Assembly: GCA_900769545.1 (NCBI GenBank) | Contig: CAAGGZ010000098.1 | Coordinates: 3,941-67,940, forward strand | Length of the DNA: 64,000 nucleotides | Source: Clostridia bacterium | GTDB taxonomy: Bacteria > Bacillota > Clostridia > Christensenellales > Borkfalkiaceae | Direction: 5' to 3' | Shown: positions 1 to 64,000 of the stretch, one piece after another | How the letters are laid out: the number at the start of each line of letters is the position of its first letter | How positions within the stretch are numbered: the stretch's first letter is position 1 | Translations under genes and position numbers: made by a program | The notes under the pieces: generated by a model | Databases searched by the model: none | Told to the model about the DNA's origin: nothing | The model's input: only the letters and a program-made list of their open reading frames with translations

Positions 1-1
1 A

Positions 2-2389
2 AGCAGCGAAGAACCTGATAGCAGCGTTGAAGAACCTGATAGCAGCGTTGTAGGTTGTGAACATGAATGGACGGTTGATGAAGAAAACACCGTAGCAGCA
101 AGCTGTGAAGTTGATGGTTTGACTGTTGAAATTTGTGCCCTTTGCTCTGAAGTAAAGGAAACTGTTGTTCCTGCTTTCGGTCATAACCGTAGCACGGAAT
201 GGGAAGTTAGAGTTGAACCTACCTGCTCCGTAAAAGGTACGAAGCATCAGGTTTGCTTGAACGAAGGTTGTAACTTCTACTGGGGCGAAGATATCCCTAT
301 GGTAGATCATACGTGGGTTGAAACGGCTGAAGTAGCAGCTACGTGTACTGAAGCTGGTTGGTCCGCATACAAGCAGTGTTCTGTTTGTGAAGCTTACGAA
401 AACGGTTATAAGGGCGAAGAAATTGCAGCTCTTGGTCATGACCTTGCAGAAGCAGAAGCTGTTGAAGCTACCTGTACGGAAGATGGTAAGACCGCTTACG
501 AAAAGTGCAGCCGTTGTGATTATGAAGAAGGCGGCGAAGTTATCCCCGCTCTTGGTCATAAGGGTGGCGAAGCTGACTGTCTTGCACAAGCTATCTGTGA
601 AGTTTGTGGCGAAGCATACGGTGAAGCTCTTGGTCATAACGTAGTTCTTGTTGAAGAAGTACTTCCTACCTGTACGGAATGGGGTACCTCTGATCCTTAC
701 TATGCATGCTCCAGATGTGATTATGAAGCATACAAACCTGCTGGTTGGCATCGTGTTCAGCCCATCAACCATATCTTTGATGAAGAAGACGCTACCTGTA
801 CTGCTGGTGCTCGTTGCGAAATCTGTAAGATCGTTGTAACGACTGTAGCTCCTCATCACTACAATGTAATCCCTGCAAAAGCAGCTACTTGCGAAAACAA
901 GGGTTGGAACGAATACAGAGTATGTAAAGATTGTGGTGACGTTCAGGACTACGAAGAAATCGAAGCTCTTGGTCATAGCTGGGATGTAGAAAAGTATGGT
1001 AAGTTGCCTACCTGCACAGAAAAGGGTTCTGTATACTATGGTACCTGCTTGAACTGTGGTCTTGTAGTTAATGCAAATATCGAGATTGATAAACTTCCTC
1101 ACGTTGCTGTAAATGAAGCAACCTGTACGGAAGCTGCTAAGTGTGCATGTGGTGCTGTTGTTGAAACGGCTCTTGGTCACAAGTTTGTAAACGTTCCTGG
1201 CGAAGAAGCTTCTTGTGAAGCTATTGGTTGGAAAGCATACAAGTATTGCTACGTATGCAACCACATCGAAGGTTATGTTGAATTGCCCGCTCTTGGTCAT
1301 AAGGCAGTTAACAAAGTAGCAGCTAAGGCTCCTACTTGTACGGCGGCTGGTAATGACGAATTCTTCAGATGCGCTAATGCAAACTGTGAATATGCAGGTT
1401 ATGTATTGGTTAACACGGATGAATATACTGGCGACTATGAAATCATCGAAACTCTTGAAATCGGTGAAGTAAGCTACTATGTAGCAGCTAGCGCAGTGCT
1501 TCCCGCTCTTGGTCATGACCTTGACGTATTGGCTAATGACTATAAAGCTGGTCAGGATGCTACCTGTACGGAAGCTGGTTGGACTGCAAGCGGTACCTGC
1601 CTCACCTGCAACAAGTACATCAAAGAAACCAAGATCAATAAGTATGGTCATGACACGCTTTGCGAAGTTGAAGGTTCTACGCCTACGACCTGTACCGCTG
1701 GCGCATACTGTGCTAAGTGTGGTGAAGTTTACACCGAACCTCACGCTGGTAAGTTCTCTTCTGCTGGTCTTGTTGCTGCTGTAAGCGCAACCTGTCAGTC
1801 CGAAGGTAACTACAGATACAACTCTTGTACGCTTTGTGGTCAGATCTGGATCAACAAAGATGGTAAGGCTGATTGCGTAGCTGAATACACGACGATTATT
1901 GATGAACACGGTATTGAAGTTGAAGTAAGAGATTACACGACGGCTTATACGCTTGAAGATACGATTATCCCTGTAGTTGAACATCGTTACACCGAAATCG
2001 TTGCTGGTAAGCTTCCTACCTGTACGGAAGATGGTCACGAAGAATTCGTAGTATGCCACCTTTGCGGTAAAGTAGAAACGGCTATCATCCCTGTTCCTGC
2101 AACTGGTCACACCAGCAGCCTTGAAGGCACCTGCAGAGAATGGCTTGAATGTGAAACCTGTAGCGCAGTTTATGCTAACCCTAACGTAACGGATGATCAT
2201 CACTTCAATGTTGCTGGTCACGAAGGCGAATGCGTTATCTGCGGTATCTGTGCAGAACACACCTATTCGAGCTATACGTTGGTTTATGTAGACGATGATA
2301 ACTACGATGATTGGAAGAGCCCCGTTGGTACCTACATTAAGGTATGGACGTGCGATGTTTGTGGTCATCAGACGGCTGATCATCAGTAA
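2..2389 (+). CDS. His/Cys-rich modular repeat protein, 5' end outside window (probable surface protein)
   Basis: The frame is open from the window edge (SSEEPDSSVEEPDSS linker). About 18 tandem modules follow, of the form (L)GH-x8-14-TCTExG-x5-8-CxxC. TAA at 2387-2389 is followed by a hairpin plus T-run. Confidence 0.8.
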   Translation, partial: SSEEPDSSVEEPDSSVVGCEHEWTVDEENTVAASCEVDGLTVEICALCSEVKETVVPAFGHNRSTEWEVRVEPTCSVKGTKHQVCLNEGCNFYWGEDIPMVDHTWVETAEVAATCTEAGWSAYKQCSVCEAYENGYKGEEIAALGHDLAEAEAVEATCTEDGKTAYEKCSRCDYEEGGEVIPALGHKGGEADCLAQAICEVCGEAYGEALGHNVVLVEEVLPTCTEWGTSDPYYACSRCDYEAYKPAGWHRVQPINHIFDEEDATCTAGARCEICKIVVTTVAPHHYNVIPAKAATCENKGWNEYRVCKDCGDVQDYEEIEALGHSWDVEKYGKLPTCTEKGSVYYGTCLNCGLVVNANIEIDKLPHVAVNEATCTEAAKCACGAVVETALGHKFVNVPGEEASCEAIGWKAYKYCYVCNHIEGYVELPALGHKAVNKVAAKAPTCTAAGNDEFFRCANANCEYAGYVLVNTDEYTGDYEIIETLEIGEVSYYVAASAVLPALGHDLDVLANDYKAGQDATCTEAGWTASGTCLTCNKYIKETKINKYGHDTLCEVEGSTPTTCTAGAYCAKCGEVYTEPHAGKFSSAGLVAAVSATCQSEGNYRYNSCTLCGQIWINKDGKADCVAEYTTIIDEHGIEVEVRDYTTAYTLEDTIIPVVEHRYTEIVAGKLPTCTEDGHEEFVVCHLCGKVETAIIPVPATGHTSSLEGTCREWLECETCSAVYANPNVTDDHHFNVAGHEGECVICGICAEHTYSSYTLVYVDDDNYDDWKSPVGTYIKVWTCDVCGHQTADHQ

Positions 2390-2422
2390 ACCTTAAGCTG
2401 AAAAGCTAAAACCTAAAAAATT

Positions 2423-2452
2423 GAACGCGGTGGAAACACCGCGTTCTTTTTT
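2423..2452 (+). terminator. Intrinsic terminator
   Basis: GAACGCGGTG-GAAA-CACCGCGTTC followed by TTTTTT. Confidence 0.8.
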
Positions 2453-2488
2453 ATATCTTCACTGTTTTACATTATATAATGGATTCTT

Positions 2489-2523
2489 CCATAATTTTGC
2501 GCTTGCATTTAGCATTTTGCATT
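2489..2523 (-). repeat. Heptamer array, inverted orientation
   Basis: The reverse complement reads AATGCAAAATGCTAAATGCAAGCGCAAAATTATGG. This matches the (TGCRWAR)n plus TTATGG flank seen at 42658-42695. Confidence 0.7.
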
Positions 2524-2560
2524 ACCGCAATCGAATATTTCGATTGCGGTATATCTTTTC
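2524..2560 (+). terminator. Second hairpin after the Cys-rich gene
   Basis: 12-bp stem ACCGCAATCGAA / TTCGATTGCGGT followed by a T-rich tail. It abuts the inverted heptamer array. Confidence 0.5.
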
Positions 2561-2613
2561 TCTAAAAACTTTGATAATTTCACAAAAACTTATAAAAAGT
2601 GGCGGTGTAGCGG

Positions 2614-2642
2614 TTGCTTTATTTTTCAAAAAAGGGTAAAAT
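2614..2642 (+). promoter_or_regulatory. Sigma-70-type promoter candidate
   Basis: TTGCTT, 17 nt, TAAAAT. Confidence 0.4.
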
Positions 2643-2676
2643 AGTAAAGTAAAAAAATCAATTACGGAGCACACTG

Positions 2677-3876
2677 ATGAAAAACAGAATCGCATCGAGA
2701 ATGTCTACCCTTTCCCCGTCCTTGACGCTCGCTATTTCCGCAAAGGCAAAAGCGATGAAACAGGCAGGGGAGAGCGTTGTTTCCTTCAGCGTTGGCGAGC
2801 CTGACTTTAACACGCCTGCGCATATCATTGAAGCAGCGAAAGCAGCGCTGGACAACGGTCATACCAAATACACGCCGTCCTCGGGTTTGTTGCCCTTGCG
2901 TAAGGCGATTTGCGAAAAATTCAAAAAAGACAACGGCTTGGAATACGAGCCTTCCCAAATCATCGTCTCTAACGGCTCAAAACACTCCATTTTCAACGCT
3001 TGCTTTGCGGTATTGGACGAAGGCGACGAGGTTATTATCCCCGAGCCCTACTGGCTCACTTACCCCGAAGTGGTAAAGGTTTGCGGCGGCGTGCCTGTAT
3101 ATCTCACCTGCAAAAAGGAAAATAGATATAAGTTCTCCGCAGAGGAGCTCAAGGCGGCAATCACGCCCAAGACGAAAATGCTTATTTTCAACTCGCCGTC
3201 CAATCCCACGGGCGCGGTGTATAATGAAACGGAAGTCCGCGCGATTGCAAAGGTTTGCGAAGAAGCCGGCATTTTCGTGCTCGCAGACGAGATTTACGAA
3301 AAGCTCTGCTACAACGGCGTAAAACCTTTCTCTATCGCAAAATGCAGCGACGCGATGAAGGATTTGACTATCACCGTCAACGGCGTTTCTAAAACCTACG
3401 CCATGACCGGTTGGCGTGTGGGCTATCTTGCGGCTCCGAAAGACGTAGCGAAAGCAATCGACTCTTTCCAGAGCCACGCAACGTCCAACGCTTGTTCCAT
3501 TTCCCAGCACGCAACGATTGAAGCGTTGAACGCTCCCGAAGCGGAAATTCAGGAAATGGTGAGCGTATTCGACAAGCGCAGAGCGAAGCTCCTCGACTTA
3601 ATTGCGGAAATTGACGGTGTACGCGCAATCGAGCCCGACGGCGCATTCTACGTTATGTTGGTGGTTGACGGTTTGTACGGCAAGAGCTATCAAGGCAAAA
3701 CGATTACAAACTCTATCGAGTTTGCCGACGCGCTTTTGGACGGGGAAAAGGTAGCAACCGTTCCGGGTGTATCCTTCGGCGCAGACGATTGCTTGAGGCT
3801 TTCCTACTCGCTTAGCGAAGCGGACATTGAGGAAGGTTTAAAACGTATCAAAAAGTTTGTGAGTGAATTGAATTAA
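2677..3876 (+). CDS. PLP-dependent class I aminotransferase (aspartate aminotransferase-like)
   Basis: 399 aa. Contains GEPDFNTP and SKTYAMTGWRVGY (PLP-lysine motif). SD-like acggag lies upstream. Confidence 0.85.
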   Translation: MKNRIASRMSTLSPSLTLAISAKAKAMKQAGESVVSFSVGEPDFNTPAHIIEAAKAALDNGHTKYTPSSGLLPLRKAICEKFKKDNGLEYEPSQIIVSNGSKHSIFNACFAVLDEGDEVIIPEPYWLTYPEVVKVCGGVPVYLTCKKENRYKFSAEELKAAITPKTKMLIFNSPSNPTGAVYNETEVRAIAKVCEEAGIFVLADEIYEKLCYNGVKPFSIAKCSDAMKDLTITVNGVSKTYAMTGWRVGYLAAPKDVAKAIDSFQSHATSNACSISQHATIEALNAPEAEIQEMVSVFDKRRAKLLDLIAEIDGVRAIEPDGAFYVMLVVDGLYGKSYQGKTITNSIEFADALLDGEKVATVPGVSFGADDCLRLSYSLSEADIEEGLKRIKKFVSELN

Positions 3877-3883
3877 TATATGT

Positions 3884-3925
3884 ATTGCAGGGATTATTAT
3901 ATTCCTGCAATAACTTTATCTTTTT
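3884..3925 (+). terminator. Intrinsic terminator candidate
   Basis: ATTGCAGG ... CCTGCAAT followed by a T-rich tail. Confidence 0.5.
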
Positions 3926-3936
3926 AAGATTAAGTC

Positions 3937-3965
3937 TTGACAAGGGATAAAAAGTATGTTATAAT
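3937..3965 (+). promoter_or_regulatory. Sigma-70-type promoter (extended -10)
   Basis: TTGACA, 17 nt, TATAAT preceded by TGT. Confidence 0.65.
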
Positions 3966-3987
3966 AAATTTGTAGGAGGTGATATAT

Positions 3988-4785
3988 ATGAAAAAAACTA
4001 CAATACAAATGTTGACCACTTGCTTGTTGTGCGGTATGATATTCTCGACTATGAGCTGCGCAGGTATTGACGAGTCTGTATCGAAGGATTCATCTTCAAG
4101 TTTTGAAAGCAGTATATCCGAAAATGAAACTCAATCTTATTTACAATCGGAGGATACGGGAGATTCTTCTAGCATTGAAGAAACAGTTTCTTTTGAGGAA
4201 AGCAGTTTGGAAGAAAGCTCCTCAGAGAATAGTAGTAGTATAGAGGAAAGCAGTTCGGAAGAAAGCTCCTCAGAGAATAGTAGTATAGAGGAAAGCAGTT
4301 CGGAAGAAAGTTCTTCAGAGGATAGCAGTGAGGAAAAAGAACCTATTAGACATTATCCATATCAAATTGGTGATACTGTGGAAGATTTCTCATTGATGTT
4401 ATCGGACGGCAGTATGTTTACATTGTCTGAGGCATTGCAAGACAACAAACTTGTGATTGTTAAATTTTGGGCGACGTGGTGTCAGCCTTGTGTGATGGAA
4501 TGGGGTGCTATGACAGAGGCATTTTACGATTATCAAGATGATGTATTGATACTTTGTATTAGTTTAACCGATTCTGATCAAGAAATTGAGGAGTACAAGA
4601 AGGACAATAATCTTCCTTTTGCTATGGCGAGCGATTCTCTTAAATTAAGCGACGAGTTTGGTGTTGCTGCGATTCCGCATAAATTTGTCATTGACCGTAA
4701 CGGTATTTTGGTTGAGAGTAAGGTGGGTTCGGTGACGGATGCAGCGGAATATGTAAAGTTATTTGAGCGGTATTGCGCAGATTGA
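3988..4785 (+). CDS. Lipoprotein with Ser/Glu-rich linker and TlpA/ResA-like thioredoxin domain
   Basis: The ATG lies 8 nt after aggagg. The signal peptide ends in a Cys (MSCAG), followed by an SSEE-rich linker. C-terminal WATWCQPC is a CxxC thioredoxin-fold motif. Confidence 0.75.
   Translation: MKKTTIQMLTTCLLCGMIFSTMSCAGIDESVSKDSSSSFESSISENETQSYLQSEDTGDSSSIEETVSFEESSLEESSSENSSSIEESSSEESSSENSSIEESSSEESSSEDSSEEKEPIRHYPYQIGDTVEDFSLMLSDGSMFTLSEALQDNKLVIVKFWATWCQPCVMEWGAMTEAFYDYQDDVLILCISLTDSDQEIEEYKKDNNLPFAMASDSLKLSDEFGVAAIPHKFVIDRNGILVESKVGSVTDAAEYVKLFERYCAD
4195..4332 (+). repeat. In-frame tandem repeat (48+45+45 bp) encoding the Ser/Glu linker
   Basis: GAGGAAAGCAGTTYGGAAGAAAGCTCCTCAGAGAATAGTAGT(AGT)ATA appears three times. 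Confidence 0.85.
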
Positions 4786-4807
4786 AAAATAAATGAATTT
4801 TAATAGG

Positions 4808-4845
4808 AAGCAGACAAGGAGAGCCTTGTCTGCTTCATTTATCAT
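4808..4845 (+). terminator. Intrinsic terminator candidate
   Basis: GAAGCAGACAAGG ... CCTTGTCTGCTTC followed by ATTT. Confidence 0.6.
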
Positions 4846-5101
4846 ATTGGAAAATTGGCGATAGTTTTTTATGCGTCGAAAAAAGGCTTTTAAACGCTTA
4901 TTTTCGCGTAAATATATGCCCACCGCCCCATAAGTCGTTAAAAAGGGGATTTGTGCGTTTTAGGGCATATGCGGGCATCCGCAAAAAAGCCCAAAAGAGC
5001 TTTTATCGGGGGCAATGGAAGCAAAAAATAGGGGGAGAGGAGCTCCCATTAAAAAAATAAAAAAAAATTACTAAAAAAGCGGAAAAATTTTCAAAAAAGT
5101 C

Positions 5102-5130
5102 TTGAAATTGTGCGCGAAATCTGTTAAACT
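5102..5130 (+). promoter_or_regulatory. Sigma-70-type promoter candidate
   Basis: TTGAAA, 17 nt, TAAACT preceded by TGT. Confidence 0.5.
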
Positions 5131-5197
5131 ATAGTAAACCGAGAAAGAGAACTTTTCAGCTCGGAAAAGTACGACAAAAATCTGGGAGGATTTTATT

Positions 5198-5605
5198 ATG
5201 ATTAAAGTAATTTACGGCGCAAAAGGTACTGGTAAGACCAAGATGATGATTGATGCGGCAAACGGCGCGGTCAACGAAGCAAAAGGTCACATGATTTTCA
5301 TCACCGATACCAAGCGTTATATGTATGATTTAGAACGTGAGATTCGTTTTATCGACGTTAGCGAATATGACGTAGCAGGTGAAGCGGCTCTTTGTGGATT
5401 TATTAAAGGCGTTATCGCAGGTAACCACGATAATGAATATGTTTACATCGACGGTATCGTTCGTATTGCAGGTAAGCCTATTGCAGAAATGGCAGCGTTC
5501 TTCTATATGCTCGAAAAAGTAGCGAAGAACGACAACCTCGTTGTTACGGTTTCCGTTTCGGCTGCGAAAGAAGAACTTCCCGATTTCGTAACCAAATATC
5601 TGTAA
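5198..5605 (+). CDS. Small stand-alone P-loop NTPase, function unknown
   Basis: 135 aa. Walker A GAKGTGKT; hydrophobic strand plus Asp (MIFITD) as a possible Walker B. It has its own promoter and terminator. Confidence 0.6.
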   Translation: MIKVIYGAKGTGKTKMMIDAANGAVNEAKGHMIFITDTKRYMYDLEREIRFIDVSEYDVAGEAALCGFIKGVIAGNHDNEYVYIDGIVRIAGKPIAEMAAFFYMLEKVAKNDNLVVTVSVSAAKEELPDFVTKYL

Positions 5606-5630
5606 TTTACGACATTGAATGTGGGAGGAT

Positions 5631-5660
5631 AGCCGAGCGGTCTTTCCGTTCGGCTTTTCT
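5631..5660 (+). terminator. Intrinsic terminator
   Basis: AGCCGAGCG ... CGTTCGGCT followed by TTT. Confidence 0.6.
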
Positions 5661-5819
5661 AATAAACGGAGCTTATAAACGCTCCTGTAAATGGCTATAA
5701 ATAAGTGAGAGAAGCATAAAGGGGAGAATAGCGGAAAAGGATGAGTCGCGCGAAGTATGGCGCGTGTGACCGCTCCCGAAAGGTATCGGGAAAAACGAAT
5801 CCAAAGAGGTAGGTAGATT

Positions 5820-7352
5820 ATGTATTTTATCAGCACGAGAGGCGGGGAAAGAGTAACTGGCGCGCAAGCGATTGTGCAAGGGCTCGCAAAGAACGGCGGT
5901 TTGTACGTACCCGAAACGTTCCCGTCCGTGACAAAAGAAGAATTGGAGCAGATGCTGGAGATGAACTATGCAGAGCGCGCTGCGTTCGTGCTTGGGAAAT
6001 ATCTGGCGGAGGAGCTGGGCGCAGACTATTTAAAAGAGTCCTGCGAAAAGGCGTATTCCTCGTTCGAGGGGAAAGACCCTGTTCCGCTTGTTAAAATTGA
6101 CGGCGAAATGTACGTTTTGGAATTGTTCCACGGCCCCACTTGTGCTTTTAAAGATATGGCGTTGACGGTATTGCCGTATTTGATGAAAAAGAGCTGTGAA
6201 GTGACGGGTATCAAGGACGATATTCTTATCCTTGCGGCGACGAGCGGCGACACAGGCAAAGCGGCATTGGAAGGTTTCCGTGACGTTCCCGGGACGAAGG
6301 TAGCGGTGTTCTATCCCGACGAAGGCGTTGCGAAGATGCAGCGTTTGCAAATGTGCGTACAGGACGGCGATAACGTGTTCGTTTCTGCGGTGAAGGGCAA
6401 TTTCGACGATTGTCAGCGCGCCGTAAAGAAGCTGTTCGCTTCCGAAGAATTTAACGCAACGCTTGCGAAAAAACACATTCGTTTGTCGAGCGCGAACTCT
6501 ATCAACTTCGGGCGTCTTGCTCCGCAAATTGCCTACTATTTCTCTGCGTATTTGGATTTGCTTAGCGCAGAGCAGATTGAAATGGGCGACGAAATCGATT
6601 TCGTTGTTCCGACGGGGAACTTTGGGGATATTTTGGCAGGCTGGTATGCAAAGCAAATGGGCTTGCCTGTGAGAAAGCTGGTTTGCGCGTCTAACCGCAA
6701 TAAGGTTTTGGCGGACTTTTTCGCAAACGGCGTTTACAACGTAAGAAGAAATTTCTTCCGTACTATGTCGCCCTCAATGGATATTCTCATTTCGTCTAAT
6801 TTGGAGCGTTTGCTCTTTGAAATCAGCGGCAGAGACGCGGAGCTTACCGCAAAGCGTATGAAGCAGCTTGCAGAAGAAAAGGAATATTCGATTACATCGG
6901 CGGAAAAGGCGAAGCTCGATAAGGAATTTTATGGCGGCTTTGCGAGCGAGGACGATACGGTAGAAGCCATGTACGATATTTTCGAGGAATACGGTTATGC
7001 TATGGACACGCACACGGGGGTTGCTCTCGCTGTGTATGCGCAGTATAAGGAATTTCTTGAAAAAGACGATAAGAGGGATACGACGCCTATCGTTGTGCTT
7101 TCGACGGCGAATCCTTACAAGTTCCCTCAGGACGTATTGTATGCGTTGTCGGGGAACGACGTAAAGGACAGCTTTAAGGGGATTAAGCGCTTGAATTTGT
7201 TGACGGCAATGAAACCGCCTAAGAGCTTGTTGGATTTGCGTTATCGTCCGCTCCGTTTCAAGACGGTGGTGGCGAATGACCTTGCGAAAATGTCGGAAGA
7301 AATTTTGCGTTTCGCGGACGGAGAAATTATTCCCGTTCCCGATCAAAAGTAA
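5820..7352 (+). CDS. thrC: Threonine synthase
   Basis: 510 aa. FHGPTCAFKDMAL is the PLP-lysine motif typical of long-form ThrC. Confidence 0.9.
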   Translation: MYFISTRGGERVTGAQAIVQGLAKNGGLYVPETFPSVTKEELEQMLEMNYAERAAFVLGKYLAEELGADYLKESCEKAYSSFEGKDPVPLVKIDGEMYVLELFHGPTCAFKDMALTVLPYLMKKSCEVTGIKDDILILAATSGDTGKAALEGFRDVPGTKVAVFYPDEGVAKMQRLQMCVQDGDNVFVSAVKGNFDDCQRAVKKLFASEEFNATLAKKHIRLSSANSINFGRLAPQIAYYFSAYLDLLSAEQIEMGDEIDFVVPTGNFGDILAGWYAKQMGLPVRKLVCASNRNKVLADFFANGVYNVRRNFFRTMSPSMDILISSNLERLLFEISGRDAELTAKRMKQLAEEKEYSITSAEKAKLDKEFYGGFASEDDTVEAMYDIFEEYGYAMDTHTGVALAVYAQYKEFLEKDDKRDTTPIVVLSTANPYKFPQDVLYALSGNDVKDSFKGIKRLNLLTAMKPPKSLLDLRYRPLRFKTVVANDLAKMSEEILRFADGEIIPVPDQK

Positions 7353-7487
7353 AAATAAGACGCGGACGCGTTCTTGTGTATTTGGTGATAAATTCCGTCA
7401 TTTTATGTGAAGAGCATTAAGGGGCGGAATTTTGTATTTGCCTTTTATAAAGCGGTGTGCTATAATGGGCATAAGGAAAGGTGGACT

Positions 7488-8378
7488 ATGTTTGGATACG
7501 TTCGTGCGGATACGCCGTATTTATTTATCAAAGACGAAACGCTGTATCGCGCCATGTATTGCGGCGTATGCAAGGGTATCGCCGAGGTTTGCGGCCACAG
7601 TGCGAGAATGGGGCTTTCTTACGACGTTACTTTCCTTTCCGTCATTCTGCACAACATTGCAGGAATCGACGTAAAAATCGAGAAATCACACTGTTTAACC
7701 CATTGTGTCCGCTCCCGTCAAATGGCGAACGTGGACGAGCTGACAAGACAGCTCGGCGCATTGAATACGCTACTCGTATATTATAAGTACACCGACGATA
7801 TTCAGGACGGAGACAAGGGACGAGGCAAACGCTTATGGTTTAAAAAGGGCTTTCAGCGAGCGGCCCGTAAATACCCCGAAATCGCGCGAATTGTGCGAGA
7901 TAATCTCTCCGCTCAGGAGAGGGCGGAAAAGGCGAAAATAGACAGCGTAGACCGCGCTGCGGACGCCACGGCGACAATGCTTGCGGAGTTTTCCGATTAC
8001 GCTTTAAAGGATAAGGCGAATAGTTATACGAGAAACCTGTTTTATGCGGTTGGGAAATGGATATATCTCATCGACGCGTTAGACGATTACGATAAGGATA
8101 AGAAAAAGGGCGCGTATAATCCGTTTTTGCTTGCATATAAAGCGGAGAGCAGGGAAGCCCTGCTCAAGGGCGATAAGGGCGAGGAAGTGCAATACGTATT
8201 CCACGCGTTATTCTTTGATATTCGGGAGAATTTATCGCATATTAAGTTCCCGTTCAATCGGGATTTATCGGACAATATTTTATTGCGCGGATTGCCTGTA
8301 ATGACGAAAAAAATTATGAACGGTTGCAACTGCAAAGGAAAAAAGGATAAAACCGTTTCAGTGGAAGATAATAAATAG
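7488..8378 (+). CDS. Conserved hypothetical protein (DUF5685-like)
   Basis: Start chosen at MFGYVRAD after aaggaaaggtgg. Contains a YCGVCK motif. The family assignment is from memory of N-terminal similarity only. Confidence 0.5.
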   Translation: MFGYVRADTPYLFIKDETLYRAMYCGVCKGIAEVCGHSARMGLSYDVTFLSVILHNIAGIDVKIEKSHCLTHCVRSRQMANVDELTRQLGALNTLLVYYKYTDDIQDGDKGRGKRLWFKKGFQRAARKYPEIARIVRDNLSAQERAEKAKIDSVDRAADATATMLAEFSDYALKDKANSYTRNLFYAVGKWIYLIDALDDYDKDKKKGAYNPFLLAYKAESREALLKGDKGEEVQYVFHALFFDIRENLSHIKFPFNRDLSDNILLRGLPVMTKKIMNGCNCKGKKDKTVSVEDNK

Positions 8379-8399
8379 AAAGAGTTTATTGGAGTAGAA

Positions 8400-9026
8400 A
8401 TGAAAGAATATTACGAAGTTTTCGGTTTGCCCGAAACCGCTACGGATGAAGAAATTGCCGTAAGATATAAGGAATTAAAAGAAAAATACGGCGAAGAGAG
8501 ATGGTTGGACGGGGAAGCCGGTAACGAAGCTGCGAAGAATTTAACGAAGCTGGAGACGGCGTACCGTGAAATTATGGCGACGAGAAAAGAACAAAAGACA
8601 AATACCGAAGGGCAAAACGCTTATGAGGAAATTTCGCAGCTCTTAAAAGAGGATAAAATCGCCGAAGCGCAGGCAAAGCTCGACGATTTTAACGAAAGAA
8701 GCGCGGAGTGGCATTATTTGCAAGCTGTAGTTTTTTATAAGAAAAATTGGACGAACGACAGCAAAAAACAGCTTGAAATCGCGATGCAGATGGATCCCGA
8801 TAACGTGAAATACCGTAACGCTTACGGAAAAATGAACGCAAAGAATGATTATCAGCAACAGCAGGCGCACGAACAGCGGCAACAGCAAAATCCTTATACA
8901 AGGGACGGAATGCCTATGGATGACGACCCTATGATGGGCGGAAACGCTTGTTCGAACTGCATTTCTTGTTGTTATACCTACCTTTGCGTGGACTGTTTGT
9001 TCAGTCTTTGCTGCGGTTGTCGTTAA
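8400..9026 (+). CDS. J-domain-like protein lacking HPD, with Cys-rich C-terminal tail
   Basis: The N-terminus YYEVFGL..EEI..YKELKEKYGEE resembles a DnaJ J-domain, but GEE replaces HPD. A Q-rich segment follows. The tail CSNCISCCYTYLCVDCLFSLCCGC is Cys-rich. Confidence 0.6.
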   Translation: MKEYYEVFGLPETATDEEIAVRYKELKEKYGEERWLDGEAGNEAAKNLTKLETAYREIMATRKEQKTNTEGQNAYEEISQLLKEDKIAEAQAKLDDFNERSAEWHYLQAVVFYKKNWTNDSKKQLEIAMQMDPDNVKYRNAYGKMNAKNDYQQQQAHEQRQQQNPYTRDGMPMDDDPMMGGNACSNCISCCYTYLCVDCLFSLCCGCR

Positions 9027-9032
9027 GCGAAA

Positions 9033-9560
9033 ATGAAGAAGAAAATTACGGCGTACGAAATTGCATTGTCGGCGCTCGCTTGCGCTATGGCAACGGTGCT
9101 ATTGACGATAGGGATTTACTCGGAATTGTTGCTCTTTACGGGCTATTTATTCGGAGCAATCGCGTTGATGTTACCGCTCGCTAAGCAGAGCTATCGAGGC
9201 TATGCGTTGGCGTACGTGGGGACGAGCTTGCTTTCGTTGCTGTTGAATCCCGCAAGGATTTTTGATTTATTGCCGTTTGTATGCTTTTTCGGCTTGCATC
9301 CGTTGATTAACGAATTGCAATTAAAAAGCAAAATCAATAGATGGGTGGCTTGCGCGCTCAAGGCGTTGTGGTTTGATATAACGATGTATCTCGTTTGGTT
9401 TTTCCTCTTTGACGCTGCGTTGGATATTCCCATTGACCCAAAATATATTTTACCGATTGTTCTGGTTTTGGGTTCGGCATTTTTCGTGTTTTATGATTAT
9501 GCCATGTATAAATGGCGGTACGCCGTCAATGTGTTGGTAAAGCGAATTAAGAAGAAATGA
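9033..9560 (+). CDS. Integral membrane protein, unknown function
   Basis: 175 aa with about 5 hydrophobic segments. It starts 6 nt after the preceding stop. Confidence 0.55.
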   Translation: MKKKITAYEIALSALACAMATVLLTIGIYSELLLFTGYLFGAIALMLPLAKQSYRGYALAYVGTSLLSLLLNPARIFDLLPFVCFFGLHPLINELQLKSKINRWVACALKALWFDITMYLVWFFLFDAALDIPIDPKYILPIVLVLGSAFFVFYDYAMYKWRYAVNVLVKRIKKK

Positions 9561-9622
9561 ACGGGGCAGGGTTGCGTTGAGCGACAATTTTCCCCATAAT
9601 ACGATAGGAGGGACAAGAGTTT

Positions 9623-11050
9623 ATGATAGAAAAAAACAATATCATTTGCGCGGTAACAGACGCCATCGGCTCGAACGGCGAAGGTATTATTCGCCATGAA
9701 GGAATCACGTTCTTTGTCCCTGCTTGCTTGCCGGGCGAGAAGGTTCGCTTTAAGGTATTGAAGATAAAGGACAATATCGGCTACGGCAAGGTTGAGGAGA
9801 TTTTAACACCTGCGGAGGAGCGTGTGCGTGAAAAATGCCCTGTCTTTTCCCGTTGCGGTGGGTGTTGTTTGCAGCATCTTGACTATACGGCGCAGCTCGC
9901 GCATAAGGCGTACATTGTAAAAGAAGCTCTGCGGAAGATTGCAGGAATTCATAAGGAAATTCCCTTTGCGATTAAGAGCGATACGCCCTACGGCTACCGT
10001 AATAAATTACAGATTCCCGTAGGCGTTGATAAAGAGGGTAAAAACGTCATCGGATTTTATGCGGAGCACAGTCATCGTATTGTGCCTGTAACGGCGTGCG
10101 CTATCCACCCTGAATGGGCGGAAAGGCTGATTGTCATTGTCAAACGGTATATGACGGAATGCGCTGTACGCGGTTATGATGAAACGACGAAAAAGGGCGC
10201 TCTGCGCCATATCGTGGCGAGAGAAATCGGCGGTAAATACATTATTACGTTGGTTACGGCGAAGAAGGAGCTCCCCAACTTGCCCTATCTTATCGGGTTA
10301 TTGTCGGAGTCGTTTAGATGCTTTTCCTTGTATCTTAATTTCAATGACGCAGATACCAATGTGATCTTTGGAAAAGAGTTTCAACTCGTACATGGTGCAG
10401 GCATTTTTGAGGGAGAGGAGCAGGGTATCCGCTATGAAGCAGGGCCTGTCACTTTCTTACAGGTCAATGAAAACGTGCGTACAAAGCTGTATAAAGACGC
10501 ATTAAAAACCGTTTGCGCAGACGGCGACGAAGTGGTTGTGGACGCATACTCGGGCGGCGGCTTGCTTACGGCGATGATTGCGAAAAAGGCAAAGAGAGTG
10601 TACGGGATAGAGCTGGAAGAAGAGGCTTCCCGTTGCGCGGACTCCTTGAAAGAGAAAAACGGCTTGGAAAATATGACGAATATCTGTGGGTACGTGGAAG
10701 AAAAACTGCCTGCGGTGTTAGAAAAGGAAAAGGGCGAAAAGTTGCGCCTGATTCTCGATCCGCCTCGCGCAGGAATTGCGAGAAGCGTGTTAAAAGCGCT
10801 GCTTGAAAGCGGTATTCCGCAGTTGACGTTGATTAGTTGTAATCCTGCGACGCTCGCAAGAGATTTGGGGATTTTGACGGGCAGATTGATAGAAGTTGAG
10901 GGCGAGTTGGTGAAAAACCCTGCGTATGCGGAGCTTAACGACGGGGAAACGCTCGACGGATATTATGAAATTGAGCGCATTCAGCCGTATGATATGTTCC
11001 CCCAGACCAAACACGTGGAGACGCTCGTTTGCCTTGCTCGCAAGGCATAA
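9623..11050 (+). CDS. rlmD: 23S rRNA (uracil-C5)-methyltransferase, RumA/RlmD family
   Basis: TRAM-like N-terminus, Cys cluster CPVFSRCGGCCLQH, SAM-MTase motif DAYSGGG, and C-terminal DMFPQTKHVE typical of the family. Confidence 0.85.
   Translation: MIEKNNIICAVTDAIGSNGEGIIRHEGITFFVPACLPGEKVRFKVLKIKDNIGYGKVEEILTPAEERVREKCPVFSRCGGCCLQHLDYTAQLAHKAYIVKEALRKIAGIHKEIPFAIKSDTPYGYRNKLQIPVGVDKEGKNVIGFYAEHSHRIVPVTACAIHPEWAERLIVIVKRYMTECAVRGYDETTKKGALRHIVAREIGGKYIITLVTAKKELPNLPYLIGLLSESFRCFSLYLNFNDADTNVIFGKEFQLVHGAGIFEGEEQGIRYEAGPVTFLQVNENVRTKLYKDALKTVCADGDEVVVDAYSGGGLLTAMIAKKAKRVYGIELEEEASRCADSLKEKNGLENMTNICGYVEEKLPAVLEKEKGEKLRLILDPPRAGIARSVLKALLESGIPQLTLISCNPATLARDLGILTGRLIEVEGELVKNPAYAELNDGETLDGYYEIERIQPYDMFPQTKHVETLVCLARKA
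10992..11022 (+). repeat. 31-bp direct repeat, copy 1 (inside the rlmD 3' end)
   Basis: ATATGTTCCCCCAGACCAAACACGTGGAGAC, identical to 11200-11230. Confidence 0.9.
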
Positions 11051-11063
11051 GAAAAAAGGAAAA

Positions 11064-11110
11064 CGACCTGTGTCGTGCTTGCACGAATACAGGTCGAATT
11101 TACTTTTTTA
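11064..11110 (+). terminator. Intrinsic terminator after rlmD
   Basis: CGACCTGT ... ACAGGTCG followed by a TTTACTTTTTT tail. Confidence 0.6.
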
Positions 11111-11199
11111 AGCGTTGTGAAACAGCGGAAACGAGGGCTTGCGTGTGTTTGAGTCCGCCGTCGGCGCGAGACGGACATACATTCTCCTTTTAAGGGAAT

Positions 11200-11230
11200 A
11201 TATGTTCCCCCAGACCAAACACGTGGAGAC
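11200..11230 (+). repeat. 31-bp direct repeat, copy 2
   Basis: Perfect copy of 10992-11022, 208 bp downstream. Confidence 0.9.
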
Positions 11231-11258
11231 ATTGGTTCAATTATCCCACAAAACATAA
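11202..11258 (+). pseudogene. Orphan duplicate of the last ~18 codons of a RumA-family methyltransferase
   Basis: Encodes MFPQTKHVETLVQLSHKT*. It contains a 31-bp perfect repeat of 10992-11022. There is no homology to RumA upstream of it. Confidence 0.6.
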
Positions 11259-11321
11259 ATAAAAACAAACGGGTGTTTTGAGAAAAAACGCTCGTTTTTT
11301 TCATTTAATTTGTTCAAGGCA

Positions 11322-11350
11322 TTGTGTTTTGTTCGGAAATATGTTATAAT
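11322..11350 (+). promoter_or_regulatory. Sigma-70-type promoter candidate
   Basis: TTGTGT, 17 nt, TATAAT preceded by TGT. Confidence 0.5.
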
Positions 11351-11383
11351 GAGAGTATCTTAAAGGCTTTTTAAGGAGCGAAA

Positions 11384-12325
11384 ATGACGCATTTAGACTA
11401 TTTAAACGCAAATTACCCGATGCGACGGACAAAGGAACAGAAAGAAGGGTTTCAAAAACACGTTATCGAGTCGTTACAAGCCAAGGGAGTAACGGCAAAA
11501 ATCGAAAAGACGAGGGACGGTAAAAACCAGAATATCGTCGTGGGGGACCCTTTAACGGCAAAAGCCGTATTCACGGCGCATTACGATACGCCGGGACGGG
11601 CGTTGTTCCCCAATATTATGATTCCCAGAAATCAAGCGTTGTTTTGGACGTATCAATTTGTACCCATTCTCGCCTTACTTGCAATGATGTTTGTTGTGGG
11701 CTTAATCGTTTGTGTTGCATGGATTCTGATAACCGGCGATTTTGACGAGCGAGTGACGTTTATTGCGATGCTTTTGGGGTATTATGTCGGCTTTTATTTG
11801 ATGTTTTTTGCGTTCTCGAATAAAAACAACTACAACGACAACACGTCGGGTGTGGCAACTCTGCTCTCCATTATCGATAAACTGAGCGAGGAACAGCTCC
11901 GTGAGACTGCCTTTATTTTCTTCGATAACGAGGAGAAGGGCAAAAAGGGTTCTAAGGGATATTTTAACGACCATAAAGAGGAAATGAAAGACAAGCTTGT
12001 TATCAATTTCGACTGCGTGGGGAATGGGAAAAATATCGTGTTTATTGCAAAGCCCGAGGCGGAAAAGTTGGCGTCGTATAGCGCGCTTCGTCAGAGCTTT
12101 GGCAGCGAAAACGGCTTCGAGACGGCGTTTTATCCCAAGAAAGGCTCGCAATCCAACTCCGATTATTTGAATTTCCCCTGCGGCGTGGGGTGTATGGCTT
12201 GTAAAAAGAGCAAGAAAGGGTTGTTGTATACGCCGTATATTCATACGAAAAAGGACATCGTGGTGGATAATGCCAATATTGAGTTCCTTGTAAATGGCGT
12301 AACGAAGTTCTTGGAGGCTTGCTAA
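11384..12325 (+). CDS. M28-family metallopeptidase with internal hydrophobic insertion
   Basis: Motifs AHYDT, NDNTSGVA, FFDNEEKGKKGS and NFDCVG. About 70 hydrophobic residues lie between the first two motifs. Confidence 0.7.
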   Translation: MTHLDYLNANYPMRRTKEQKEGFQKHVIESLQAKGVTAKIEKTRDGKNQNIVVGDPLTAKAVFTAHYDTPGRALFPNIMIPRNQALFWTYQFVPILALLAMMFVVGLIVCVAWILITGDFDERVTFIAMLLGYYVGFYLMFFAFSNKNNYNDNTSGVATLLSIIDKLSEEQLRETAFIFFDNEEKGKKGSKGYFNDHKEEMKDKLVINFDCVGNGKNIVFIAKPEAEKLASYSALRQSFGSENGFETAFYPKKGSQSNSDYLNFPCGVGCMACKKSKKGLLYTPYIHTKKDIVVDNANIEFLVNGVTKFLEAC

Positions 12326-12326
12326 A

Positions 12327-12563
12327 ATGCGAAAAAAATTGTTTAAATTATCGTGGATAACACTTGTTATTGGGCTTGGTTTGTTGGCGATTACGTACTT
12401 CTTTTTTCATTTTGTAACAGATGAGGGGATTACGTTGGTGTGGCATCCCGAAGCAGGGAAACCGTTTGTTACCGATTTGCTTGGTATGTTTTCCGTGCTG
12501 TTTTTATTCAGTAGCGCAATGAGCGCGTTGATTGCGTGGATTTTTACGGAAAAGAGCGAATAA
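12327..12563 (+). CDS. Small membrane protein
   Basis: 78 aa with two hydrophobic segments. It starts 1 nt after the preceding stop. Confidence 0.45.
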   Translation: MRKKLFKLSWITLVIGLGLLAITYFFFHFVTDEGITLVWHPEAGKPFVTDLLGMFSVLFLFSSAMSALIAWIFTEKSE

Positions 12564-12587
12564 GATTCAAAAAAAGAGGTGGATTTT

Positions 12588-13535
12588 ATGAAAAGAATAT
12601 TAAAATTTTTAGGAAAATTGGTATTGATTGTCGTAGGATGCGTAGCGGGGCTCGCGGTGTTGACGCTCGGCACATTGAACGGAGCAAAGTACCTTCTTTA
12701 CAAGGATTATTATGCTATTGAGACGAACGTATGTAAAAACCCCGGGCTTTCGGACGGGTTTGTTTGTCAAGGTATTGCGGCTTCGGAAGAAAACGGCGTG
12801 TTCTTGATTTCGGGATATATGAAAGACGATTCGGCATCCCGAATTTACGTGACGAATGAGCAAAACGAAGATTACTACGTACAGCTTGCGAAAAACGGAG
12901 CGGCATTTACGGGCCACGTGGGCGGTATTGCGACGACGGGCGAAAACGTGTACATTGCCAACGGTAATAAAATTTATACCGTTTTGCTTAGTGATATTCT
13001 TTCTGCGAAAGAGGGGGATTTCGTGGAGGTTGGCGAAGGTATAGACGTCAACAACGAAGCTTCTTTTGTTTATACGAACGATGAATATTTATACGTTGGA
13101 GAATTTCATGACGGTGGAAAATATACCGTGAAAGGTCATGAAAACTTGACGGCAGAAGGCGTGCATTTTGCAATCTGCACCAAGTATGCGCTCAGCGATT
13201 TAAGCACTCCCGTAGCGGTGTACAGTATTCGCAACAAAGTGCAGGGGATTTGTTTTACCCCCGACGGAAAAGTGGTTATGTCCACGTCCTACGGCTTGAC
13301 GGATACCGTTTATTACGTGTATAACGAGGGCGAGGCAACAAATTCGGGCAAGACCTTTGACGGAGCTCCCTTGTACTATTTGGATAAGCTGGAAAAAGAA
13401 GTGCACGGGCCTGCGATGGGCGAGGATTTGGATTATTACAACGGTAAAATCATTACGATGACGGAGAGTGCGTCCGATAAGTATATCTTCGGAAAATTCT
13501 TCTTTGCAAATCAAATCGTTGCATTGGACTTTTAA
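12588..13535 (+). CDS. Membrane-anchored hypothetical protein
   Basis: ATG after gaggtgg. N-terminal TM/signal anchor (LVLIVVGCVAGLAVL). No family recognised. Confidence 0.5.
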   Translation: MKRILKFLGKLVLIVVGCVAGLAVLTLGTLNGAKYLLYKDYYAIETNVCKNPGLSDGFVCQGIAASEENGVFLISGYMKDDSASRIYVTNEQNEDYYVQLAKNGAAFTGHVGGIATTGENVYIANGNKIYTVLLSDILSAKEGDFVEVGEGIDVNNEASFVYTNDEYLYVGEFHDGGKYTVKGHENLTAEGVHFAICTKYALSDLSTPVAVYSIRNKVQGICFTPDGKVVMSTSYGLTDTVYYVYNEGEATNSGKTFDGAPLYYLDKLEKEVHGPAMGEDLDYYNGKIITMTESASDKYIFGKFFFANQIVALDF

Positions 13536-13569
13536 GGTTTTGTAGTACGTTCCATCGAGGGGTGGCTTT

Positions 13570-14604
13570 ATGAAAAACGATTTTGGCTACAAGGCGGGGA
13601 AAGCCGTTACGGCGTTGTATTTAGAAGATTATTACGTGTGGGATTGCTCCGTTATCAAGGTGGACGGAAAATATCACATGTTCTCTTCCCGTTGGAAAAA
13701 GGAATACGGATTCGGTTGGAATTGGCTGTTCAACAGCGAGATTATTCACTCTGTTGCGGATAAGCCCGAAGGGCCGTACCGTTTTCAGAACGTGGCGCTC
13801 CCTCGCCGCGGCAGGGAATATTTCGACGGTATGAATACGCACAATACCTGCATCAAGCAGTATAACGGTAAATTTTATCTGTATTATATGGGTACGACGT
13901 ACGGCGGCGATATTCCGACAAAGGTGGAGGACGTTTCGCCTGAATATAGCTTGGAAACGTGGAATCGAAAGCGTATTGGTTTGGCGGTGGCGGACGACAT
14001 CAACGGGGAGTTTATTCGCCGTGATACGCCGCTTTTAGAGCCGCGCGGTTGCGAGCATTGGGATTGCACTTGTACGACCAATCCGTCCGTGGCAATCCTG
14101 CCAAATGGCAAAACGTATATGATTTATAAATCCCGTAGCGCAGCAGGGAAGCCCTTAAAATTGGGGATTGCCGTTGCGGATAAGCCCGACGGGGAGTTTC
14201 AACGGCTTTCCGATAATCCGATTTTGGATTTCAAAGACGATGATAAGCATATTGAGGACCCGTTCCTTTGGTATGACGAAAAGAAAAAGAAATTCTGCTT
14301 AATCACCAAGGACGACGTGAAAAACGGCTCGTTTGGCGTGACGGGGGAATGGGGCGCAGGTTTCTATGCCGAGAGCGACGATTGTATGGATTTTGAAATC
14401 GGAGCCGACCCGAAAGTGTATTCCCGCCGTGTGACTTGGGCAGACGGCAGAGAAACGGTGCAGGGCAATCTGGAGCGGCCTTCCCTTCTCTTTGATGAGA
14501 ACGGTACGCCTACCCATATTTTCTGCGCAAGTGGGTTTGCTTCTGTTCCGTATAACTTTGAAGGAAACACGTTTATCGTGTGTATGGGGTTGGAGAAAAA
14601 GTAA
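13570..14604 (+). CDS. Glycoside hydrolase-like beta-propeller protein (GH43-clan-like)
   Basis: 344 aa. VWDCSVIKVDGKYHMF and ADKPEGPY are typical of five-bladed propeller GHs. The exact family is not determinable by eye. Confidence 0.5.
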   Translation: MKNDFGYKAGKAVTALYLEDYYVWDCSVIKVDGKYHMFSSRWKKEYGFGWNWLFNSEIIHSVADKPEGPYRFQNVALPRRGREYFDGMNTHNTCIKQYNGKFYLYYMGTTYGGDIPTKVEDVSPEYSLETWNRKRIGLAVADDINGEFIRRDTPLLEPRGCEHWDCTCTTNPSVAILPNGKTYMIYKSRSAAGKPLKLGIAVADKPDGEFQRLSDNPILDFKDDDKHIEDPFLWYDEKKKKFCLITKDDVKNGSFGVTGEWGAGFYAESDDCMDFEIGADPKVYSRRVTWADGRETVQGNLERPSLLFDENGTPTHIFCASGFASVPYNFEGNTFIVCMGLEKK

Positions 14605-14670
14605 AAACGACAGGGCAGGTATGCGATGAAACGCTAAAACCGTCCTATTTTGAAAAAAGTTAGGTAAATT

Positions 14671-15741
14671 ATGCGAAAAAAGTATGATAACGACAAAAAA
14701 CGACAGGGGCAGGTACGAGGCGAACGTTCTTTTTCCGCGCAAAAGAAAGGGATGAAAACGGCAGGAAAGTCCGTGAAACCCGTCCGCGAGGAGCGCGTCA
14801 ACGGCGTGTCTGTCTATACGGCGACTTATAAAGTTAATCGAAGTGACGAATTGTTGGAGTTTTTGCTCAAAAAGTGCAATACTTCCAGAAACAACGTAAA
14901 ATCTTTGTTGGTGAGAAAGCAAGTGCTCGTCAACGGTAGGGTGGTGACGCAGTATAATTACGTACTCGCCAAAGACGATGAGGTGAAGCTCTCTCGTAAG
15001 CCTGTCAAGGACGGGGCGGTGGCAACGCAACCGACTGCGCGGCGGAATGTGAAAACAGCGCAGCCTACCTTTACCTTGCGAGATTTGAAAATTATTTACG
15101 AGGACGAGGATTTTATAGCGATTGACAAGCCCGTAGGGCTGCTTTCCGTGGAGAGCGATAAGGAAACGGCGTGCGCTTACGGTTTGGTGGCAGAGTATAT
15201 GCAGCGCGCGGATAAAAACGCGAGACCGTTTATTTTGCACCGTATCGACAAGGAAACCTCGGGCGTTTTGGTATTTGCGAAAAACGTGAAGATACATTCT
15301 ATGTTGAAAATGCACTGGGCGGAGCAAGTTCAGCTTCGAGAATATTACGCCGTGGTAGAGGGAGCTCCCGAAGAAAAATCGGCTACTTTGACGACGTATT
15401 TAAAGGAAAACGTCAACAATATCGTGTATTCGACTAAAGACCCTACGGGCCAGAAAGCGATTACGCATTATGAGGTTTTGAAATCGAACGAGCAGTATGC
15501 GCTTATGAAAGTAAAAATCGATACGGGCAGAAAGAATCAGATTCGTGTGCATATGCAAGGTTTGGGTTGTCCGATTGTCGGCGATGATAAATACGGCAAA
15601 AAACAGGACGGAACGCAGGTGCGTAATCCGCTTGGGCGGCTTGGGTTGCACGCTTCAAGGTTGGAGTTTGTTCATCCTGTCAAAAAGGAAGTTATCAGCA
15701 TAGCGGCAACAGTGCCTGCGGCGTTTAGGGGCTTATTTTAA
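14671..15741 (+). CDS. RluA-family pseudouridine synthase with S4 domain and basic N-terminal extension
   Basis: HRIDKETSGVLVFAK catalytic motif and KNQIRVH. The true start may be further downstream. Confidence 0.8.
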   Translation: MRKKYDNDKKRQGQVRGERSFSAQKKGMKTAGKSVKPVREERVNGVSVYTATYKVNRSDELLEFLLKKCNTSRNNVKSLLVRKQVLVNGRVVTQYNYVLAKDDEVKLSRKPVKDGAVATQPTARRNVKTAQPTFTLRDLKIIYEDEDFIAIDKPVGLLSVESDKETACAYGLVAEYMQRADKNARPFILHRIDKETSGVLVFAKNVKIHSMLKMHWAEQVQLREYYAVVEGAPEEKSATLTTYLKENVNNIVYSTKDPTGQKAITHYEVLKSNEQYALMKVKIDTGRKNQIRVHMQGLGCPIVGDDKYGKKQDGTQVRNPLGRLGLHASRLEFVHPVKKEVISIAATVPAAFRGLF

Positions 15742-15750
15742 GGAGTAGTT

Positions 15751-16209
15751 ATGAAAAAGATTGCAAGTTTTACAGTGAATCACGATACGTTGGAAAAGGG
15801 AATGTACATTTCTCGTATAGACGGCGACGTGGTGACGTATGATATACGTATGAAAAAGCCTAACGGCGGCGATTATTTTTCCATGAGCGCGGCGCACACG
15901 GTGGAGCATTTGTTTGCAACCTATGCGCGAAACAGTAAATTCGGGGAAAATATCGTTTATGTAGGCCCTATGGGCTGTCGAACAGGCTTTTATCTGTTGA
16001 CGAGGGATTGTATTTCTCATAAAGACGCGATTACGCTCGTTAAAGAAAGTATGGCTTTTATTAGAGATTTTGAAGGGGAAATTCCCGGTAATAAAAAAGA
16101 AGAGTGCGGTAATTATCTCGATCATGACCTTGTGGGGGCAAAAGCGCTCGGCGCAGAGATGTGCTCGGTGTTAGAAACTTGGCAGGAAGCCGATCTGCAA
16201 TATAAATAA
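15751..16209 (+). CDS. luxS: S-ribosylhomocysteine lyase
   Basis: HTVEHL and GPMGCRTGFY metal-binding motifs. 152 aa. Confidence 0.9.
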   Translation: MKKIASFTVNHDTLEKGMYISRIDGDVVTYDIRMKKPNGGDYFSMSAAHTVEHLFATYARNSKFGENIVYVGPMGCRTGFYLLTRDCISHKDAITLVKESMAFIRDFEGEIPGNKKEECGNYLDHDLVGAKALGAEMCSVLETWQEADLQYK

Positions 16210-16219
16210 GAGGTGAAAA

Positions 16220-16738
16220 ATGGAAGCGTTAGAGGCGATTTTAACAAGAAAAAGCATAAAGAGTTACAAACCCGATATGGTGGACAAAGAAACGATTGAT
16301 AAAATCATTGCGGCAGGCTTGAACGCGCCTTCGGGGTTGAATAAACAAGCCGCAATTATTCTTGCGGTTACGAATAAAGAAGTGCGTGACGAATTGTCTA
16401 AGATCAATATGGGCAAAGACCCGTTCCACCGCGCTGATCCTTTTTACGGAGCGCCTGTGGTTTTGGTGGTATTGGCGGATAAAAGCGTTCCTACCTACGT
16501 TTACGACGGTTCTTTGGTGATGGAAAACTTAATGCTTGCTGCGCATGCGTTGGGGCTTGGAGCTTGTTGGATTCATAGAGCAAAGGAAACGTTTGAACTC
16601 CCCCAAGGAAAAGAGTTGCTTAAAAAGTTGGGTATTGAAGGGGAATATGAAGGGATTGGAAACTGTATTATTGGATATCCCGAAGTGGAACCCGAGAAAA
16701 AACCGAGAAAAGAAAATAGAGTTTATTACGTAGAATAA
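16220..16738 (+). CDS. Nitroreductase family protein
   Basis: 172 aa. RKSIKSY N-terminal motif and overall nitroreductase-like pattern. Confidence 0.75.
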   Translation: MEALEAILTRKSIKSYKPDMVDKETIDKIIAAGLNAPSGLNKQAAIILAVTNKEVRDELSKINMGKDPFHRADPFYGAPVVLVVLADKSVPTYVYDGSLVMENLMLAAHALGLGACWIHRAKETFELPQGKELLKKLGIEGEYEGIGNCIIGYPEVEPEKKPRKENRVYYVE

Positions 16739-16750
16739 TTTTTTAACCTA

Positions 16751-16779
16751 TTGACAGGTTTGCCAAAAAGTGGTATAAT
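16751..16779 (+). promoter_or_regulatory. Sigma-70-type promoter (extended -10)
   Basis: TTGACA, 17 nt, TATAAT preceded by TGG. Confidence 0.65.
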
Positions 16780-16824
16780 GGGCTCAACGAAAAAAATACA
16801 GGCGTTGCCTGATAGGAGAAAGAT

Positions 16825-17016
16825 ATGGAAAATAAAATTATTTGTAATTGTATGCAGGTATCTGTGGCAGACATTGAAAAAGCTTTGCACGAAGGCGAAC
16901 ATTTTGCTGAGGTTGAAAAATCCTTTGAAAAGGTACAGATGATCACGCACTGTTCGACGGGTTGTGGCGGTTGTCACGATAAAGTTTTGGACGTTATTTC
17001 CGAATTGATGAACTAA
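16825..17016 (+). CDS. BFD-like (2Fe-2S)-binding domain protein
   Basis: 63 aa. ICNCMQV...CSTGCGGC cysteine pattern. Confidence 0.7.
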   Translation: MENKIICNCMQVSVADIEKALHEGEHFAEVEKSFEKVQMITHCSTGCGGCHDKVLDVISELMN

Positions 17017-17071
17017 ACGAATGAGGAAGACCGAGGCGGTTCCCCGCTTGGGTTTTCTTTTTAGGTAGAGT

Positions 17072-17872
17072 ATGCGTGTGGGAGTTTCGACAGCTTCGCT
17101 GTTTATGCGAAAAAATAACGAGGACGCTTTGCCGTTGTTAAATGACTTGGGGGTAAAAACCGCCGAGGTGTTTTTGACATCCTTTTCCGAGTATGGTTCT
17201 CCGTTTGCGCAGCTCCTAAAAGAACGCAAAGGGAACTTGCAAATCAATTCCGTGCATATATTAAATACGGAATTTGAGCCGCAGTTATTCAACGCGCATC
17301 CACGTGTGAAAGCAGACGCATATGCGTGGTTGGAGAAAGTGTTGCAGAGCGCAAACGCACTCGAAGCGCCCTATTACACTTTCCATGGTACGGCGAGGGT
17401 AAAACGTGCGGCGCGCTCGGGTGAAAATGATGATTTTCCCTCCATGATACAGGGTTTTTCGGAGTTGGAGCAAGTTTGTCGCAATAGTGGCGTTACGCTG
17501 TGCTTGGAAAACGTGGAGTGGTCTACTTATAACCGTCCCGGCGTATTTAAAAAATTGGCGGCGGAAATAGACGGACTTCGCGGTGTTTTAGATGTTAAAC
17601 AAGCCCGAATCTCGGAATATCCCTACGAGGATTATTTAAACGAGATGGGGGAGAGGATTGCTTACGTCCACGTTTCTGATATAAATGAAAATGGGAAGCT
17701 CTGTTTGCCCGGGAAAGGTGTATTCGATTTCGGAACGCTTATCAAACGCTTAAAAGACGTGGGTTTTGACGGTGCGCTTTTAATAGAAGTTTATACAAAA
17801 GATTATAATAAAGAACAAGAATTGCGAGATTCTTGCGATTATTTGGAAGAATTGTTATATAAATACCAATAA
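17072..17872 (+). CDS. Sugar phosphate isomerase/epimerase (xylose isomerase-like TIM barrel)
   Basis: 266 aa. LENVEW and HVSD motifs typical of the AP_endonuc_2 fold. The start is uncertain. Confidence 0.65.
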   Translation: MRVGVSTASLFMRKNNEDALPLLNDLGVKTAEVFLTSFSEYGSPFAQLLKERKGNLQINSVHILNTEFEPQLFNAHPRVKADAYAWLEKVLQSANALEAPYYTFHGTARVKRAARSGENDDFPSMIQGFSELEQVCRNSGVTLCLENVEWSTYNRPGVFKKLAAEIDGLRGVLDVKQARISEYPYEDYLNEMGERIAYVHVSDINENGKLCLPGKGVFDFGTLIKRLKDVGFDGALLIEVYTKDYNKEQELRDSCDYLEELLYKYQ

Positions 17873-17907
17873 ATAAAGAATTTTTTGCATTTTTTTCGTA
17901 AAAACTG

Positions 17908-17936
17908 TTGACAAGAGATAAATTATATGATATATT
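17908..17936 (+). promoter_or_regulatory. Sigma-70-type promoter of the superoxide reductase operon
   Basis: TTGACA, 17 nt, TATATT preceded by TGA. Confidence 0.6.
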
Positions 17937-17940
17937 TAAG

Positions 17941-17977
17941 TAGGATTTAATCCTAATTATATACAAGATTTAATCTT
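17941..17977 (+). promoter_or_regulatory. Twin palindromic operator candidates
   Basis: TAGGATTTAATCCTA (17941-17955, perfect 7-1-7) and AAGATTTAATCTT (17965-17977), with centres 23 bp apart. They lie between the -10 and the RBS. Confidence 0.5.
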
Positions 17978-18001
17978 AATAAGAAATTTAGAGGTGTTAA
18001 A

Positions 18002-18355
18002 ATGTTAAAAATATATCAATGTGAAGCTTGTAAGAAGACGATTATCAGCAAAGTAGAGCTCCGTTTAGAGGGTTGGAAGGAATTGTTTGCAGGAAGCGTA
18101 GACGCGGCGCAGGAAAAGCACATTCCCGTTGTGAACGTAAGCGGTAATACCGTTAAAGTGGACGTAGGTAGCGTAGCGCATCCTATGACGGAAGAACATC
18201 TTATTGAATGGGTAGCGGTAGAAACGGAAAACGGCTATCAGGTACGTTCGTTGAAAGCGAATGATTCCCCTGTATGCGAATTTGTTCTTGCGGCTGGTGA
18301 AAGCGTGGTAGGCGTATACGCATATTGCAATCTTCACGGGCTTTGGAAAGCATAA
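18002..18355 (+). CDS. Superoxide reductase (desulfoferrodoxin family, reduced N-terminal domain)
   Basis: KHIPVV, HPMTEEHLIEW and CNLHGLWK are centre II ligands. The N-domain keeps only CEAC, as in the class III type. Confidence 0.8.
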   Translation: MLKIYQCEACKKTIISKVELRLEGWKELFAGSVDAAQEKHIPVVNVSGNTVKVDVGSVAHPMTEEHLIEWVAVETENGYQVRSLKANDSPVCEFVLAAGESVVGVYAYCNLHGLWKA

Positions 18356-18378
18356 ATAAATTTTAAAGGAAGATAATT

Positions 18379-18999
18379 ATGATTGAAAAAGAAGCGATGT
18401 ACAAAATAACGTATGGGCTTTTTATGGTGACGACGACGGACGGCGTAAAACAGAACGGCTGTATTGTCAATACCGTTTCGATGTTGACGGATGAACCCAA
18501 ACGCATTACGGTTTTTGTCAATAAAGCGAACTACACCAATACATTATTAAAAGAACACAAAGTGTTCAACGTTTCCGTTTTGACGGAAAAGACTCCGTTT
18601 GAAGTGTTCAAACAGTTTGGTTTTGTTTCGGGCAGAGACGTGGATAAGTTTGCGGATAAGGCATATCCAACGACGGAGAACGGCTTGAATTATCTTCCCG
18701 ATTGTTCCAATGCGGTGCTCAGCGCCAAAGTGGTGGATTTTTATGATTACGGTACGCATACGCTGTTTGTGGCGGAAGTGACGGACGCGAAGAAGCTGTC
18801 TGACGAGCCGTCAGTGACGTATGCGTATTATCAGAGCAATATCAAACCCAAGCCGCAAGCGGCGGCTCCTGCCGAGGAATTAGGCAAGGAGAAATGGGTT
18901 TGTAAAGTATGCGGTTACACGCATGAGGGGCCGTTGCCGGAGGATTTTATCTGTCCTTGGTGCAAACACCCTGCTTCCGATTTTGAAAAAGTAAATTAA
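18379..18999 (+). CDS. Flavin reductase-like domain fused to rubredoxin
   Basis: The C-terminal WVCKVCGY...CPWCKH is a rubredoxin motif. The N-terminal ~160 aa is flavin reductase-like. Confidence 0.8.
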   Translation: MIEKEAMYKITYGLFMVTTTDGVKQNGCIVNTVSMLTDEPKRITVFVNKANYTNTLLKEHKVFNVSVLTEKTPFEVFKQFGFVSGRDVDKFADKAYPTTENGLNYLPDCSNAVLSAKVVDFYDYGTHTLFVAEVTDAKKLSDEPSVTYAYYQSNIKPKPQAAAPAEELGKEKWVCKVCGYTHEGPLPEDFICPWCKHPASDFEKVN

Positions 19000-19125
19000 A
19001 GTAAAAGTAACACGGCGGCGGAGCGGAGAAGCTCCGCTGTTGAGCTTTTTCGACAAGAATCGACGGGGTTCAAAAGGAAAAATAAGGAAAAGGGTAAAAA
19101 AGGTTTTAAAAACGCCGAAAAAAGA

Positions 19126-19154
19126 CTTGACAGAAAAAAATGAAATTGTTATAA
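19126..19154 (+). promoter_or_regulatory. Sigma-70-type promoter of rpsU
   Basis: TTGACA, 17 nt, TATAAT preceded by TGT. Confidence 0.65.
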
Positions 19155-19202
19155 TTGCATAGTAAAAAATAAATGCAGAGGCGAAGGAGGGTTGAGAATA
19201 GT

Positions 19203-19379
19203 ATGTCTACGGTAAGAGTTGGTGAAAACGAAAACGTTGAAAGCGCATTGCGTCGCTTTAAGAGAAAGTGCTCCCGCGATGGTATCATTGGTGACTTGAG
19301 AAAGAAGGAATTTTATGAAAAGCCTTCCGTAAGAAGAAAGAAAAAGTCCGAAGCTGCCAGAAAGAGAAGCAGAAACTAA
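19203..19379 (+). CDS. rpsU: 30S ribosomal protein S21
   Basis: [25 protein letters not shown] follows aggaggg. Confidence 0.9.
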
Positions 19380-19387
19380 CGAACAAA

Positions 19388-19414
19388 AGAGCTCACGAGT
19401 CGTGGGCTCTTTTC
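19388..19414 (+). terminator. Intrinsic terminator after rpsU
   Basis: AGAGCTCACG-AGT-CGTGGGCTCT followed by TTT. Confidence 0.75.
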
Positions 19415-19477
19415 ATTTGCAAAATTTGTCGAAAGACAGCGTAAAAAAGAAAGAAATTTATCGAAGAGGTGAGAATT

Positions 19478-19894
19478 ATGTCGAATGAAACACGAACAGC
19501 GGAAGAAAGAACCTTGCGTGAAGAAGCCCGTCGCGCAAAATCCCGTATCAAGAGCGGTTTTTGGGCAGCGTGTCAGGAGGACATGATTTTACAAAAGGAA
19601 GAAGCGCGGCGACAGGGCGTGAACGAGAGTAAGGCAGGGCAGTTTTTCAAGACAAAAGTCACTGCGCAGATTGCAGGGGAAAAGGAAGACTCGTTTTATT
19701 TGCGTGTAAAAGAAATGCTGCTTAGCGAGGGCGAAGTCAGTGACGCCATCGGGCGTTTGACCGACCGAGAGTATTACAACACCCTTTCCTATGAAGAAAA
19801 ACAGCGATATAATCTCACGCTCAGCGAGAAATATCTTCGCGCATTGGAGCGTTTTAGACGGGAGTGCGAGTTTGATTTGTTGAATAAAGCGTAA
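19478..19894 (+). CDS. Hypothetical charged protein
   Basis: 138 aa, Arg/Glu-rich, no recognised motif. ATG follows gaagaggtg. A terminator follows the gene. Confidence 0.45.
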   Translation: MSNETRTAEERTLREEARRAKSRIKSGFWAACQEDMILQKEEARRQGVNESKAGQFFKTKVTAQIAGEKEDSFYLRVKEMLLSEGEVSDAIGRLTDREYYNTLSYEEKQRYNLTLSEKYLRALERFRRECEFDLLNKA

Positions 19895-19896
19895 TA

Positions 19897-19921
19897 AAAA
19901 GCCCACGGTTGTGGGCTTTTT
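19897..19921 (+). terminator. Intrinsic terminator
   Basis: AAAAGCCCAC-GGTT-GTGGGCTTTTT. Confidence 0.8.
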
Positions 19922-19954
19922 AAATGCAAAATGCAAAGTGCAAAGTGCAAAATG
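19922..19954 (+). repeat. Heptamer array (4 units)
   Basis: TAAATGCAAAATGCAAAGTGCAAAGTGCAAAATG with TGCA at 19925, 19932, 19939 and 19946. Flank TTGGTAAGG. It lies directly after a terminator hairpin. Confidence 0.85.
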
Positions 19955-20052
19955 TTGGTAAGGTTTATATGAAATTAGTGTTCGGAGCAATAGTCGCTCC
20001 TGTTTAAGGGGGACTTTTTTGTATGGAAATGAAGTTTGCTTGCCGTAGAAAC

Positions 20053-20081
20053 TTGCAAAAAAAGCTCCTTTGTGGTATAAT
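20053..20081 (+). promoter_or_regulatory. Sigma-70-type promoter of pcrA (near-leaderless)
   Basis: TTGCAA, 17 nt, TATAAT preceded by TGG. The -10 ends 9 nt before the ATG at 20091, and there is no SD. Confidence 0.5.
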
Positions 20082-20090
20082 ATTTCCGTT

Positions 20091-22496
20091 ATGGCACAGA
20101 TGCAAGAATTATTGGAAAAATTAAATGACGAACAAATCAAACCCGTGTTGCAAACAGAGGGCCCTGTCCTTGTGTTGGCTGGCGCAGGGAGCGGTAAAAC
20201 ACGCGTTTTAACCTCGCGTATTGCCTATCTCGTGGAGGAAAAAGGCGTGCCTGCGGACGCAATTCTCGCCATTACCTTCACCAACAAAGCCGCCAATGAA
20301 ATGAAAGAGCGTTTGAGCGCGATTGTAGACATTTCCCGCTCCTGGGTGTGCACCATTCACAGTATGTGCGTGCGTATTTTGCGTATGTATGCCACGGAAG
20401 TGGGCATTAACCAAAATTTCTCCATTTACAGCGAGACGGAGCGCAACAATATCGTCAAAAAATCCTTCCAAGAATGTGATTTTGACGACGAAAAATTGCT
20501 CAAGAATATTAAATGGCATATCGCAAATGCGAAAATGTTAGGGCTTGAGCCTGAAAAATATGCCGAGGAATATGCCTACGAGCGTGAAATCGATGAAATT
20601 ACGAAGGTGTATACCCGTTATCAAAAGCATTTGCGTGAAAACAATTCGCTCGATTTTGACGATTTGCTCAACGAGACCCGTCGTTTGCTCAAAACGAATA
20701 AGGAAGCGAGGGAATATTTAGGGAGCAAATTCCGTTATATTCTCGTGGACGAGTTTCAAGACACCAATGCAGTGCAATATGAAATTATTCGTTATTTATC
20801 GTCTGTGCACGGCAATTTGTTTGCCGTTGGTGACGACGATCAATCCATTTACGGTTGGCGTGGGGCAAAAATAGAGAATATTTTGCACTTTGAAAAGGAC
20901 TTCAAGGACGCAAAAGTATTCAAGCTGGAGCGCAATTACCGTTCGACGAAGAACATTCTAAAACTCGCAAACACTGTTATTAAAAATAACGGCAACCGTA
21001 AGGACAAGACCCTTTGGACGGAGAACGACGAGGGCGCAGAGGGTAAGGTGCACGAAGCGGAAGAAGAGGGCGGCGAGGCGCGGTATATTGCGCAGACGAT
21101 TGCCGGGCTTATGCGCAATTACGGTTATAAATTTTCCGATTTTGCCGTGTTGATGCGACTTAACGCATTGACCCGTTCTTTCGAACAAGAGTTCACAGGG
21201 GACGGAATCCCCTATAAGGTATTCGGCGGCTTCAAGTTCTTCGAGCGTAAAGAAATCAAGGATTTGTTGGCGTATTTACGCCTTATCAATAACCCTTTTG
21301 ACAGTGAAGCGGCAATCAGAATCATCAACTTCCCCAAGCGTGGGATTGGCGCGAGAACGGTGGAAGCTTTGCAAAACTACGCCTCGGAAAACGAGCTGAC
21401 GGTATATGACGCATTGCTTGATATTGACGAAATCGGGTTCACGGGCGCAACGAGAGAGAAATTGGTCGGGTTTCGTGATTTGATTAAAAAATGGATCATC
21501 GATAGCTTGGATATGCCCATTAACGAGTTGGTAAAATCCATCGTCGAGGACACTCGTATGCGTGAAGTGTACGCCGATGAATCGGACGAAAGTATTAACA
21601 AACGCGCAAATATAGAGGAATTTATCAATTCGGTAGAGGAGTACAGCCGTTTGAACGAAGGGGCAACGCTCACCGATTATCTCAATCAAGTAACGCTCTC
21701 GTCGGACACGGACGAAATGGATGATTCCGACTATGTGACGCTCGCTACCGTACATTCGGTGAAAGGCTTGGAATACCGTTGCGTGTTCGTTTGCGGTATG
21801 GAGGAAAATATCCTGCCTGTTTCCCGCGCGGTGGATAACGACGACGATATGGAAGAAGAACGCCGTTTGATGTACGTTGCCATTACCCGAGCCAAAGAAA
21901 ATATTTATTTCACGCGCAGTAAGAGCCGTTATCTCTACGGCAAGCGTGAACCGACTATGCGTTCTCGATTCTTAAAAGAGCTTTCCTCGGAGTTAGAGCT
22001 TCCGAAAGAAGCGCCGAGAAGAGCGTTCGGATACGGTGATTACGATGACCCCGAAATGTACGGAAATTCGTCCTACGGTGGGGGCAGGTATGCGTCGAAC
22101 GATGATTATAGCGGCAGGAAGAGCAACTTTGGCAGCGGTTACAGCGGTTATGGCAGAGGGGATTCTGCGCGCTCTAATTCAGGGGTGACGCGCTCTGCGT
22201 GGAACGGCGGTTCTTCGTATGGAGCAAGCAATACAAGCCATAGCAGTACGAGCAGTCAAAAGAGCGGCGGTTTTACCTATGGCGGCATTTCACGCGCGCC
22301 GATAAAGCCCACGGCGACGTCAGGAAAGGATTTATCCGTTTTCCGTATCGGCGTAAAAGTAAAGCACCCGAAATTTGGTATTGGCACGATTGTTGGCGTT
22401 CGCGGAACGGGCGCAAATATGATTGTGGATATTGGTTTTGAGGGGGTGGGGATAAAGCAGTTGTCTGCTTCCCTTGCGCCTTTAACGGTTCTTTGA
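20091..22496 (+). CDS. pcrA: ATP-dependent DNA helicase PcrA/UvrD with Gly/Ser/Tyr-rich linker
   Basis: AGAGSGKT Walker A, DEFQDTN, YRS, VHSVKGLEY, and a C-terminal KHPKFGIGTIVGV Tudor-like tail. Confidence 0.9.
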   Translation: MAQMQELLEKLNDEQIKPVLQTEGPVLVLAGAGSGKTRVLTSRIAYLVEEKGVPADAILAITFTNKAANEMKERLSAIVDISRSWVCTIHSMCVRILRMYATEVGINQNFSIYSETERNNIVKKSFQECDFDDEKLLKNIKWHIANAKMLGLEPEKYAEEYAYEREIDEITKVYTRYQKHLRENNSLDFDDLLNETRRLLKTNKEAREYLGSKFRYILVDEFQDTNAVQYEIIRYLSSVHGNLFAVGDDDQSIYGWRGAKIENILHFEKDFKDAKVFKLERNYRSTKNILKLANTVIKNNGNRKDKTLWTENDEGAEGKVHEAEEEGGEARYIAQTIAGLMRNYGYKFSDFAVLMRLNALTRSFEQEFTGDGIPYKVFGGFKFFERKEIKDLLAYLRLINNPFDSEAAIRIINFPKRGIGARTVEALQNYASENELTVYDALLDIDEIGFTGATREKLVGFRDLIKKWIIDSLDMPINELVKSIVEDTRMREVYADESDESINKRANIEEFINSVEEYSRLNEGATLTDYLNQVTLSSDTDEMDDSDYVTLATVHSVKGLEYRCVFVCGMEENILPVSRAVDNDDDMEEERRLMYVAITRAKENIYFTRSKSRYLYGKREPTMRSRFLKELSSELELPKEAPRRAFGYGDYDDPEMYGNSSYGGGRYASNDDYSGRKSNFGSGYSGYGRGDSARSNSGVTRSAWNGGSSYGASNTSHSSTSSQKSGGFTYGGISRAPIKPTATSGKDLSVFRIGVKVKHPKFGIGTIVGVRGTGANMIVDIGFEGVGIKQLSASLAPLTVL

Positions 22497-24623
<2,127 letters not shown>

Positions 24624-24646
24624 TAAAACGAAAAGGCTTTTCAACC

Positions 24647-24765
24647 GGAAGTCAAGAAACTCAGTTTCTTGCGGAGTGCAGGGCGGAGCCTTTGCAATAA
24701 CCTCACTAAAAGCAAGCTTTGCTTGCGTTACTACTGCGTAAGCAGTCCATGGGCGAAGCCCAAAA
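24647..24765 (+). repeat. Diverged solo copy of the four-hairpin core (no heptamer arrays)
   Basis: GGAAGTCAAGAAACTCAGTTTCTTG..TGCAGGGCGGAGCCTTTGCA..GCAAGCTTTGCTTGC..ACTGCGTAAGCAGT is colinear with 42550-42655. It lies between the ligA stop and the terminator. Confidence 0.8.
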
Positions 24766-24782
24766 ACTTTCATAAAACAAAA

Positions 24783-24808
24783 ATCGCGGTTAGAGCCGCG
24801 ATTTTTTT
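24783..24808. terminator. Bidirectional intrinsic terminator (ligA / lipoprotein gene)
   Basis: ATCGCGG-TTAGAG-CCGCGAT with an A-run upstream and a T-run downstream. Confidence 0.8.
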
Positions 24809-24859
24809 AAGAGGAAAAACAAATAACTTAATTTTATTTTTCATAGTATAACCTCTTAT

Positions 24860-25450
24860 TTACGAATTTCTAACATAAACGACTAAAGTTTTGATAATTC
24901 TTGGATGGTTAAAATAGAATATTACTCCGTCAATATCTAATGTAGTAGGATAGTCTACCCCAAAAGAGAATTCCAATCCGCTTAATATTTTTAAGACGGG
25001 ATAATTATTGTAAAAGCCATAAAACCAAGTTAAATCAATATCTTTAGCTTCAATATCGGGACAAGATGTACCAGGCTGTTCGCGAAGTTCTTTTGCGCGT
25101 GCTTCTTTTATTTCGGCGGCTAATTCATCGCTTAATTTTTCATTAGGGCTACTTTGTATTCCGTTGCGAATGTCGGCAATTTTTTGAAGGTCTTCTTTGC
25201 TGATGAACCCCAGTTTATAAGCTTCTTCCAAAGTATAAAATGTCCCGAGTGTAACAATTTCTTCACTGCTTTCTACTTCACTACTTTCTTCACTGCTTTC
25301 TACTTCACTACTTTCTTCGCTACTTTCCACCGAGCTGTTTACGCTCTCCACGCTACTATCCGAAGTAGCGCCGCCGCAAGCGGAAAAAACAAGGCTGAAA
25401 ACCAATATGGCCGAAAGTAAAAGTGCCTGTAAACGTTTCATTTTTTTCAT
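24860..25450 (-). CDS. Lipoprotein with Ser/Glu-rich linker, unknown C-terminal domain
   Basis: Lipobox LVFSACGG. A 27-bp in-frame tandem repeat encodes SSEESSEVE twice. Confidence 0.65.
   Translation of the reverse strand: MKKMKRLQALLLSAILVFSLVFSACGGATSDSSVESVNSSVESSEESSEVESSEESSEVESSEEIVTLGTFYTLEEAYKLGFISKEDLQKIADIRNGIQSSPNEKLSDELAAEIKEARAKELREQPGTSCPDIEAKDIDLTWFYGFYNNYPVLKILSGLEFSFGVDYPTTLDIDGVIFYFNHPRIIKTLVVYVRNS
25269..25322 (-). repeat. In-frame tandem repeat (2 x 27 bp) encoding SSEESSEVE
   Basis: TTCTTCACTGCTTTCTACTTCACTACT appears twice, perfectly. Confidence 0.85.
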
Positions 25451-25518
25451 AATAATACCTCCTAATGGATTATCTGCTTTATATACCTATTTTTTTTGAT
25501 TATTTTTCCACTTATTTT
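25322..25518 (-). repeat. ~197-bp duplicated lipoprotein 5' cassette, copy 1
   Basis: The cassette holds upstream region, RBS, signal peptide and start of the S/E linker. It is near-identical to 25991-26187, with a few substitutions and one 1-nt indel. Confidence 0.85.
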
Positions 25519-26119
25519 TAATTCGTTTATTTGCGGTCAATAAACCATTTAAGCCCCATTGCGCACTATAATACGAATCAGTAGCAACCCAATTATACTC
25601 AATATCATAATTATATTGCGGTTCGGCTACTAAAACAATATCCAAATCTTCTATTTCATCGATAAGTTTCAAAACGTTTTCTTTGCTATGCGTATACAAT
25701 TCAAAAACTAATGATTGATTTGTTCTTTCTCTTAAATTTAACCGTTTGTTCTCATTGGCGTAAATGGTATCATGATAATTGCTTATACTATAGACTTGGT
25801 CTAAACTTGCAAAAGGGAAATCGGAAAAACCAATGGTTTCCATTGTGCTATATTTGCTTTTTAAAATTACGCAGATAAGATTATCTTCAAAATCTTCTTC
25901 AATAGTGGGTTCTCGATGATATCGTAGAAGGTCTTTATCGTCTTCACTGAGGTCATCTTCTTGTGAAGTTTCGCCTGAACTATCCATCGAACTTTCCACC
26001 GAGCTATTTACGCTCTCCACGCTACTATCCGAAGTAGCGCCGCCACAAGCGGACAAAATAAGGCTGAAAACCAATACAGCCGAAAGTAAAAGTGTCTGTA
26101 AACGTTTTAATTTTTTCAT
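25487..26119 (-). CDS. Lipoprotein resembling a subtilase (S8) propeptide, truncated just after the QWGL motif
   Basis: Its N-terminal 45 aa are near-identical to the neighbouring gene. The body is I9-propeptide-like and ends ...AEPQYNYD..YYSAQWGLNGL. The tail is encoded by duplicated upstream-region sequence. Confidence 0.55.
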   Translation of the reverse strand: MKKLKRLQTLLLSAVLVFSLILSACGGATSDSSVESVNSSVESSMDSSGETSQEDDLSEDDKDLLRYHREPTIEEDFEDNLICVILKSKYSTMETIGFSDFPFASLDQVYSISNYHDTIYANENKRLNLRERTNQSLVFELYTHSKENVLKLIDEIEDLDIVLVAEPQYNYDIEYNWVATDSYYSAQWGLNGLLTANKRIKNKWKNNQKK

Positions 26120-26187
26120 AATAATACCTCCTAATGGATTTATCTATTTTATATACTTATTTTTTTGATTATTTTTCCACTTATTTT
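25991..26187 (-). repeat. ~197-bp duplicated lipoprotein 5' cassette, copy 2
   Basis: See copy 1. Both contain CATAATAATACCTCCTAATGGATT and TTTTTTGATTATTTTTCCACTTATTTT. Confidence 0.85.
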
Positions 26188-26355
26188 ACGAATTTTTTTA
26201 TTATCTTGTACCTATATAACGAAACAAAAAGAGATTTTACTCACTAATTTTTTTTGAGTATAGCATAAAAGCCTCGTATTGTCAGTACCAAAGAGAAAAA
26301 AATAGGCTCTTTTATAATTTATTATAAAAAAGCTGAAAAAACAGAGCAATACCAC

Positions 26356-26384
26356 TTGAAATTTTAGGAAAAGTCTGCTATAAT
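26356..26384 (+). promoter_or_regulatory. Sigma-70-type promoter
   Basis: TTGAAA, 17 nt, TATAAT preceded by TGC. Confidence 0.6.
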
Positions 26385-26434
26385 GATAAGACCCGAAAAA
26401 TCGGGTGAATTTCATCGACAGAGGAAAAAAACGT

Positions 26435-27310
26435 ATGCTCAGTATGACAGGGTACGGAAAAGGGGAATACAGCGAGGGCGGAATCGAGCTCGTTTGCGAA
26501 ATCAAAACGGTGAATAACCGTTATTTGGACGTTTCTATCAAAGCGCCGCGTATTTTCGCCGCTTATGAGGACGTGATTCGCAACACCGTCCGTAAAAAAT
26601 TAACGAGAGGGCACGCCGACGTGTTTGTTTCGCTTAAGGACAAGCGTGAACGTCCTACCGCGCTCGTCACCGATTTGGCGCTTGCTTCGTCTTACGTGGC
26701 GGCGGCAAAAGCCATTAAGGAAGCCTTTCCCGATTTGACGGACGACGTAACGTTGACCTCTGTTTTGCGTTATCCCGAAGTTTTAAAGCAAGAAGATTCG
26801 CAGTGTTTAGATGAGGAGCTGACAAACGCTCTGCAATCTGCATTGGAGCTTGCATTAGACAAGCTCAACGAAATGCGGCTTGTGGAAGGGGAAAAATTAA
26901 AAGCGGATATGCTTTCCCGTGTGGGGACGATTGAAACGCTCGTGGCGGAAATCTCTGAAAGAGCGCCTAAAATCGCCGAGGAGCATCGTGAAAAACTCCG
27001 CGCGAGAATGGAAGAATATTTGGCGGACGTACCCGTAGATGAGAGTAGATTGCTTTCCGAAATTGCGGTATTTGCGGACAGAACGAATATCGATGAGGAG
27101 CTGACGAGGCTTCGCAGCCATATCGAACAGTTCCGTAGCATTTGCGAGGAAGGCGTGGTCGGCAGAAAGTTGGATTTCTTAGTACAGGAATTCAACCGTG
27201 AAGCCAATACCACCTGCTCCAAGAGCAACGACGTGACCATCACGCGGACGGGGCTTGCGCTCAAAAATGAAATCGAAAAAATTCGCGAACAAGTACAAAA
27301 CCTCGAATAA
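26435..27310 (+). CDS. YicC/YloC family stress-induced protein
   Basis: MLSMTGYGKGE start, C-terminal REANTTCSKSND and EKIREQVQNLE. The position upstream of gmk fits. Confidence 0.85.
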   Translation: MLSMTGYGKGEYSEGGIELVCEIKTVNNRYLDVSIKAPRIFAAYEDVIRNTVRKKLTRGHADVFVSLKDKRERPTALVTDLALASSYVAAAKAIKEAFPDLTDDVTLTSVLRYPEVLKQEDSQCLDEELTNALQSALELALDKLNEMRLVEGEKLKADMLSRVGTIETLVAEISERAPKIAEEHREKLRARMEEYLADVPVDESRLLSEIAVFADRTNIDEELTRLRSHIEQFRSICEEGVVGRKLDFLVQEFNREANTTCSKSNDVTITRTGLALKNEIEKIREQVQNLE

Positions 27311-27319
27311 AGGAGTCCT

Positions 27320-27868
27320 ATGAAGCACGTATTATTGGCTGTTTCGGGCCCTTCCGGCGTAGGTAAGGGCACGATGGTAAAAACTTTGATTGCGCGAAGG
27401 GCGGACGTTGTGGAATCGGTTTCCTGTACAACGCGCGCGCCCAGAGAGGGCGAAATTCACGGCAAACACTACTTCTTTTTGTCCAAAGAGGAGTTTGAGC
27501 GCCGTATCGCCGAAGATGATTTCTTGGAATATGACGAGCATTTTGGCAATTACTACGGTACGCCGAAATCGTTTGTCAGGGAAACTTTGAAAACGAAATC
27601 CGTTATCATGGAAATTGACGTGGTGGGCGCGCTTAATGCAAAAAAAGCCTTCCCCGAATGCGTTTTGGTTATGGTAACGCCGCCTTCGGTAGAGGAGCTC
27701 AAACGCCGCTTGTCGAGCAGGGGCTCGGAATCGGAGGAGCAGATTTTAAACAGACTCGCCCGTATGGAGTACGAGCTGTCGCACAAAGACGAATACGACT
27801 ACATTATCGTCAACGATGATTTGGAAGCCGCCATTAGCGAGCTGAGCAAAATCATCGACGGCGAATGA
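27320..27868 (+). CDS. gmk: Guanylate kinase
   Basis: GPSGVGKGT P-loop. 182 aa. Confidence 0.9.
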   Translation: MKHVLLAVSGPSGVGKGTMVKTLIARRADVVESVSCTTRAPREGEIHGKHYFFLSKEEFERRIAEDDFLEYDEHFGNYYGTPKSFVRETLKTKSVIMEIDVVGALNAKKAFPECVLVMVTPPSVEELKRRLSSRGSESEEQILNRLARMEYELSHKDEYDYIIVNDDLEAAISELSKIIDGE

Positions 27869-27914
27869 AAATAGTCGATTGAATAAATAAAAACCAAACA
27901 AGGAGTGAATAATT

Positions 27915-28136
27915 ATGATAAATGAACCTTCTGTTGACGTAATGATCAGAAAACTCGGTACGGAGGAAGACCCGATTAGCCGTTATGCGCTCTGTACGAT
28001 TGCGGCAAAGCGCGCCCGTCAAATCATCGAGACGGAAAAAAATCTCGGTGTACACGATTCCACGGGTAAGGATAAAGAATTGTTGTCGGCTTGTAAAGAT
28101 ATTGCTGACGGCAAAGTCATTATTGCAAAGGACTAA
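27915..28136 (+). CDS. rpoZ: DNA-directed RNA polymerase subunit omega
   Basis: 73 aa. SRYALCTIAAKRARQI motif. Follows gmk. Confidence 0.85.
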   Translation: MINEPSVDVMIRKLGTEEDPISRYALCTIAAKRARQIIETEKNLGVHDSTGKDKELLSACKDIADGKVIIAKD

Positions 28137-28238
28137 GTTTCAACAAAAGTTGCCTCGGCGTATTCCGTCAGAGGCAATTTTTAGGTAAAGGCTTTTTCGC
28201 CTTAATTTAATCGCCTTAATACAAAAGGGAGTGAACGT

Positions 28239-30413
28239 ATGATAGCCGAAGTAATCGTAGACATCGCGGCGAGCGAAACAGACAGAATATACGATTATCT
28301 CTGCGACGACGATATTGTTGTCGGCAGTCGCGTTCGCGCGCCTTTTGGAGGCAAAACCGTCCCCGGGTTTGTTATGCGTTTAAAGGAAACGTCCGACGTA
28401 CCGCAAGAAAAATTAAAAAAAGTATTCCCTTGCCCCGATGAATTGCCCGCGCTTAACAGCGAGTGTTTGGCGTTGGCGGAAAAGCTCACGGCGAGATACC
28501 GTGTGCCGAAAGCGCTCACGTTGCGTTTGTTTTTGCCCTCGGAAATGCGCACGGGAAAGGTGCGGGAACTGCTTCGTAACTATGCGACGCTCAATCTGCC
28601 TTTGTCGGAGTTGAAACTCTCTAAAACGGCAAAGAATCAGTTGGGAGCGGCAGAATATCTGGACAAAAACGGCAAAACCGATTGCGCGTATTTGAATAAG
28701 GCTTATCCAGGCGGCGTGGCGGCGCTCGAGAAAAAGGGCTACGTCACCGTTACTAAGGAGCAAATTTTACGCGACCCCTACAAGGAAGAAACAGGGGAAA
28801 AGGTAGAGCGTGTTTTAACGGACGACCAACGCTGCGCGGTGCAGACCATTCGTGAAGATAAGCGCACGGTACAGCTTTTGCACGGTGTTACGGGGAGCGG
28901 TAAAACGGAGATTTATCTCACGCTGATTGCCGATTGCTTGAAAGAGGGGAAAAGCTCTATATTCCTTGTTCCCGAAATTTCATTAACGCCGCAAATGCTT
29001 TTTCAGCTCCGCGCGAGATTTGGAAAAAATGCGGCGATACTGCATAGCGGACTTTCCGCAGGGGAGCGTTTTGACGAGTGGTGGCGGCTCCGCACAGGCG
29101 AAGCGAAAATTGCTATTGGCGCGAGAAGCGCAATCTTTGCGCCCTTGGAAAACATTGGCGTTATCATCATCGACGAGGAGCACGATTCGAGTTATTCCAG
29201 CGAGTCCGCGCCTAGGTACAATACCTTTGACGTAGCCTTATTACGCGCGAAACGAAACAACTGTAAATTGGTATTGGGCAGCGCAACGCCTGCTACGGAA
29301 ACGTATAAACGCGCCAAAGACGGCGAGTTTTCGCTCATTCGCTTGGAAAAGCGTATCAATAAAAAGCCAATGCCCGAAATCGTGATTGCCGATATGCGCA
29401 GGGAAGTGCGCAGGGGGAATAATTCCGTTTTCTCGGGCGTTTTGAAAGAGGAAATCGAAAAGTGTTTGGCAGAGGATAAACAGGCGATTTTGTTTTTAAA
29501 CCGCCGTGGGTATTCTCAAACGGTGATTTGCAAGGAATGCGGCTACGTGGCGAAATGCGAGGCCTGCGACGTATCCTTGACCTATCATAAAGACGAAAAA
29601 TGTTTAAAATGTCACTATTGTGGCACGAAATACAATATGCTCTCGGCGTGTCCCGATTGTGGGGGGATAAAACTCTCTTATGCAGGGACAGGTACGCAAC
29701 GAATCGTGGCGGAGCTGGAAAAGCTCTATCCGACGGCGCGGATTTTGCGTATGGATAACGACACCACGAGCGGCAAAGAAGGGCATTATAAAATTTTAAA
29801 GGCGTTTGCGGAAAGAAAGGCGGATATTTTGGTCGGTACGCAGATGATTGCCAAAGGGCATGACTTCCCGTCCGTGACGTTGGTGGGAATCCTTGACGCA
29901 GACATGAGTTTGCATTTTTCTGATTATCGCAGTGGGGAGCGTACTTTCCAACTTTTGACGCAGGTGGCAGGAAGAAGCGGCAGAGCGGAAGAAAAAGGGA
30001 AGGTTGTTTTGCAGACCTTTGACCCTGAAAACGACGTGCTCAGGTTTGCAACGTCGTACGATTTTGAGGGATTCTACGAAAACGAAATTTCCCTTCGCGC
30101 GGCGATGGCGTTTCCGCCCTTTTCCAAGATTGTGAGAGTACTCGTTACGGGCGAGGACGATAAAAAGACGTTGGAGGCGCTTCGCGACGTGTATTTTGGC
30201 TTGGAGCAGCTATACACGGAAAATATGGAAAAGTTTTTATTTTTCAATAAAATGCGCGCTCCGATTAAACGGATTCAAAACAAATACCGTTATCAAGTGC
30301 TGATGCGGCTTTCGGATACTTCGGTGCTTCCTGCAATCTATGATATTTGCGCGGAGGCTCGCAATCGAGACGTGCTTGTGAGCGTGGAAGAAAATCCTAC
30401 GAATTTGAGTTGA
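28239..30413 (+). CDS. priA: Primosomal protein N' (replication restart helicase PriA)
   Basis: GVTGSGKTE Walker A, IIDEEHD, and a Cys-rich zinc insertion CKECGY..CEACD..CHYCG..CPDCG. Confidence 0.9.
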   Translation: MIAEVIVDIAASETDRIYDYLCDDDIVVGSRVRAPFGGKTVPGFVMRLKETSDVPQEKLKKVFPCPDELPALNSECLALAEKLTARYRVPKALTLRLFLPSEMRTGKVRELLRNYATLNLPLSELKLSKTAKNQLGAAEYLDKNGKTDCAYLNKAYPGGVAALEKKGYVTVTKEQILRDPYKEETGEKVERVLTDDQRCAVQTIREDKRTVQLLHGVTGSGKTEIYLTLIADCLKEGKSSIFLVPEISLTPQMLFQLRARFGKNAAILHSGLSAGERFDEWWRLRTGEAKIAIGARSAIFAPLENIGVIIIDEEHDSSYSSESAPRYNTFDVALLRAKRNNCKLVLGSATPATETYKRAKDGEFSLIRLEKRINKKPMPEIVIADMRREVRRGNNSVFSGVLKEEIEKCLAEDKQAILFLNRRGYSQTVICKECGYVAKCEACDVSLTYHKDEKCLKCHYCGTKYNMLSACPDCGGIKLSYAGTGTQRIVAELEKLYPTARILRMDNDTTSGKEGHYKILKAFAERKADILVGTQMIAKGHDFPSVTLVGILDADMSLHFSDYRSGERTFQLLTQVAGRSGRAEEKGKVVLQTFDPENDVLRFATSYDFEGFYENEISLRAAMAFPPFSKIVRVLVTGEDDKKTLEALRDVYFGLEQLYTENMEKFLFFNKMRAPIKRIQNKYRYQVLMRLSDTSVLPAIYDICAEARNRDVLVSVEENPTNLS

Positions 30414-30430
30414 TATCAGGAGGGCGGAAA

Positions 30431-30982
30431 ATGAAAAAGTTGATACGAATGTTGGAGGTCTATTTGTGTTTGTTGTGCGTTTGTTTTGGCACAGCAGGTT
30501 GTTGGTTTTGGGGCAACTTCAATGGGATTATGTATAAGCATTTTAAAGACCCGAACAACTATTACGAATGGACGGTGTGTGTAGAAGATTTCGTGTGGAC
30601 AGACATGGAAGACGGTTATACAGGGTATTCTTTATTTGATAATTCAGAGAATTTTGAATACAGAGCATTGGAAGAAAGAAAACGCAACCATATAGCTTTG
30701 AGTGTAACGATTCTGGAATATGAAAAAGAATGGATGAGTCATCTAAACAAGCAGGCGTTTGAAATAGACTATCAAAACGCCGTAGAGCTAATAAAAAACG
30801 GTTTTTTAGAGAACGTGCGCATTGGAGAGACAATCAAAATACGGGCAACGTATTGGACGTATGGCGATAGAGATTGGTTTTTCCTTGCTGCGGTAGAATG
30901 TGGTGACGTTACCTATTTAGATATAGACACGGGAATAAAAAACATCGTGGCTTATATGGACGATAATAGAAGCTTACTTTGA
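30431..30982 (+). CDS. Putative lipoprotein, unknown function
   Basis: ATG after ggaggg. The signal peptide ends in FGTAGC. Confidence 0.5.
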   Translation: MKKLIRMLEVYLCLLCVCFGTAGCWFWGNFNGIMYKHFKDPNNYYEWTVCVEDFVWTDMEDGYTGYSLFDNSENFEYRALEERKRNHIALSVTILEYEKEWMSHLNKQAFEIDYQNAVELIKNGFLENVRIGETIKIRATYWTYGDRDWFFLAAVECGDVTYLDIDTGIKNIVAYMDDNRSLL

Positions 30983-31011
30983 TGGAGAAAAAGAGAAAGG
31001 AGAATATAAAA

Positions 31012-31464
31012 ATGGCGATTCGTAACGTTGTACAGGTCGGTGACGACGTATTAAGACAAAGATGTTTCGAGGTGGAAAGCTTCGATGAAAAATTATGGAC
31101 GCTTCTTGACGATATGAAAGATACCGTAAAAAAGGAACAGGGCGCAGGTCTTGCCGCGCCGCAGGTGGGGATACTCCGCCGCGCTGTTGTGGTAGACGTG
31201 GAAGATGGGTATTTCGAGTTTATCAACCCTGTTATTTTACAGCAAAAAGGGGAACAAACAGGCTGGGAAGGCTGTCTTTCCGTGCGTGGGAAGAGCGGCG
31301 TTGTTTCCCGTCCTATGAAGCTGACGCTTTCCTATTACGACAGAAACGGTGAAAAGCATATTTTAAAAGCGAAAGGCTTTTTCGCGCGCGCGATTTGTCA
31401 CGAGCTTGACCACTTGGACGGCGTGTTGTATATAGACAAAGCGACGCAAGTTCAAAACGATTAA
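31012..31464 (+). CDS. def: Peptide deformylase
   Basis: GAGLAAPQ, EGCLS and HELDH motifs. Start at MAIRNV after aaaggag. Confidence 0.9.
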   Translation: MAIRNVVQVGDDVLRQRCFEVESFDEKLWTLLDDMKDTVKKEQGAGLAAPQVGILRRAVVVDVEDGYFEFINPVILQQKGEQTGWEGCLSVRGKSGVVSRPMKLTLSYYDRNGEKHILKAKGFFARAICHELDHLDGVLYIDKATQVQND

Positions 31465-31490
31465 GAGAGCTGCATAGAGGAAAAGACTTA

Positions 31491-31526
31491 AAAAAGCAAG
31501 CTTTGCTTGCGACAATGCAACGCAGT
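31491..31526 (+). repeat. Fragment of the four-hairpin core (hairpin 3 plus degenerate hairpin 4)
   Basis: AAAAGCAAGCTTTGCTTGCGACAATGCAACGCAGT compared with 24709-24746. It lies in the def-fmt spacer. Confidence 0.6.
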
Positions 31527-31538
31527 AAGGAGAATTAT

Positions 31539-32489
31539 ATGAAAATAGTTTTTGCAGGTACGCCTGAATTTGCGGTGAAACCGCTTGAAAAAATACTCGA
31601 TAACGGCTACAACGTCGTAGGGGTCATCACGCAAATGGATAAACCGCAGGGCAGAAAGGGAATTTTGACTCCTCCGCCTGTGAAAACGTTGGCGTTAGAG
31701 CGTAATATCCCTGTGCTTCAGCCTGAAAAAATCCGCGAGCACGTAGACGAAGTCAAAGCGCTCGGCGGAGACATTCTTGTTACCTGTGCTTACGGACAAA
31801 TTTTAACGCAGGCGGTGCTGGATTGCTTCCCTATGGGCGTTTGGAATATCCATGCAGGCTTGCTCCCTAAATATCGCGGAGCGTCACCCATTCAAAGCTG
31901 CATTTTAAACGGCGAAAGCGAAACGGGCGTTTGCATTATGAAAACGGAGCTTGGATTGGACTGCGGCGACGTACTGCGCGTAGAAAAAACACCCATTGGC
32001 GAAACAGAAACTTATGGCGAATTATCCGACCGTCTTTCCCTCATCGGCGCAGAGCTGATAATTACGGCTTTAAAGCTGTTGGAGGGGGGCAGGTATGCGT
32101 TGACGGCGCAAGACGAGGAGGGAATCGGCGTTGTGCGTAAGATCAACAAAGAGCAAGCGAAAATTGATTTTGCGCGCTCTAAGAGAGAAATTATCAACCT
32201 CGTTCGCGGTATGAATCCCGCTCCCGTAGCCTATACGGAATTGGAGGGGAACAAAATCAACGTGTATTTGGCGGAAGAAGCGGTTTTGACGGACGAAGAA
32301 AGGGCTGTATGCGCGCAGGCGCAAATCGGCGAAGTATTATCGGACAAGCCGAAGCGTGGTTTGCTCGTGAAATGCGGCGACGGAGCCGTTCGCTTAAAAG
32401 AAGTGCAAGCGGCAGGCGGCAAACGCATTTCGGGCGGTGATTTCATCAACGGCAGAAAAGCGCAAAAGGGACAGGTGTTTTCATGCTGA
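31539..32489 (+). CDS. fmt: Methionyl-tRNA formyltransferase
   Basis: MKIVFAGTPEFAV and NIHAGLLPKYRGASPIQ. Confidence 0.9.
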   Translation: MKIVFAGTPEFAVKPLEKILDNGYNVVGVITQMDKPQGRKGILTPPPVKTLALERNIPVLQPEKIREHVDEVKALGGDILVTCAYGQILTQAVLDCFPMGVWNIHAGLLPKYRGASPIQSCILNGESETGVCIMKTELGLDCGDVLRVEKTPIGETETYGELSDRLSLIGAELIITALKLLEGGRYALTAQDEEGIGVVRKINKEQAKIDFARSKREIINLVRGMNPAPVAYTELEGNKINVYLAEEAVLTDEERAVCAQAQIGEVLSDKPKRGLLVKCGDGAVRLKEVQAAGGKRISGGDFINGRKAQKGQVFSC

Positions 32490-33715
32490 GCAATCCCGTA
32501 TATGATCCTTTTCAAATTTTAACGAGAGTGTATTCGGACGGAGCGCACGTCAAACAGGCAATTACCGACACGTACATTGAGGAGCAATATCGCTCCCGAA
32601 CGGTTAAAATTGTGTACGGCGTATTGGAAAACGACGGATATTTTGATTTCTGTATCCGTCATTATGCGCCGAAAGCCCCCAAATTGGCGGTGCGGACAAT
32701 TTTGAAAATTTCTCTGTATATGCTCCTTTTTATGGATAAAAAGCGGTATATGGTTACCGATTGCGCCGTGGATTTGTGTAAAAAGTTGGGCAAAAGCGGT
32801 GTCAGCGGTTTCGTCAATGCCTTTTTGCGCCGTTTTAACGAAGCGGACGTGCAAAGCGCGCTCCCTAAAGGCGTAGAGGGGGAAAGCGCGCGCTATTCCT
32901 ATCCCTTATTCGCTTATAAAAAACTCCAAAAAGAATATGGCGAAAGGGCGGCGGCGATTGCGCAGGCTTGTTCGGCAGGCGTATCCGTGCGTTTTGAGCG
33001 TGGCGCAGAAGCGTATGAAAACAGAACGCATATCAAAACGCCCTTTGACAACAATTATATTTTTGAAAATTTCATCCGCGACGAGGGTTTTGACGAGGGC
33101 GCGTATACCTTCCAATCGGTAGGAAGTATCGCCATTTGCGATTGCGTAGCTCCGTGTGAAGAATTGCTTGATTGTTGCGCCGCTCCGGGCGGAAAGTCGG
33201 TGTTGCTTGCGAAGAAATGCAAACAAGTTACCGCTTTTGAATTGCACGCGCACCGTGTGGAGCTCATTCAGCAATACAAGCAGCGTATGGGCGTGGAAAA
33301 TGTAACGGAGCAGCAGAAAGACAGCTCGGTATTCGATAGCGAGTACGAGGAGAAATTCGACGCGGTGCTTTGCGACGCTCCCTGTTCGGGGTACGGCACG
33401 GTGAGCGAAAATCCCGACATCAAGCTGTTTAGAAAAGAGAGTGACTTTTTAGAGCTCGAAAAAATGCAACGCGCGATTTTAAATACTGTTGCTCGGTACG
33501 TTAAAAAAGGCGGTGCGCTGTATTATTCGACGTGTTCGCTGTTTGAGTGTGAAAACGACGGTACGGTGGGTGCTTTTTTAAAGGAGCATACCGAATTTTC
33601 GGTAGAGGCATTGAACAGTCTGCTTCCGCACGATAAAAAGAAATATGGATTGCAATTTTTGCCCGATACCGCTTACGGCGCAGGGTTTTACGTTTGTAAA
33701 ATGGTGAAAAGATAA
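32483..33715 (+). CDS. rsmB: 16S rRNA (cytosine-C5)-methyltransferase RsmB/Sun-like
   Basis: DCCAAPGGKS and DAPCSGYGT motifs. Overlaps the fmt stop by 7 nt. Confidence 0.85.
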   Translation: MLSNPVYDPFQILTRVYSDGAHVKQAITDTYIEEQYRSRTVKIVYGVLENDGYFDFCIRHYAPKAPKLAVRTILKISLYMLLFMDKKRYMVTDCAVDLCKKLGKSGVSGFVNAFLRRFNEADVQSALPKGVEGESARYSYPLFAYKKLQKEYGERAAAIAQACSAGVSVRFERGAEAYENRTHIKTPFDNNYIFENFIRDEGFDEGAYTFQSVGSIAICDCVAPCEELLDCCAAPGGKSVLLAKKCKQVTAFELHAHRVELIQQYKQRMGVENVTEQQKDSSVFDSEYEEKFDAVLCDAPCSGYGTVSENPDIKLFRKESDFLELEKMQRAILNTVARYVKKGGALYYSTCSLFECENDGTVGAFLKEHTEFSVEALNSLLPHDKKKYGLQFLPDTAYGAGFYVCKMVKR

Positions 33716-33720
33716 AGGGT

Positions 33721-33931
33721 AAGGAGTCAAGAGGCATTGCCTCTTGCGTGGTATGGAGCAGAGCTCCACAAGAAAAGCCTTACGAAAGCAAAACGTAGTT
33801 TTGCGCTATTATCACAAAGTGATGAACGCCTAAGGCGTAAAAGGCGCAACCTAAGGTTGCTTAAAAAAAAGGGGGGACTATTTAGGGGCGTTGCCCCAAA
33901 CCCCACGAGGAACTGAGTTCCTCGACCTTCC
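33721..33931 (+). repeat. ~210-bp multi-hairpin element with GTCAAG...CTCGAC inverted termini
   Basis: About 8 short hairpins with 3-nt loops. The first ~75 nt align with 63368-63440. The 3' terminal hairpin CGAGGAACTGAGTTCCTCGAC mirrors the 5' terminal module of the core family. Confidence 0.8.
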
Positions 33932-33949
33932 GACAGGAGTACAGGATTT

Positions 33950-35011
33950 ATGAAAAAAATTTTACAAGATTTATCCTTTGCGGAGTTGGAGAAATACGTA
34001 CTCTCGCTCGGGGAGAAAAAATTCCGCGCAAAACAACTTTACGATGGGTTGATGCAAGGAAAAGCCATAACCGAAATATCCTCTCTTTCAAAGGCTTTGA
34101 AGGAGCGAATTTGCGAGGAATACGAAGATTGCCCCGTTCGGATAAAAGAAACGTTTTTATCTTCCGACGGGACGGAAAAATACCTTTTTGAGTATGCCGA
34201 CGGAAATCTTGTCGAGGGCGTATTGATGAAATATAAATACGGCTATACGCAGTGCGTTTCTACGCAGGTCGGTTGCAGAATGGGTTGTAAATTCTGCGCT
34301 TCCACGCTCGGTGGATTGATTCGTAATTTAACGGCAGGCGAGATTTTATCGCAGATACTCGTGGTCAATGCGCTTCACAAAAATGACGTCGTAGGGCAAG
34401 GCAAGGAAGCCCGCGCCGTCACCAACGTTGTGCTGATGGGCAGTGGGGAGCCGCTTGACAACTACGACGAAGTTTTAAAATTTTTACGCAACGTTACCGC
34501 AGAGGGCGGCGTTTGTATCAGCGCGAGAAATATTTCTCTCTCTACTTGTGGGATTGTGCCGAAAATGTATCAGCTTGCGGAAGAGGGGATTCCGCTCAAT
34601 CTCACGGTATCTTTGCATGCGACGGACGATGAGGCGCGCGCAAGGACAATGCCTGTTGCGAAAGCCTATAAAATAGCGGATATTTTAAAAGCCTGCGATA
34701 ATTATTTCAAAAAAACGGGCAGACGGTATTATTTCGAGTACACCCTCATTGAAGGGGAAAATTGCGATGAGGAGCACGCAAAAGCGTTGATTGCCTTACT
34801 CAAAGGCAAGCCCTGTCATGTGAATCTCATTCGTTTAAACGAAGTAAAGGAGCGTGATTTAAAAGCGCTCAGCGATAAAGAAGCCTACCGCTTTTTAGGA
34901 ATGTTGGAAAAGGGCGGTTTGAGCGCAACGCTTCGCCGTCAAATAGGGGTGGATATTGGGGGAGCGTGCGGACAGCTCCGCGCGAGCTATTTAGAGGATA
35001 AAGGAGTGTAA
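33950..35011 (+). CDS. rlmN: 23S rRNA/tRNA (adenine-C2)-methyltransferase, radical SAM
   Basis: CRMGCKFCAS radical-SAM motif and C-terminal GGACGQL. Confidence 0.9.
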   Translation: MKKILQDLSFAELEKYVLSLGEKKFRAKQLYDGLMQGKAITEISSLSKALKERICEEYEDCPVRIKETFLSSDGTEKYLFEYADGNLVEGVLMKYKYGYTQCVSTQVGCRMGCKFCASTLGGLIRNLTAGEILSQILVVNALHKNDVVGQGKEARAVTNVVLMGSGEPLDNYDEVLKFLRNVTAEGGVCISARNISLSTCGIVPKMYQLAEEGIPLNLTVSLHATDDEARARTMPVAKAYKIADILKACDNYFKKTGRRYYFEYTLIEGENCDEEHAKALIALLKGKPCHVNLIRLNEVKERDLKALSDKEAYRFLGMLEKGGLSATLRRQIGVDIGGACGQLRASYLEDKGV

Positions 35012-35565
35012 TGGAAAAAGAGCAGTGGGCGTTTATTGCCGGCTTAATAGCAATGCTATTGGTGGCGTCGAGTTATTTTTTTAGAAAAAAAACGCAATAT
35101 TTATTCTTGCAAGGGTTAGGGATTATTTTTCTAATGCTTTCGTACTTATTTACCGGGGAGTATTTTGCTATGGTTGGCCTGGTGATAGGCTTGGCAAGGT
35201 CTTTGACGTATTTTGCGTTTGAAGTAAAAGGGAAAAACACTTCGATATTTTGGCCTTTTCTTTTTTCGGGATTAGGAGTGGCGTCGTATTTTATTCTTAA
35301 CTTTTGGATATTAAAAACGGCTAAACCTGCCATAGACTGTATTTATCTTGTCGGCTTGATTGCATACGCATTCATTTTTTGGGTTCGAAAATTGGAATTG
35401 TTACGCTATCTCGTGCTTATACCTACGGGGTTGTCGATTTTGTATAACGTGTTGATCAACGCCGTTCCGTTTGTGATTGTTTCTTATTCGTTTGAGTTGT
35501 TGGCAAACCTTGTTGCGATTGCCAAATATGATTTATTCAAGAGGTTAAAAAATGAAAAACATTAA
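35011..35565 (+). CDS. Integral membrane protein (YgjV-like architecture)
   Basis: 184 aa with 5-6 hydrophobic segments. TAATG overlap with rlmN. Confidence 0.45.
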   Translation: MEKEQWAFIAGLIAMLLVASSYFFRKKTQYLFLQGLGIIFLMLSYLFTGEYFAMVGLVIGLARSLTYFAFEVKGKNTSIFWPFLFSGLGVASYFILNFWILKTAKPAIDCIYLVGLIAYAFIFWVRKLELLRYLVLIPTGLSILYNVLINAVPFVIVSYSFELLANLVAIAKYDLFKRLKNEKH

Positions 35566-36205
35566 AATCGCGCCGTCGATTTTGTCGGCTGATTTTTCTA
35601 AATTGGGTGAAGAAGTACGCGCGTTAGAGTGTTGCGGCGCGGATATAATCCATTGCGACGTAATGGACGGCGTATTTGTCAATAATATTACTTTTGGGAT
35701 GAAAATGGTGGAGGATTTACGAAAAATCACGACGTTGCCACTCGATTGTCATTTGATGATTGTCAATCCCGAAAAATATGTAGAACGTTTCGCAAAAGCA
35801 GGGGCGGATATTATCACCGTGCATTACGAAGCGTGTCAAAATAATTTAAAAGAAGTATTGGGGCTTATTCGTTCCGCAGGCGCAAAATGCGGAGCCGTCA
35901 TCAACCCCGACACGCCCGTGGAAAAGATAGCGGACGTGATTTCGCTTTGCGATATGGTACTGGTAATGGGCGTATATCCCGGCTTTGGCGGACAGAAATT
36001 TATTCCCGAAGTATTGGATAAGCTCCGTCAAGTTCGTGAACTCATTGACAGGAGCGGCAAAGACGTTGATTTGCAAATTGACGGCGGCGTTACGCTGGAA
36101 AACGCGCAGGATATTAAGGCGGCAGGCGCAAACGTGATTGTCGCAGGGAATACCGTGTTCAAGGCGGTAAATAAAGAACAAGTGATAGCGGAACTTAGAA
36201 AGTAA
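35552..36205 (+). CDS. rpe: Ribulose-phosphate 3-epimerase
   Basis: APSILSADF, HCDVMDG and GFGGQKF motifs. Confidence 0.92.
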   Translation: MKNIKIAPSILSADFSKLGEEVRALECCGADIIHCDVMDGVFVNNITFGMKMVEDLRKITTLPLDCHLMIVNPEKYVERFAKAGADIITVHYEACQNNLKEVLGLIRSAGAKCGAVINPDTPVEKIADVISLCDMVLVMGVYPGFGGQKFIPEVLDKLRQVRELIDRSGKDVDLQIDGGVTLENAQDIKAAGANVIVAGNTVFKAVNKEQVIAELRK

Positions 36206-36223
36206 ACTCCGCAAGGCGAGAAT

Positions 36224-37630
36224 ATGCAAAAGGTGAAAAGAAAAATAGACTTTACGCAGGGTAGAGTCTTTTTAAAAATCGTATGGTTCGTTTTGCCCAT
36301 TATCGCAACGAACCTTTTACAAATGTTTTATAATGCGGCGGATATGATGGTTGTCAGCCTTTCTCCCGAAGCCAACGCCGTCGGCGCAATCGGAGTGACG
36401 GGCTCCTTTATCCACTTGGTCGTCAACGTGTTTATTGGCTTTTCGGTCGGGGCAAACGTCGTAGTGGCGAGAGAAATCGGCGCGAAGAATAAGGAGCGCG
36501 CGCAAAATGCCGTGCATACGTCTCTTATAATGGCGGCTGGATTTGGATTGCTTGGTATGGCGATAGGGCTTATCATTGCCCCTGCTGTGTTACGGCTGAT
36601 GGGGGCGGACGGCAGTTTGTTACGACTTGCCGTGACGTATACCCGTATTTATTTTTCCGGCGTACCGTTTTTGGCGCTTGCCAATTACCTTATCTCTATT
36701 TTCAGGGCGAAAGGGGACGCGAAAACGCCGCTCATCGTTTTATCCTTAACAGGCGTTTTAAACGTAAGCTTGAATTTATTTTTCGTGCTCGTCGTTGGTA
36801 TGTCGGTGGAAGGCGTTGCGATTGCAACCACGCTCGCAAACGTGGCTTCCGTGATTATATTGCTCTGGAAATTGCATAAAGACCAAGACTACACCACGTT
36901 TTCTTTTAAAAAACTCAAGGTGGACAAAATCGCATTCAAAGACATTGTGGTCAACGGCTTGCCTGCTGGGATTCAGGGAGCTTTGTTCTCTTTGTCAAAT
37001 GTTATTATCCAATCGTCCATTGTCTCGGTAAACAACAGTATTTGCCCGATTGACCGCGCTTACGACCCTATCGTCAACGGCAGCGCGGCGGCGGGGAATA
37101 TCGAGGGCTTTGTCTACACGGCGATGAATGCCGTATACCAAGGCGCAATCACGGTTACTAGCCAAAATATCGGGGCAAATAAGCCCAAACGTGTTTACCG
37201 TATTATGGCTTGCTGTTACGGTATTGTCGCGCTCGTGGGCGTGTTTATGTCTGCTTTGACGTCGATATTTCAAGAGCAGCTTTTATCTCTCTACGGCGTT
37301 ACTGCAGGCGCAGAGGGGAGCTTGGAGGCCTTAGCAATGTATGCGGCAAAAACAAGATTTGTCTATATTATTGCTCCGTATTTCTTATGCGGTATGATGG
37401 AAGTCAGCTCGGGTGTGCTTCGAGGGCTTGGGAAGTCGTTTACTTCGATGATTATTTCCCTTATAGGGAGCTGTGTGCTTCGAGTATTATGGATAAGCTT
37501 TGTATTTCCAACAATGCCTACGCTTGAGACGATATTCATTTCTTATCCCGTTACGTGGTTGATTACGACGTCCACGGCATTTGTTACGGGATTGCTTGTT
37601 TTAAGGAAAAAGATTACGACAAATGTATAA
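36224..37630 (+). CDS. MATE family efflux transporter
   Basis: 468 aa with 12 hydrophobic segments. LLQMFYNAADMMVVS is a typical MATE N-terminus. Confidence 0.8.
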   Translation: MQKVKRKIDFTQGRVFLKIVWFVLPIIATNLLQMFYNAADMMVVSLSPEANAVGAIGVTGSFIHLVVNVFIGFSVGANVVVAREIGAKNKERAQNAVHTSLIMAAGFGLLGMAIGLIIAPAVLRLMGADGSLLRLAVTYTRIYFSGVPFLALANYLISIFRAKGDAKTPLIVLSLTGVLNVSLNLFFVLVVGMSVEGVAIATTLANVASVIILLWKLHKDQDYTTFSFKKLKVDKIAFKDIVVNGLPAGIQGALFSLSNVIIQSSIVSVNNSICPIDRAYDPIVNGSAAAGNIEGFVYTAMNAVYQGAITVTSQNIGANKPKRVYRIMACCYGIVALVGVFMSALTSIFQEQLLSLYGVTAGAEGSLEALAMYAAKTRFVYIIAPYFLCGMMEVSSGVLRGLGKSFTSMIISLIGSCVLRVLWISFVFPTMPTLETIFISYPVTWLITTSTAFVTGLLVLRKKITTNV

Positions 37631-37654
37631 AACCGCATATGCGGTATAAGTAAA

Positions 37655-37689
37655 GAGCCGAGAGGGGATTCCTCTCGGCTCGTATTTTT
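37655..37689 (+). terminator. Intrinsic terminator after the MATE gene
   Basis: GAGCCGAGAGG-GGATT-CCTCTCGGCTC followed by GTATTTTT. Confidence 0.8.
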
Positions 37690-37733
37690 AATACTATATT
37701 GTATATGCACGCGCGGCGGAGTAATTCCAAACG

Positions 37734-37760
37734 CAAAAAAGCCGATGTAAATACATCGGC
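37734..37760 (-). terminator. Intrinsic terminator after rpmB
   Basis: GCCGATGTA / TACATCGGC with a T-run on the minus strand. Confidence 0.75.
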
Positions 37761-37794
37761 TTCTTTTTAAGCGTGTTTAAAAAACGGAGATGAA

Positions 37795-37986
37795 TTATTC
37801 AGCGTCCGCTTTTTTAAGGGTTCTTACGCATCTAGCGCAAACGTATGCGTTGATTTCCTTACCGTCTTCAATATAGGAAACTTTCTGTACGTTTACTTTA
37901 AACGTTCTTCTCGTTTTACGATTGGAGTGGCTTACGTTGTTGCCGGAAGCCTGACCTTTACCGCAAATGTTACATACTCTAGACAT
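37795..37986 (-). CDS. rpmB: 50S ribosomal protein L28
   Basis: [27 protein letters not shown]. Confidence 0.9.
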
Positions 37987-38177
37987 ATTGACACCTCCGA
38001 TTTTTGGGATATTTTTACCGTAGTGAAACCATAAAAATGGCGCCGCTTTTTACCAAAGAGTTCTCTTTAGCCAAAAACAAGCATAAATAATATATCATTT
38101 CTTTTGAGAAAAAGCAATCAAAAATGAGCCGAAAAACACAAAAAATAAAAAATATTCGGAAAAAATTAAAAAAGTAC

Positions 38178-38206
38178 TTGCAAAATAGAGGGAAATGGTG
38201 TACAAT
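38178..38206 (+). promoter_or_regulatory. Sigma-70-type promoter of the asp23-like gene
   Basis: TTGCAA, 17 nt, TACAAT with TG immediately upstream. Confidence 0.55.
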
Positions 38207-38229
38207 GTAAAGGCACTTGGAGAAAGATT

Positions 38230-38580
38230 ATGGCAGTTAATACAAATAACGCATACGGCAAAATCTCAATTTCCGATCTTGCGATTGCTAAGGTTGCCTC
38301 TAATACGGCATTGGAATCGTACGGTATTGTGGAAATGGTTTCTCGCCGTTTTACCGACAGCGTATTCTCACTCTTTAATAAAGAAAGCAGTGGTCGCGGT
38401 ATTAAAATCACTACCTCCGGGAACCGAATTTACGTGGACGTTTACGTCGTAATCAAGTACGGCGTTTCGATTGCCGCCGTTGCAGAATCGCTGAAAGAAG
38501 CGATTAAGTATAAGGTGGAAGGCTTCACGGGAATGATCGTGGATACCGTCAACGTAAACGTTATCGGGGTAAAACAGTAA
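38230..38580 (+). CDS. Asp23/Gls24 family envelope stress protein
   Basis: 116 aa with an ISDLAIAKVASNTALESYGIV pattern. Precedes the DAK2 gene, as in yloU-yloV. Confidence 0.8.
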   Translation: MAVNTNNAYGKISISDLAIAKVASNTALESYGIVEMVSRRFTDSVFSLFNKESSGRGIKITTSGNRIYVDVYVVIKYGVSIAAVAESLKEAIKYKVEGFTGMIVDTVNVNVIGVKQ

Positions 38581-38585
38581 GTTTC

Positions 38586-38623
38586 AGCGCAAACGAAAAA
38601 AGTTCGTTCTTTGCGCTTTTTTG
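38586..38623 (+). terminator. Intrinsic terminator candidate after the asp23-like gene
   Basis: AGCGCAAA ... TTTGCGCT followed by TTTTT. Confidence 0.6.
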
Positions 38624-38740
38624 CGTGTAAACTTTTAGGAAGTGGAAAAATAAATGCTATTTACACGCCGCTCCCATCCTTTTATTGCTACGTTTTTAGA
38701 TGGGGAGTTTTACAAACATGAAAAATAAGGAGCATTTCTA

Positions 38741-40384
38741 ATGCATAAAACAATCAATAGCACCGAGTTCCGTAAAATGATACTCGTTGGCGCTAAGCAG
38801 TTGGAGATAAACCGCGCGAAAGTGGACGCGTTGAACGTGTTCCCCGTTCCCGACGGCGATACAGGTACGAATATGTCGTTGACAATGCAGTCTTGCGTTA
38901 AGGAAATGACGGCATGTCAATCGAGCGTATTTTCCGAGGTTTGCGATAGCATTTCAAGGGGCGCATTAAAAGGCGCGAGAGGGAACTCCGGCGTTATCCT
39001 TTCTCAGATTTTGAAAGGGATTTGCACGGTAGTGCGCAAACAGGAAAAAGAAGTAGACACCAAAACTTTTGCAAAAGCTTTGGAGGCCGGTACAAAGGTT
39101 GCTTACGGCGCGGTATCCGTGCCTAAAGAAGGTACTATTCTTACCGTTATCCGCATGATGAGCGAACACGCTGTCAAGGTAGCGGCAAAAAAGAAACATT
39201 TCGAGGACTTCTTTGCAGAAGTTATTACAGAGGGTGAAAAGGCGTTGGCTTTGACGCCCGAACTGCTTCCTGTATTGAAAAAAGCAGGGGTAGTGGACTC
39301 CGGCGGCGTTGGTCTTATGACCATCATCAAGGGCTTTAATGCGGCGCTTACGGGTGAAGAAATCGAAGAGAGCGTAGTGGACGTTGCTCCCGAGCAAGAG
39401 GAATCGGAATTTGGTGACAATTCCGCCATTTTGACGATGGATATTGGCGACATTCAATACGCATACTGTACCGAATTTTTCATTATCAATTTAAAAAAGA
39501 GCACGACGCTTTCGGCGATCGACAGACTCCGTGAAAAGTTGATGACGTTAGGCGACAGCGTTATCTGTATCGGGGATTTGGAGCTCGTAAAGGTACACGT
39601 GCACACCAATCAGCCCGGTAAGGCTTTGACGTATGCGTTGGAGCTTGGCGAATTGGAAAGACCCAAAATCGAGAATATGTTAGAGCAGAACCGTCAAATG
39701 AAGGCGAAGCTGGAAGCAGAAAAGAAAGAAATGGGTATGCTTTCCATCTGTACGGGCGCAGGTCTTTCGGAGATTTTCAAGGATTTGTCGGTAGACCGTA
39801 TCATCGAAGGCGGTCAGACGATGAACCCTTCCGCAAGCGATATTGCAGACGCGGTAAAGAAGATCAATGCGGAGCACGTATTCGTATTCCCGAACAACAA
39901 GAATATTATTCTTGCGGCGGAACAGGCGAAGAATTTGGTTGACAATAAGACCATTCACGTAATTCCCACCAAGAACGTTCCGCAGGGTTTTGCGGCGGCG
40001 TTGGAATTTAACCCCGAAGCAAGCGCGGAAGAAAACAAAACGAATATGATTCATGCCCTGGATAACGTAAAGGTAGGGCAGGTAACGTACGCGGTGCGTA
40101 ACACGACGCTCAACGGCTTCTCCATTAAAGAAGGCGACATCATCGGGCTCGACGATAAGAAGATTTTGGCGAAGTCCAATATGCTTGAAGAGACGGTAAT
40201 GAAGCTTATCGGCAGAATGAAAGAGGACTTCCACCAAGTCATCACGTTGTATTACGGTGAAGACGTCAAGGAAGAAGAAGCAGAAGAGTTGTGCGCGACG
40301 ATTGCGGAAAAATATCCCGATTGCGACGTGGACTTCCACAACGGCGGTCAGTCGGTATATTATTACATTATTTCTTTGGAATAA
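38741..40384 (+). CDS. DAK2 domain fusion protein (YloV-like)
   Basis: VFPVPDGDTGTNM and GARGNSGVILSQ motifs. 547 aa. Confidence 0.85.
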   Translation: MHKTINSTEFRKMILVGAKQLEINRAKVDALNVFPVPDGDTGTNMSLTMQSCVKEMTACQSSVFSEVCDSISRGALKGARGNSGVILSQILKGICTVVRKQEKEVDTKTFAKALEAGTKVAYGAVSVPKEGTILTVIRMMSEHAVKVAAKKKHFEDFFAEVITEGEKALALTPELLPVLKKAGVVDSGGVGLMTIIKGFNAALTGEEIEESVVDVAPEQEESEFGDNSAILTMDIGDIQYAYCTEFFIINLKKSTTLSAIDRLREKLMTLGDSVICIGDLELVKVHVHTNQPGKALTYALELGELERPKIENMLEQNRQMKAKLEAEKKEMGMLSICTGAGLSEIFKDLSVDRIIEGGQTMNPSASDIADAVKKINAEHVFVFPNNKNIILAAEQAKNLVDNKTIHVIPTKNVPQGFAAALEFNPEASAEENKTNMIHALDNVKVGQVTYAVRNTTLNGFSIKEGDIIGLDDKKILAKSNMLEETVMKLIGRMKEDFHQVITLYYGEDVKEEEAEELCATIAEKYPDCDVDFHNGGQSVYYYIISLE

Positions 40385-40410
40385 TGTTATAAAAAATTTA
40401 GCATAATAAA

Positions 40411-40446
40411 AGCGGGAAGGTCGGTTGGCTTTTTCCGCTTTTTTTA
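40411..40446 (+). terminator. Intrinsic terminator after the DAK2 gene
   Basis: AGCGGGAA ... TTCCGCT followed by TTTTTT. Confidence 0.65.
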
Positions 40447-40484
40447 TAAGGCTTTTAAAATAGCCTTTTATAGAGGGTTTTGTT

Positions 40485-42491
40485 ATGAAATTATCAACGC
40501 TCCGCTCTATCGGGGAAAAGAGAGAGAAGGATTTTAATAAACTGGGTATATACGAGGTGGAAGATCTCGTCCGTTTTTATCCGCGCGCGTACTTGGATTT
40601 AACGGAGCGCGCTTCTCTGCGCACGGCTTATCATAACGATATGGTGCTTATCGCTTGCGAAGTCAACCGCGTCGTCCCCGTGAATTACGGGAATAAGCGC
40701 AAAATGGTGAAGGCGTACTGCTCGCAGGACGGATTTCCGTTTACCGTCGTATGGTTTAATCAGCCGTACGTAGCGCAGAAATTGCAGCCTGGGGAATATC
40801 TTTTTTACGGCAGAGTTCAAAACAAATTCGGACAAGTCTCCCTTGTTAATCCGACGTTTGAGGAGTTGGATAAAAATTACCGCTTAAAAGGGATTATCCC
40901 CGTGTATTCGCTTAAAGGCAATTTGAGTCAAAAAGTAGTGCGTTCGGCGGTGAAAGAAGCGTTGCAAAAAGTGGATTTAACGGGCGTTATTCCTTGGCAG
41001 ATTATTAAAAAATACGATTTACCGCCTTTAGAAAAAGCCTATTTTGACGTGCACAATCCCTCTGATGAGCGGACGAAAGATTTGGCGTCGGAGCGCATTG
41101 CGCTCGAGGAATATTTCACGCTGATTTCCGCTTTTAAAATTATAAAAGGCGGCAAAGAGGACGCAAGGGTACACCATTACAGCGTTTCCGCAGAAGAAGT
41201 GAAGAATTTTTCCACCCGTTTTGGATTTGAATTTACAAACGGTCAAAAACAGGCGGTCAATGATATTTTTACAGGTTTATATGCGCCGACGCGCATGAAC
41301 CGCTTAATTCAAGGCGACGTAGGTAGCGGTAAAACCGCCGTTGCGTTGTGCGGTATGTTTATGGCGGTAAGGAGCGGTTTTACAGCGGCGTATCTGTCAC
41401 CGACAGAAGTGCTCGCAGCGCAGAACTATGCGCTTTTGAAACGCTATTTTCCCGAATACGAGGTAGGGTATCTCGCAGGGGGAATGACGGCGAAAGAAAA
41501 ACGGGAGCTGAAAGCTCGACTTAAAAACGGCGAAATCGATATTCTTTGCGGTACGCACGCAATTTTCCAAGGCGACGTGGAGATTCCCAAACTTTCCTTT
41601 ATTGTCTGCGACGAACAGCACCGTTTCGGCGTAGCGCAAAGAAACGCGCTTGCGGAAAAGGGCGCGGGCGTGGATATGCTGGTTATGAGCGCAACGCCCA
41701 TACCTCGTACCTTGTCGTTGATTTTTTACGGGGATTTGGACGTTACCACCATTACGGATAAACCCAAAGCCCGTCAGGAAATCTCGACGAGTATTATTCC
41801 CGAATCCAAGTACGACGATATGCTCGAATATGTCAAAAAGGAAACGGCGGCAGGCAAACAGGCGTACTTTGTTTGCGCCAAGATAGACGATGACGAAGAG
41901 GGCTCTATTATGAGCGTGACGGAGCTCCACGAGGAATTAAAAACACGCCTTCCGAGCGTTAAATTCGGGCTTTTACACGGCAGAATGAAGGACAAGGAAA
42001 AGGCGGAAATTATGGCGGCGTTCAAGGCGAAAGAATACGATTGCTTGGTTTCGACGACGGTTATTGAGGTCGGCGTGGACGTACCGAACGCAACCATTAT
42101 GATTATTTATAATGCGGAGCGTTTCGGGCTCTCGCAGTTGCATCAGCTCCGAGGCAGAGTCGGCAGAGGCGCAGAAAAGAGTTATTGCTTCCTGCTTATG
42201 GGGGCGGACGGCGATACGGCAAGAGAGCGTCTTTTGACGCTGAAAAACAACACCGACGGCTTTAAAATAGCGGAAAAGGATTTGGAAATGCGAGGCAGTG
42301 GCGACTTTTTCGGTACTCGTCAATCGGGCAAAGTATTGACGGATATTAAAAATCTCCGTTATCCCACGCAGGTTATTTTTGCGGCGAAAAAGCTCTCTGA
42401 CGACGCCTTTGAAGGTCGGTTTGACGATGAAAAATTACGTTTTGCGGCGTTGAAGAAGTATAATAGTTTGAAAGACGTTGTAATGAATTAA
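40485..42491 (+). CDS. recG: ATP-dependent DNA helicase RecG
   Basis: GDVGSGKT, CDEQHRFG, SATPIPRT and QLRGRVGRG motifs. Confidence 0.92.
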   Translation: MKLSTLRSIGEKREKDFNKLGIYEVEDLVRFYPRAYLDLTERASLRTAYHNDMVLIACEVNRVVPVNYGNKRKMVKAYCSQDGFPFTVVWFNQPYVAQKLQPGEYLFYGRVQNKFGQVSLVNPTFEELDKNYRLKGIIPVYSLKGNLSQKVVRSAVKEALQKVDLTGVIPWQIIKKYDLPPLEKAYFDVHNPSDERTKDLASERIALEEYFTLISAFKIIKGGKEDARVHHYSVSAEEVKNFSTRFGFEFTNGQKQAVNDIFTGLYAPTRMNRLIQGDVGSGKTAVALCGMFMAVRSGFTAAYLSPTEVLAAQNYALLKRYFPEYEVGYLAGGMTAKEKRELKARLKNGEIDILCGTHAIFQGDVEIPKLSFIVCDEQHRFGVAQRNALAEKGAGVDMLVMSATPIPRTLSLIFYGDLDVTTITDKPKARQEISTSIIPESKYDDMLEYVKKETAAGKQAYFVCAKIDDDEEGSIMSVTELHEELKTRLPSVKFGLLHGRMKDKEKAEIMAAFKAKEYDCLVSTTVIEVGVDVPNATIMIIYNAERFGLSQLHQLRGRVGRGAEKSYCFLLMGADGDTARERLLTLKNNTDGFKIAEKDLEMRGSGDFFGTRQSGKVLTDIKNLRYPTQVIFAAKKLSDDAFEGRFDDEKLRFAALKKYNSLKDVVMN

Positions 42492-42504
42492 AAGCCGCAT
42501 TTCT

Positions 42505-42690
42505 AAATGCAAAATGCATAATGCAAAGTGCAAAATGAAGGTAGGATGGGAAGTCAAGGAACTGAGTTCCTTGTCAGGGTGCAGGGGCGGAAGCCCTTGC
42601 AGGAGTAGCCCAAAATAAGCAAGCTATGCTTGCGTCACTACTGCGTAGCAGTCGATAAAAATGCAAAATGCATAATGCAAAATGCAAAAT
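42505..42690 (+). repeat. Composite element: heptamer array, four-hairpin core, heptamer array
   Basis: Arrays at 42505-42537 and 42658-42690 (4 units each) flank the core at 42538-42657. The core is near-identical to 61075-61197. Confidence 0.9.
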
Positions 42691-42720
42691 TATGGAAAAA
42701 TTAAAAAGGCTTTATTGCTT

Positions 42721-42753
42721 GGCTCCCTTGTGTAAAGGGAGCTGACTTTTTTT
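42721..42753 (+). terminator. Intrinsic terminator downstream of recG and the composite element
   Basis: GGCTCCCTT-GTGTA-AAGGGAGC followed by TGACTTTTTTT. Confidence 0.7.
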
Positions 42754-42825
42754 GTAGAAAAAAGGCTGAGGGATTGTTAAAAAGCTGACTCGCCGCGGCT
42801 TTTGTCTTATATTTTTTTAAAACTA

Positions 42826-42854
42826 TTGACAATGCAGACAAAAAGTGATAAAAT
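42826..42854 (+). promoter_or_regulatory. Sigma-70-type promoter, ~215 nt upstream of the LRR gene start
   Basis: TTGACA, 17 nt, TAAAAT preceded by TGA. Confidence 0.55.
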
Positions 42855-43070
42855 AAAACTGCGACATAATTTCATAAAAATCTCAAAAAGGCATATACTT
42901 CTTTGGTGGAAGTGTATCTTTTTCGCGTTACAAAAAACCTTTTTGGGATTGGTAATAGAAATTGTGTCGCAACAAAAGCGGAAAGGACATTTTTACAGGT
43001 GTCGTTCCCTTTTGTGGATCGACACTTTTCTTATTTAAAAGGAAAAATAAAACCAAGGAGGCATTATAAA

Positions 43071-44993
43071 GTGAAAAGTGTAAAAAGATTTTTAATTGGC
43101 GCATTGGCAATGCTAGTCTCTTGCGCAGGTTTTGCGGCTTGTGGTGGTGCAGGTGAAAGCTCTTTATCGAGTTCGGAGAAAGCAAGCTCGGTAGAAGAAG
43201 TTTCATCAGAAGAAAGTAATTCGACGGTGGATATTTCTTCGGAAGAGCATAGTAGTTCGGAAGAGCATAGTAGTTCGGAAGAAGAGAGCAGTTCGGTAGA
43301 GGAAAGTTCTTCTAAAGAAGACAGTTCGGTGGAAGAACATATACATAACTATGAATTGACGGGTAAAACGTCTGTTACTTGTACGGAAGATGGACAGATG
43401 GTGTATACTTGTAAATGTGGGGATAGTTATACAGAGACGGTTGCTGCTTGGGGACACGATTACATAAACGATGAATGTATCTACTGTGGTAAAAAACCAA
43501 GTGAAGGCTTGGAGTATGAATTAAGTGGAATGACGTATTCAGTAGTGGGCATCGGCTCGTGTACGGATACCGATTTGGTAATTCCTTTTACTCATAATAA
43601 TTTACCTGTGACGAGCATTGGTGATGGTGCGTTCGCCTATTGTGACAGTTTGACGAGTGTGGTAATTTCCGACAGTGTGACGAGTATTGGCGACGAGGCA
43701 TTCGTTTATTGTGAGAATTTAACGAGCTTGAAAATCGGCAACAGTGTGACATGTATTGGTGATGGTGCGTTCTATCAATGTAGCAGTTTGACGAGCGTTG
43801 TAATTCCCGATAGCGTGACGAGTATTGAGTGGGGGGCGTTTGCTCACTGTGGAGAATTGACAAGCGTGGAGATTCCCAACGGTGTGACAAGTATTGATGG
43901 TGCTACGTTCGCTGATTGTGACAGTTTGACGAGTGTGATGATTCCTAACAGTGTGACAAGTATTGATAATGAGGCGTTCGCCTATTGTGACAGTTTGACG
44001 AGTGTGGTGATTCCCAACAGTGTGACAAGTATTGATGATAGTGCGTTCGCCTATTGTGACAGTTTGACGAAGATAGAAGTAGACGAAAATAACAGCGTAT
44101 ACAAATCTATAGACGGCGATTTGTATACAAAAGACGGCGCAACGTTGATACAATATGCCATAGGGAAAACAGCAACGTCCTTTACAATTCCCGACAGTGT
44201 AACAAGTATTGGTGTTTGGGCGTTCTTTGGTTGTAGTTTGACGAGCATAGAAGTATCGGAAAATAACAGTGCATATAAATCTATAGAAGGCAATTTGTAT
44301 ACAAAAGATGGCGCAACGTTGATACAATATGCCATAGGGAAAACAGCAACGTCTTTTACAACCCCTGACAGCGTGACGAGTATTGAGTGGTTTGCGTTCG
44401 CCTATTGTGATAGTTTGACGAGTGTGGTAATTGGCGACAGTGTGGTAAGTATTGGTTATTATGCGTTCGCCTATTGTGATAGTTTGACGAGTGTGGTAAT
44501 TGGCGACAGTGTGATAAGTATCGGAGCTTGTGCGTTCTATTATTGCGACAGTTTGACGGGCATAGAAATATCGGAAAATAACAGCGTATATAAATCGATA
44601 GACGGCAATGTATATACAAAAGACGGCGCAACGTTGATACAATACGCCATAGGGAAAACGGCAAGCTTGTTCATTATTCCTGACAGTGTGACGAGTATTG
44701 ATTATGAGGCGTTTTCTTCTTGTAGCAGTTTGACGAGCGTGGTGATTAGCGACAGTGTGACAAGTATTGCTGATAGTGCGTTCGCTGACTGTAAAGAATT
44801 GACAAGCGTGGTGATGTCCGACAGTGTGACGAGTATTGGATATGCGGTGTTTTTTTCTTGTAGCAGTTTGACAAGTATTACCTTTAGCGGTACAGTCGAA
44901 CAATGGAAGGCGATTGAGAAAGATGATGATTGGAATATTGGCGTTCCTGCGACAGAAGTGGTTTGCAAGGACGGAAAAGTTGCGCTTAAATAA
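43071..44993 (+). CDS. BspA-type leucine-rich-repeat (LRR_5-like) lipoprotein with N-terminal His/Cys modules
   Basis: GTG start 9 nt after aaggagg. Lipobox LVSCAGFAAC, then an SSEE linker and HIHNY..CTEDG..CKCG and GHDY..CIYCG modules. About 20 repeats of (I/V)PxSVTSIGxxAFxxCxSLTS follow. Confidence 0.8.
   Translation: MKSVKRFLIGALAMLVSCAGFAACGGAGESSLSSSEKASSVEEVSSEESNSTVDISSEEHSSSEEHSSSEEESSSVEESSSKEDSSVEEHIHNYELTGKTSVTCTEDGQMVYTCKCGDSYTETVAAWGHDYINDECIYCGKKPSEGLEYELSGMTYSVVGIGSCTDTDLVIPFTHNNLPVTSIGDGAFAYCDSLTSVVISDSVTSIGDEAFVYCENLTSLKIGNSVTCIGDGAFYQCSSLTSVVIPDSVTSIEWGAFAHCGELTSVEIPNGVTSIDGATFADCDSLTSVMIPNSVTSIDNEAFAYCDSLTSVVIPNSVTSIDDSAFAYCDSLTKIEVDENNSVYKSIDGDLYTKDGATLIQYAIGKTATSFTIPDSVTSIGVWAFFGCSLTSIEVSENNSAYKSIEGNLYTKDGATLIQYAIGKTATSFTTPDSVTSIEWFAFAYCDSLTSVVIGDSVVSIGYYAFAYCDSLTSVVIGDSVISIGACAFYYCDSLTGIEISENNSVYKSIDGNVYTKDGATLIQYAIGKTASLFIIPDSVTSIDYEAFSSCSSLTSVVISDSVTSIADSAFADCKELTSVVMSDSVTSIGYAVFFSCSSLTSITFSGTVEQWKAIEKDDDWNIGVPATEVVCKDGKVALK
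43239..43310 (+). repeat. In-frame 18-bp tandem repeat (4 units, 2 perfect) encoding SEEHSS-type linker
   Basis: TCGGAAGAGCATAGTAGT appears twice, followed by two diverged units. Confidence 0.8.
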
Positions 44994-45022
44994 ATGCAAA
45001 ATGCGAAGTGCGAAATTGTGGA
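44991..45022 (+). repeat. Heptamer array (3 units)
   Basis: TAAATGCAAAATGCGAAGTGCGAAATTGTGG. Its first TAA is the stop codon of the LRR gene. Confidence 0.8.
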
Positions 45023-45079
45023 ATAATACGCGATTAAAAGCTCGTTCGTGAAAATTTCAAGAAAATTTTCTCAAGGCTA

Positions 45080-45108
45080 TTGACGAATGCAAAAAAATAT
45101 AGTATAAT
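45080..45108 (+). promoter_or_regulatory. Sigma-70-type promoter of hisIE
   Basis: TTGACG, 17 nt, TATAAT. Confidence 0.6.
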
Positions 45109-45140
45109 AAATCTCGTAGGATGCTTAACGGAGGTGTGTT

Positions 45141-45779
45141 ATGGCTTTGAAGAAAGAAAAAGTTGAAGTTCCTAAAATGAAATTCAATAAAGACGGTATT
45201 ATTCCCGTTGTTGTGCAAGATTTTGAGAGCGGCGAAGTATTGATGCTTGTGTATATGAATCAAGAAGCCGTAGACAAAACCTTTGAGAGCGGTTTTGCGC
45301 ATTATTACAGCCGTTCTAAGAAAACAGTGACGAAATTCGGCGACGCTTACGGCAATACCCAAAAGGTTATGGCGGCGTTTTTGGATCACGACCAAGATAG
45401 CTTGCTTTTGAAAGTACAGCAAAAAGGTATGTCTGACCCCGAAAACAAAGCGTTTACCTGTTTCCCTCAACAGCTCGTGGGGGAATACAACACCATCGGC
45501 GGTGAAATGTTCGGTCGTTTGCAGCGCATTATCGCAGACGTTAAGGCGAACCCTGAAGAGGGCGCGTATACCAGTTTCCTGTTCGTCCGCGGTGTGGACA
45601 GAATCGGTAAAAAGGTCGGCGAAGAAGCGGTGGAATTGGTTATCGCTTCGAAAAATTCCGCAAAGGAAGGCGTTGTTTGCGAAGCGGCAGATTTGCTCTA
45701 TCATATGATGGTGCTTCTTGCGGCGAAAGACGTCAAGATTTCCGAGGTTTGCGGCGAGCTTTGTAAACGTAACAGATAA
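45141..45779 (+). CDS. hisIE: Bifunctional phosphoribosyl-AMP cyclohydrolase / phosphoribosyl-ATP pyrophosphatase-like
   Basis: N-terminal IIPVVVQD...YYSRSKK (HisI-like). C-terminal VGEEAVELVIA...EAADLLYHMMVLL (HisE-like). Confidence 0.75.
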   Translation: MALKKEKVEVPKMKFNKDGIIPVVVQDFESGEVLMLVYMNQEAVDKTFESGFAHYYSRSKKTVTKFGDAYGNTQKVMAAFLDHDQDSLLLKVQQKGMSDPENKAFTCFPQQLVGEYNTIGGEMFGRLQRIIADVKANPEEGAYTSFLFVRGVDRIGKKVGEEAVELVIASKNSAKEGVVCEAADLLYHMMVLLAAKDVKISEVCGELCKRNR

Positions 45780-45790
45780 AAGTATGTTGA

Positions 45791-45863
45791 GCCTTGATTT
45801 TTCCGAAAATCAAGGCTTTTTGCTTGGAAAATAAAGAACTCTACTCAGCGTAGAGTTCTTTTT
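45791..45863 (+). terminator. Two tandem intrinsic terminators after hisIE
   Basis: GCCTTGATTTT/AAAATCAAGGC followed by TTTTT, then AAGAACTCTAC/GTAGAGTTCTT followed by TTT. Confidence 0.75.
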
Positions 45864-46079
45864 CTACACTTAATAGAATCCACAAACCTGTTTCGTAGAG
45901 CCAAAAAGTCCACGTTTTTATTTTCTTTTGCGGAAAAATAGGTTATAATAATTGGGACGATAAGGCAAAGCGAAAAACTTTCGTTTAACTTTCCTAAAAT
46001 TCCTATAAAAGCGACAAAAAATGAGTGTATTCATGTGATAAAATGCTCTATGGAATTTATACGGGGAGGAAAGCGGAAT

Positions 46080-46850
46080 ATGGCAAGAAAGATTGTCATT
46101 ACGTCGGGCAAGGGCGGCGTAGGAAAAACTACGCTGGCGGCAAATCTTTCCGCGCAGCTTGCCAAACGTGGGCAAAGGGTCATATTGTGCGACGCGGATT
46201 TCGGGTTGAATAACGTAGACGTTGCGGCAGGTGTGGAGCACCTCGTAACCTACGATATCGTGGACGTGATTGAGGGCAGGTGTCGGGCGAAGCAAGCGCT
46301 TGTCAAACATCCCGATTTTGCAAATTTATATCTGCTGACCAGCAGACATTCCACGCCCGAGCGTTACGTTTCACCGCAATCGGTAAAAATCGTTTTGGAT
46401 ACGTTATCGCCGCAGTTTGACTACATATTCATCGATTGCCCTGCAGGGATAGAAGAGGGATTTCACCGCGCGGTAGCTACTGCCGATGAAGCCATCGTCG
46501 TCACAACGCCCAACCTTTCGGCGCTCCGCGACGCAGACCGTGTTTTGACGGTTTTGAAAAGCTATCAGCTCGACAATTTATCCGTCGTCTTGAACATGGT
46601 ACGGGGGGATTTGCTCCTTTCGGGGGATTGTCTGACGCCGCAGGAGATTGTGGAGCTGTTAAAAACCCCGCTTTTGGGGATTGTACCCGAAGAATATTCC
46701 ATATTAAAAAGCGACCTTTCCCGTCCGCACCCAGCCATTAAATTGTTGGCGGCGAACTTTGTCACGGGGAAGCGCAAGCTCTATGACGTTACGAGAAAAT
46801 ATTCGGGCGTAATAGGCAACATACGGCGCGTGTTAAGACGCAGCTTATAG
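46080..46850 (+). CDS. minD: Septum site-determining ATPase MinD
   Basis: MARKIVITSGKGGVGKTT deviant Walker A and a C-terminal amphipathic tail GNIRRVLRRSL. Confidence 0.85.
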   Translation: MARKIVITSGKGGVGKTTLAANLSAQLAKRGQRVILCDADFGLNNVDVAAGVEHLVTYDIVDVIEGRCRAKQALVKHPDFANLYLLTSRHSTPERYVSPQSVKIVLDTLSPQFDYIFIDCPAGIEEGFHRAVATADEAIVVTTPNLSALRDADRVLTVLKSYQLDNLSVVLNMVRGDLLLSGDCLTPQEIVELLKTPLLGIVPEEYSILKSDLSRPHPAIKLLAANFVTGKRKLYDVTRKYSGVIGNIRRVLRRSL

Positions 46851-46859
46851 GAGGGGAGT

Positions 46860-47093
46860 GTGCGAAGGGCAAAGGATGACTACGCGCGGTTAATGGGCGT
46901 AATTCAAGCGGATAAATCGGTTATGAGCGACGCTTGCAAAGCGTTGGTATTGCAGGATTTTTCGGAAAAATTCAACGAATACTTCGAATTGATCGGTTTG
47001 CCGAAGTTAGAGCTTTCTACAAAAAACGGAATTTATTACGTTTCGGTGTGCTTTGAAGCAGAGCGCATTAAAAAATTTAACGTACTAAAATAG
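46860..47093 (+). CDS. minE: Probable cell division topological specificity factor MinE-like
   Basis: 77 aa with a GTG start, immediately after minD. It resembles MinE only loosely and lacks an obvious N-terminal membrane helix. Confidence 0.45.
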   Translation: MRRAKDDYARLMGVIQADKSVMSDACKALVLQDFSEKFNEYFELIGLPKLELSTKNGIYYVSVCFEAERIKKFNVLK

Positions 47094-47107
47094 ATACAGG
47101 AGACAAA

Positions 47108-47980
47108 ATGAACAGAAAATTTGACGTAATCACGGATACGGCTTGTGATATGCCGAAGGAATATCTTGAAAAACACGGTGTAGTGGCGGTGCCGCTCGGC
47201 TTTACGATGGACAACGTAAACTATGAAGGGGACTCGGGAGAAAAGATGGATCCCAAAACCTTTTATGCGAATCTTAGAGACGGTAAAATGCCCACCACGT
47301 CGCAAGTTACTTCCGAACAGGCGAAGGGCTATATCGAGGACAGCCTGAAAAAGGGTAACGACGTTTTGATTATTACCTTTTCCTCGGGACTTTCGGGCAC
47401 TTCTGGGAGCTTTTTCGTTGCCGCAAGAGAGCTTTCTAAACAATATCCCAAGCAGACCATCAAAGTGGTGGATAGTCTTTGCGCTTCCATGGGGCAGGGG
47501 TTGTTGCTCGATTACGTTTTGAAAAAGGCGGAGACGGGTTGCTCGTTGGAAGAAACGGCGCAGTATGCGGAGGATTTGAAGCTCCATATTTGTCATCACT
47601 TCACGGTAGATAATCTGTTCCATTTGAAGCGTGGCGGCAGAGTTTCCGCGGCAACGGCGGTTGTGGGGACGATGCTCAAGATTAAACCTATCATGCACGT
47701 GAGTGATGAGGGAAGACTGGTGGCAATCGGTAAAACGGTAGGCAGAAAGAAGTCTTTGGCGCATTTGGTGGAAAATCTTGTGGCGACCAATGAAATTCAG
47801 GACGGAGATCCTATTTTTATCAGCCACGGCGATTGTATAGAGGATGTGGAGTACGTGAAAACGCTGTTAAAAGCAAAATTCCCCAATACGGAAATTATGG
47901 TAAATTACGTAGGGGCGGTTATCGGGGCGCACTCCGGTTGCGGTACGGTAGCCATTTTTAACATTGGTAAGCATAGATAA
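47108..47980 (+). CDS. DegV family fatty-acid-binding protein
   Basis: VITDTACDMP N-terminus and a SSGLSGT motif. 290 aa. Confidence 0.85.
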   Translation: MNRKFDVITDTACDMPKEYLEKHGVVAVPLGFTMDNVNYEGDSGEKMDPKTFYANLRDGKMPTTSQVTSEQAKGYIEDSLKKGNDVLIITFSSGLSGTSGSFFVAARELSKQYPKQTIKVVDSLCASMGQGLLLDYVLKKAETGCSLEETAQYAEDLKLHICHHFTVDNLFHLKRGGRVSAATAVVGTMLKIKPIMHVSDEGRLVAIGKTVGRKKSLAHLVENLVATNEIQDGDPIFISHGDCIEDVEYVKTLLKAKFPNTEIMVNYVGAVIGAHSGCGTVAIFNIGKHR

Positions 47981-47985
47981 AGAAA

Positions 47986-48009
47986 AGAGACCCTATCGGG
48001 TCTCTTTTT
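47986..48009. terminator. Bidirectional terminator between degV and ktrA
   Basis: AGAGACCC-TATC-GGGTCTCT flanked by A- and T-runs. Confidence 0.8.
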
Positions 48010-48020
48010 GCATGTGGAAT

Positions 48021-48668
48021 TTAATCTTTTGAAAAATCTAAAAGTTTTTTGGTGTTTCCGAATACCAACATATGGTCGTCTTTTTCAAAAACGTAGTTGG
48101 CGTCTAAGGAATCGACGATGGTTGAACCTTTTTTCACTGTCAAGATATTCAAGCCGTATTTTTGACGGGGATTTAGCTCTATCAGCTTTTTGCCAATCCA
48201 ATTGGGAGGGGCAGAAAGCTCGAAAATAGAGTATTCGGAATTTAATTCAATATAGTCGAAAACGTTATTGGAGTTGAGTTTAACAGCCAATTTTTCCGCA
48301 ATATCTCTGTCGGGATAAATGACTTCATCTGCACCGCTTCTAAGTAAGAATTTTCTTTGGATTTCTGTGGTAGCTTTGGAAACTACCCATTTTGCGCCAA
48401 GCTCTTTAAGTAGAGAGGTGATTTCTAAAGACGATTGAAAATCGTCGCCAATCGCAACTACGCAGGCGTCAAAAGAAGGGATATCCAATACCTTTAAATT
48501 ATCCTCGTTCATGCAGTTGGTAATCAATGCATCGGTATATTTTGCGGAGAGTTGATTGATTTTATCTTCGTCTTTGTCTACAATCATAACTTCAACGTTC
48601 ATGTCTAATAATTTTTGTCCGAGCGTTTGTCCAAACTTACCCAGACCGATTAGGAGAATAGATTTCAT
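48021..48668 (-). CDS. ktrA: Potassium uptake protein, NAD-binding subunit (KtrA/TrkA family)
   Basis: LLIGLGKFG Rossmann motif. 215 aa. Downstream of ktrB. Confidence 0.85.
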   Translation of the reverse strand: MKSILLIGLGKFGQTLGQKLLDMNVEVMIVDKDEDKINQLSAKYTDALITNCMNEDNLKVLDIPSFDACVVAIGDDFQSSLEITSLLKELGAKWVVSKATTEIQRKFLLRSGADEVIYPDRDIAEKLAVKLNSNNVFDYIELNSEYSIFELSAPPNWIGKKLIELNPRQKYGLNILTVKKGSTIVDSLDANYVFEKDDHMLVFGNTKKLLDFSKD

Positions 48669-48685
48669 AATGTACCTCGCTTATA

Positions 48686-50047
48686 TCATCCGATCAGCAC
48701 GTTGCCGATAGGCTTTTTAATTTCAGATGTGTCTTTTTTCTCGCCGAAAGCTAATCCCAAGGTTAAAATACCGACTCTTCCTGCGTACATCAGCATAATT
48801 AGAATGATTTTGGACGCAATGGAAAGGGTAGGGGTGAGATTAAGGGATAGACCTACTGTACCCATTGCGGAAAAGGTTTCAAATAAAACCGCTTGAAATG
48901 TTGCTACCGAATTGTCTCGCTCGATAGCGCAAATAAGCAAAGTTGCCGTTAAAATAATAAATAAACAGGAAACGAATACGGCAAGCGCTTGTCTTAACAA
49001 GGAATTATGGATTCGTCTTTTACCCAGTTCAATATCACGATTGCCGCGAAAAACGGATAAAATCCCCATAATAATAACAAATGTCGTGGTAATTTTGATA
49101 CCGCCTGCGGTAGAAGCGGAGCTTCCGCCGATAAACATTAGCATTAACATCAATAAATAGCTGCTATCCGTTAAATGGGAAAAATCTATGGTGTTAAAGC
49201 CTGCCGTTCGAGGGGTTACGGAATTAAAGAAAGAAACAAGAAGCTTTTCCCAAAAATTAAATTGCGTATAATCGGGGTTTGCTCGTTCAAATATAAAAAA
49301 TAAAAAAGTGGGAACAACAAGCAATACTCCGGTCACAGTAAGTACGATTTTGGTATGTAAATTAAATTTACGTATTTTAAATTTACATTCCAACACGTTA
49401 TCCCATACGCAGAAGCCGAGCCCGCCTATTAAAATGAGTCCCGCAACAGTTAAGCAAACTAGGGGGTCAACGGTAAAATTCGTAAGGGAAACAAAAGTCT
49501 CGCTTCCAAATACGCCGCCCATGAGGTCGAACCCTGCGTTGCAGAATGCGGAAACGGAGTGCCAAACGGAATAATAAATACCCTTTCCAACACCCATGTA
49601 TGGGATGAACCGAATGGAAAGAAGAATTGCGCCAACGCTTTCAAATAATAAAGTACCGAGTAAAATTCTTTTGAATACGCGTTTGATTTCGTTTCTGTTA
49701 CTTTCACCTGCGGACAGCATGAGCAATTTACTCTTTGCCAATCCCATATTTCTGCCCAAAATATTAAAAAGCACGGTAACAAATGTCATAAAGCCCAATC
49801 CACCCAGCTGGATTAGACAAATGATAACGATTTGTCCGAATAAGCTCCAATGCGTATTTGTATCATAGGTGACAAGTCCCGTTACGCAGGTGGCGGATGT
49901 GGAAGTGAATAGAGCGTTTAGAAAAGTGGTTTCCCCTTCTTTTGTTGCAATCGGCAATAAAAGGAGCAATGTACCGACAAGAATAGAGAGGAGAAATCCC
50001 AACGCTAATATTTGTGAAGCAGATAGTTGTAATCGTTTATGTTTCAT
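48686..50047 (-). CDS. ktrB: Potassium transporter membrane subunit (KtrB/TrkH family)
   Basis: 453 aa, polytopic, with TATCVTGL and NAGF pore-loop-like motifs. Confidence 0.85.
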   Translation of the reverse strand: MKHKRLQLSASQILALGFLLSILVGTLLLLLPIATKEGETTFLNALFTSTSATCVTGLVTYDTNTHWSLFGQIVIICLIQLGGLGFMTFVTVLFNILGRNMGLAKSKLLMLSAGESNRNEIKRVFKRILLGTLLFESVGAILLSIRFIPYMGVGKGIYYSVWHSVSAFCNAGFDLMGGVFGSETFVSLTNFTVDPLVCLTVAGLILIGGLGFCVWDNVLECKFKIRKFNLHTKIVLTVTGVLLVVPTFLFFIFERANPDYTQFNFWEKLLVSFFNSVTPRTAGFNTIDFSHLTDSSYLLMLMLMFIGGSSASTAGGIKITTTFVIIMGILSVFRGNRDIELGKRRIHNSLLRQALAVFVSCLFIILTATLLICAIERDNSVATFQAVLFETFSAMGTVGLSLNLTPTLSIASKIILIMLMYAGRVGILTLGLAFGEKKDTSEIKKPIGNVLIG

Positions 50048-50053
50048 AGTGTA

Positions 50054-50082
50054 ATTTTATCATATTTATATTTGTTTGTCAA
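50054..50082 (-). promoter_or_regulatory. Sigma-70-type promoter of ktrB on the minus strand (leaderless candidate)
   Basis: The minus strand reads TTGACA, 17 nt, TAAAAT. The -10 ends 6 nt before the ktrB ATG (50047), and there is no SD. It overlaps the trmO stop. Confidence 0.5.
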
Positions 50083-50768
50083 TCGCTTGTTACCGAAAGT
50101 ACGTTCAGTTTGCCGTTTGCAACGGTGAATTTTATCTCAAAATCGGCAAAATTCATACCGTAAATTCTTGTCGGATCGTCCTGATAAGAAGGGCGAGGGT
50201 CATCGGCAAGGCATTGAAGAAGTCCCTCCCGTTTTTCAGGTGGTAACAGGGACAAAAGCTCTTTAGGAAACGATACTTCCAAATGGTAATTTTCAAACTC
50301 TCCCGCATAACCCGAAGTGGCGTCTAAATGGCAATCCGCATGGGGCAGGTATGGCTTCACGTCGAAAATTGGCGTTCCGTCCAAAAGATCTGCGCCCGAT
50401 ACAACGAGCACGTCGCCCTCCTCTTTCGTGTGTTTTATTTCTTCCAATTTCACGCAGGAAAGCCCGATGGGATTGGGGCGAAAAGGGGAGCGGCTTGCGA
50501 ACACGCCTACACGCCTATTTCCGCCGAGCCTTGGCGGACGGACAGTGGGAGACCACTCACTTTTATGCGCTTTGGAAAAATCGAACAGCAGCCAAAGATG
50601 AGAAAAACCCTCGATTTCGCGTAATGCGTTCGCATTTCGGTATTCGGGACAGAATACAATTTCGGCGAGGAGCGCAGGCGCTCTGCCGCTCTGTCTAGGG
50701 ATTCCAAATTTCTCTTTAAAATCCGTTCGGATATAGGCGATAGGGGAAATAATGAGTTGATTGTTCAT
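50079..50768 (-). CDS. trmO: tRNA (t6A37-N6)-methyltransferase TrmO (TsaA/YaeB family)
   Basis: IAYIRTDFKEKFGIPRQ and RPNPIGLS motifs. Confidence 0.8.
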   Translation of the reverse strand: MNNQLIISPIAYIRTDFKEKFGIPRQSGRAPALLAEIVFCPEYRNANALREIEGFSHLWLLFDFSKAHKSEWSPTVRPPRLGGNRRVGVFASRSPFRPNPIGLSCVKLEEIKHTKEEGDVLVVSGADLLDGTPIFDVKPYLPHADCHLDATSGYAGEFENYHLEVSFPKELLSLLPPEKREGLLQCLADDPRPSYQDDPTRIYGMNFADFEIKFTVANGKLNVLSVTSD

Positions 50769-50850
50769 AACAATACTATTATAAAATTTAAGAGCTCTTT
50801 TGTCAAGCGGATTTTTTTCAAAAAAACGTTGCTGTTCCCTATGAAAATCG

Positions 50851-50879
50851 TTGAAAAAAATTATCGTTTATATTATAAT
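50851..50879 (+). promoter_or_regulatory. Sigma-70-type promoter of metF
   Basis: TTGAAA, 17 nt, TATAAT. Confidence 0.6.
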
Positions 50880-50911
50880 GTAGAAATAGCTTTTCTATAA
50901 CGAGGCGCAAT

Positions 50912-51799
50912 ATGAAACTTACGGAAATTTTTAACAAAAATCAATACTCACTTTCCTTTGAGGTGTTCCCGCCCAAAACGGACGACGTATACGACTCCGT
51001 CAAGACGGCAACCGAGGAGATTGCTAAACTTCGCCCTGCTTTCATGAGTGTTACTTACGGCGCAGGCGGCGGTACGAGCAAGTACACCCTCGACATAGCG
51101 AAAAACATCAAAAACGAGTACGGTATTCCCTCGCTTGCGCATTTGACTTGCGTATCGTCCACGAAAGAGACGGTGCTTGCGCGCATTGAGGATTTCAAAG
51201 CGGCAGGGATTCAAAACGTCATGGCGCTCCGAGGGGATATTCCTGCGGATATGCAGGGGGAAGACCGCTCGAATTGGGCATATCGCCATGCGGTGGACTT
51301 GATTAAGGAAATCAAGGCGAGCGGCGCAGATTTTTGCATTGGCGGAGCTTGTTATCCCGAAGTGCACCCCGAAAGTAAAACACAGAAAGAGGATATTTTG
51401 CGCTTAAAAGAAAAGGTGGACGCAGGTTGCGAATTTTTAACGACGCAGATGTTTTTCGACAACAACCTCTTGTATAATTTCTTGTATAAAATTCGTGAGG
51501 CAGGCATTACCGTGCCCGTGGTGGCAGGGATTATGCCCATTACCAATGCAAAACAGGTGGAGCGCGCCATTCATCTTTCAGGCTCGTTTATGCCTCAACG
51601 CTTTAAGAGCCTTGTAGATAAGTTCGGCTCTGACCCTGCCGCTATGAAACAGGCAGGGATTGCGTATGCAACCGACCAAATCATCGATTTATTTGCAAAC
51701 GGCGTTACCAACGTGCACGTATATTCTATGAACAAACCCGACGTGGCGGCGACCATTCAAGCCAATCTGTCGGCAATTTTAGGCAAAGATGCGCAGTGA
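50912..51799 (+). CDS. metF: Methylenetetrahydrofolate reductase
   Basis: SFEVFPPKT, SVTYGAGG and LRGD motifs. Confidence 0.9.
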   Translation: MKLTEIFNKNQYSLSFEVFPPKTDDVYDSVKTATEEIAKLRPAFMSVTYGAGGGTSKYTLDIAKNIKNEYGIPSLAHLTCVSSTKETVLARIEDFKAAGIQNVMALRGDIPADMQGEDRSNWAYRHAVDLIKEIKASGADFCIGGACYPEVHPESKTQKEDILRLKEKVDAGCEFLTTQMFFDNNLLYNFLYKIREAGITVPVVAGIMPITNAKQVERAIHLSGSFMPQRFKSLVDKFGSDPAAMKQAGIAYATDQIIDLFANGVTNVHVYSMNKPDVAATIQANLSAILGKDAQ

Positions 51800-52373
51800 G
51801 CTCTGGTGTAAAACATATACCGCTCCGCCAATTAACGAGCGTGAAATATTGCGCTATGCAGGCTGTAAAGGGGAAAAAGATAGCTCTATCGAGCAACTTT
51901 TAGCCGAGTGTTTGGCGGAAAGTCAAGCCGTTTTTACCTATCGGGCTTGCGGACGGTTGTTTGACGTGAAACAGCAAGACGGCGAACTTTTTATCGGCTC
52001 TATGTCGGTGAAAAGTCAGGCTTTGACGGCGCGCTTGCAAGGCTGTGACAAGGCGGTGGTTTTTGCGGCAACGGTAGGGCTTGGGATAGATAGACTTATC
52101 GCCAAATACGCAGAAGTTTTTACGGCAAAAGCGTATCTATTGCAGGCAATCGGGGCGGAACGTATTGAGGCGCTCTGCGACGCAGTTTGCGCGGAAATCG
52201 GCTCGCAAAAAGCAAGATTTAGCCCGGGGTATGGGGATTTTCCTTTGGAAAAGCAAAAAGAGATATTTGAAACGCTTGATTGTTACAAAAAAATCGGGCT
52301 GAGTTTAAACGATAGTCTATTGATGACGCCAACAAAATCGGTTACGGCGATTGTGGGGATTGAAAAAGTATGA
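51789..52373 (+). CDS. Methionine synthase activation (SAM-binding) domain protein, stand-alone
   Basis: 194 aa. SPGYGDFPL is typical of the MetH reactivation domain. Overlaps metF by 11 nt and metH by 4 nt. Confidence 0.7.
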   Translation: MRSELWCKTYTAPPINEREILRYAGCKGEKDSSIEQLLAECLAESQAVFTYRACGRLFDVKQQDGELFIGSMSVKSQALTARLQGCDKAVVFAATVGLGIDRLIAKYAEVFTAKAYLLQAIGAERIEALCDAVCAEIGSQKARFSPGYGDFPLEKQKEIFETLDCYKKIGLSLNDSLLMTPTKSVTAIVGIEKV

Positions 52374-54799
52374 ACGTAAAAGAATTTTTACAACAAAATA
52401 CCGTGTATTTAGACGGGGGAACGGGCACGCTGTTACAAGCGGCAGGGCTTCCTTTAGGGGAGCTTCCCGAACGGTGGAACCTTTCCCGCGCCGACGTGGT
52501 ACAAGACATACACAGGCGTTATTTCGAGGCAGGCAGTAACATTGTCGCGACCAATACGTTTGGCGCAAACATTTTGAAGTTCGAGAAAGCGGAGCTTGAA
52601 AAAATCGTCTGCGCGGCGATTGCAAACGCAAGAGAAGGGGCGCGTAAAGCCAACGCTTGTCAAGAAAAGTTTATCGCGCTGGATATAGGCCCAACGGGAA
52701 AGTTGTTAAAGCCTTACGGCGATTTTGCCTTTGAGGACGCGGTGGCGTGTTTTGCGGAAACGGTGAAATTGGGCGTAAAATACGGTGTGGATTTAATTTT
52801 CATCGAAACGATGAGCGATTCCTACGAGACCAAAGCGGCGCTCCTTGCCGCAAAGGAAAATAGTAACTTACCCGTATTCGTTTCCAACGCCTACGGAGAG
52901 GATAGTAAGCTGATGACGGGCGCTTCGCCGTCCGCTATGGTGGCAATGCTCGAGGGTATGGGCGCAGACGTTATCGGGGTGAATTGCTCGCTTGGTCCTA
53001 AACAGATGGGAAAGGTCGTGGCGGAGCTTTTACAAAAAGCTTCCGTACCTGTACTCGTAAAGCCGAATGCAGGCTTGCCGAAATCTGTAAACGGACAAAC
53101 CGTGTACGATTTAACGGCAGAGGAGTTTGCAAAAGAAACGGCGAAGTTTGTGGAAATGGGCGCAAGATGCGTAGGCGGTTGTTGCGGTACTACGCCTGCA
53201 TATATACAGGCTCTTTGCGAGGCAACGAGAAATATTCCCGCTAAGCCGATAGAAGACAAACAAATCACTTGCGTGTCCTCCTACACACGTGCGGTGGAGT
53301 GCACTCGTCCGATTTTGATTGGGGAGCGTATCAATCCTACGGGCAAAAAACGCTTTAAACAGGCGTTATTGGAAAGGGATTTTTCTTATATTTTGAGCGA
53401 GGGTATTGCGCAACAGGAAAAGGGAGCGCACGTCCTCGACGTCAACGTCGGTATGCCTGAAATCGATGAAAAGACGGAGCTTCCCGACTATATCGAACGT
53501 TTACAGGCGGTTATTGATTTGCCTTTACAAATCGATACGTCCGACCCTGTCGCTATGGAACGCGCTCTGCGCCTTTATAACGGCAAGGCGTTGGTCAATT
53601 CCGTCAACGGGAAAAAGGAAAGTATGGCGGCGGTGTTGCCGCTCGTACAAAAATATGGCGGCGTGGTGGTTGCGTTGACGTTGGATGAAAACGGTATTCC
53701 CGAGTCGGCGGAAGAGAGAGTGAAAATCGCTGAAAAAATTATTGCGGAAGCCGCAAAATACGGCATTTCCAAGAAAGATATTTTGGTTGATCCGCTCGCT
53801 ATGACGGTGAGCGCGGATAAAAATGCCGCAAACGTTACGCTGCAAGCGGTAAAAATGCTTTCTCAAAGAGGGATTAAGACTTCGCTGGGCGTTTCCAACG
53901 TTTCCTTTGGATTGCCTGCAAGAGAAATCGTCAATGCGGTATTTTTCACGCGCGCGTTGGAAAACGGTTTGTCGGCGGCGATACTCAACCCCAATTCCGC
54001 GGAAATGATGAAGGCGTATTACGCTTTTCTCGTTTTGAATGCGCAGGACGAAAATTGTGCCAATTATATCCGTTTTACAACGGAGGAGCTCCCCAAATAC
54101 ACGCCGATAAGCGGCAACGCAGCGACGGCTTCGGCGAACGCAGAAACGAGCGGAAAAACACCTTTAAAAACGGCGATAATCAAAGGTATGAAAGAGAATG
54201 CGGCTTCGGCTAGCAAAGAGGTTTTAAAGGTAAAAGAAGCCTTAAAAATCATCGATGAGGAAATCGTTCCTGCGCTCGATGAAATCGGCAAAGCCTACGA
54301 AGAAAAACGCGCGTATTTGCCACAGCTTTTGATGAGCGCAGAAGCGGCGAAAGCTGCGTTTGAGCAGATAAAGCTTCACCTTTTAAAAACGGGTAAAAAC
54401 CGTGAAAAGAAATGCAAGGTGGTGTTGGCGACGGTGCAGGGGGACATTCACGACATTGGTAAAAATATCGTCAAAACGCTGCTTGAAAATTACGGTTTTG
54501 AAGTGCTTGATTTGGGCAGAGACGTTGCGCCAATAGCCATTGTAGAAGCGGTGGAAAAGGAAAACGCGCCCATTGTAGGGTTGTCGGCGCTTATGACGAC
54601 GACGGTGCCGTCTATGGAAGAAACGGTGCGGTTATTGAAAGAGCGTGCGCCTGCCTGTAAGATTATGGTCGGTGGAGCGGTACTCACCGCCGAGTACGCA
54701 AAAAAAATCGGAGCGGACGGCTACGGCAAAGACGGTATGGCGGCGGTGCGGTTCGTGGAAAGCGTTTACGAAGGGTTAAAAGATGAAAAGGCTTTTTAA
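52370..54799 (+). CDS. metH: Methionine synthase core (Hcy-binding, pterin-binding, B12-binding domains; no activation domain)
   Basis: LDGGTGT and GGCCGTTP (Hcy Zn site), the pterin module, and GDIHDIGKN (DxHxxG B12 motif). Confidence 0.88.
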   Translation: MNVKEFLQQNTVYLDGGTGTLLQAAGLPLGELPERWNLSRADVVQDIHRRYFEAGSNIVATNTFGANILKFEKAELEKIVCAAIANAREGARKANACQEKFIALDIGPTGKLLKPYGDFAFEDAVACFAETVKLGVKYGVDLIFIETMSDSYETKAALLAAKENSNLPVFVSNAYGEDSKLMTGASPSAMVAMLEGMGADVIGVNCSLGPKQMGKVVAELLQKASVPVLVKPNAGLPKSVNGQTVYDLTAEEFAKETAKFVEMGARCVGGCCGTTPAYIQALCEATRNIPAKPIEDKQITCVSSYTRAVECTRPILIGERINPTGKKRFKQALLERDFSYILSEGIAQQEKGAHVLDVNVGMPEIDEKTELPDYIERLQAVIDLPLQIDTSDPVAMERALRLYNGKALVNSVNGKKESMAAVLPLVQKYGGVVVALTLDENGIPESAEERVKIAEKIIAEAAKYGISKKDILVDPLAMTVSADKNAANVTLQAVKMLSQRGIKTSLGVSNVSFGLPAREIVNAVFFTRALENGLSAAILNPNSAEMMKAYYAFLVLNAQDENCANYIRFTTEELPKYTPISGNAATASANAETSGKTPLKTAIIKGMKENAASASKEVLKVKEALKIIDEEIVPALDEIGKAYEEKRAYLPQLLMSAEAAKAAFEQIKLHLLKTGKNREKKCKVVLATVQGDIHDIGKNIVKTLLENYGFEVLDLGRDVAPIAIVEAVEKENAPIVGLSALMTTTVPSMEETVRLLKERAPACKIMVGGAVLTAEYAKKIGADGYGKDGMAAVRFVESVYEGLKDEKAF

Positions 54800-55619
54800 A
54801 ATTCTTTTGGCGGTTTGCATACTTGTTTGTCTGTGCGGTTGGATTGTATGGGGAAACACTGCCATACAAATCAACGAATATACCGTAAAAAGCGAGCGTT
54901 TACCTGCCGAATTTTCTGGTTTTCGTATTGCGCAGGTTTCCGATTTGCACAACGCCGAGTTCGGGGATAACAATGCAGAGCTTGTGAAAAAGCTCCAAAA
55001 GACAGAGCCCGATATTATCGTACTGACAGGGGATTTGATAGACTCCCGAAAAACAAAGATAGACGTGGCGGTGCAGTTTGCTTCTGCGTGTACGAAGCTC
55101 GCGCCGACTTACTACGTGAGCGGTAATCACGAGAGTCGTGGGGGCTATGAAACGCTGAAAGAAGGCTTGTTATCCGTGGGCGTTATTCTTTTGGAAGATA
55201 CGGAAACGTTTATTGAAAAGGACGGGGCGCGTATTCGATTGGTTGGCGTGGTTGACCCTGATTTTCGTAAAAACGTGTATGAGACGGATACCGACTATAT
55301 GCAAAAAACTCTGTCAAAGTTTTCTTGGGGCGCGGAATATACCGTTTTGTTATCGCATAGACCCGAATTGTTTGCTTGCTACGTAGCAGTAGACGCAGAC
55401 CTTGTTTTTAGCGGTCATGCGCACGGCGGGCAGTTCCGTTTGCCTTTTATCGGGGGGATGTTTGCGCCCGACCAGGGATTCTTTCCAAGTTATGACGCAG
55501 GACTGTATACACAGGAACAAACGAATATGTTGGTGAGCCGAGGCTTAGGAAACAGTCTGTTTCCTTTCCGAGTGAACAACCGACCTGAAATCGTTGTGGC
55601 AACGCTCGTGAATGCTTAA
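54783..55619 (+). CDS. Metallophosphoesterase (calcineurin-like)
   Basis: SDLH, GDLID, GNHE and GHAHGGQ motifs, with an N-terminal TM. Overlaps the metH end by 17 nt. Confidence 0.8.
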   Translation: MKRLFKILLAVCILVCLCGWIVWGNTAIQINEYTVKSERLPAEFSGFRIAQVSDLHNAEFGDNNAELVKKLQKTEPDIIVLTGDLIDSRKTKIDVAVQFASACTKLAPTYYVSGNHESRGGYETLKEGLLSVGVILLEDTETFIEKDGARIRLVGVVDPDFRKNVYETDTDYMQKTLSKFSWGAEYTVLLSHRPELFACYVAVDADLVFSGHAHGGQFRLPFIGGMFAPDQGFFPSYDAGLYTQEQTNMLVSRGLGNSLFPFRVNNRPEIVVATLVNA

Positions 55620-55716
55620 ATTATGCAAAAGTGACAAAATATACAGAAGTTTATACATTTATGCAGAATATACACAAAATATTCAAAAAACTTGAAAAAT
55701 AAAGGCGTAAAATAAT

Positions 55717-55745
55717 TTGACAAACGGAAAATATGGGTGTATAAT
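55717..55745 (+). promoter_or_regulatory. Sigma-70-type promoter of argG
   Basis: TTGACA, 17 nt, TATAAT with TG upstream. Confidence 0.65.
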
Positions 55746-55746
55746 G

Positions 55747-55783
55747 ATTGCATAAATCAAAAATTATTCAATATTTATGCAAA
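55747..55783 (+). promoter_or_regulatory. ARG-box-like operator candidates
   Basis: ATTGCATAAATCAAAAAT and ATTCAATATTTATGCAAA each match one half well against the WNTGMATAWWWATKCANW-type consensus recalled from ArgR/AhrC literature. Confidence 0.35.
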
Positions 55784-55811
55784 AATTCATCTTGAAAGGA
55801 GACATAGAATT

Positions 55812-57035
55812 ATGGACAAGAAAGACATCAAAAAAGTAGTGCTCGCATACTCGGGCGGTTTGGATACCTCGATTATCATTCCCTGGCTCAAAGAAAATTA
55901 CAACAACTGCGAAGTTATCGCAGTCAGCGGTAACGTAGGTCAGGCGGACGAATTGGACGGTTTGGAAGAAAAGGCGCTCAAAACAGGCGCTTCCAAGCTC
56001 TACGTAGAAGATTTGACGGACGAATTTGTAGACGAATACGTTATCCCCACGATGCAGGCAGGGGCTAAGTATGAAGAATATTTGTTGGGTACTTCCTTTG
56101 CGCGTCCCGTAATCGCAAAGCGTATTGTCGAGATTGCGAAAAAGGAAGGGGCAGACGCTATCTGCCACGGCTGTACGGGTAAGGGTAATGACCAGGTACG
56201 TTTTGAGTTGACGATTAAAGCCTTTGCGCCCGATATGAAAATCATCGCGCCTTGGCGTGAATGGTCGATTAAGTCCCGCGAAGAGGAAATCGACTATGCA
56301 GAAGCGCACAACGTGCCTTTGAAAATTAACCGTGAAACCAACTATTCTAAGGATAAGAACCTTTGGCATTTGAGCCACGAGGGTTTGGATTTGGAGGACG
56401 CTGGTAACGAGCCGCAGTATGAAAAGGAAGGATTCCTTGAAATGGGTGTTTCGCCGTTGCAGGCTCCCGATAAGCCCACGTATGTGGAAATCGATTTTGA
56501 AAAGGGTAAACCCGTTGCGCTCGACGGCAAAAAGATGAGTGCGAAAGAGATTATTTTGGCGCTCAACAAGGTAGGAGGCGAAAACGGTATCGGGCTTTTG
56601 GACATCGTAGAAAACCGTTTGGTGGGTATGAAGTGTCGCGGCGTATACGAAACGCCGGGCGGCGAAATTTTGTATAAAGCGCACAGCTATTTGGAAACGC
56701 TCTGTTTGGATAAATACACAGCGCATAAGAAGCAGGAGCTTTCGGTATGTTTTGCAGAGCTTGTCTACAACGGACAGTGGTTTACCCCTCTTCGTGAAGC
56801 GTTGACGGCGTTTGTAGACAAGACGCAGGAAAACGTAACGGGTAAAGTACGTTTGAAGCTGTACAAAGGCAACATTATCAAAGCCGGCGCGTGGAGCGAC
56901 TATTCCTTGTACTCGGAAGAAATTGCAACGTTCGGTGAAGACCACGTTTACAATCAAGCTGACGCAACGGGCTTTATTGAATTGTTCGGATTGCCTATTA
57001 AGGTGCAGGCGCAAGTCAACCAGAAAAACAAGTAA
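55812..57035 (+). CDS. argG: Argininosuccinate synthase
   Basis: [12 protein letters not shown]; start after aaggag. Confidence 0.92.
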
Positions 57036-57134
57036 AACGACGTATGTACGTCGCATTTCTACGTTGCTGTTCGGTTACATACTAACGGTATGCGCCCTCA
57101 CAGCGCCTTGAACTGCTCGTATCTCCGCCGTTTT
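57036..57134. repeat. Intergenic sequence related to 22497-22679
   Basis: CGACGTATGTACGTCG hairpin and GCGCCTTGAACTGCTCGTATCTC. It is followed by a heptamer array. Confidence 0.45.
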
Positions 57135-57165
57135 AAGTGCGAAATGCGAAGTGCGAAATTGTGGC
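57135..57165 (+). repeat. Heptamer array (3 units)
   Basis: AAGTGCGAAATGCGAAGTGCGAAATTGTGG. Confidence 0.8.
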
Positions 57166-57263
57166 AGAGTTTTTTTAAATAAAGCTACAACGTCGGCAAA
57201 GTTGCCAATTTGCGATTGACAAAGTCAATCAATTCACATATCAGTCATTGTACGGAGAAAAAT

Positions 57264-57299
57264 TTGCCTATCGCAGCCGCGATAGGCAAGCGTGTTTTT
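57264..57299 (+). terminator. Terminator-like hairpin 6 nt upstream of the argH start
   Basis: 11-bp stem TTGCCTATCGC-AGCC-GCGATAGGCAA followed by GCGTGTTTTT. Confidence 0.6.
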
Positions 57300-57304
57300 A
57301 GATT

Positions 57305-58684
57305 ATGGAAAAAATGTGGGCAGGGCGGTTTCAAAAAGCCCTGGATAAAAAAGCAGACGATTTTAATTCTTCCCTGCGTTTTGATTTCAGAATGTACGCG
57401 CAGGATATAAAAGGCTCGATGGCGCACGCGGCAATGCTCGCAAAACAAGGCATTGTTCCCGAAAAGGACGTCGATTTGATATTGGACGGGTTAGAAGGTA
57501 TCCTTGCCGATTTAGAGGCAGGGAAGCTCACCTTTGACGACAACGCCGAAGATATTCACATGTATGTCGAGGCGGAGCTCACCAAACGTATCGGGGAAGC
57601 AGGCAAAAAGCTGCACACCGCGCGTAGCCGTAACGACCAAGTAGCGGTGGATATTCGTTTATATCTTCGAGATAAAGCTGCGGAAGTGGTGGAGCTTGTC
57701 AAAACCCTTCTTTCCGTTGTGGTAGATAAAGCGGAAGAAACCGCAGACGTGATTGCGCCCGGGTACACGCATTTACAACGCGCGCAACCCATTTCGTTTG
57801 GGCATCAGTTGATGGCGTATGCGATGATGCTGCTCCGTGATATGGGCAGAATCAAGGACGCCGTAAAGCGTATGAACGTTTCGCCTTTGGGAAGCTGCGC
57901 TTTGGCTGGAACGACCTATCCCACGGACAGAGCGTTCGTGGCGGAAAAGCTCGGGTTTGACGGCGTTATGCAAAATAGTATCGATGGGGTTTCCGACCGC
58001 GATTTTTGCGTGGAGCTGATGAGCGCGTTTGCAATCCTTATGATGCACCTGTCGAGATTTTCCGAGGAAATTATTTTGTGGTCGAGTTGGGAGTTCAAGT
58101 TTATCGAGCTTGACGATTCCTACACTACGGGCTCGTCCATTATGCCGCAAAAGAAAAACCCTGACATGGCGGAGCTTGTCCGCGGTAAAACGGGTAGAGT
58201 ATACGGAAATTTAATGGCGCTTTTGACGACGCTCAAAGGCTTGCCGCTCGCATACAATAAGGACATGCAAGAGGACAAGGAGGCGATTTTCGATTCGTTA
58301 GACACGGTGATTATGTGTTTGGAAGTGTTTGCGCCTATGGTTGCGACGATGAAAGTGAATGCGGACATTACGTATAAAGCGGCGCAGAAAGGCTTTATCA
58401 ACGCCACCGATTTGGCGGATTATCTGACGAAAAAGGGCGTGCCGTTCCGTGTTGCGTATAAGGCGGTGGGGCAAATTGTGGCTGAGTGTATCGAAAAGGG
58501 CTGTGTTTTGGACGAATATCCCTTGGCGGAATACAAAAAACACAGCGACGTTTTTGAAGAAGATTTATATGAAGAAATCTCTCTTGAAACTTGCGTAAAC
58601 AAGCGTTTAAGCGAGGGCGGAGCTTCTCCTTCGTCTGTGAGAAAACAGGTGGAATGGGTGAGGAAGGAAATGCAAAATGCATAA
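57305..58684 (+). CDS. argH: Argininosuccinate lyase
   Basis: MWAGRF and GSSIMPQKKNPD signature. The start could be the ATG at 57314. The last 5 codons and the stop lie inside a heptamer array. Confidence 0.9.
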   Translation: MEKMWAGRFQKALDKKADDFNSSLRFDFRMYAQDIKGSMAHAAMLAKQGIVPEKDVDLILDGLEGILADLEAGKLTFDDNAEDIHMYVEAELTKRIGEAGKKLHTARSRNDQVAVDIRLYLRDKAAEVVELVKTLLSVVVDKAEETADVIAPGYTHLQRAQPISFGHQLMAYAMMLLRDMGRIKDAVKRMNVSPLGSCALAGTTYPTDRAFVAEKLGFDGVMQNSIDGVSDRDFCVELMSAFAILMMHLSRFSEEIILWSSWEFKFIELDDSYTTGSSIMPQKKNPDMAELVRGKTGRVYGNLMALLTTLKGLPLAYNKDMQEDKEAIFDSLDTVIMCLEVFAPMVATMKVNADITYKAAQKGFINATDLADYLTKKGVPFRVAYKAVGQIVAECIEKGCVLDEYPLAEYKKHSDVFEEDLYEEISLETCVNKRLSEGGASPSSVRKQVEWVRKEMQNA

Positions 58685-58705
58685 TGCAAAATGCAAAATT
58701 GAGGA
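58668..58705 (+). repeat. Heptamer array (4 units) overlapping the argH 3' end
   Basis: AAATGCAAAATGCATAATGCAAAATGCAAAATTGAGG. It encodes ..MQNA and the TAA stop of argH. Confidence 0.85.
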
Positions 58706-58741
58706 AGAATTAGAGAGCGTTTTAAACAACGTGGAGAAAAT

Positions 58742-59668
58742 ATGAAAAAAGTATTTATTGACGGCAGCGCAGGGACAACGGGCTTGCGGATATACGAAAG
58801 ACTTTCCAAAAGAGAGGACGTTGCATTACTGCTCCTGTCAGAGGAAAAAAGAAAAGATATTTCGGCGAGAAAGGAAATGCTCAATCGCGCGGACGTGGCG
58901 TTTTTATGTCTGCCCGACGATGCGGCAAGGGAAGCGGTAACGCTCGTCGAAAACCCCGAAACGGTGATAATCGACGCCTCCACGGCGCATAGAACGTTGT
59001 CCGATTGGGCGTATGGCTTTCCGGAGCTTTCCAAAGCCCATGAAGGACGGATATTGAGCTCTAAAAGAATAGCAAACCCCGGCTGTCATGCCAGCGGCTT
59101 TATTGCGCTTACTTATCCGCTTGTGGAAGCAGGGCTGTTGAAGAAAGACGCTTTGCTTACCTGTCATTCGATTACGGGTTATTCGGGCGGCGGTAAAAAA
59201 ATGATTACCGAATACGAAACGGAGAGCCGTAATTTGTTATTGGGCGCGCCCCGTCAGTACGGGCTTTCGCAACAGCATAAGCATTTAAAAGAAATGCAAG
59301 CCATCGTTGGCTTGGAAGTTGCGCCTATGTTTTCGCCTATCGTGGCAGATTTTTACAGCGGTATGACAGTGACGGTGCCTTTGTTTAAACAGCAGATAAA
59401 CGGCTCGATAGAGGACGTAAAAGCGGTGCTCAAGCAAAAATACAACGGCGAGATTGTCAGTTATGTCGAAAGTGTGGACGAGGACGGATTTATTTCCGGG
59501 CTTGCGTTATCGGGGAAGGACAGTATGAAAATTACCGTATGCGGCAACGCAGAGCGAATTTTACTCATAGCGGCGTATGACAACCTTGGCAAAGGCGCAA
59601 GCGGCGCGGCGGTGGAATGTATGAATATGGTCATCGGCGCGGATACAAAAGCAGGGCTGATTTTGTAA
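58742..59668 (+). CDS. argC: N-acetyl-gamma-glutamyl-phosphate reductase (short form)
   Basis: IANPGCHASG active-site Cys. 308 aa. Confidence 0.85.
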   Translation: MKKVFIDGSAGTTGLRIYERLSKREDVALLLLSEEKRKDISARKEMLNRADVAFLCLPDDAAREAVTLVENPETVIIDASTAHRTLSDWAYGFPELSKAHEGRILSSKRIANPGCHASGFIALTYPLVEAGLLKKDALLTCHSITGYSGGGKKMITEYETESRNLLLGAPRQYGLSQQHKHLKEMQAIVGLEVAPMFSPIVADFYSGMTVTVPLFKQQINGSIEDVKAVLKQKYNGEIVSYVESVDEDGFISGLALSGKDSMKITVCGNAERILLIAAYDNLGKGASGAAVECMNMVIGADTKAGLIL

Positions 59669-59716
59669 ATGCAAAATGCAAAATGCAAAATGCAAAATGC
59701 GAAATGAAGGTAGGAT
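59666..59716 (+). repeat. Heptamer array (5 units)
   Basis: TAAATGCAAAATGCAAAATGCAAAATGCAAAATGCGAAATGAAGGTAGGAT. Its first TAA is the argC stop. The flank is identical to 42536-42547. Confidence 0.85.
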
Positions 59717-59802
59717 TTTTAAAATTCAGCCATAACGGCGATGAAATCAACAATGTGCGAAACCAAAGGTTTCTATAATTCACATACAAAAAAGGAAAAA
59801 AT

Positions 59803-61017
59803 ATGTTAAAACAAATTCAGGGCGGCGTTTGCGCCGCAAAAGGCTTTACCGCAAACGGCGTACACTGCGGTATTCGTAAAAATAAAACCAAGCGCGATTT
59901 GGCGCTTATTTACAGCGAAGTTCCTGCAAGCGCGGCGGCGGTGTATACCAAAAACCTCGTGAAAGGCGCTCCGCTTACCGTTACCAAAAACAATATTGCG
60001 GACGGCAAAGCGCAGGCGATTATTTGCAACAGCGGCAACGCCAACACCTGCAATGCCAACGGTATCGAGATTGCGGAAACGACTTGCGCGATTCTTGGCA
60101 AGGCGCTCCGTTTAAAAGCCACCGACGTGGTTGTTGCTTCTACGGGCGTCATTGGTCAGCCTTTGGATATTACTCCCATTCAAAACGGAATCCCTGCCCT
60201 CGTAGAGGGCTTGGGCGCGCACAGTAATCTTGCGTGCGAGGGGATTATGACGACGGACATGAAACCCAAAGAAATCGCCTTTGAGTTTACGGTAGACGGC
60301 AAAGTTTGCCATATCGGCGGTATCGCGAAAGGGAGCGGTATGATTCATCCCAATATGGCGACGATGCTCGTGTTTGTTACCACCGATTGCGCGGTTGCGC
60401 CTCAGGCTCTTCAAAAGGCGTTGTCCAAGGACGTAGAGGACTCGTTTAATATGGTCAGCATTGACGGCGACACGTCCACCAACGATATGGTGACGGTGCT
60501 TGCAAACGGTTTGGCTGGGAATAAGGAGCTCACTGAAACAGACGAAGAATTTGCGATTTTCACGGCGGCGTTGAACGCCGTAACGACCTACCTTTGCAGA
60601 TTGATTGCAGGGGACGGCGAGGGCGCGACAAAGCTCCTTGAGTGTAAAGTCGAGGGGGGCAGGGATGCGTTGACGGCGAAAATTGTCGCAAAATCGGTTA
60701 TTTGTTCCTCGCTTTTTAAAGCGGCTATGTTCGGCGCGGACGCAAACTGGGGACGCGTACTTTGCGCAATCGGGTATTCGGGCGCAGACGTGGACGTGAA
60801 TAAGGTCGGCGTGAGCTTCCGCTCTGCAAAAGGAAGTATCACGGTTTGTGAAAACGGAGCAGGCATACCTTTCTCGGAAGAAAAAGCCAAAGAGATATTA
60901 TTGGAAAGCGAAATCGAAATTTTAATCACGCTCGGTGACGGCGACGGAACAGCGACCGCTTGGGGTTGTGATTTGACGTATGATTATGTAAAGATTAACG
61001 GCGACTATCGAACTTAA
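59803..61017 (+). CDS. argJ: Bifunctional ornithine acetyltransferase / N-acetylglutamate synthase
   Basis: GMIHPNMATMLVF contains the autoprocessing site. 404 aa. Confidence 0.9.
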   Translation: MLKQIQGGVCAAKGFTANGVHCGIRKNKTKRDLALIYSEVPASAAAVYTKNLVKGAPLTVTKNNIADGKAQAIICNSGNANTCNANGIEIAETTCAILGKALRLKATDVVVASTGVIGQPLDITPIQNGIPALVEGLGAHSNLACEGIMTTDMKPKEIAFEFTVDGKVCHIGGIAKGSGMIHPNMATMLVFVTTDCAVAPQALQKALSKDVEDSFNMVSIDGDTSTNDMVTVLANGLAGNKELTETDEEFAIFTAALNAVTTYLCRLIAGDGEGATKLLECKVEGGRDALTAKIVAKSVICSSLFKAAMFGADANWGRVLCAIGYSGADVDVNKVGVSFRSAKGSITVCENGAGIPFSEEKAKEILLESEIEILITLGDGDGTATAWGCDLTYDYVKINGDYRT

Positions 61018-61042
61018 TACGACGGCTTGTCGTATTAAGTTT
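61013..61042 (+). terminator. Hairpin overlapping the argJ stop
   Basis: CTTAATACGAC-GGCTT-GTCGTATTAAG followed by only TTT. A heptamer array follows. Confidence 0.45.
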
Positions 61043-61043
61043 G

Positions 61044-61228
61044 AAATGCAAAATGCAAAGTGCAAAATGCAAAATTGTGGAAGGATAGGAAGTCAAGGAA
61101 CTCAGTTCCTTGTCAGGGTGCAGGGGCGGAAGCCCTTGCAATAGTAGCCCTTCCAAAAGCAAGCTATGCTTGCGCTACTACTGCGCAGCAGCGATAAAAA
61201 TGCAAAGTGCAAAATGCAAAATGCGAAA
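61044..61228 (+). repeat. Composite element: heptamer array, four-hairpin core, heptamer array
   Basis: Arrays at 61044-61074 and 61198-61228. Core hairpins are AAGGAACTCAGTTCCTT, TGCAGGGGCGGAAGCCCTTGCA, GCAAGCTATGCTTGC and CTGCGCAGCAG. Confidence 0.9.
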
Positions 61229-61328
61229 TATACAGGTTGATTTTGCAGTAAATCAAAGTCTGGATGCAACGGCACGTTGCCTGTGGAACGCTGGCAACAA
61301 TTCACGAAAATTACTTATGGAGTTTATT

Positions 61329-62198
61329 ATGGAAAAACCTACCACGGCGCAACGCGCGCAAATATTAACCCAAGCGTTACCCTATATTCAAAAATATTAT
61401 AATAAAATCATCGTCGTAAAGTATGGCGGTAATGCGATGCTTAATGACGAGCTCAAGGAAGCCGTGATGGGCGATATTGTATTGCTCTCGCTTATCGGTA
61501 TCAAAGTTGTGTTGGTACACGGCGGCGGCCCTGAAATCACGGAAATGCTTGGGAAAGTGGGTAAAAAGTCGGAGTTTGTCAACGGGCTTCGCGTTACCGA
61601 CCAAGAAACGGTGGATATTGTGCAGATGGTATTGGCGGGCAAAGTGAATAAAAACCTCGTCAACCACTTGCAGAGAAAGGGCGGTAAAGCTATCGGGCTT
61701 TGCGGTATGGACGGCCACATGATCCGCGCGAAAAAGGTGGACGAACGTTTGGGCTTTGTCGGAGAGATTACCGACGTCAACGTAGCGCCTGTTGTCGACG
61801 TGCTCGAAAAGGGGTATATTCCTGTCATTTCAACGGTTGGCTATGATTTGGACGGCAATACGTACAATATCAATGCGGACACCGTTGCGGCGCGTATTGC
61901 AGGGGAATTGAAAGCGGAATGTCTGATTTCTATGACGGATATTGTGGGTTTGCTCCGTGATAAGGACGACCCGACGACGCTCATTCCCAAGGTATACGTT
62001 TCCGACGCGCCCAAGCTTATGAGAGACGGCGTTATCAGCGGCGGTATGATTCCCAAAATTAACTGCTGTATCGAGGCGATTCGCCGTGGGGTGCATAAGG
62101 TCTTTATTTTGGACGGCAGAGTGCCGCACGCCATCTTGATTGAAATTCTCACTGACGAGGGCTTGGGAACAATGTTTGTTTCGGGGAGCGGTATTTAA
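61329..62198 (+). CDS. argB: Acetylglutamate kinase
   Basis: IIVVKYGGNAM and VLVHGGGP. The longer ORF from 61110 runs through a repeat element and is rejected. Confidence 0.88.
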   Translation: MEKPTTAQRAQILTQALPYIQKYYNKIIVVKYGGNAMLNDELKEAVMGDIVLLSLIGIKVVLVHGGGPEITEMLGKVGKKSEFVNGLRVTDQETVDIVQMVLAGKVNKNLVNHLQRKGGKAIGLCGMDGHMIRAKKVDERLGFVGEITDVNVAPVVDVLEKGYIPVISTVGYDLDGNTYNINADTVAARIAGELKAECLISMTDIVGLLRDKDDPTTLIPKVYVSDAPKLMRDGVISGGMIPKINCCIEAIRRGVHKVFILDGRVPHAILIEILTDEGLGTMFVSGSGI

Positions 62199-63358
62199 TG
62201 AACATCATTGAATTGGATAAACAGTACGTTGCGAACACCTACGCGCGTTTTCCTTTGCAGCTTGTAAAAGGAAAGGGCTCCTTGGTGTACGATGAAAACG
62301 GAAAAGAATATATTGACTTGGGCACAGGTATTGCAGTCAACGCATTCGGCGTGGGTGATACCGAATGGAAAGCGGCGGTAATTGCGCAGCTTGACAAAAT
62401 TCAACACACCTCCAACCTGTATTATAGCGAGCCTTGCGCTCTGCTTGCGAAAGAGCTCTGCGTTCGAACTGGTATGAAAAAGGTGTTTTTCTCCAACTCG
62501 GGGGCAGAAGCCAACGAGTGCGCCATCAAGGCGGCGAGAAAGTATGGGGAGATCAAAAAAGGCAAGGAATATTGCACGGTAATCACCCTAAAAAACAGCT
62601 TCCACGGGCGCACGATTACAACCCTTTCAGCGACGGGACAGGACGTATTTCACGAGCATTTCACGCCTATGACGGAGGGGTTTGTATATGCAACGGCGAA
62701 TGATTTTGAGGAATTGAAAACACTTGCGATAAACCACAAATGTTGCGGCGTGATGATAGAGCTTGTGCAAGGCGAGGGCGGCGTGATGGCGCTCGATAAG
62801 GAATATGTACAGGCAGTAGCGGCGTTTTGTCAAGAACAAGATATGCTGTTGATTGCAGACGAGGTACAAACGGGCAACGGCAGAACGGGCAGTTTGTATG
62901 CGTTTATGGAATACGGCATTATTCCCGACGTGGTTACGACCGCGAAAGGCTTAGGCGGCGGTTTGCCGATTGGCGCAACGATGCTCGGGGAAAGAGCGGA
63001 AACGTTGTTCACGGCGGGGTTGAACGGCTCCACGTTCGGCGGAAATCCCGTGGCGTGCGCAGGCGCGTTGAGTATATTAGAGCGCATAGACGAAAAACTG
63101 CTTGCAGAAGTCAAAGAAAAGAGCGCGTACATTTTCAATGAATTACAGAACGCAGAGGGCGTAAAGAGCGTTTCGGGTATGGGTTTTATGATCGGTATTG
63201 AAACGGAAAAAGACGCCTCTAAGGTTATCGCGGATTGTATGGAAAAGGGAGTTTTGGTGATAAAAGCGAAGAACAAAGTACGTTTGTTGCCTGCGCTCAA
63301 TATCCCGTGGGAACAGTTAAAAAAGGCGATTACAACGCTGAAAACGGCGTTGAAGTAA
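62198..63358 (+). CDS. argD: Acetylornithine aminotransferase
   Basis: SNSGAEANE, DEVQTG and TTAKGLGGG (PLP lysine). Its ATG overlaps the argB stop. Confidence 0.88.
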   Translation: MNIIELDKQYVANTYARFPLQLVKGKGSLVYDENGKEYIDLGTGIAVNAFGVGDTEWKAAVIAQLDKIQHTSNLYYSEPCALLAKELCVRTGMKKVFFSNSGAEANECAIKAARKYGEIKKGKEYCTVITLKNSFHGRTITTLSATGQDVFHEHFTPMTEGFVYATANDFEELKTLAINHKCCGVMIELVQGEGGVMALDKEYVQAVAAFCQEQDMLLIADEVQTGNGRTGSLYAFMEYGIIPDVVTTAKGLGGGLPIGATMLGERAETLFTAGLNGSTFGGNPVACAGALSILERIDEKLLAEVKEKSAYIFNELQNAEGVKSVSGMGFMIGIETEKDASKVIADCMEKGVLVIKAKNKVRLLPALNIPWEQLKKAITTLKTALK

Positions 63359-63367
63359 AAAAGGGAA

Positions 63368-63580
63368 GTAAGAAGTCAAGAAACTTAGTTTCTTGCGAGG
63401 TGTGGAGCAGAGCTCCACGGGAAGAAGCCCAAAGAGAAGCAAAGCTTTGCTTTGCGCTAAAAGACGCCTTTGGCGTAGATGGCAGAGCCATGTAGCGCAA
63501 AACTGTGTTTTGCTTTTAAAGGGGGACATTGCAAAGGCCCCGCCTCTGCACACCGCAAGGGACAACGTCCCTTGACCCTA
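63368..63580 (+). repeat. ~210-bp multi-hairpin element with GTCAAG...CTTGAC inverted termini
   Basis: GTCAAGAAACTTAGTTTCTTG at the 5' end and CAAGGGACAACGTCCCTTGAC at the 3' end. The internal hairpin TGGAGCAGAGCTCCA is shared with 33753-33769. Confidence 0.8.
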
Positions 63581-63612
63581 AGTATTAGAAAACACATCAA
63601 AAGGAGATAGAA

Positions 63613-64000
63613 ATGAAACATTTATTAAAGTTGATGGATTTATCCAAGAAGGATATTACCGAAATTTTGAATTTGGCAGACCAGTTGAAATTCGAAAAGA
63701 AAAACGGTATCGAGCACCACTTGCTCAAAGGTAAAACGCTCGGTATGATTTTTGAGAAATCGTCCACCCGTACCCGTGTGTCGTTTGAGGTAGGTATGTA
63801 TGATTTGGGCGGTACGGCTCTGTTCTTGAGCTCCCGTGATTTGCAAATCGGCAGAGGGGAGCCCGTGCAGGACACCGCGCGCGTACTGTCGAGATATTTG
63901 GACGGTATCATGATTCGTACCTTTGCGCAAAAGGAAGTAGAGGATTTGGCGGAATACGGCTCTATTCCCATTATCAACGGTTTGACGGATTATTGTCATC
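63613..64000 (+). CDS. argF: Ornithine carbamoyltransferase (3' end outside window)
   Basis: FEKSSTRTRVSFE carbamoyl-phosphate motif. ATG after aaggag. Sits in the arg cluster. Confidence 0.8.
   Translation, partial: MKHLLKLMDLSKKDITEILNLADQLKFEKKNGIEHHLLKGKTLGMIFEKSSTRTRVSFEVGMYDLGGTALFLSSRDLQIGRGEPVQDTARVLSRYLDGIMIRTFAQKEVEDLAEYGSIPIINGLTDYCH

What the first reader, a model, noticed from the sequence alone, without database searches (positions are those of the whole stretch)
19922..61228. Dispersed tandem 7-bp arrays, (TGCRWAR)3-5, at 11 sites, usually on or just after stop codons
Eleven arrays of a 7-bp unit (TGCAAAA, TGCAAAG, TGCATAA, TGCGAAA, TGCGAAG) occur in the window.
- Sites: 2489, 19922, 42505, 42658, 44991, 57135, 58668, 59666, 61044, 61198, plus the flank copies.
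- Ten of them share one orientation, which is co-directional with the flanking + strand genes. Only the copy at 2489-2523 is inverted.
- They share a conserved entry, TAAATGCAAAATGC, and a conserved exit, AAWTGWGGWAGGAT-like (TTGTGGAAGGATAGG, TGAAGGTAGGAT, TTGAGGAAG, TTGTGGAAT).
- In three cases the array supplies the stop codon of the upstream gene: the LRR gene at 44991, argC at 59666, and argH at 58682. For argH the last five codons (EMQNA) are also array sequence.
- Copy number and unit sequence vary between sites, as expected from slippage.
- TGCA is itself palindromic. A 7-bp period is not helical phasing and does not fit any operator or CRISPR geometry I know.
I do not recognise this as a described repeat family.
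Basis: seen in the sequence. Interest (0 to 1): 0.75.

Follow-up and report, generated by a model that had tools for sequence, protein, structure and literature searches.

The report
Dispersed heptad-repeat modules after stop codons
The 7-base arrays are real copies of a short, fast-changing intergenic repeat (about four TGCRWAR units plus a G-rich tail) that recently spread just downstream of genes in one gut Clostridia lineage; it is a new family of an already known kind of bacterial repeat, and its function is unproven.

Summary
The arrays are real. The window holds nine strict (TGCRWAR)3-5 arrays on the + strand and one decayed inverted copy, against 0 expected by chance. They recur in independent assemblies of the same and sister species.

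They are not a new kind of object. Dispersed intergenic heptanucleotide tandem repeats (LSSR/STRR, TAACTGA, GGGAATC) have long been described, and heptad operators exist. This TGCRWAR family matches no Rfam model, and the one paper holding one of the four array strings searched is unrelated (cyclic-peptide design).

Each copy is a module of usually four heptads plus a T-K-R-W-G-G tail. The modules join with hairpin modules into mosaics (array-core-array). The family is lineage-specific:
- Relatives with ArgC about 80% identical, or HisIE 91-92% identical, have none.
- 558 kb of more distant arg loci have none.

The arrays change fast. Strains differ at 5 positions inside one array while the flanks are identical. 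Unit number differs (2 versus 4). A hairpin core is present or absent inside an array. Arrays flank a strain-variable BspA-LRR gene.

The tail's Shine-Dalgarno likeness failed a scrambled control.

Best reading: a proliferating intergenic repeat module resembling Neisseria intergenic mosaic elements (NIMEs). A dedicated binding partner is not excluded.

The parts
2480..2523 (-). Decayed inverted heptad module. On the - strand it reads TGCAAAA TGCTAAA TGCAAGC GCAAAAT plus the tail TTATGGAAGAAT. It lies between two + strand genes.
19925..19966 (+). Solo module of 4 heptads (19925-19952) plus the tail TGTTGGTAAGGTTT. It lies 3 nt after an intrinsic-terminator-like hairpin that follows ORF 19469-19894, upstream of pcrA.
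42508..42701 (+). Composite mosaic after the recG stop (42491). It consists of array 42508-42535 (4 units), tail TGAAGGTAGGAT, four-hairpin core 42548-42661, array 42662-42689 (4 units) and tail TTATGGAAAAAT. A terminator-like hairpin plus T-run follows at 42719-42745.
44991..45027 (+). Solo module at the BspA-LRR gene stop. It consists of the TAA stop in the lead-in, array 44995-45015 (3 units) and tail TTGTGGAATAAT. It lies 65 nt upstream of the hisIE promoter-like site at 45080-45108. Together with the composite at 42508-42701 it brackets the strain-variable LRR cassette.
57036..57137 (+). Module 'C', a 100-nt long-hairpin repeat directly after the argG stop and directly upstream of array 57138. 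Copies lie at L199 8345-8443 and at L200 8027-8126 and 13330-13428.
57138..57170 (+). Solo module in the argG-argH spacer: 3 heptads (TGCGAAA TGCGAAG TGCGAAA) plus the tail TTGTGGCAGAGT. It is absent at the orthologous site of L199.
58671..58710 (+). Solo module overlapping the argH 3' end: 4 heptads plus the tail TTGAGGAAGAAT. The argH stop is the TAA of unit 2. L199 has 2 units here and L205 has 4 different units.
59666..59716 (+). Solo module at the argC stop: TAA, 5 heptads (59670-59704) and the tail TGAAGGTAGGAT. Strains L203/L204 differ at 5 positions inside the array with identical flanks. L199 has 4 units + core + 1 unit here.
61047..61240 (+). Composite mosaic in the argJ-argB spacer. 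It consists of array 61047-61074 (4 units), tail TTGTGGAAGGAT, core 61087-61200, array 61201-61228 (4 units) and a weak tail TATACAGGTTGA.
24647..24752 (+). Older core copy (about 80% identity) after the ligA stop, with no flanking arrays.
63372..63576 (.). Inverted pair of diverged cores (63372-63459 on +, 63493-63576 on -) after the argD stop. The pair is conserved in L199.
33724..33929 (.). A second pair of diverged cores. The + copy was identified by eye and by alignment (33724-33835). The - copy (33843-33929) was found by nhmmer.

Best explanation
The arrays are copies of a short interspersed repeat module: usually four TGCRWAR heptads (28 nt) with an A-rich lead-in and a G-rich T-K-R-W-G-G tail. 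The module belongs to the known class of dispersed heptanucleotide tandem repeats.

**Shown**
- In this gut Clostridia lineage the module recently colonised spacers that were short and repeat-free in relatives.
- It sits mostly directly after stop codons, in the sense orientation.
- It is joined to hairpin modules (a four-hairpin core and a 100-nt module 'C') to form mosaic intergenic elements.
- The family is confined to a narrow clade.
- Units turn over quickly at fixed sites.
- A core is gained or lost inside an array.
- Arrays and tails lie at the junctions of strain-level rearrangements, including presence or absence of a BspA-LRR surface-protein gene.
- The link to stop codons and the co-orientation with the upstream gene replicate in other Firmicutes.

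**Inferred**
- Copies change by replication slippage and by unequal or ectopic recombination between arrays.
- The module is carried passively in 3' UTRs and intercistronic RNA as an unstructured A-rich spacer.
- It persists because that position is tolerated, not because it regulates the flanking genes.
- Its main biological effect is to make these spacers recombination-prone, as Neisseria intergenic mosaic elements do.
For: **Real, and denser than chance**
- The window holds 10 arrays in 64 kb against 0 in shuffles.

**Lineage-specific**
- 558 kb of arg loci with ArgC 58-69% identical hold no arrays.
- L200-202 (ArgC 80%) hold none.
- L422-424 (HisIE 91-92%, 44 kb) hold none.
- L199 (ArgC 94%) and L205 (91%) do hold arrays.

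**The spacers were once empty**
- The argC-argJ spacer is 10-30 nt in relatives, 135 nt in the window and 272 nt in L199.
- ArgH ends ...VRKLL* in L200 and ...VRKEMQNA* in the window.

**Fast turnover**
- Window versus L203/L204: 5 changes inside the 35-nt argC array, 0 changes in about 130 nt of flanks, same unit number.
- The argH-end array has 4 units in the window and 2 in L199.
- L199 carries decayed units such as TACAAAA and TTCAAAA.

**Mosaic structure and rearrangement**
- Array-core-array composites lie at 42508-42689 and 61047-61228.
- At the argC stop, L199 has 4 units + core + 1 unit where the window has 5 units.
- At the recG-hisIE locus, strains L418, L419 and L420 differ by LRR gene presence, an inverted terminator, and a deletion between two TTGTGGAA tails.
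- Contigs break at arrays: L204 starts in one and L205 ends in one.

**Cores are an independent family**
- Cores also occur in the array-free relative L200.
- They are structured: 10 of 23 pairs show compensatory changes.

**Generic heptamer background**
- In viral contigs, TGCRWARx4 gives 47 stretches. Three control heptamer patterns give 37, 77 and 53.

**The class is known**
- PMC4679880 and PMC4692102.
- The NIME analogy rests on PMC1797815.
Against: **Features that plain slippage or neutral drift does not predict**
- Array length peaks at four units, with none of two units in the window.
- Unit order is stereotyped within lineages (Dialister, several Clostridia MAGs, rumen/gut viral contigs).
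- A conserved tail occurs across Firmicutes genera.
- Variation is restricted to unit positions 4, 5 and 7.
- Unit number was preserved despite 5 changes between strains.
- Arrays are strongly co-oriented with the upstream gene. In 3 of 5 inverted pairs examined (L028b and L052 from Dialister, L001 from an Eubacteriales MAG), each convergent gene has its own array.

These features point to specific recognition by some machinery, or to copying from a master element.

**Gaps**
- No dispersal mechanism has been identified.
- No transcript data were available.
- No whole-genome census of this species was possible.
Confidence: 0.5

Rival explanations
1. The module is a transcript-level cis element. 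(UGCRWAR)4 plus the G-rich tail, placed right after the stop codon, would be read in the mRNA by an RNA-binding protein with a 7-nt register, or by the terminating ribosome or 30S subunit. Its effect could be on re-initiation, on processing or stability of the downstream cistron, or on keeping downstream hairpins away from the stop codon.
For: - A co-oriented ORF ends at the array in 28 of 56 independent arrays, against 7 of 56 in the mirror orientation.
- In 3 of 5 inverted pairs examined (L028b and L052 from Dialister, L001 from an Eubacteriales MAG), each convergent gene has its own sense-oriented array.
- Arrays are commonly followed by a tail and then a GC hairpin or terminator.
- Array length is quantised at about 4 units.
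- The 14 nt after arrays pair with the anti-SD better than background does.
- Non-initiating SD-like stabilisers are known in Firmicutes (STAB-SD, PMC4113751).
Against: - The SD-likeness is not specific. 37 of 200 scrambled anti-SD sequences pair as well or better, because the tail is simply G-rich and C-poor.
- Sister species lack the arrays at the same operon junctions. No conserved function of these genes therefore depends on them.
- Copies decay by point mutation.
- Some arrays lie in the antisense orientation, or directly upstream of start codons in either orientation.
- No candidate binding protein was identified.
Confidence: 0.2
2. The heptad array is the recognition site of a dedicated DNA enzyme, either a site-specific recombinase or phage integrase (as proposed for dRS3 in NIMEs) or a trans-acting transposase. 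Array-core-array would then be an integrated or copied unit, and solo arrays would be empty sites or footprints.
For: - Young cores (at least 88% identical) at three different loci always lie between two direct arrays.
- At the same site, L199 has the composite and the window has a solo array, with 4+1 = 5 units.
- Left and right arrays of a composite resemble each other.
- Stereotyped four-unit copies recur in several Firmicutes genera and in gut viral contigs.
- Arrays bracket a strain-variable gene cassette.
- dRS3 offers a precedent (PMC1797815).
Against: - No recombinase or transposase was found next to arrays.
- The only Y1 transposase (RAYT) seen, in L013, has its own unrelated REPs. 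It has no homolog in the window or in the other loci.
- The terminal repeats are direct, not inverted, and no target-site duplication can be defined.
- Older cores and the cores of L200 lack arrays.
- Slippage and homologous recombination between arrays can produce the same patterns.
Confidence: 0.15
3. The arrays are double-stranded DNA heptad operators for a cooperative DNA-binding protein. Candidates are a ribbon-helix-helix protein like omega of pSM19035, a ToxT/H-NS-type regulator, or a nucleoid protein. They would act on neighbouring promoters or on chromosome organisation.
For: - Contiguous heptads are proven protein-binding arrays elsewhere (PMC9499535; 10.1101/2021.05.14.444153).
- Unit positions 1-3 and 6 are invariant.
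- Array 44995 lies 65 nt upstream of a good promoter-like site.
Against: - Distances to downstream starts and promoters are inconsistent, ranging from 43 to more than 300 nt.
- Position is tied to the upstream stop codon and to the sense strand, which double-stranded DNA operators do not need.
- The flanking genes are unrelated in function (arg, recG, pcrA, LRR).
- Sister species lack the arrays.
Confidence: 0.05
4. The arrays are ordinary microsatellites that arose independently at each site by slippage from A-rich proto-repeats near TAA stops, with no family relationship between copies.
For: - Heptamer arrays of any comparable unit are about equally common in viral contigs.
- The ancestral spacers were A-rich. 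Near the argH stop, L200 carries AAAATTGC, which resembles a unit.
- Unit-number polymorphism is observed.
Against: - Lead-in, unit repertoire, four-unit mode and tail are shared between copies.
- The same unit order recurs at many loci of one genome, for example Dialister UBA734.
- The window has no 2-unit arrays.
- No other heptamer family exists in this window.
Confidence: 0.05

Closest known systems
Heptanucleotide long simple sequence repeats (LSSR; Mrazek 2007) and the cyanobacterial STRR, TAACTGA and GGGAATC/GGGGAYT repeat families
   Same: - Head-to-tail 7-nt units, usually 2-6 copies, at many dispersed and mostly intergenic sites.
- Sporadic, lineage-specific phylogenetic distribution.
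- Length and sequence vary between close relatives.
- Function is unresolved.
- Sources: PMC4679880 and PMC4692102.
   Different: - The unit is TGCRWAR and the host is a gut Clostridia.
- Copies are quantised at about four units.
- Copies have a defined G-rich tail.
- Copies sit at or after stop codons in the sense orientation, whereas TAACTGA repeats sit just upstream of start codons.
- Copies are combined with hairpin modules into mosaics.
Neisserial intergenic mosaic elements (NIME: 20-bp dRS3 repeats flanking 50-150-bp RS modules)
   Same: - A short repeat flanks hairpin or other roughly 100-nt repeat modules in intergenic arrays.
- Arrays at syntenic sites differ in repeat number and content between strains.
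- Arrays are associated with a variable surface-protein gene, here a BspA-type LRR protein.
- Source: PMC1797815, compared.
   Different: - The junction repeat is a tandem heptad array in direct orientation, not a 20-bp inverted repeat.
- No recombinase or phage is known to target it.
- The host phylum is different. NIMEs were reported as specific to Neisseria.
REP/BIME elements of Enterobacteria and REPINs with RAYT transposases
   Same: - Short interspersed intergenic repeats concentrated downstream of genes.
- They are transcribed with the upstream gene.
- They form mosaic clusters.
- Each species has its own consensus.
   Different: - The heptad array is not a palindrome and cannot form a stable hairpin on its own.
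- It has no GTAG-type head.
- No RAYT is encoded in the window.
- The accompanying four-hairpin core is the REP-like part, not the array.
Heptad operators (omega/ParB of pSM19035; TTTTGAT repeats of the V. cholerae ctxAB promoter)
   Same: Contiguous 7-bp units in arrays of 3-10, with function depending on copy number (PMC9499535; 10.1101/2021.05.14.444153).
   Different: - Those arrays are single-locus promoter or centromere sites with a known binding protein.
- Here there are many chromosomal copies, positioned by the upstream stop codon.

Membership tests
Dispersed heptanucleotide tandem repeats (LSSR class) | Head-to-tail copies of a 7-nt unit, longer than chance allows | tested here: met
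   TRF finds period 7 with 2.7-5.7 copies. The window has 17 overlapping pattern matches against 0 in 100 shuffles.
Dispersed heptanucleotide tandem repeats (LSSR class) | Many dispersed, mainly intergenic sites in one genome | tested here: met
   The window holds 10 sites in 64 kb. All are intergenic or overlap the last codons of a gene. Only this window was tested, not the whole genome.
Dispersed heptanucleotide tandem repeats (LSSR class) | Unit-number or sequence polymorphism between close relatives | tested here: met
   The argH-end array has 4 units in the window and 2 in L199. The argC array differs at 5 positions between strains.
Dispersed heptanucleotide tandem repeats (LSSR class) | Sporadic, lineage-specific distribution | tested here: met
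   Absent from relatives at 58-92% protein identity. Present in scattered other lineages.
Cyanobacterial STRR in the strict sense | One of the three specific tandem heptanucleotides reported for Calothrix PCC 7601, in heterocystous cyanobacteria (PMC4692102; from my own recollection, not from any tool result, the units are CCCCAGT, TTGGTCA and CAACAGT) | tested here: not met
   The unit is TGCRWAR. The nearest named relatives are Clostridia / Acutalibacteraceae MAGs.
REP / REPIN | Imperfect palindrome forming a hairpin | tested here: not met
   The array has no self-complementarity beyond TGCA. Folding pairs only UGCA:UGCA between two separate arrays.
REP / REPIN | Cognate RAYT (Y1 transposase) in the genome | tested here: inconclusive
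   tblastn with the L013 RAYT finds nothing in the window. The rest of the genome was not available.
NIME | dRS3 consensus ATTCCC-N8-GGGAAT as the junction repeat | tested here: not met
   The junction repeat here is (TGCRWAR)n. The definition is taken from PMC1797815.
NIME | Short repeats flanking 50-150-bp modules in dynamic intergenic arrays near variable surface-protein genes | tested here: met
   Array-core-array composites. Strain variants occur at recG-LRR-hisIE and at argC-argJ.
MITE | Terminal inverted repeats and a target-site duplication | tested here: not met
   The composite has direct terminal arrays, and no target-site duplication can be defined. Dialister arrays do occur as inverted pairs, but the DNA between them is not a conserved unit.
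CRISPR array | Repeats of 23-47 nt separated by unique spacers of similar length | tested here: not met
   The units are contiguous 7-nt repeats with no spacers.
Any Rfam RNA family | Score at or above the family's gathering threshold | tested here: not met
   The whole window gave 0 matches. A permissive scan of 42400-42950 gave only matches with E of 1 or more, far below the gathering scores.
Phase-variable contingency locus | Repeat tract inside an ORF, or between promoter elements, so that unit changes switch expression | tested here: not met
   Arrays lie after stop codons. Only the last 4-5 codons of argH are array-encoded, and they stay in frame to a stop in all relatives.
Heptad operator (omega-type) | Specific cooperative binding by a cognate protein | not testable with these tools
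   This needs EMSA or ChIP. Position relative to promoters is inconsistent.

The most novel reading that the evidence does not exclude
The four-heptad module with its G-rich tail may be the recognition site of dedicated, still unknown machinery that is shared and horizontally spread among gut Firmicutes (Oscillospirales-like Clostridia and Dialister) and that also occurs on gut and rumen viral contigs. The machinery could be a recombinase or integrase that shuffles hairpin modules and gene cassettes at heptad arrays, which would be a NIME-like system outside Neisseria. Alternatively it could be an RNA-binding factor that reads (UGCRWAR)4 right after stop codons. Either would explain the quantised length, the stereotyped unit order, the tail and the sense-strand coupling.
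Probability: 0.15. Interest if true: 0.7.

Novelty: new member of a known kind. Interest (0 to 1): 0.4.

Why it matters
Heptanucleotide repeats are reported as the most abundant long simple-repeat class in prokaryotes, and their role has been open since 1990. This family offers an unusually tractable case:
- The module is short and quantised, with a defined tail.
- It shows a clear link to stop codons and to the sense strand.
- Sister species lack it.
- Strain-level variants show it at the junctions of rearrangements, including gain or loss of a BspA-type surface-protein gene.

If the arrays promote recombination, or are read by a specific factor, they would be a driver of strain diversity in abundant but uncultured gut Clostridia. 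They also have a practical consequence: they break short-read assemblies and MAG contigs.

Tried and rejected
**1. One cross-phylum family: rejected as unsupported.**
- Three control heptamer patterns are as frequent as TGCRWAR in viral contigs: 37, 77 and 53 against 47 stretches.
- Non-Firmicutes arrays lack the tail.

**2. The tail as a Shine-Dalgarno or STAB-SD sequence: rejected as specific evidence.**
- The tail is enriched against background.
- However, 37 of 200 scrambled anti-SD sequences pair as well or better.

**3. Link to a RAYT Y1 transposase: rejected.**
- A RAYT sits next to the L013 array.
- Its REPs are unrelated to the heptads. No homolog exists in the window or in the other loci.

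**4. Known RNA family: none**.

**5. Conservation at orthologous arg loci of family-level relatives: none** in 558 kb.

**6. The array as a translational enhancer just upstream of start codons (the TAACTGA model).**
- Only 7 of 56 arrays have a start within 80 nt.
- In the window, the distances I measured from array end to the next start are 43-213 nt.

**7. Arginine-specific regulator site: rejected.**
- Arrays also follow recG, an LRR gene and the ORF upstream of pcrA.

**8. Ideas set aside on sequence mismatch, from memory only.**
- Spo0A 0A box.
- Haemophilus uptake sequence.
- Chi or FtsK-orienting sequences.
- dif sites.

**9. Source genome.**
- Exact look-up of the window's ArgC, and of the nearest protein P0001, failed.
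- The source genome could therefore not be retrieved for a full census.

Full report
**Observation**

The pattern (TGCRWAR)3 matches 17 overlapping positions in the window. All are on the + strand, and 100 dinucleotide-preserving shuffles gave 0 matches. Tandem Repeats Finder reports the same sites with period 7.

The matches collapse into nine arrays: 19925-19952, 42508-42535, 42662-42689, 44995-45015, 57138-57158, 58671-58698, 59670-59704, 61047-61074 and 61201-61228. They hold 3, 3, 4, 4, 4, 4, 4, 4 and 5 units, and none holds exactly two. A decayed inverted copy lies at 2494-2521. The total is ten arrays, not eleven.

Only unit positions 4, 5 and 7 vary. Every array is preceded by AAA or AAG. 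Every array is followed by a G-rich tail of the form T-K-R-W-G-G-W-A-R-R-A-T.

**Gene context**

Pfam assigns the flanking genes as follows:
- argG | array | argH | array | argC | array | argJ | array-core-array | argB-argD
- recG | array-core-array | BspA-type LRR gene | array | hisIE
- an unassigned ORF and its terminator | array | pcrA

The stop codons of the LRR gene and of argC abut the first unit. The argH stop is the TAA of the second unit, so the last residues EMQNA are array-encoded.

The + strand is both the coding strand and, by GC skew of +0.11 to +0.19, the leading strand. Orientation therefore cannot be interpreted from the window alone.

**The arrays are one module of larger mosaics**

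Two pairs of arrays flank a conserved element of about 114 nt. The two composites align end to end, and the two cores are about 89% identical.

This core has four hairpins. Ten of its 23 predicted pairs show compensatory changes across 11 copies.

Older core copies without arrays lie at 24647-24752. Inverted pairs of diverged cores lie at 63372/63576 and 33724/33929.

A third repeat, a 100-nt long hairpin that I call module 'C', sits between the argG stop and array 57138. It recurs in relatives.

Rfam has no match for any of these elements.

**Distribution**

This does not show one family, for two reasons:
- In viral contigs, three control heptamer patterns of similar composition are as frequent as TGCRWAR: 37, 77 and 53 stretches against 47.
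- Arrays outside Firmicutes lack the tail.

This agrees with the literature. Heptanucleotide repeats are reported as the most abundant long simple-repeat class in most prokaryotic genomes studied, and their distribution is sporadic (Mrazek 2007 as summarised in PMC4679880 and PMC4692102).

Within gut Firmicutes a more specific pattern appears: four units in a lineage-typical order, then T-K-R-W-G-G, then usually a GC-rich hairpin.
- Dialister: TGCGTAA-TGCGAAG-TGCGTAG-TGCGTAA
- several Clostridia MAGs: TGCAAAA-TGCAAAG-TGCAAAA-TGCAAAA
- rumen and gut viral contigs: TGCAAAA-TGCATAA-TGCATAA-TGCAAAA

These are documented.

**Age and dynamics**

The family is confined to a narrow clade.
- Eighty metagenomic arg loci with ArgC 58-69% identical (558 kb) contain no array.
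- Relatives with ArgC 80% identical (L200-202) contain none.
- Relatives with HisIE 91-92% identical (L422-424) contain none.
- L199 (ArgC 94%) and L205 (91%) do contain arrays.

In array-free relatives the argC-argJ spacer is only 10-30 nt. It is 135 nt in the window and 272 nt in L199. ArgH ends ...VRKLL* in L200 and ...VRKEMQNA* in the window. The modules therefore invaded formerly compact operon junctions.

Orthologous arrays change fast:
- At the argH end, the window has 4 units and L199 has 2.
- At the argC stop, the window has 5 units and L199 has 4 units + core + 1 unit.
- L199 carries decayed units such as TACAAAA and TTCAAAA.
- Strains L203 and L204, whose flanks are identical over about 130 nt, differ from the window at five positions inside the 35-nt argC array. 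The unit number is the same.

At the recG-hisIE locus, strains with identical HisIE differ in three ways:
- presence of the LRR gene
- an inverted terminator
- a deletion between two TTGTGGAA tails

Arrays or tails lie at each of these junctions. Contigs of independent assemblies also begin or end in arrays.

I examined 56 non-redundant Firmicutes-type arrays from other genomes and viral contigs.
- A co-oriented open frame of at least 100 codons ends between 60 nt upstream of the array and 22 nt inside it in 28 cases.
- The mirror orientation gives 7 cases (paired 26:5, binomial p=2e-4; Wilcoxon p=2e-5).

In 3 of 5 inverted array pairs examined (L028b and L052 from Dialister, L001 from an Eubacteriales MAG), each of two convergent genes carries its own sense-oriented array. 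The bias therefore follows the gene rather than the replichore. The gene calls used here are crude open-frame heuristics.

**Function**

The tail pairs with the 16S anti-Shine-Dalgarno sequence better than background does. Scrambled anti-SD sequences do almost as well, with 37 of 200 equal or better. The tail is therefore best described as G-rich and C-poor. A STAB-SD-type role (PMC4113751) is not supported.

Distances to downstream starts and promoters are inconsistent. A RAYT transposase next to one array in L013 has its own unrelated REPs and no homolog in the window.

**Interpretation**

The best-supported reading is as follows. The arrays are a young, proliferating family of short interspersed heptad modules. 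They are a new member of the known class of dispersed heptanucleotide repeats. They combine with hairpin modules into mosaic intergenic elements and change by slippage and recombination.

They work most like Neisseria intergenic mosaic elements. In NIMEs, short repeats flank roughly 100-nt modules, the arrays differ between strains, and the arrays lie next to variable surface-protein genes (PMC1797815). The arrays here do not meet the sequence definition of a NIME.

Several features remain unexplained: the four-unit mode, the stereotyped unit order, the tail and the sense-strand coupling. They leave room for a dedicated partner, either an RNA-binding factor acting after the stop codon or a recombinase acting at the heptads. 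I could not test either possibility.

**Limits**

- The source genome could not be retrieved, so there is no whole-genome census.
- No transcript data were available.
- The control scans used viral contigs, not bacterial genomes.

Noticed in passing
window 42548-42661, 61087-61200, 24647-24752, 63372-63459(+)/63493-63576(-), 33724-33835(+)/33843-33929(-); L199 10971-11085 and 12605-12712; L200 8149-8261, 8299-8410 and 13452-13541: A family of four-hairpin intergenic repeats of about 110 nt (the 'core') lies right after stop codons. Ten of 23 predicted pairs show compensatory changes. Some copies form inverted pairs, as REPINs do. The family is also present in an array-free relative and has no Rfam match.
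   Followed up: partly
window 57036-57137; L199 8345-8443; L200 8027-8126 and 13330-13428: A third repeat module (about 100 nt, a long imperfect hairpin running AAAACGACG...CGCCGTTTT) lies directly after the argG stop. In L200 a second copy follows argB.
   Followed up: partly
window 42903-44993 versus L418 3640-5388, L420, L422 and L424: The BspA-type leucine-rich-repeat gene between recG and hisIE varies between strains. It encodes 696 aa in the window and 582 aa in L418. It is absent in strain L420 and in the sister species L422 and L424. Heptad arrays bracket it.
   Followed up: partly
L013 about 200-860 (- strand): An IS200-like Y1 transposase (RAYT-type, 181 aa, HIHLL motif) sits between argG and argH of an Acutalibacteraceae MAG. 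It is flanked by GTAGGGACACGGCGTGCCGTGTCC REP hairpins and lies about 70 nt from a heptad array. The REPs are unrelated to the heptads.
   Followed up: yes
window 55620-55745, 57215-57235, 59775-59795, 61295-61310: AT-rich repeated motifs (TATACA repeats upstream of argG, and AATTCAC upstream of argH, argJ and argB) look like ARG-box or promoter elements in front of individual arg genes. This suggests the operon junctions were rebuilt into separate regulatory regions after the repeats expanded the spacers.
   Followed up: no
L028 about 300-390 and 4270-4360; L010 about 1745-1800; L052 about 5430-5530: Dialister spacers that carry TGCGTAA-type arrays also carry other heptamer arrays, such as (RGCAGTW)n and (TAGCTNN)n, arranged as inverted repeats between convergent genes.
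   Followed up: no
L204 position 1; L205 3' end; L419 5' end: Short-read metagenome contigs of this species start or stop inside heptad arrays or mosaic modules. The repeats therefore fragment assemblies and MAGs.
   Followed up: no
window 4195-4329 and 25258-25327: There are in-frame tandem repeats with periods of 45 nt and 27 nt (Ser/Glu-rich and similar). The one at 4195-4329 lies in + strand ORF 3979-4785. The one at 25258-25327 lies in - strand ORF 24860-25450. Both are unrelated to the heptads.
   Followed up: no
L117 about 2700-2790 and 4520-4610: In an uncultured rumen bacterium, a (TGCATAA)4 array is followed by telomere-like GGTTAGG/GGTTAGT heptamer runs.
   Followed up: no

Follow-up and report, generated by a model that had tools for sequence, protein, structure and literature searches.

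Operon spacers of an uncultured gut Clostridia lineage carry inverted dimers of a three-hairpin palindromic unit that may be a REP-like mobile repeat

Two spacers in the 64-kb stretch of clostridial DNA analyzed here (hereinafter, the window), one between rsmB and rlmN and the other between argD and argF, are occupied by long strings of small hairpins, which we denote elements A and B, respectively (Table 1). Both copies lie within operons, immediately before the ribosome-binding site (RBS) of the next gene, as had been proposed in the sequence-only reading in which these strings were noticed: the gene orders are Fmt-RsmB-(A)-RlmN and ArgJ-ArgB-ArgD-(B)-ArgF, and the gap to the RBS is 10-30 nt. 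The anatomy described in that reading is borne out. The two elements are colinear, with 76% column identity in an end-to-end alignment, and the hairpin scan finds 8 near-perfect mini-hairpins in A and 8 in B, in agreement with the initial estimate of about eight per copy; the six internal ones have stems of 5-9 bp in both A and B, and almost all of the loops are 3 nt long, as described. The termini (left, RGRAGTCAAG; right, CTTGACYY) are, as claimed, inverted copies of each other over 8-10 bp and are themselves hairpins, namely, CAAGAGGC-ATT-GCCTCTTG and CGAGGAAC-TGA-GTTCCTCG in A, and CAAGAAAC-TTA-GTTTCTTG and CAAGGGAC-AAC-GTCCCTTG in B. The foot of the terminal hairpin is CAAG/CTTG at each end, with the exception of the right end of A where it is CGAG/CTCG. 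The contention that hairpin 1 differs between A and B yet remains perfectly paired is correct as well, with three of the four variable stem pairs changed.

Table 1. Hairpin elements, their constituent units and hairpins, and flanking genes in the window
Feature	Coordinates	Strand	Evidence and remarks
rsmB, upstream of A	32483..33715	+	NCBIfam RsmB, E 1e-80
Long element A	33722..33930	+	~209 bp, rsmB-rlmN spacer; left unit, 2 central mini-hairpins, inverted right unit
A left unit	33720..33811	+	Covariance model R1, 83.8 bits, E 5e-18
A left-unit hairpin 1	33728-33746		Hairpin scan
A left-unit hairpin 2	33754-33768		Hairpin scan; GGAGC-AGA-GCTCC type
A left-unit hairpin 3	33788-33804		Hairpin scan
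A central mini-hairpins	33811..33838		Hairpin scan; ATCAC-AAA-GTGAT and ACGCC-TAA-GGCGT; stems covary across copies
A right unit, inverted	33839..33932	-	R1, 78.8 bits; unit alignment
A right-unit hairpin 1'	33906-33924
A right-unit hairpin 2'	33882-33900		GGGGC-GTT-GCCCC
A right-unit hairpin 3'	33846-33860
rlmN, downstream of A	33950..35011	+	TIGR00048, 341 bits; RBS AGGAG ~33936
argD, upstream of B	62198..63358	+	TIGR00707, 417 bits
Long element B	63371..63580	+	~210 bp, argD-argF spacer
B left unit	63369..63462	+	R1, 86.5 bits
B left-unit hairpin 1	63377-63395		Hairpin scan
B left-unit hairpin 2	63402-63418		Hairpin scan
B left-unit hairpin 3	63439-63455		Hairpin scan
B central mini-hairpins	63464..63491		Hairpin scan; ACGCC-TTT-GGCGT and ATGGC-AGA-GCCAT
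B right unit, inverted	63490..63582	-	R1, 77.9 bits; unit alignment
B right-unit hairpin 1'	63556-63574
B right-unit hairpin 2'	63530-63550
B right-unit hairpin 3'	63497-63513
argF, 5' part, downstream of B	63613..64000	+	Ornithine carbamoyltransferase, E 2e-53; RBS AAGGAG ~63600
Single (core) unit downstream of ligA	24645..24733	+	R1, 89.9 bits
Single (core) unit downstream of recG	42547..42640	+	R1 match; heptamer arrays on either side
Single (core) unit between argJ and argB	61086..61180	+	R1 match; heptamer arrays on either side

Each of the 210-bp strings is an inverted dimer in which two palindromic units of ~90 nt, each with three hairpins, have their heads turned outward; the same unit also occurs on its own. 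The strings had been taken for a second family linked to a family of four-hairpin core elements; the link stands but the separateness does not, the long elements being dimers of the core unit. The pattern AGTCAAG-N11-15-CTTG is found 5 times in the window, compared with 0.15 expected, always on the plus strand; A and B account for one site each, and the other three belong to the core elements at 24650, 42552 and 61091. The 3' hairpin of A, which had been equated with the inverted hairpin 1 of the core family, indeed matches hairpin 1 of the core unit at 42555 in all but one, compensated, pair, and the 3' half of B, when read on the minus strand (GGGTCAAG-GGAC-GTT-GTCC-CTTGCGGTGTGCAGAGGCGGGGCCTTTGCA...AAAAGCAAAAC-ACA-GTTTTGCGCTAC), is colinear with the core units. 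Altogether, the seven units of the window (the three cores together with the left halves and, as reverse complements, the right halves of A and B) align colinearly over ~95 nt with 69% column identity. The covariance model made from this seven-unit alignment (R1) scores 7/7 window units at 78-90 bits and yields 58 matches with E <0.01 in 325 kb of sequence comprising the window and related loci.

The head of the unit consists of RGRAGT followed by a hairpin (CAAG-variable stem-loop-CTTG), a short G/T-rich linker comes next, the second hairpin is of a few types, for example, GTGGAGC-AGA-GCTCCAC or TGCAGGGGC-GGAA-GCCCTTGCA, and the third hairpin is AAGCAA..TTGCG. These units are found as singlets (the cores), as dimers in which two additional mini-hairpins occupy the middle, between the units, and as head-to-tail arrays of dimers. 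Every dimer detected, that is, A and B in the window and 12 more in L025, L027, L034, L054, L058, L061, L062, L064 and L065, consists of a plus unit followed by a minus unit, with the heads outward and ~120 nt from start to start, and the total length, in 12 copies from at least five organisms, is 207-214 bp. The single units are mainly co-oriented with the flanking genes, with ~12 independent sites in the sense orientation and one in the antisense orientation.

The surroundings of the single units have peculiarities of their own. Arrays of the heptamer AAATGCA/AAGTGCA are present in the window at 19922-19958, 42505-42541, 42659-42695, 44991-45021, 57134-57164, 58668-58704, 59666-59710, 61044-61080 and 61192-61234; these arrays start at or beside stop codons and flank single core units on both sides, and because the ATG repeats every 7 nt, it appears in all three frames. 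Comparison with L054 and L064 shows differences both in array length and in whether the enclosed unit is there. A motif, GGCTCCCTTGTGTAAAGGGAGCTG ... CTGAGGGATTGTTA, is located downstream of the unit in two unrelated genomes, at 42717-42780 in the window and on the minus strand in L005. The repeat also causes false gene calls: a 71-amino acid ‘gene’ called in L058 (4692-4907) lies wholly inside the ortholog of A, and the longest ORF for argB in the window (61110-62198) begins within a core unit, the real ATG being at ~61329.

Comparison of syntenic loci, which were found via homologs of RlmN and ArgD with 82-99% identity, reveals both filled and empty sites. The rsmB-rlmN spacer is 234 bp long in the window, and the element is also present in L058 (233 bp; 99% protein identity to the window) and L054 (232 bp; 97%), whereas the spacer is empty in L055/L056 (43 bp; 94%) and in L059/L060 (31 bp; 92%). 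At the same position, L061-63 (92%; 317-320 bp) contain another dimer of the same repeat family in which, compared with the window, the hairpin-2 types are exchanged between the left and right units, and L057 (91%) contains a DUF559 gene and other hairpins. The argD-argF spacer is filled in the window (254 bp), in L064 (248 bp; 92%) and in L065 (246 bp; 89%), whereas in L066-69 (82%), the two genes overlap (ATGA), leaving no spacer at all, and argJ and argB are separated by 18 bp. Empty sites, which the sequence-only reading had proposed to look for in related genomes, are found at both loci, as 31-43-bp spacers in one case and as overlapping genes in the other. The orthologs of A are 97% (L058) and 88% (L054) identical to it, and those of B in L064 and L065 are 86% identical. 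The single units are polymorphic as well, even between the two closest genomes: the one downstream of recG is present in the window and missing in L054, and L064 has a unit between argC and argJ that is missing in the window. The copy number varies among the relatives, with 11 units in 21 kb of L061, including head-to-tail dimer arrays with the junction CTTGACCCTTGGTTGGAAGTCAAG, 7 units in the 64 kb of the window, and none detected with R1 in the syntenic loci of L055, L057 and L059 or in the arg-operon loci of L066-69. This combination of presence-absence variation with lineage-specific expansion is indicative of a mobile or expanding repeat rather than a conserved feature of the operons.

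The repeat extends far beyond the immediate relatives of the window. The RlmN of the window has no exact sequence match on record. The pattern of the 45-nt head was found at 9 loci in 5 GTDB species genomes, the window's own genome not being among them: Candidatus Acutalibacter stercoravium (several loci), Candidatus A. pullicola, one Eubacteriales MAG, and two Clostridia MAGs from roe deer and sheep. A pattern that covered only the linker and hairpin 2, with the 5' arm of hairpin 1 outside the query, matched 44 metagenome contigs with 40-65% GC, and in these copies, hairpin 1 is still perfectly paired although it comes with at least 8 distinct upper stems. A 25-nt linker together with hairpin 2 is identical across taxa of widely differing GC content. 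The same left-type and right-type units are found in the GC-rich Acutalibacter-type genomes, where they enclose long strings of GC-rich hairpins, among them a terminator-like GGGGGGAC-GTAT-GTCCCCC hairpin. Among the Acutalibacter-type copies, two upstream contexts are combined with two downstream contexts. The alternative spelled out in the sequence-only reading, that only two copies exist and result from a local duplication with similarity confined to one end, can be put aside given that the copies far outnumber two and that the similarity between A and B spans the full length.

A phage or plasmid origin was considered and rejected: searches of IMG/VR and of plasmids returned no matches, and the only two weak matches were to unverified fecal ‘phage’ scaffolds with a right-type unit. 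These are human-feces scaffolds labeled ‘Bacteriophage sp.’, L070 (MT837043.1; 375-445) and MT838813.1, in which the right-type unit has the form GGGGCGTTGCCCCAAACCCCAC ... CAAGGGGCATTGCCCCTTGACCC; they may be bacterial fragments.

Elements A and B fold with z-scores of -4.3 to -5.4 on both strands, and none of 200 dinucleotide shuffles folds as well. In the alignment of 12 full-length copies, 98.2% of the 492 cells are standard pairs, and the hairpins are maintained by compensatory change, as the earlier reading supposed from the comparison of two copies: 20 of the 41 pairs show double changes (50 cells), whereas shuffling gives 9 +/- 1.9 such pairs and the slid controls give 1-2. On the transcribed strand, a selected RNA fold would normally leave numerous G·U intermediates, but one-sided (G·U) changes are found in only 4 cells, against the 50 cells with double changes. 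Among the non-Watson-Crick positions identified by the hairpin scan on the sense strand of nine gene-sense intergenic regions (five from the window and four from relatives), there are 5 G·T, 9 A·C and 17 others, and the test of G·U strand bias as a sign of RNA function detected no sense-strand bias; the G·T in hairpin 2 tracks the orientation of the unit, not the strand of the gene. The scarcity of G·U together with the lack of sense-strand bias points to perfect palindromes at the DNA level rather than to a selected RNA fold. We infer that the upkeep of such palindromes could involve recognition of folded single-stranded DNA (ssDNA), template-switch correction or exchange of whole hairpin modules.

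Conservation of the hairpins in orthologous spacers, which had been put forward as a critical observation, was found: the stems are intact, and the substitutions are confined to loops and linkers. This retention of stems could reflect selection on the host rather than selfish persistence. Overall, the identity of orthologous elements is 86-93% versus 60-70% at the 4-fold sites of the flanking genes. The control intergenic spacers of the same genomes are, however, 86-98% identical, on par with the elements, so that no special constraint can be claimed.

Several other explanations for the strings were considered and rejected. No Rfam covariance model matches the window at the gathering score, and a search of the two spacers with E up to 10 gives only chance-level hits (E >=0.013, far below gathering). 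The strings are not coding sequence because the length of hairpin 1 differs between genomes (11 nt vs 13-14 nt), so that no reading frame is kept. A promoter role, contemplated earlier, is not supported by the sequence scan, which finds no sigma-70-like promoter in A or B; TTGAC faces outward at both ends but no usable -10 box accompanies it. There is also no sense-strand terminator in A or B. Integron attC core sites (RYYYAAC ... GTTRRRY) are missing in A and B, where the termini are GTCAAG ... CTTGAC.

The search for a mobilizing enzyme and for traces of transposition gave similarly negative results, which so far lend no support to a RAYT/IS200-like transposase, one of the candidates named in the sequence-only reading. 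The 64-kb window encodes no transposase, and neither a Y1 or other matching transposase nor a pair of heads 350-6000 bp apart enclosing an ORF, as would be typical of an autonomous copy or parent IS, was detected in 630 kb of sequence. In the inspected Acutalibacter-type loci, no transposase was seen beside the units, and the ORFs adjoining the units are housekeeping genes or spurious antisense ORFs. In L024, an IS630-family IS (140-1093; HTH_Tnp_IS630 and DDE_3 in two ORFs, 30-bp TIRs) sits in a hairpin-rich spacer, ~130 bp from a unit; its transposase was discarded as a partner because its own TIRs are unrelated to the element ends. No consistent direct repeat that would qualify as a target-site duplication was found where the elements A, B, L025, L027, L034, L061 and L064/65 meet the flanking DNA. 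The divergence between spacers with and without the element is too great to define the junctions to the exact base. The left end is not preceded by a fixed target tetra- or pentanucleotide, the left flanks ending with CC, AT, TA, TT, CT or CA. On neither strand is the foot of hairpin 1 tagged with GT[AG]G or CGTC; the bases preceding the foot are AAGT, GAGT, TAGT, GGGT or CGCT.

The units described here are not the only repeats in this group of genomes. A third, unrelated family of hairpin repeats (CGGCG...GTACGTC.ATGTACAC...CCTTG type) is found in the window at 22497-22679 and 57036-57130, as well as in L054 (5019-5261), L064 (~8742-8900) and L057 (11057-11350), and its presence varies between relatives. 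L057, with 91% RlmN identity, has no GTCAAG units and instead contains long mini-hairpin strings separated by GTGAATTGC (1650-1926, 3369-3856, 7098-7338 and 17980-18205), so that different lineages of the clade carry different families of hairpin strings. Two paralogous small genes with only weak DUF matches are located between ligA and yicC in the window (24860-25450 and 25487-26119, minus strand); the segments spanning their starts (25322-25471 and 25991-26140) are 94% identical over 150 nt, and the genes are absent at the same position in L055 and L059. Repetitive genes are also present at 42903-44993 and 119-2389, namely, one for a BspA-type leucine-rich-repeat protein, with 69-nt tandem repeats, and a second large repetitive ORF with ATCTEAG-like motifs; both products are probably surface proteins.

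What kind of entity is this repeat? Our preferred answer, held with moderate confidence, is a non-autonomous interspersed repeat of the REP/REPIN/BIME type that is spreading in a subset of uncultured gut Clostridia lineages. That the strings are hairpin-rich spacers arising by chance, or a duplication local to this contig, is extremely improbable considering the fold z-scores, the 58 R1 matches in 325 kb, and the full-length colinear copies in independent NCBI, ENA, Logan and JGI assemblies and in other genera. A more serious contender is a cis-acting element of the host, such as an intercistronic mRNA stabilizer, processing ‘punctuation’ or a protein-binding DNA site, that is kept by selection and occasionally duplicated by recombination. 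The location past a stop codon and ahead of the following RBS in operons, and also at 3' ends, would fit this possibility, as would the orthologous copies with stable stems and variable loops and linkers, the identity of the 25-nt linker and hairpin 2 across taxa of very different GC content, and the mainly sense orientation of the single units, which is compatible with an RNA role too; the REPs of E. coli show such effects (PMC6006769, PMC3733652). Nevertheless, we consider such an origin unlikely. The elements are absent from close relatives with the same operons, in one of which argD and argF overlap, and the dimers necessarily place one unit in the antisense orientation. Hardly any G·U pairs and no sense-strand bias are observed, conservation (86-88%) does not exceed that of ordinary intergenic DNA in the same genomes (86-98%), and there is neither an Rfam match nor a sense-strand promoter or terminator.

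Quite unlikely, in our estimate, is a classical MITE, that is, an internally deleted IS of a DDE transposase, with 8-10-bp TIRs (RGRAGTCAAG ... CTTGACYY), that is moved by cut-and-paste by a transposase encoded elsewhere in the genome. Such an element would naturally account for the ends that are inverted copies of each other, the uniform length of 207-214 bp, the presence-absence polymorphism at orthologous sites and the TTGAC hexamers that face outward at both ends, as in many IS ends, but it is hard to reconcile with the absence of a target-site duplication at any copy. Furthermore, single units, which have just one ‘end’, match the dimers in frequency and are polymorphic in their own right, head-to-tail arrays and swapping of hairpin-2 types are atypical of cut-and-paste MITEs, no autonomous copy between matching ends turned up in 630 kb, and the IS630-type element of L024 has different inverted repeats.

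Under the REP-type interpretation that we favor, the unit would spread into intergenic DNA, including the short gaps between stop codon and RBS inside operons. An enzyme acting in trans would recognize, on folded ssDNA, the foot of the hairpin (GTCAAG/CTTG) together with the adjacent conserved ~20 nt, so that the upper stem would only need to pair, and the palindromes would be kept perfect at the DNA level through recognition by the enzyme and/or template-switch correction. The inserted element would be co-transcribed with the operon, and its hairpins would modulate mRNA decay or translational coupling only as a side effect. A bolder and distinctly tentative extension is a Clostridia-native partnership analogous to REPIN-RAYT, in which a single-copy, vertically inherited candidate enzyme, conserved across several families of gut Clostridia, would recognize the 45-nt two-hairpin head (GTCAAG-stem-CTTGCGAGGTGTGGAGCAGAGCTCCAC) on ssDNA and propagate singlets, inverted dimers and arrays, with every mini-palindrome kept perfect at the DNA level.

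The hairpin-string repeat appears to be previously undescribed, and searches of the literature, both for the conserved strings and for REP, RAYT or MITE in Clostridia, turned up no account of it. Some lineages of uncultured gut Clostridia have it in abundance and closely related ones lack it, operons whose genes are tightly packed or even overlap in other genomes are interrupted by it, and it combines a long head sequence common to genomes of 40-65% GC with an unusually clean signature of palindrome maintenance. Apart from its use as a marker for strain typing, it offers a lead to a new DNA enzyme specific for hairpins and a natural experiment on intercistronic structure and operon expression.

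Among the known systems, bacterial MITEs (Correia, RUP and Nezha) resemble the clostridial repeat in being short, intergenic, uniform in length, bounded by TIRs, polymorphic for insertion and co-transcribed with neighboring genes, but differ with regard to the target-site duplication, which is lacking here, the half-elements, which are common here, and the parent IS, none of which is known for the clostridial repeat. IS200-type TnpA is common in Clostridia, and the ends of IS200/IS605 contain subterminal hairpins of ~20 nt (PMC6006769). The PATEs derived from this IS family have hairpins of ~19-21 nt located a few nucleotides inside both ends, similar to the 19-nt hairpin 1 that lies 6 nt from each end of the clostridial element, and share with it the lack of target-site duplication and the conservation of structure along with variability of sequence. 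Whereas the ends of PATEs are look-alikes on one strand that come with guide sequences, those of the clostridial element are inverted copies of each other, and there is no conserved target tetra- or pentanucleotide 5' of the left end and no associated tnpA or tnpB.

Within the Firmicutes, a natural counterpart is BOX of Streptococcus pneumoniae, an intergenic mosaic repeat that is built of boxA-boxB(n)-boxC modules. We know of no sequence relationship between BOX and the clostridial unit. By its description (PMC3049150), BOX is similarly modular, with terminal modules that are related in inverted orientation, a variable number of internal hairpin modules and no transposase of its own known. 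The clostridial modules differ in being perfect-palindrome mini-hairpins with 3-nt loops, and the repeat spans several families of gut Clostridia instead of a single species.

The closest parallel is with the REP/REPIN/BIME repeats, which have been studied extensively in Proteobacteria and, to our knowledge, hardly described in Firmicutes. The REP elements of Proteobacteria occur as singlets, inverted doublets and mosaic clusters and are mobilized by RAYT, a Y1 HUH transposase whose cognate single-copy gene is flanked by the repeats. By definition, REPs have a GT[AG]G or CGTC tag at the unpaired 5' foot of the palindrome, and in a survey of the GTAG/CGTC elements, Firmicutes go unmentioned (PMC3733652). 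Unlike REP, a single hairpin of 20-65 nt, the clostridial unit strings together three hairpins over ~90 nt and lacks the GT[AG]G or CGTC foot tag. Neither the 64-kb window nor the inspected loci revealed a RAYT gene, and among the clostridial hosts, taxa with 40-65% GC share one head sequence of 25-45 nt. In most other respects listed here, the likeness is extensive: as with REP/REPIN/BIME, intergenic palindromic units form singlets, inverted dimers, both homo- and hetero-dimers, and clusters, are located in operons and at 3' ends, differ strongly in abundance between related strains, and retain the hairpin structure while the sequence of the stems varies. As in REP and REPIN, the inverted doublet is a main form, every dimer found consisting of a plus unit followed by a minus unit, and as in BIMEs, the clusters are mosaic, with hairpin-2 types that swap between left and right and a recurrent array junction.

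Follow-up and report, generated by a model that had tools for sequence, protein, structure and literature searches.

Modular hairpin repeats with heptamer leader arrays and stems kept by compensatory changes in spacers of 'Candidatus Scatosoma'-like gut Clostridia

Cyanobacterial STRR sequences are tandem G/C-rich heptanucleotide arrays dispersed in intergenic regions. Repeats in which base-paired modules dominate are represented by BOX of Streptococcus pneumoniae, a modular boxA-boxBn-boxC repeat whose terminal inverted repeats pair mutually and which makes target-site duplications (Croucher et al., 2011, PMC3049150). A REP sequence is a single imperfect palindrome, 20-40 nt long and headed by GT(A/G)G, and REP elements have their own transposases, the RAYTs (Nunvar et al., 2010, PMC2817692); the IS200/IS605-derived PATEs and other single-strand HUH substrates are characterized by strand-specific hairpins and asymmetric ends (PMC6006769). 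STRR sequences are mentioned in PMC4748335 and PMC2670836.

The DNA analyzed here, referred to as the window, is a stretch of 64 kb from a Clostridia bacterium. An earlier note on its sequence had described two near-identical composites, one after recG (42505-42690) and one between argJ and argB (61044-61228), each built of a heptamer array, a linker, a core of four hairpins and a second array. Both composites were recovered with these parts at these coordinates; they share one layout and are identical at 164/187 positions (87.7%), or 96/108 for the cores alone, and all four hairpins could be located in the recG copy. That composite starts directly 3' of the recG stop codon (42489-42491) and runs through five AAATGCA-type heptamers, a linker, a core of ~105 nt and four heptamers with a tail. 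The linkers of the two composites are TGAAGGTAGGATGG and TTGTGGAAGGATAG, and the junction from core to second array, CGATAA, is identical in both, which suggests that the composite was copied whole. The features of the two composites, with units as delimited by a covariance model of the family, are as follows.

42505-42549, + strand: recG composite, leader module 1, (AAATGCA)x5 (array 42505-42539) and linker AAATGAAGGTAGGATGG
42550-42657, + strand: recG composite, core unit with hairpins 1-4 (79.3 bits, E = 5.5e-24; a copy used in model building)
42548-42644, + strand: the covariance-model unit at the recG site
42555-42573: recG core hairpin 1, CAAGGAAC-TGA-GTTCCTTG
42580-42601: recG core hairpin 2, TGCAGGGGC-GGAA-GCCCTTGCA, with one G:T wobble and a GGAA loop
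42619-42633: recG core hairpin 3, GCAAGC-TAT-GCTTGC
42640-42652: recG core hairpin 4, ACTGC-GTA-GCAGT
42659-42702, + strand: recG composite, leader module 2, (AAATGCA)x4 (array 42659-42686) and tail AAATTATGGAAAAATT
42719-42755, + strand: intrinsic terminator-like hairpin and T-run, 3' of the recG composite
61044-61088, + strand: argJ-argB composite, leader module 1, (AAATGCA)x4 (array 61044-61071) and AAATTGTGGAAGGATAG
61089-61196, + strand: argJ-argB composite, core unit (85.8 bits with the covariance model)
61087-61184, + strand: the covariance-model unit at the argJ-argB site
61198-61240, + strand: argJ-argB composite, leader module 2 (array 61198-61225)

What had been called a composite thus joins modules of two different kinds: leader arrays and a core. 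When the covariance model was run over the 64-kb window without filters it returned seven full units, and the window also holds ten heptamer arrays of 2-6 heptamers each, six of them without a core. Since all ten arrays end in the same AAAT-TGTGGAAGGAT-like tail, array and tail together form a module in its own right. The copies outside the two composites are listed here.

24646-24766, + strand: array-free solo unit in the ligA 3' UTR (model match 24646-24737, 74.6 bits, E = 2e-22; a model-building sequence)
24779-24806: terminator-like site 3' of the ligA copy
31491-31526, + strand: fragment between def and fmt, hairpin 3 and a remnant (E = 0.012; sequence left out of model building)
33721-33931: tail-to-tail unit pair between rsmB and rlmN (33721-33813 on +, 33835-33931 on -; covariance model)
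63370-63581: tail-to-tail unit pair between argD and argF (63370-63464 on +, 63488-63581 on -; covariance model)
2480-2524, - strand: solo leader module in reverse orientation
19922-19965, + strand: solo leader module upstream of a UvrD/PcrA-like helicase gene
44992-45030, + strand: solo leader module directly 3' of an LRR gene, at the right edge of a ~2.5-kb lineage-specific block
57135-57170, + strand: solo leader module between argG and argH, with variant AAGTGCG/AAATGCG heptamers, adjoining an unrelated repeat
58668-58712, + strand: solo leader module between argH and argC; the last codons and stop of argH come from the array
59667-59722, + strand: solo leader module between argC and argJ, AAATGCA x6 and TGAAGGTAGGAT; the TAA stop of argC comes from the array

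The copy list of the earlier note thus stands for the composites, for the diverged solo core 3' of ligA (given there as 24647-24765) and for the fragment between def and fmt, the latter match being independent of model building, but it had overlooked the two tail-to-tail pairs and the six solo arrays. Its statement that the copies at recG and ligA come after a stop codon and before a terminator agrees with the terminator-like sites 3' of both, and the recG composite lies within the recG 3' UTR because a terminator-like hairpin follows it. Pfam identifies the neighbors as LigA, Def, Fmt, RsmB, RlmN, RecG, ArgJ, ArgB, ArgD, ArgG, ArgH, ArgC, ArgF, HisIE, a BspA-type LRR protein and the UvrD/PcrA helicase.

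Modules of the family sit at 5/6 junctions of the argG-argH-argC-argJ-argB-argD-argF cluster (55737-63999) as an array, a composite or an inverted pair; the clusters of relatives have fewer, partly at other junctions. At 58668-58699, where the array forms the 3' end of argH, relatives have an overlapping ATGA junction instead, and at 59667-59670 the argC-argJ array reaches into coding sequence. The array at 19922 is followed (19965-20010) by a GGAGC...GCTCC hairpin and the motif AAGGGGGAC, then a T-run. The GGGGGAC motif of this stretch is also found in each inverted pair, in the antisense half (33870, 63525), so the stretch may be what is left of an antisense unit and act as a terminator.

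Beyond the window, an exact-pattern scan with the hairpin-1 frame, using one genome per species, returned at least 110 stretches; among the matches listed, all were in MAGs labeled Candidatus Scatosoma sp., Clostridia bacterium or Clostridiales bacterium, which stem from gut samples, those of deer and sheep among them. The covariance model gave 176 matches in 770 kb of 'Candidatus Scatosoma'/Clostridia gut MAG DNA. A unit measures 95-150 nt and comprises 3 to 6 distinct hairpins. Its head is an invariant hairpin-1 frame, GAAGTCAAG-stem-loop-stem-CTTG, downstream of which comes a variable series of short hairpins drawn from a shared repertoire, with C:G-closed stems of 5-9 bp and ~69% G+C. Units occur solo, in tail-to-tail pairs (also at MAG loci L035 and L110) and in direct tandem arrays (four at L099, three at L060). 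In the window's lineage the leader module flanks the core at one end or at both, and it occurs by itself as well. The module 5' of hairpin 1 varies by genome: AAATGCA arrays in the genome of the window, one to four heptamers and TGGCGGAAAGATTA directly 5' of hairpin 1 in one related MAG, and unrelated modules in other MAGs, heptamer arrays being absent from most relatives' units. In one MAG (A/G)TTA almost always precedes hairpin 1 and could belong to the element. An independent assembly contig of the window's genome ends inside the argJ-argB composite, which fits the multi-copy nature of the repeat.

Among the described systems the best analogue is BOX, which is likewise modular, resides in a Firmicute and is presumed to affect co-transcribed genes. 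Both are small (<200 bp to a few hundred bp), modular, highly base-paired intergenic repeats with variable module number in a narrow clade, and by analogy the present units would act through secondary structure on the genes they are co-transcribed with. The fixed hairpin 1 followed by variable, interchangeable hairpins resembles A-Bn-C as an analogy of architecture only. However, there is no evident sequence relationship, and the units are strings of independent mini-hairpins with a tandem-repeat heptamer leader. Unlike both BOX and MITEs, single units have dissimilar 5' and 3' ends, terminal inverted repeats being mimicked only by the inverted pairs, and no target-site duplication was found; unlike MITEs, the units are not AT-rich, with a G+C of 0.49-0.54 against 0.455 for the window. 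With REP/BIME the family shares G+C-rich palindromes that lie outside genes in many copies and are preserved through complementary mutations, and which occur as singles, inverted doublets and mosaic clusters with other motifs, often at gene 3' ends. It departs from REP in the 95-150-nt unit with 3 to 6 different hairpins and in the GAAGTCAAG head in place of GT(A/G)G. REP/BIME clusters regularly alternate in orientation; here tail-to-tail pairs and direct tandem arrays both occur. The dispersed intergenic 7-nt tandem arrays of one lineage make STRR an analogue of which the family is not a member, since the heptamer here is AAATGCA and the arrays end in a conserved tail and are coupled to a family of hairpin repeats.

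That the stems are kept by compensatory changes had been proposed from the ligA copy, where a G-to-A change in hairpin 1 is matched by a C-to-T change so that pairing is kept. We verified this change and found that the pattern holds over 148 distinct copies. Among 79 non-redundant units, hairpin 1 has double changes in 5/8 pairs and none is broken. A covariation test of hairpin 1 and inner hairpin 2 used the 148 model-aligned copies, in an alignment itself fitted to the covariance model: 98.7% of cells pair, and double changes occur in 10/12 pairs. Double-change cells numbered 117 versus 30 +/- 3.5 in shuffles, and 0/500 shuffles reached 117, controls which overstate independence because the copies share descent. 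When the 3' partner was slid, pairing fell to 34-54%. Because the varying stem length of hairpin 3 misaligned the MAFFT columns, anchored parsing was used for it, yielding 63 variants of hairpin 2 and 43 of hairpin 3. All hairpin-3 variants have a constant GCAA...TTGC frame around inner stems (AGC, AAC, CC, ATC, GGC and others) that are always complementary. A GGG...CCC helix enclosing hairpin 2 is present in most copies and aligns poorly; being nearly invariant, it is uninformative on covariation. Maintenance of the stems by compensatory change is shown by these data.

The individual hairpins are short, and this is the one point in favor of a likeness due to chance, or of palindromes that arose fortuitously in neutral spacer. 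In the window, however, the hairpin-1 frame has 4 matches (0.00 expected), the hairpin-3 frame 5 (0.16 expected) and the heptamer 15-mer 25 (0.47 expected), far over shuffles. Together with hundreds of copies in several genomes and the covariation, these counts refute that explanation, in accord with the view of the earlier note that the element is not neutral spacer.

The hairpins are not symmetrical between strands. In 223 unique hairpins downstream of hairpin 1, GNNA tetraloops outnumber TNNC 40 to 3 (p = 3e-9) and GNA triloops outnumber TNC 46 to 10 (p = 1e-6). The strand-specific wobble first noticed in hairpin 2 extends to hairpins 2 and 3, where a structure-anchored parse counted G:T 51 versus A:C 14 (p = 4e-6). 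A first count of G:T 59 versus A:C 77, from a crude hairpin parse, was discarded since forced stem extension had made spurious A:C pairs. Folding-energy z-scores were alike on both strands and gave no strand discrimination. The asymmetry of loops and wobbles indicates that selection has acted on the folding of one strand, the one that reads from hairpin 1 onward. Of the loops, 74% are triloops; C:G is the closing pair in 200/223 hairpins, and no UNCG loop occurs among the 223. C-GNA-G mini-hairpins are famously stable as DNA, and a set of C-GNA-G triloops without UNCG fits stable mini-hairpins of DNA better than it fits structured RNAs. The predominance of triloops, the C:G closing pairs and the lack of UNCG therefore argue against a purely RNA reading. 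The single-stranded form is established; RNA is more likely its medium than ssDNA, which may also have a role.

Genomic context bears on this choice. Units lie outside ORFs in 157/177 cases, and by spacer class 86 are in co-directional, 24 in convergent and 10 in divergent spacers, against a baseline of 408/85/101, so that divergent spacers are depleted (Fisher p = 0.018). Unpaired units in co-directional spacers are sense in 45 cases and antisense in 12 (p = 1e-5). Orientation is not obligatory: antisense units make up 21%, and there are inverted pairs. When the flanking genes occupy the C-rich strand, the unit is oriented with them in 8/8 cases, which favors transcription over replication as the orienting force, in a test that is soft because the coding strand also affects the skew of a locus. 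Hairpin 3 with the A-rich leader is terminator-like in reverse complement in 23/70 units and in the sense direction in 1/70, and counter-selection alone could explain part of the sense bias. Judged from sequence, an RNA-level function appears favored by that bias, with indirect support also from the recG and ligA copies, which lie 3' of a stop codon and 5' of a terminator-like site. No protein family was found to recur next to the units.

Could the repeats instead be ssDNA elements of the REP/RAYT or IS200/IS605-PATE type, with hairpins recognized by an HUH-Y1 transposase and any RNA effects incidental? We regard this as possible but doubtful. It would accommodate the strand-specific hairpins, the 74% of triloops with their GNA/GNNA loops, 200/223 C:G closing pairs and zero UNCG, as well as the asymmetric hairpin-bearing ends, the (A/G)TTA before hairpin 1 in one MAG and the inverted pairs, which look like REP doublets or REPINs. 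Complementary mutations also shape REP palindromes (PMC2817692), and PATEs likewise have hairpins specific to one strand and asymmetric ends and show no obvious target-site duplication. PATEs insert 3' of a fixed tetra- or pentanucleotide. However, the GT(A/G)G head is missing and the G:T excess is also what RNA tolerates. In REP systems a rayt (HUH-Y1) gene is flanked by two inverted copies. No RAYT-like ORF was found in ~1.3 Mb: a phmmer search of 7,385 ORFs with approximate IS608, IS200 and E. coli RAYT queries returned one ordinary IS200 only, and in the fetched DNA there was, unlike for PATEs, no cognate tnpA with matching ends. In the 8/8 cases where gene strand and G-rich strand disagree, a small discordant set, orientation tracks the genes and not the G-rich strand. 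The single IS200-family tnpA (L056, 6268-6772), from a Ca. Scatosoma MAG, follows a unit at a distance of two genes; the ends and flanking hairpins of this IS200 are unrelated to unit hairpins.

The best explanation is probably that these are non-autonomous, modular interspersed repeats of the REP/BIME/BOX kind, residing in 'Candidatus Scatosoma'-like spacers and co-transcribed with operons. Under this explanation the units would have been spread, now or formerly, by a trans-acting activity, modules would be swapped between copies by recombination or gene conversion, and the heptamer leader may grow by replication slippage. Operon transcripts would carry the units, and the sense-strand hairpins might act like REP/BOX structures, as barriers to 3'-exonucleases or as processing sites that modulate the stability of neighboring cistrons. 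Antisense copies may have been partly purged because about one third would read as hairpin and U-tract, i.e., as terminators.

More specific, and in our view rather unlikely, are two non-exclusive readings: a mobile modular RNA-structure cassette, and a substrate of REP/RAYT-like single-strand DNA transposition. On the RNA side, strings of GNRA/GNA-capped mini-hairpins would be selected in sense within operons, as at 5/6 arg-cluster junctions, and would tune the mRNA stability of individual cistrons; an RNA-binding factor would use the heptamer leader as a platform that is adjustable and prone to slippage. On the DNA side, this would be a Clostridia system with multi-hairpin rather than single-palindrome ends, in which gene cassettes, for instance the LRR surface-protein gene bracketed by leader arrays, would recombine at those arrays.

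Orthologous sites are filled in some relatives and empty in others. The recG 3' regions of ~40 relatives (65-91% RecG identity) held no unit or array on inspection, and 80 recG-anchored metagenome loci (382 kb, 51-91% identity) likewise contained zero units or arrays; in the closest relatives the hisIE promoter comes directly 3' of recG. In a strain-level comparison, L111 and L192 are the same genome, one ENA contig, and are not independent, and an exact ArgB record was not found. Other spacers are patchy, as follows, with locus numbers for the relatives.

def-fmt spacer: fragment in the window; empty in L069 and L087, filled in L062
rsmB-rlmN spacer: inverted pair in the window; filled in L069, empty in L087
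argH-argC spacer: leader array only in the window; empty in L027 and L025
argC-argJ spacer: leader array only in the window; empty in L027
argJ-argB spacer: composite in the window; a unit without arrays in L027 and L008
argB-argD spacer: empty in the window; filled in L008
argD-argF spacer: inverted pair in the window; empty in L008

Such a pattern is as expected for a mobile repeat. The three argJ-argB units keep their module order while their stems differ by paired changes, and the hairpin-2 module is swapped in L008, which suggests exchange between copies. The earlier note had proposed looking for target-site duplications in relatives; comparison of filled with empty junctions gave none that was consistent, and none can be defined because the 3' ends are modular. 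One candidate, TGAGGAAG on both sides of the 58668 array, equals the leader tail consensus and did not generalize. The suggestion of that note that the element is a hairpin repeat of REP/BIME/BOX type, a non-autonomous mobile element, or both is upheld as to kind by the covariation and the patchy orthologous sites.

At recG, positions 42495-45030 form a ~2.5-kb block (composite, terminator, promoter, LRR gene and solo array) which the closest recG relatives lack; directly after the 44992 array the native spacer between recG and hisIE continues. The block encodes a BspA-type LRR surface protein with 69-bp repeats and has leader modules in direct orientation at both edges; the leader arrays might be recombination joints for this LRR cassette. 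The LRR gene itself (42903-44993) encodes 696 aa in the window versus 582 aa in L111 (3640-5388), with 84% identity over the match. This gap in length, in an otherwise same genome, is probably due to assembly repeat collapse or to real variation in repeat number.

Leader modules that bracket a lineage-specific block, and tandem 7-bp arrays with a conserved tail, are also what protein-binding DNA sites might look like, with IHF/gyrase BIME-like sites, iteron-like arrays and hairpins that are cruciform or nucleoid-organizing; BIMEs are known protein-binding sites (PMC2817692). We consider this improbable here: the asymmetry of loops and wobbles points to a single-stranded form and not to duplex recognition, most relatives' units are without arrays, and no candidate binding protein was found.

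A structured RNA dedicated to a particular ligand or target, whether an ncRNA or a cis-regulatory RNA such as a riboswitch, a leader or an sRNA, is disfavored still more strongly. Covariation-supported stems, GNRA-type loops, the sense bias and a module at 5/6 arg-cluster junctions would suit it. However, the neighbors are unrelated housekeeping genes, module content and order are variable, orthologous presence is patchy, and no conserved promoter, terminator or multi-helix junction is present. Rfam also offers no counterpart: a scan of the whole window at gathering thresholds gave 0 matches and permissive scans of two element regions gave sub-threshold noise only. Searches with blastn against plasmid and phage collections found no match. 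A tRNA or tmRNA origin was considered and dropped, as ARAGORN predicts no gene in the window.

The repeats are a previously uncatalogued family that belongs to no named family; they add to a known class of elements and do not constitute a new kind of system. Operon expression, genome plasticity and the quality of metagenome assemblies are all shaped by small interspersed repeats, which in uncultured gut Clostridia are almost unstudied. With strong covariation, strand asymmetry and lineage-patchy expansion, the family offers a clean case for weighing RNA-level against ssDNA-level selection. With a family model these MAGs could be annotated better and contig breaks explained, and the heptamer arrays are candidate markers for strain typing.

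The window contains other repeats as well. A second, unrelated intergenic repeat of ~100 nt (aacgacgtatgtacgtcgcatttc...gccttgaactgctcgtatctccgccgtttt) lies beside the argG-argH array at 57036-57134 and occurs also in MAG loci L062 (2300-2780, in about three tandem copies), L057 and L102. In-frame tandem repeats unrelated to the element are found inside ORFs at 4195-4329 (45-bp period), 25258-25327 (27-bp period) and 43238-43301 (18-bp period).
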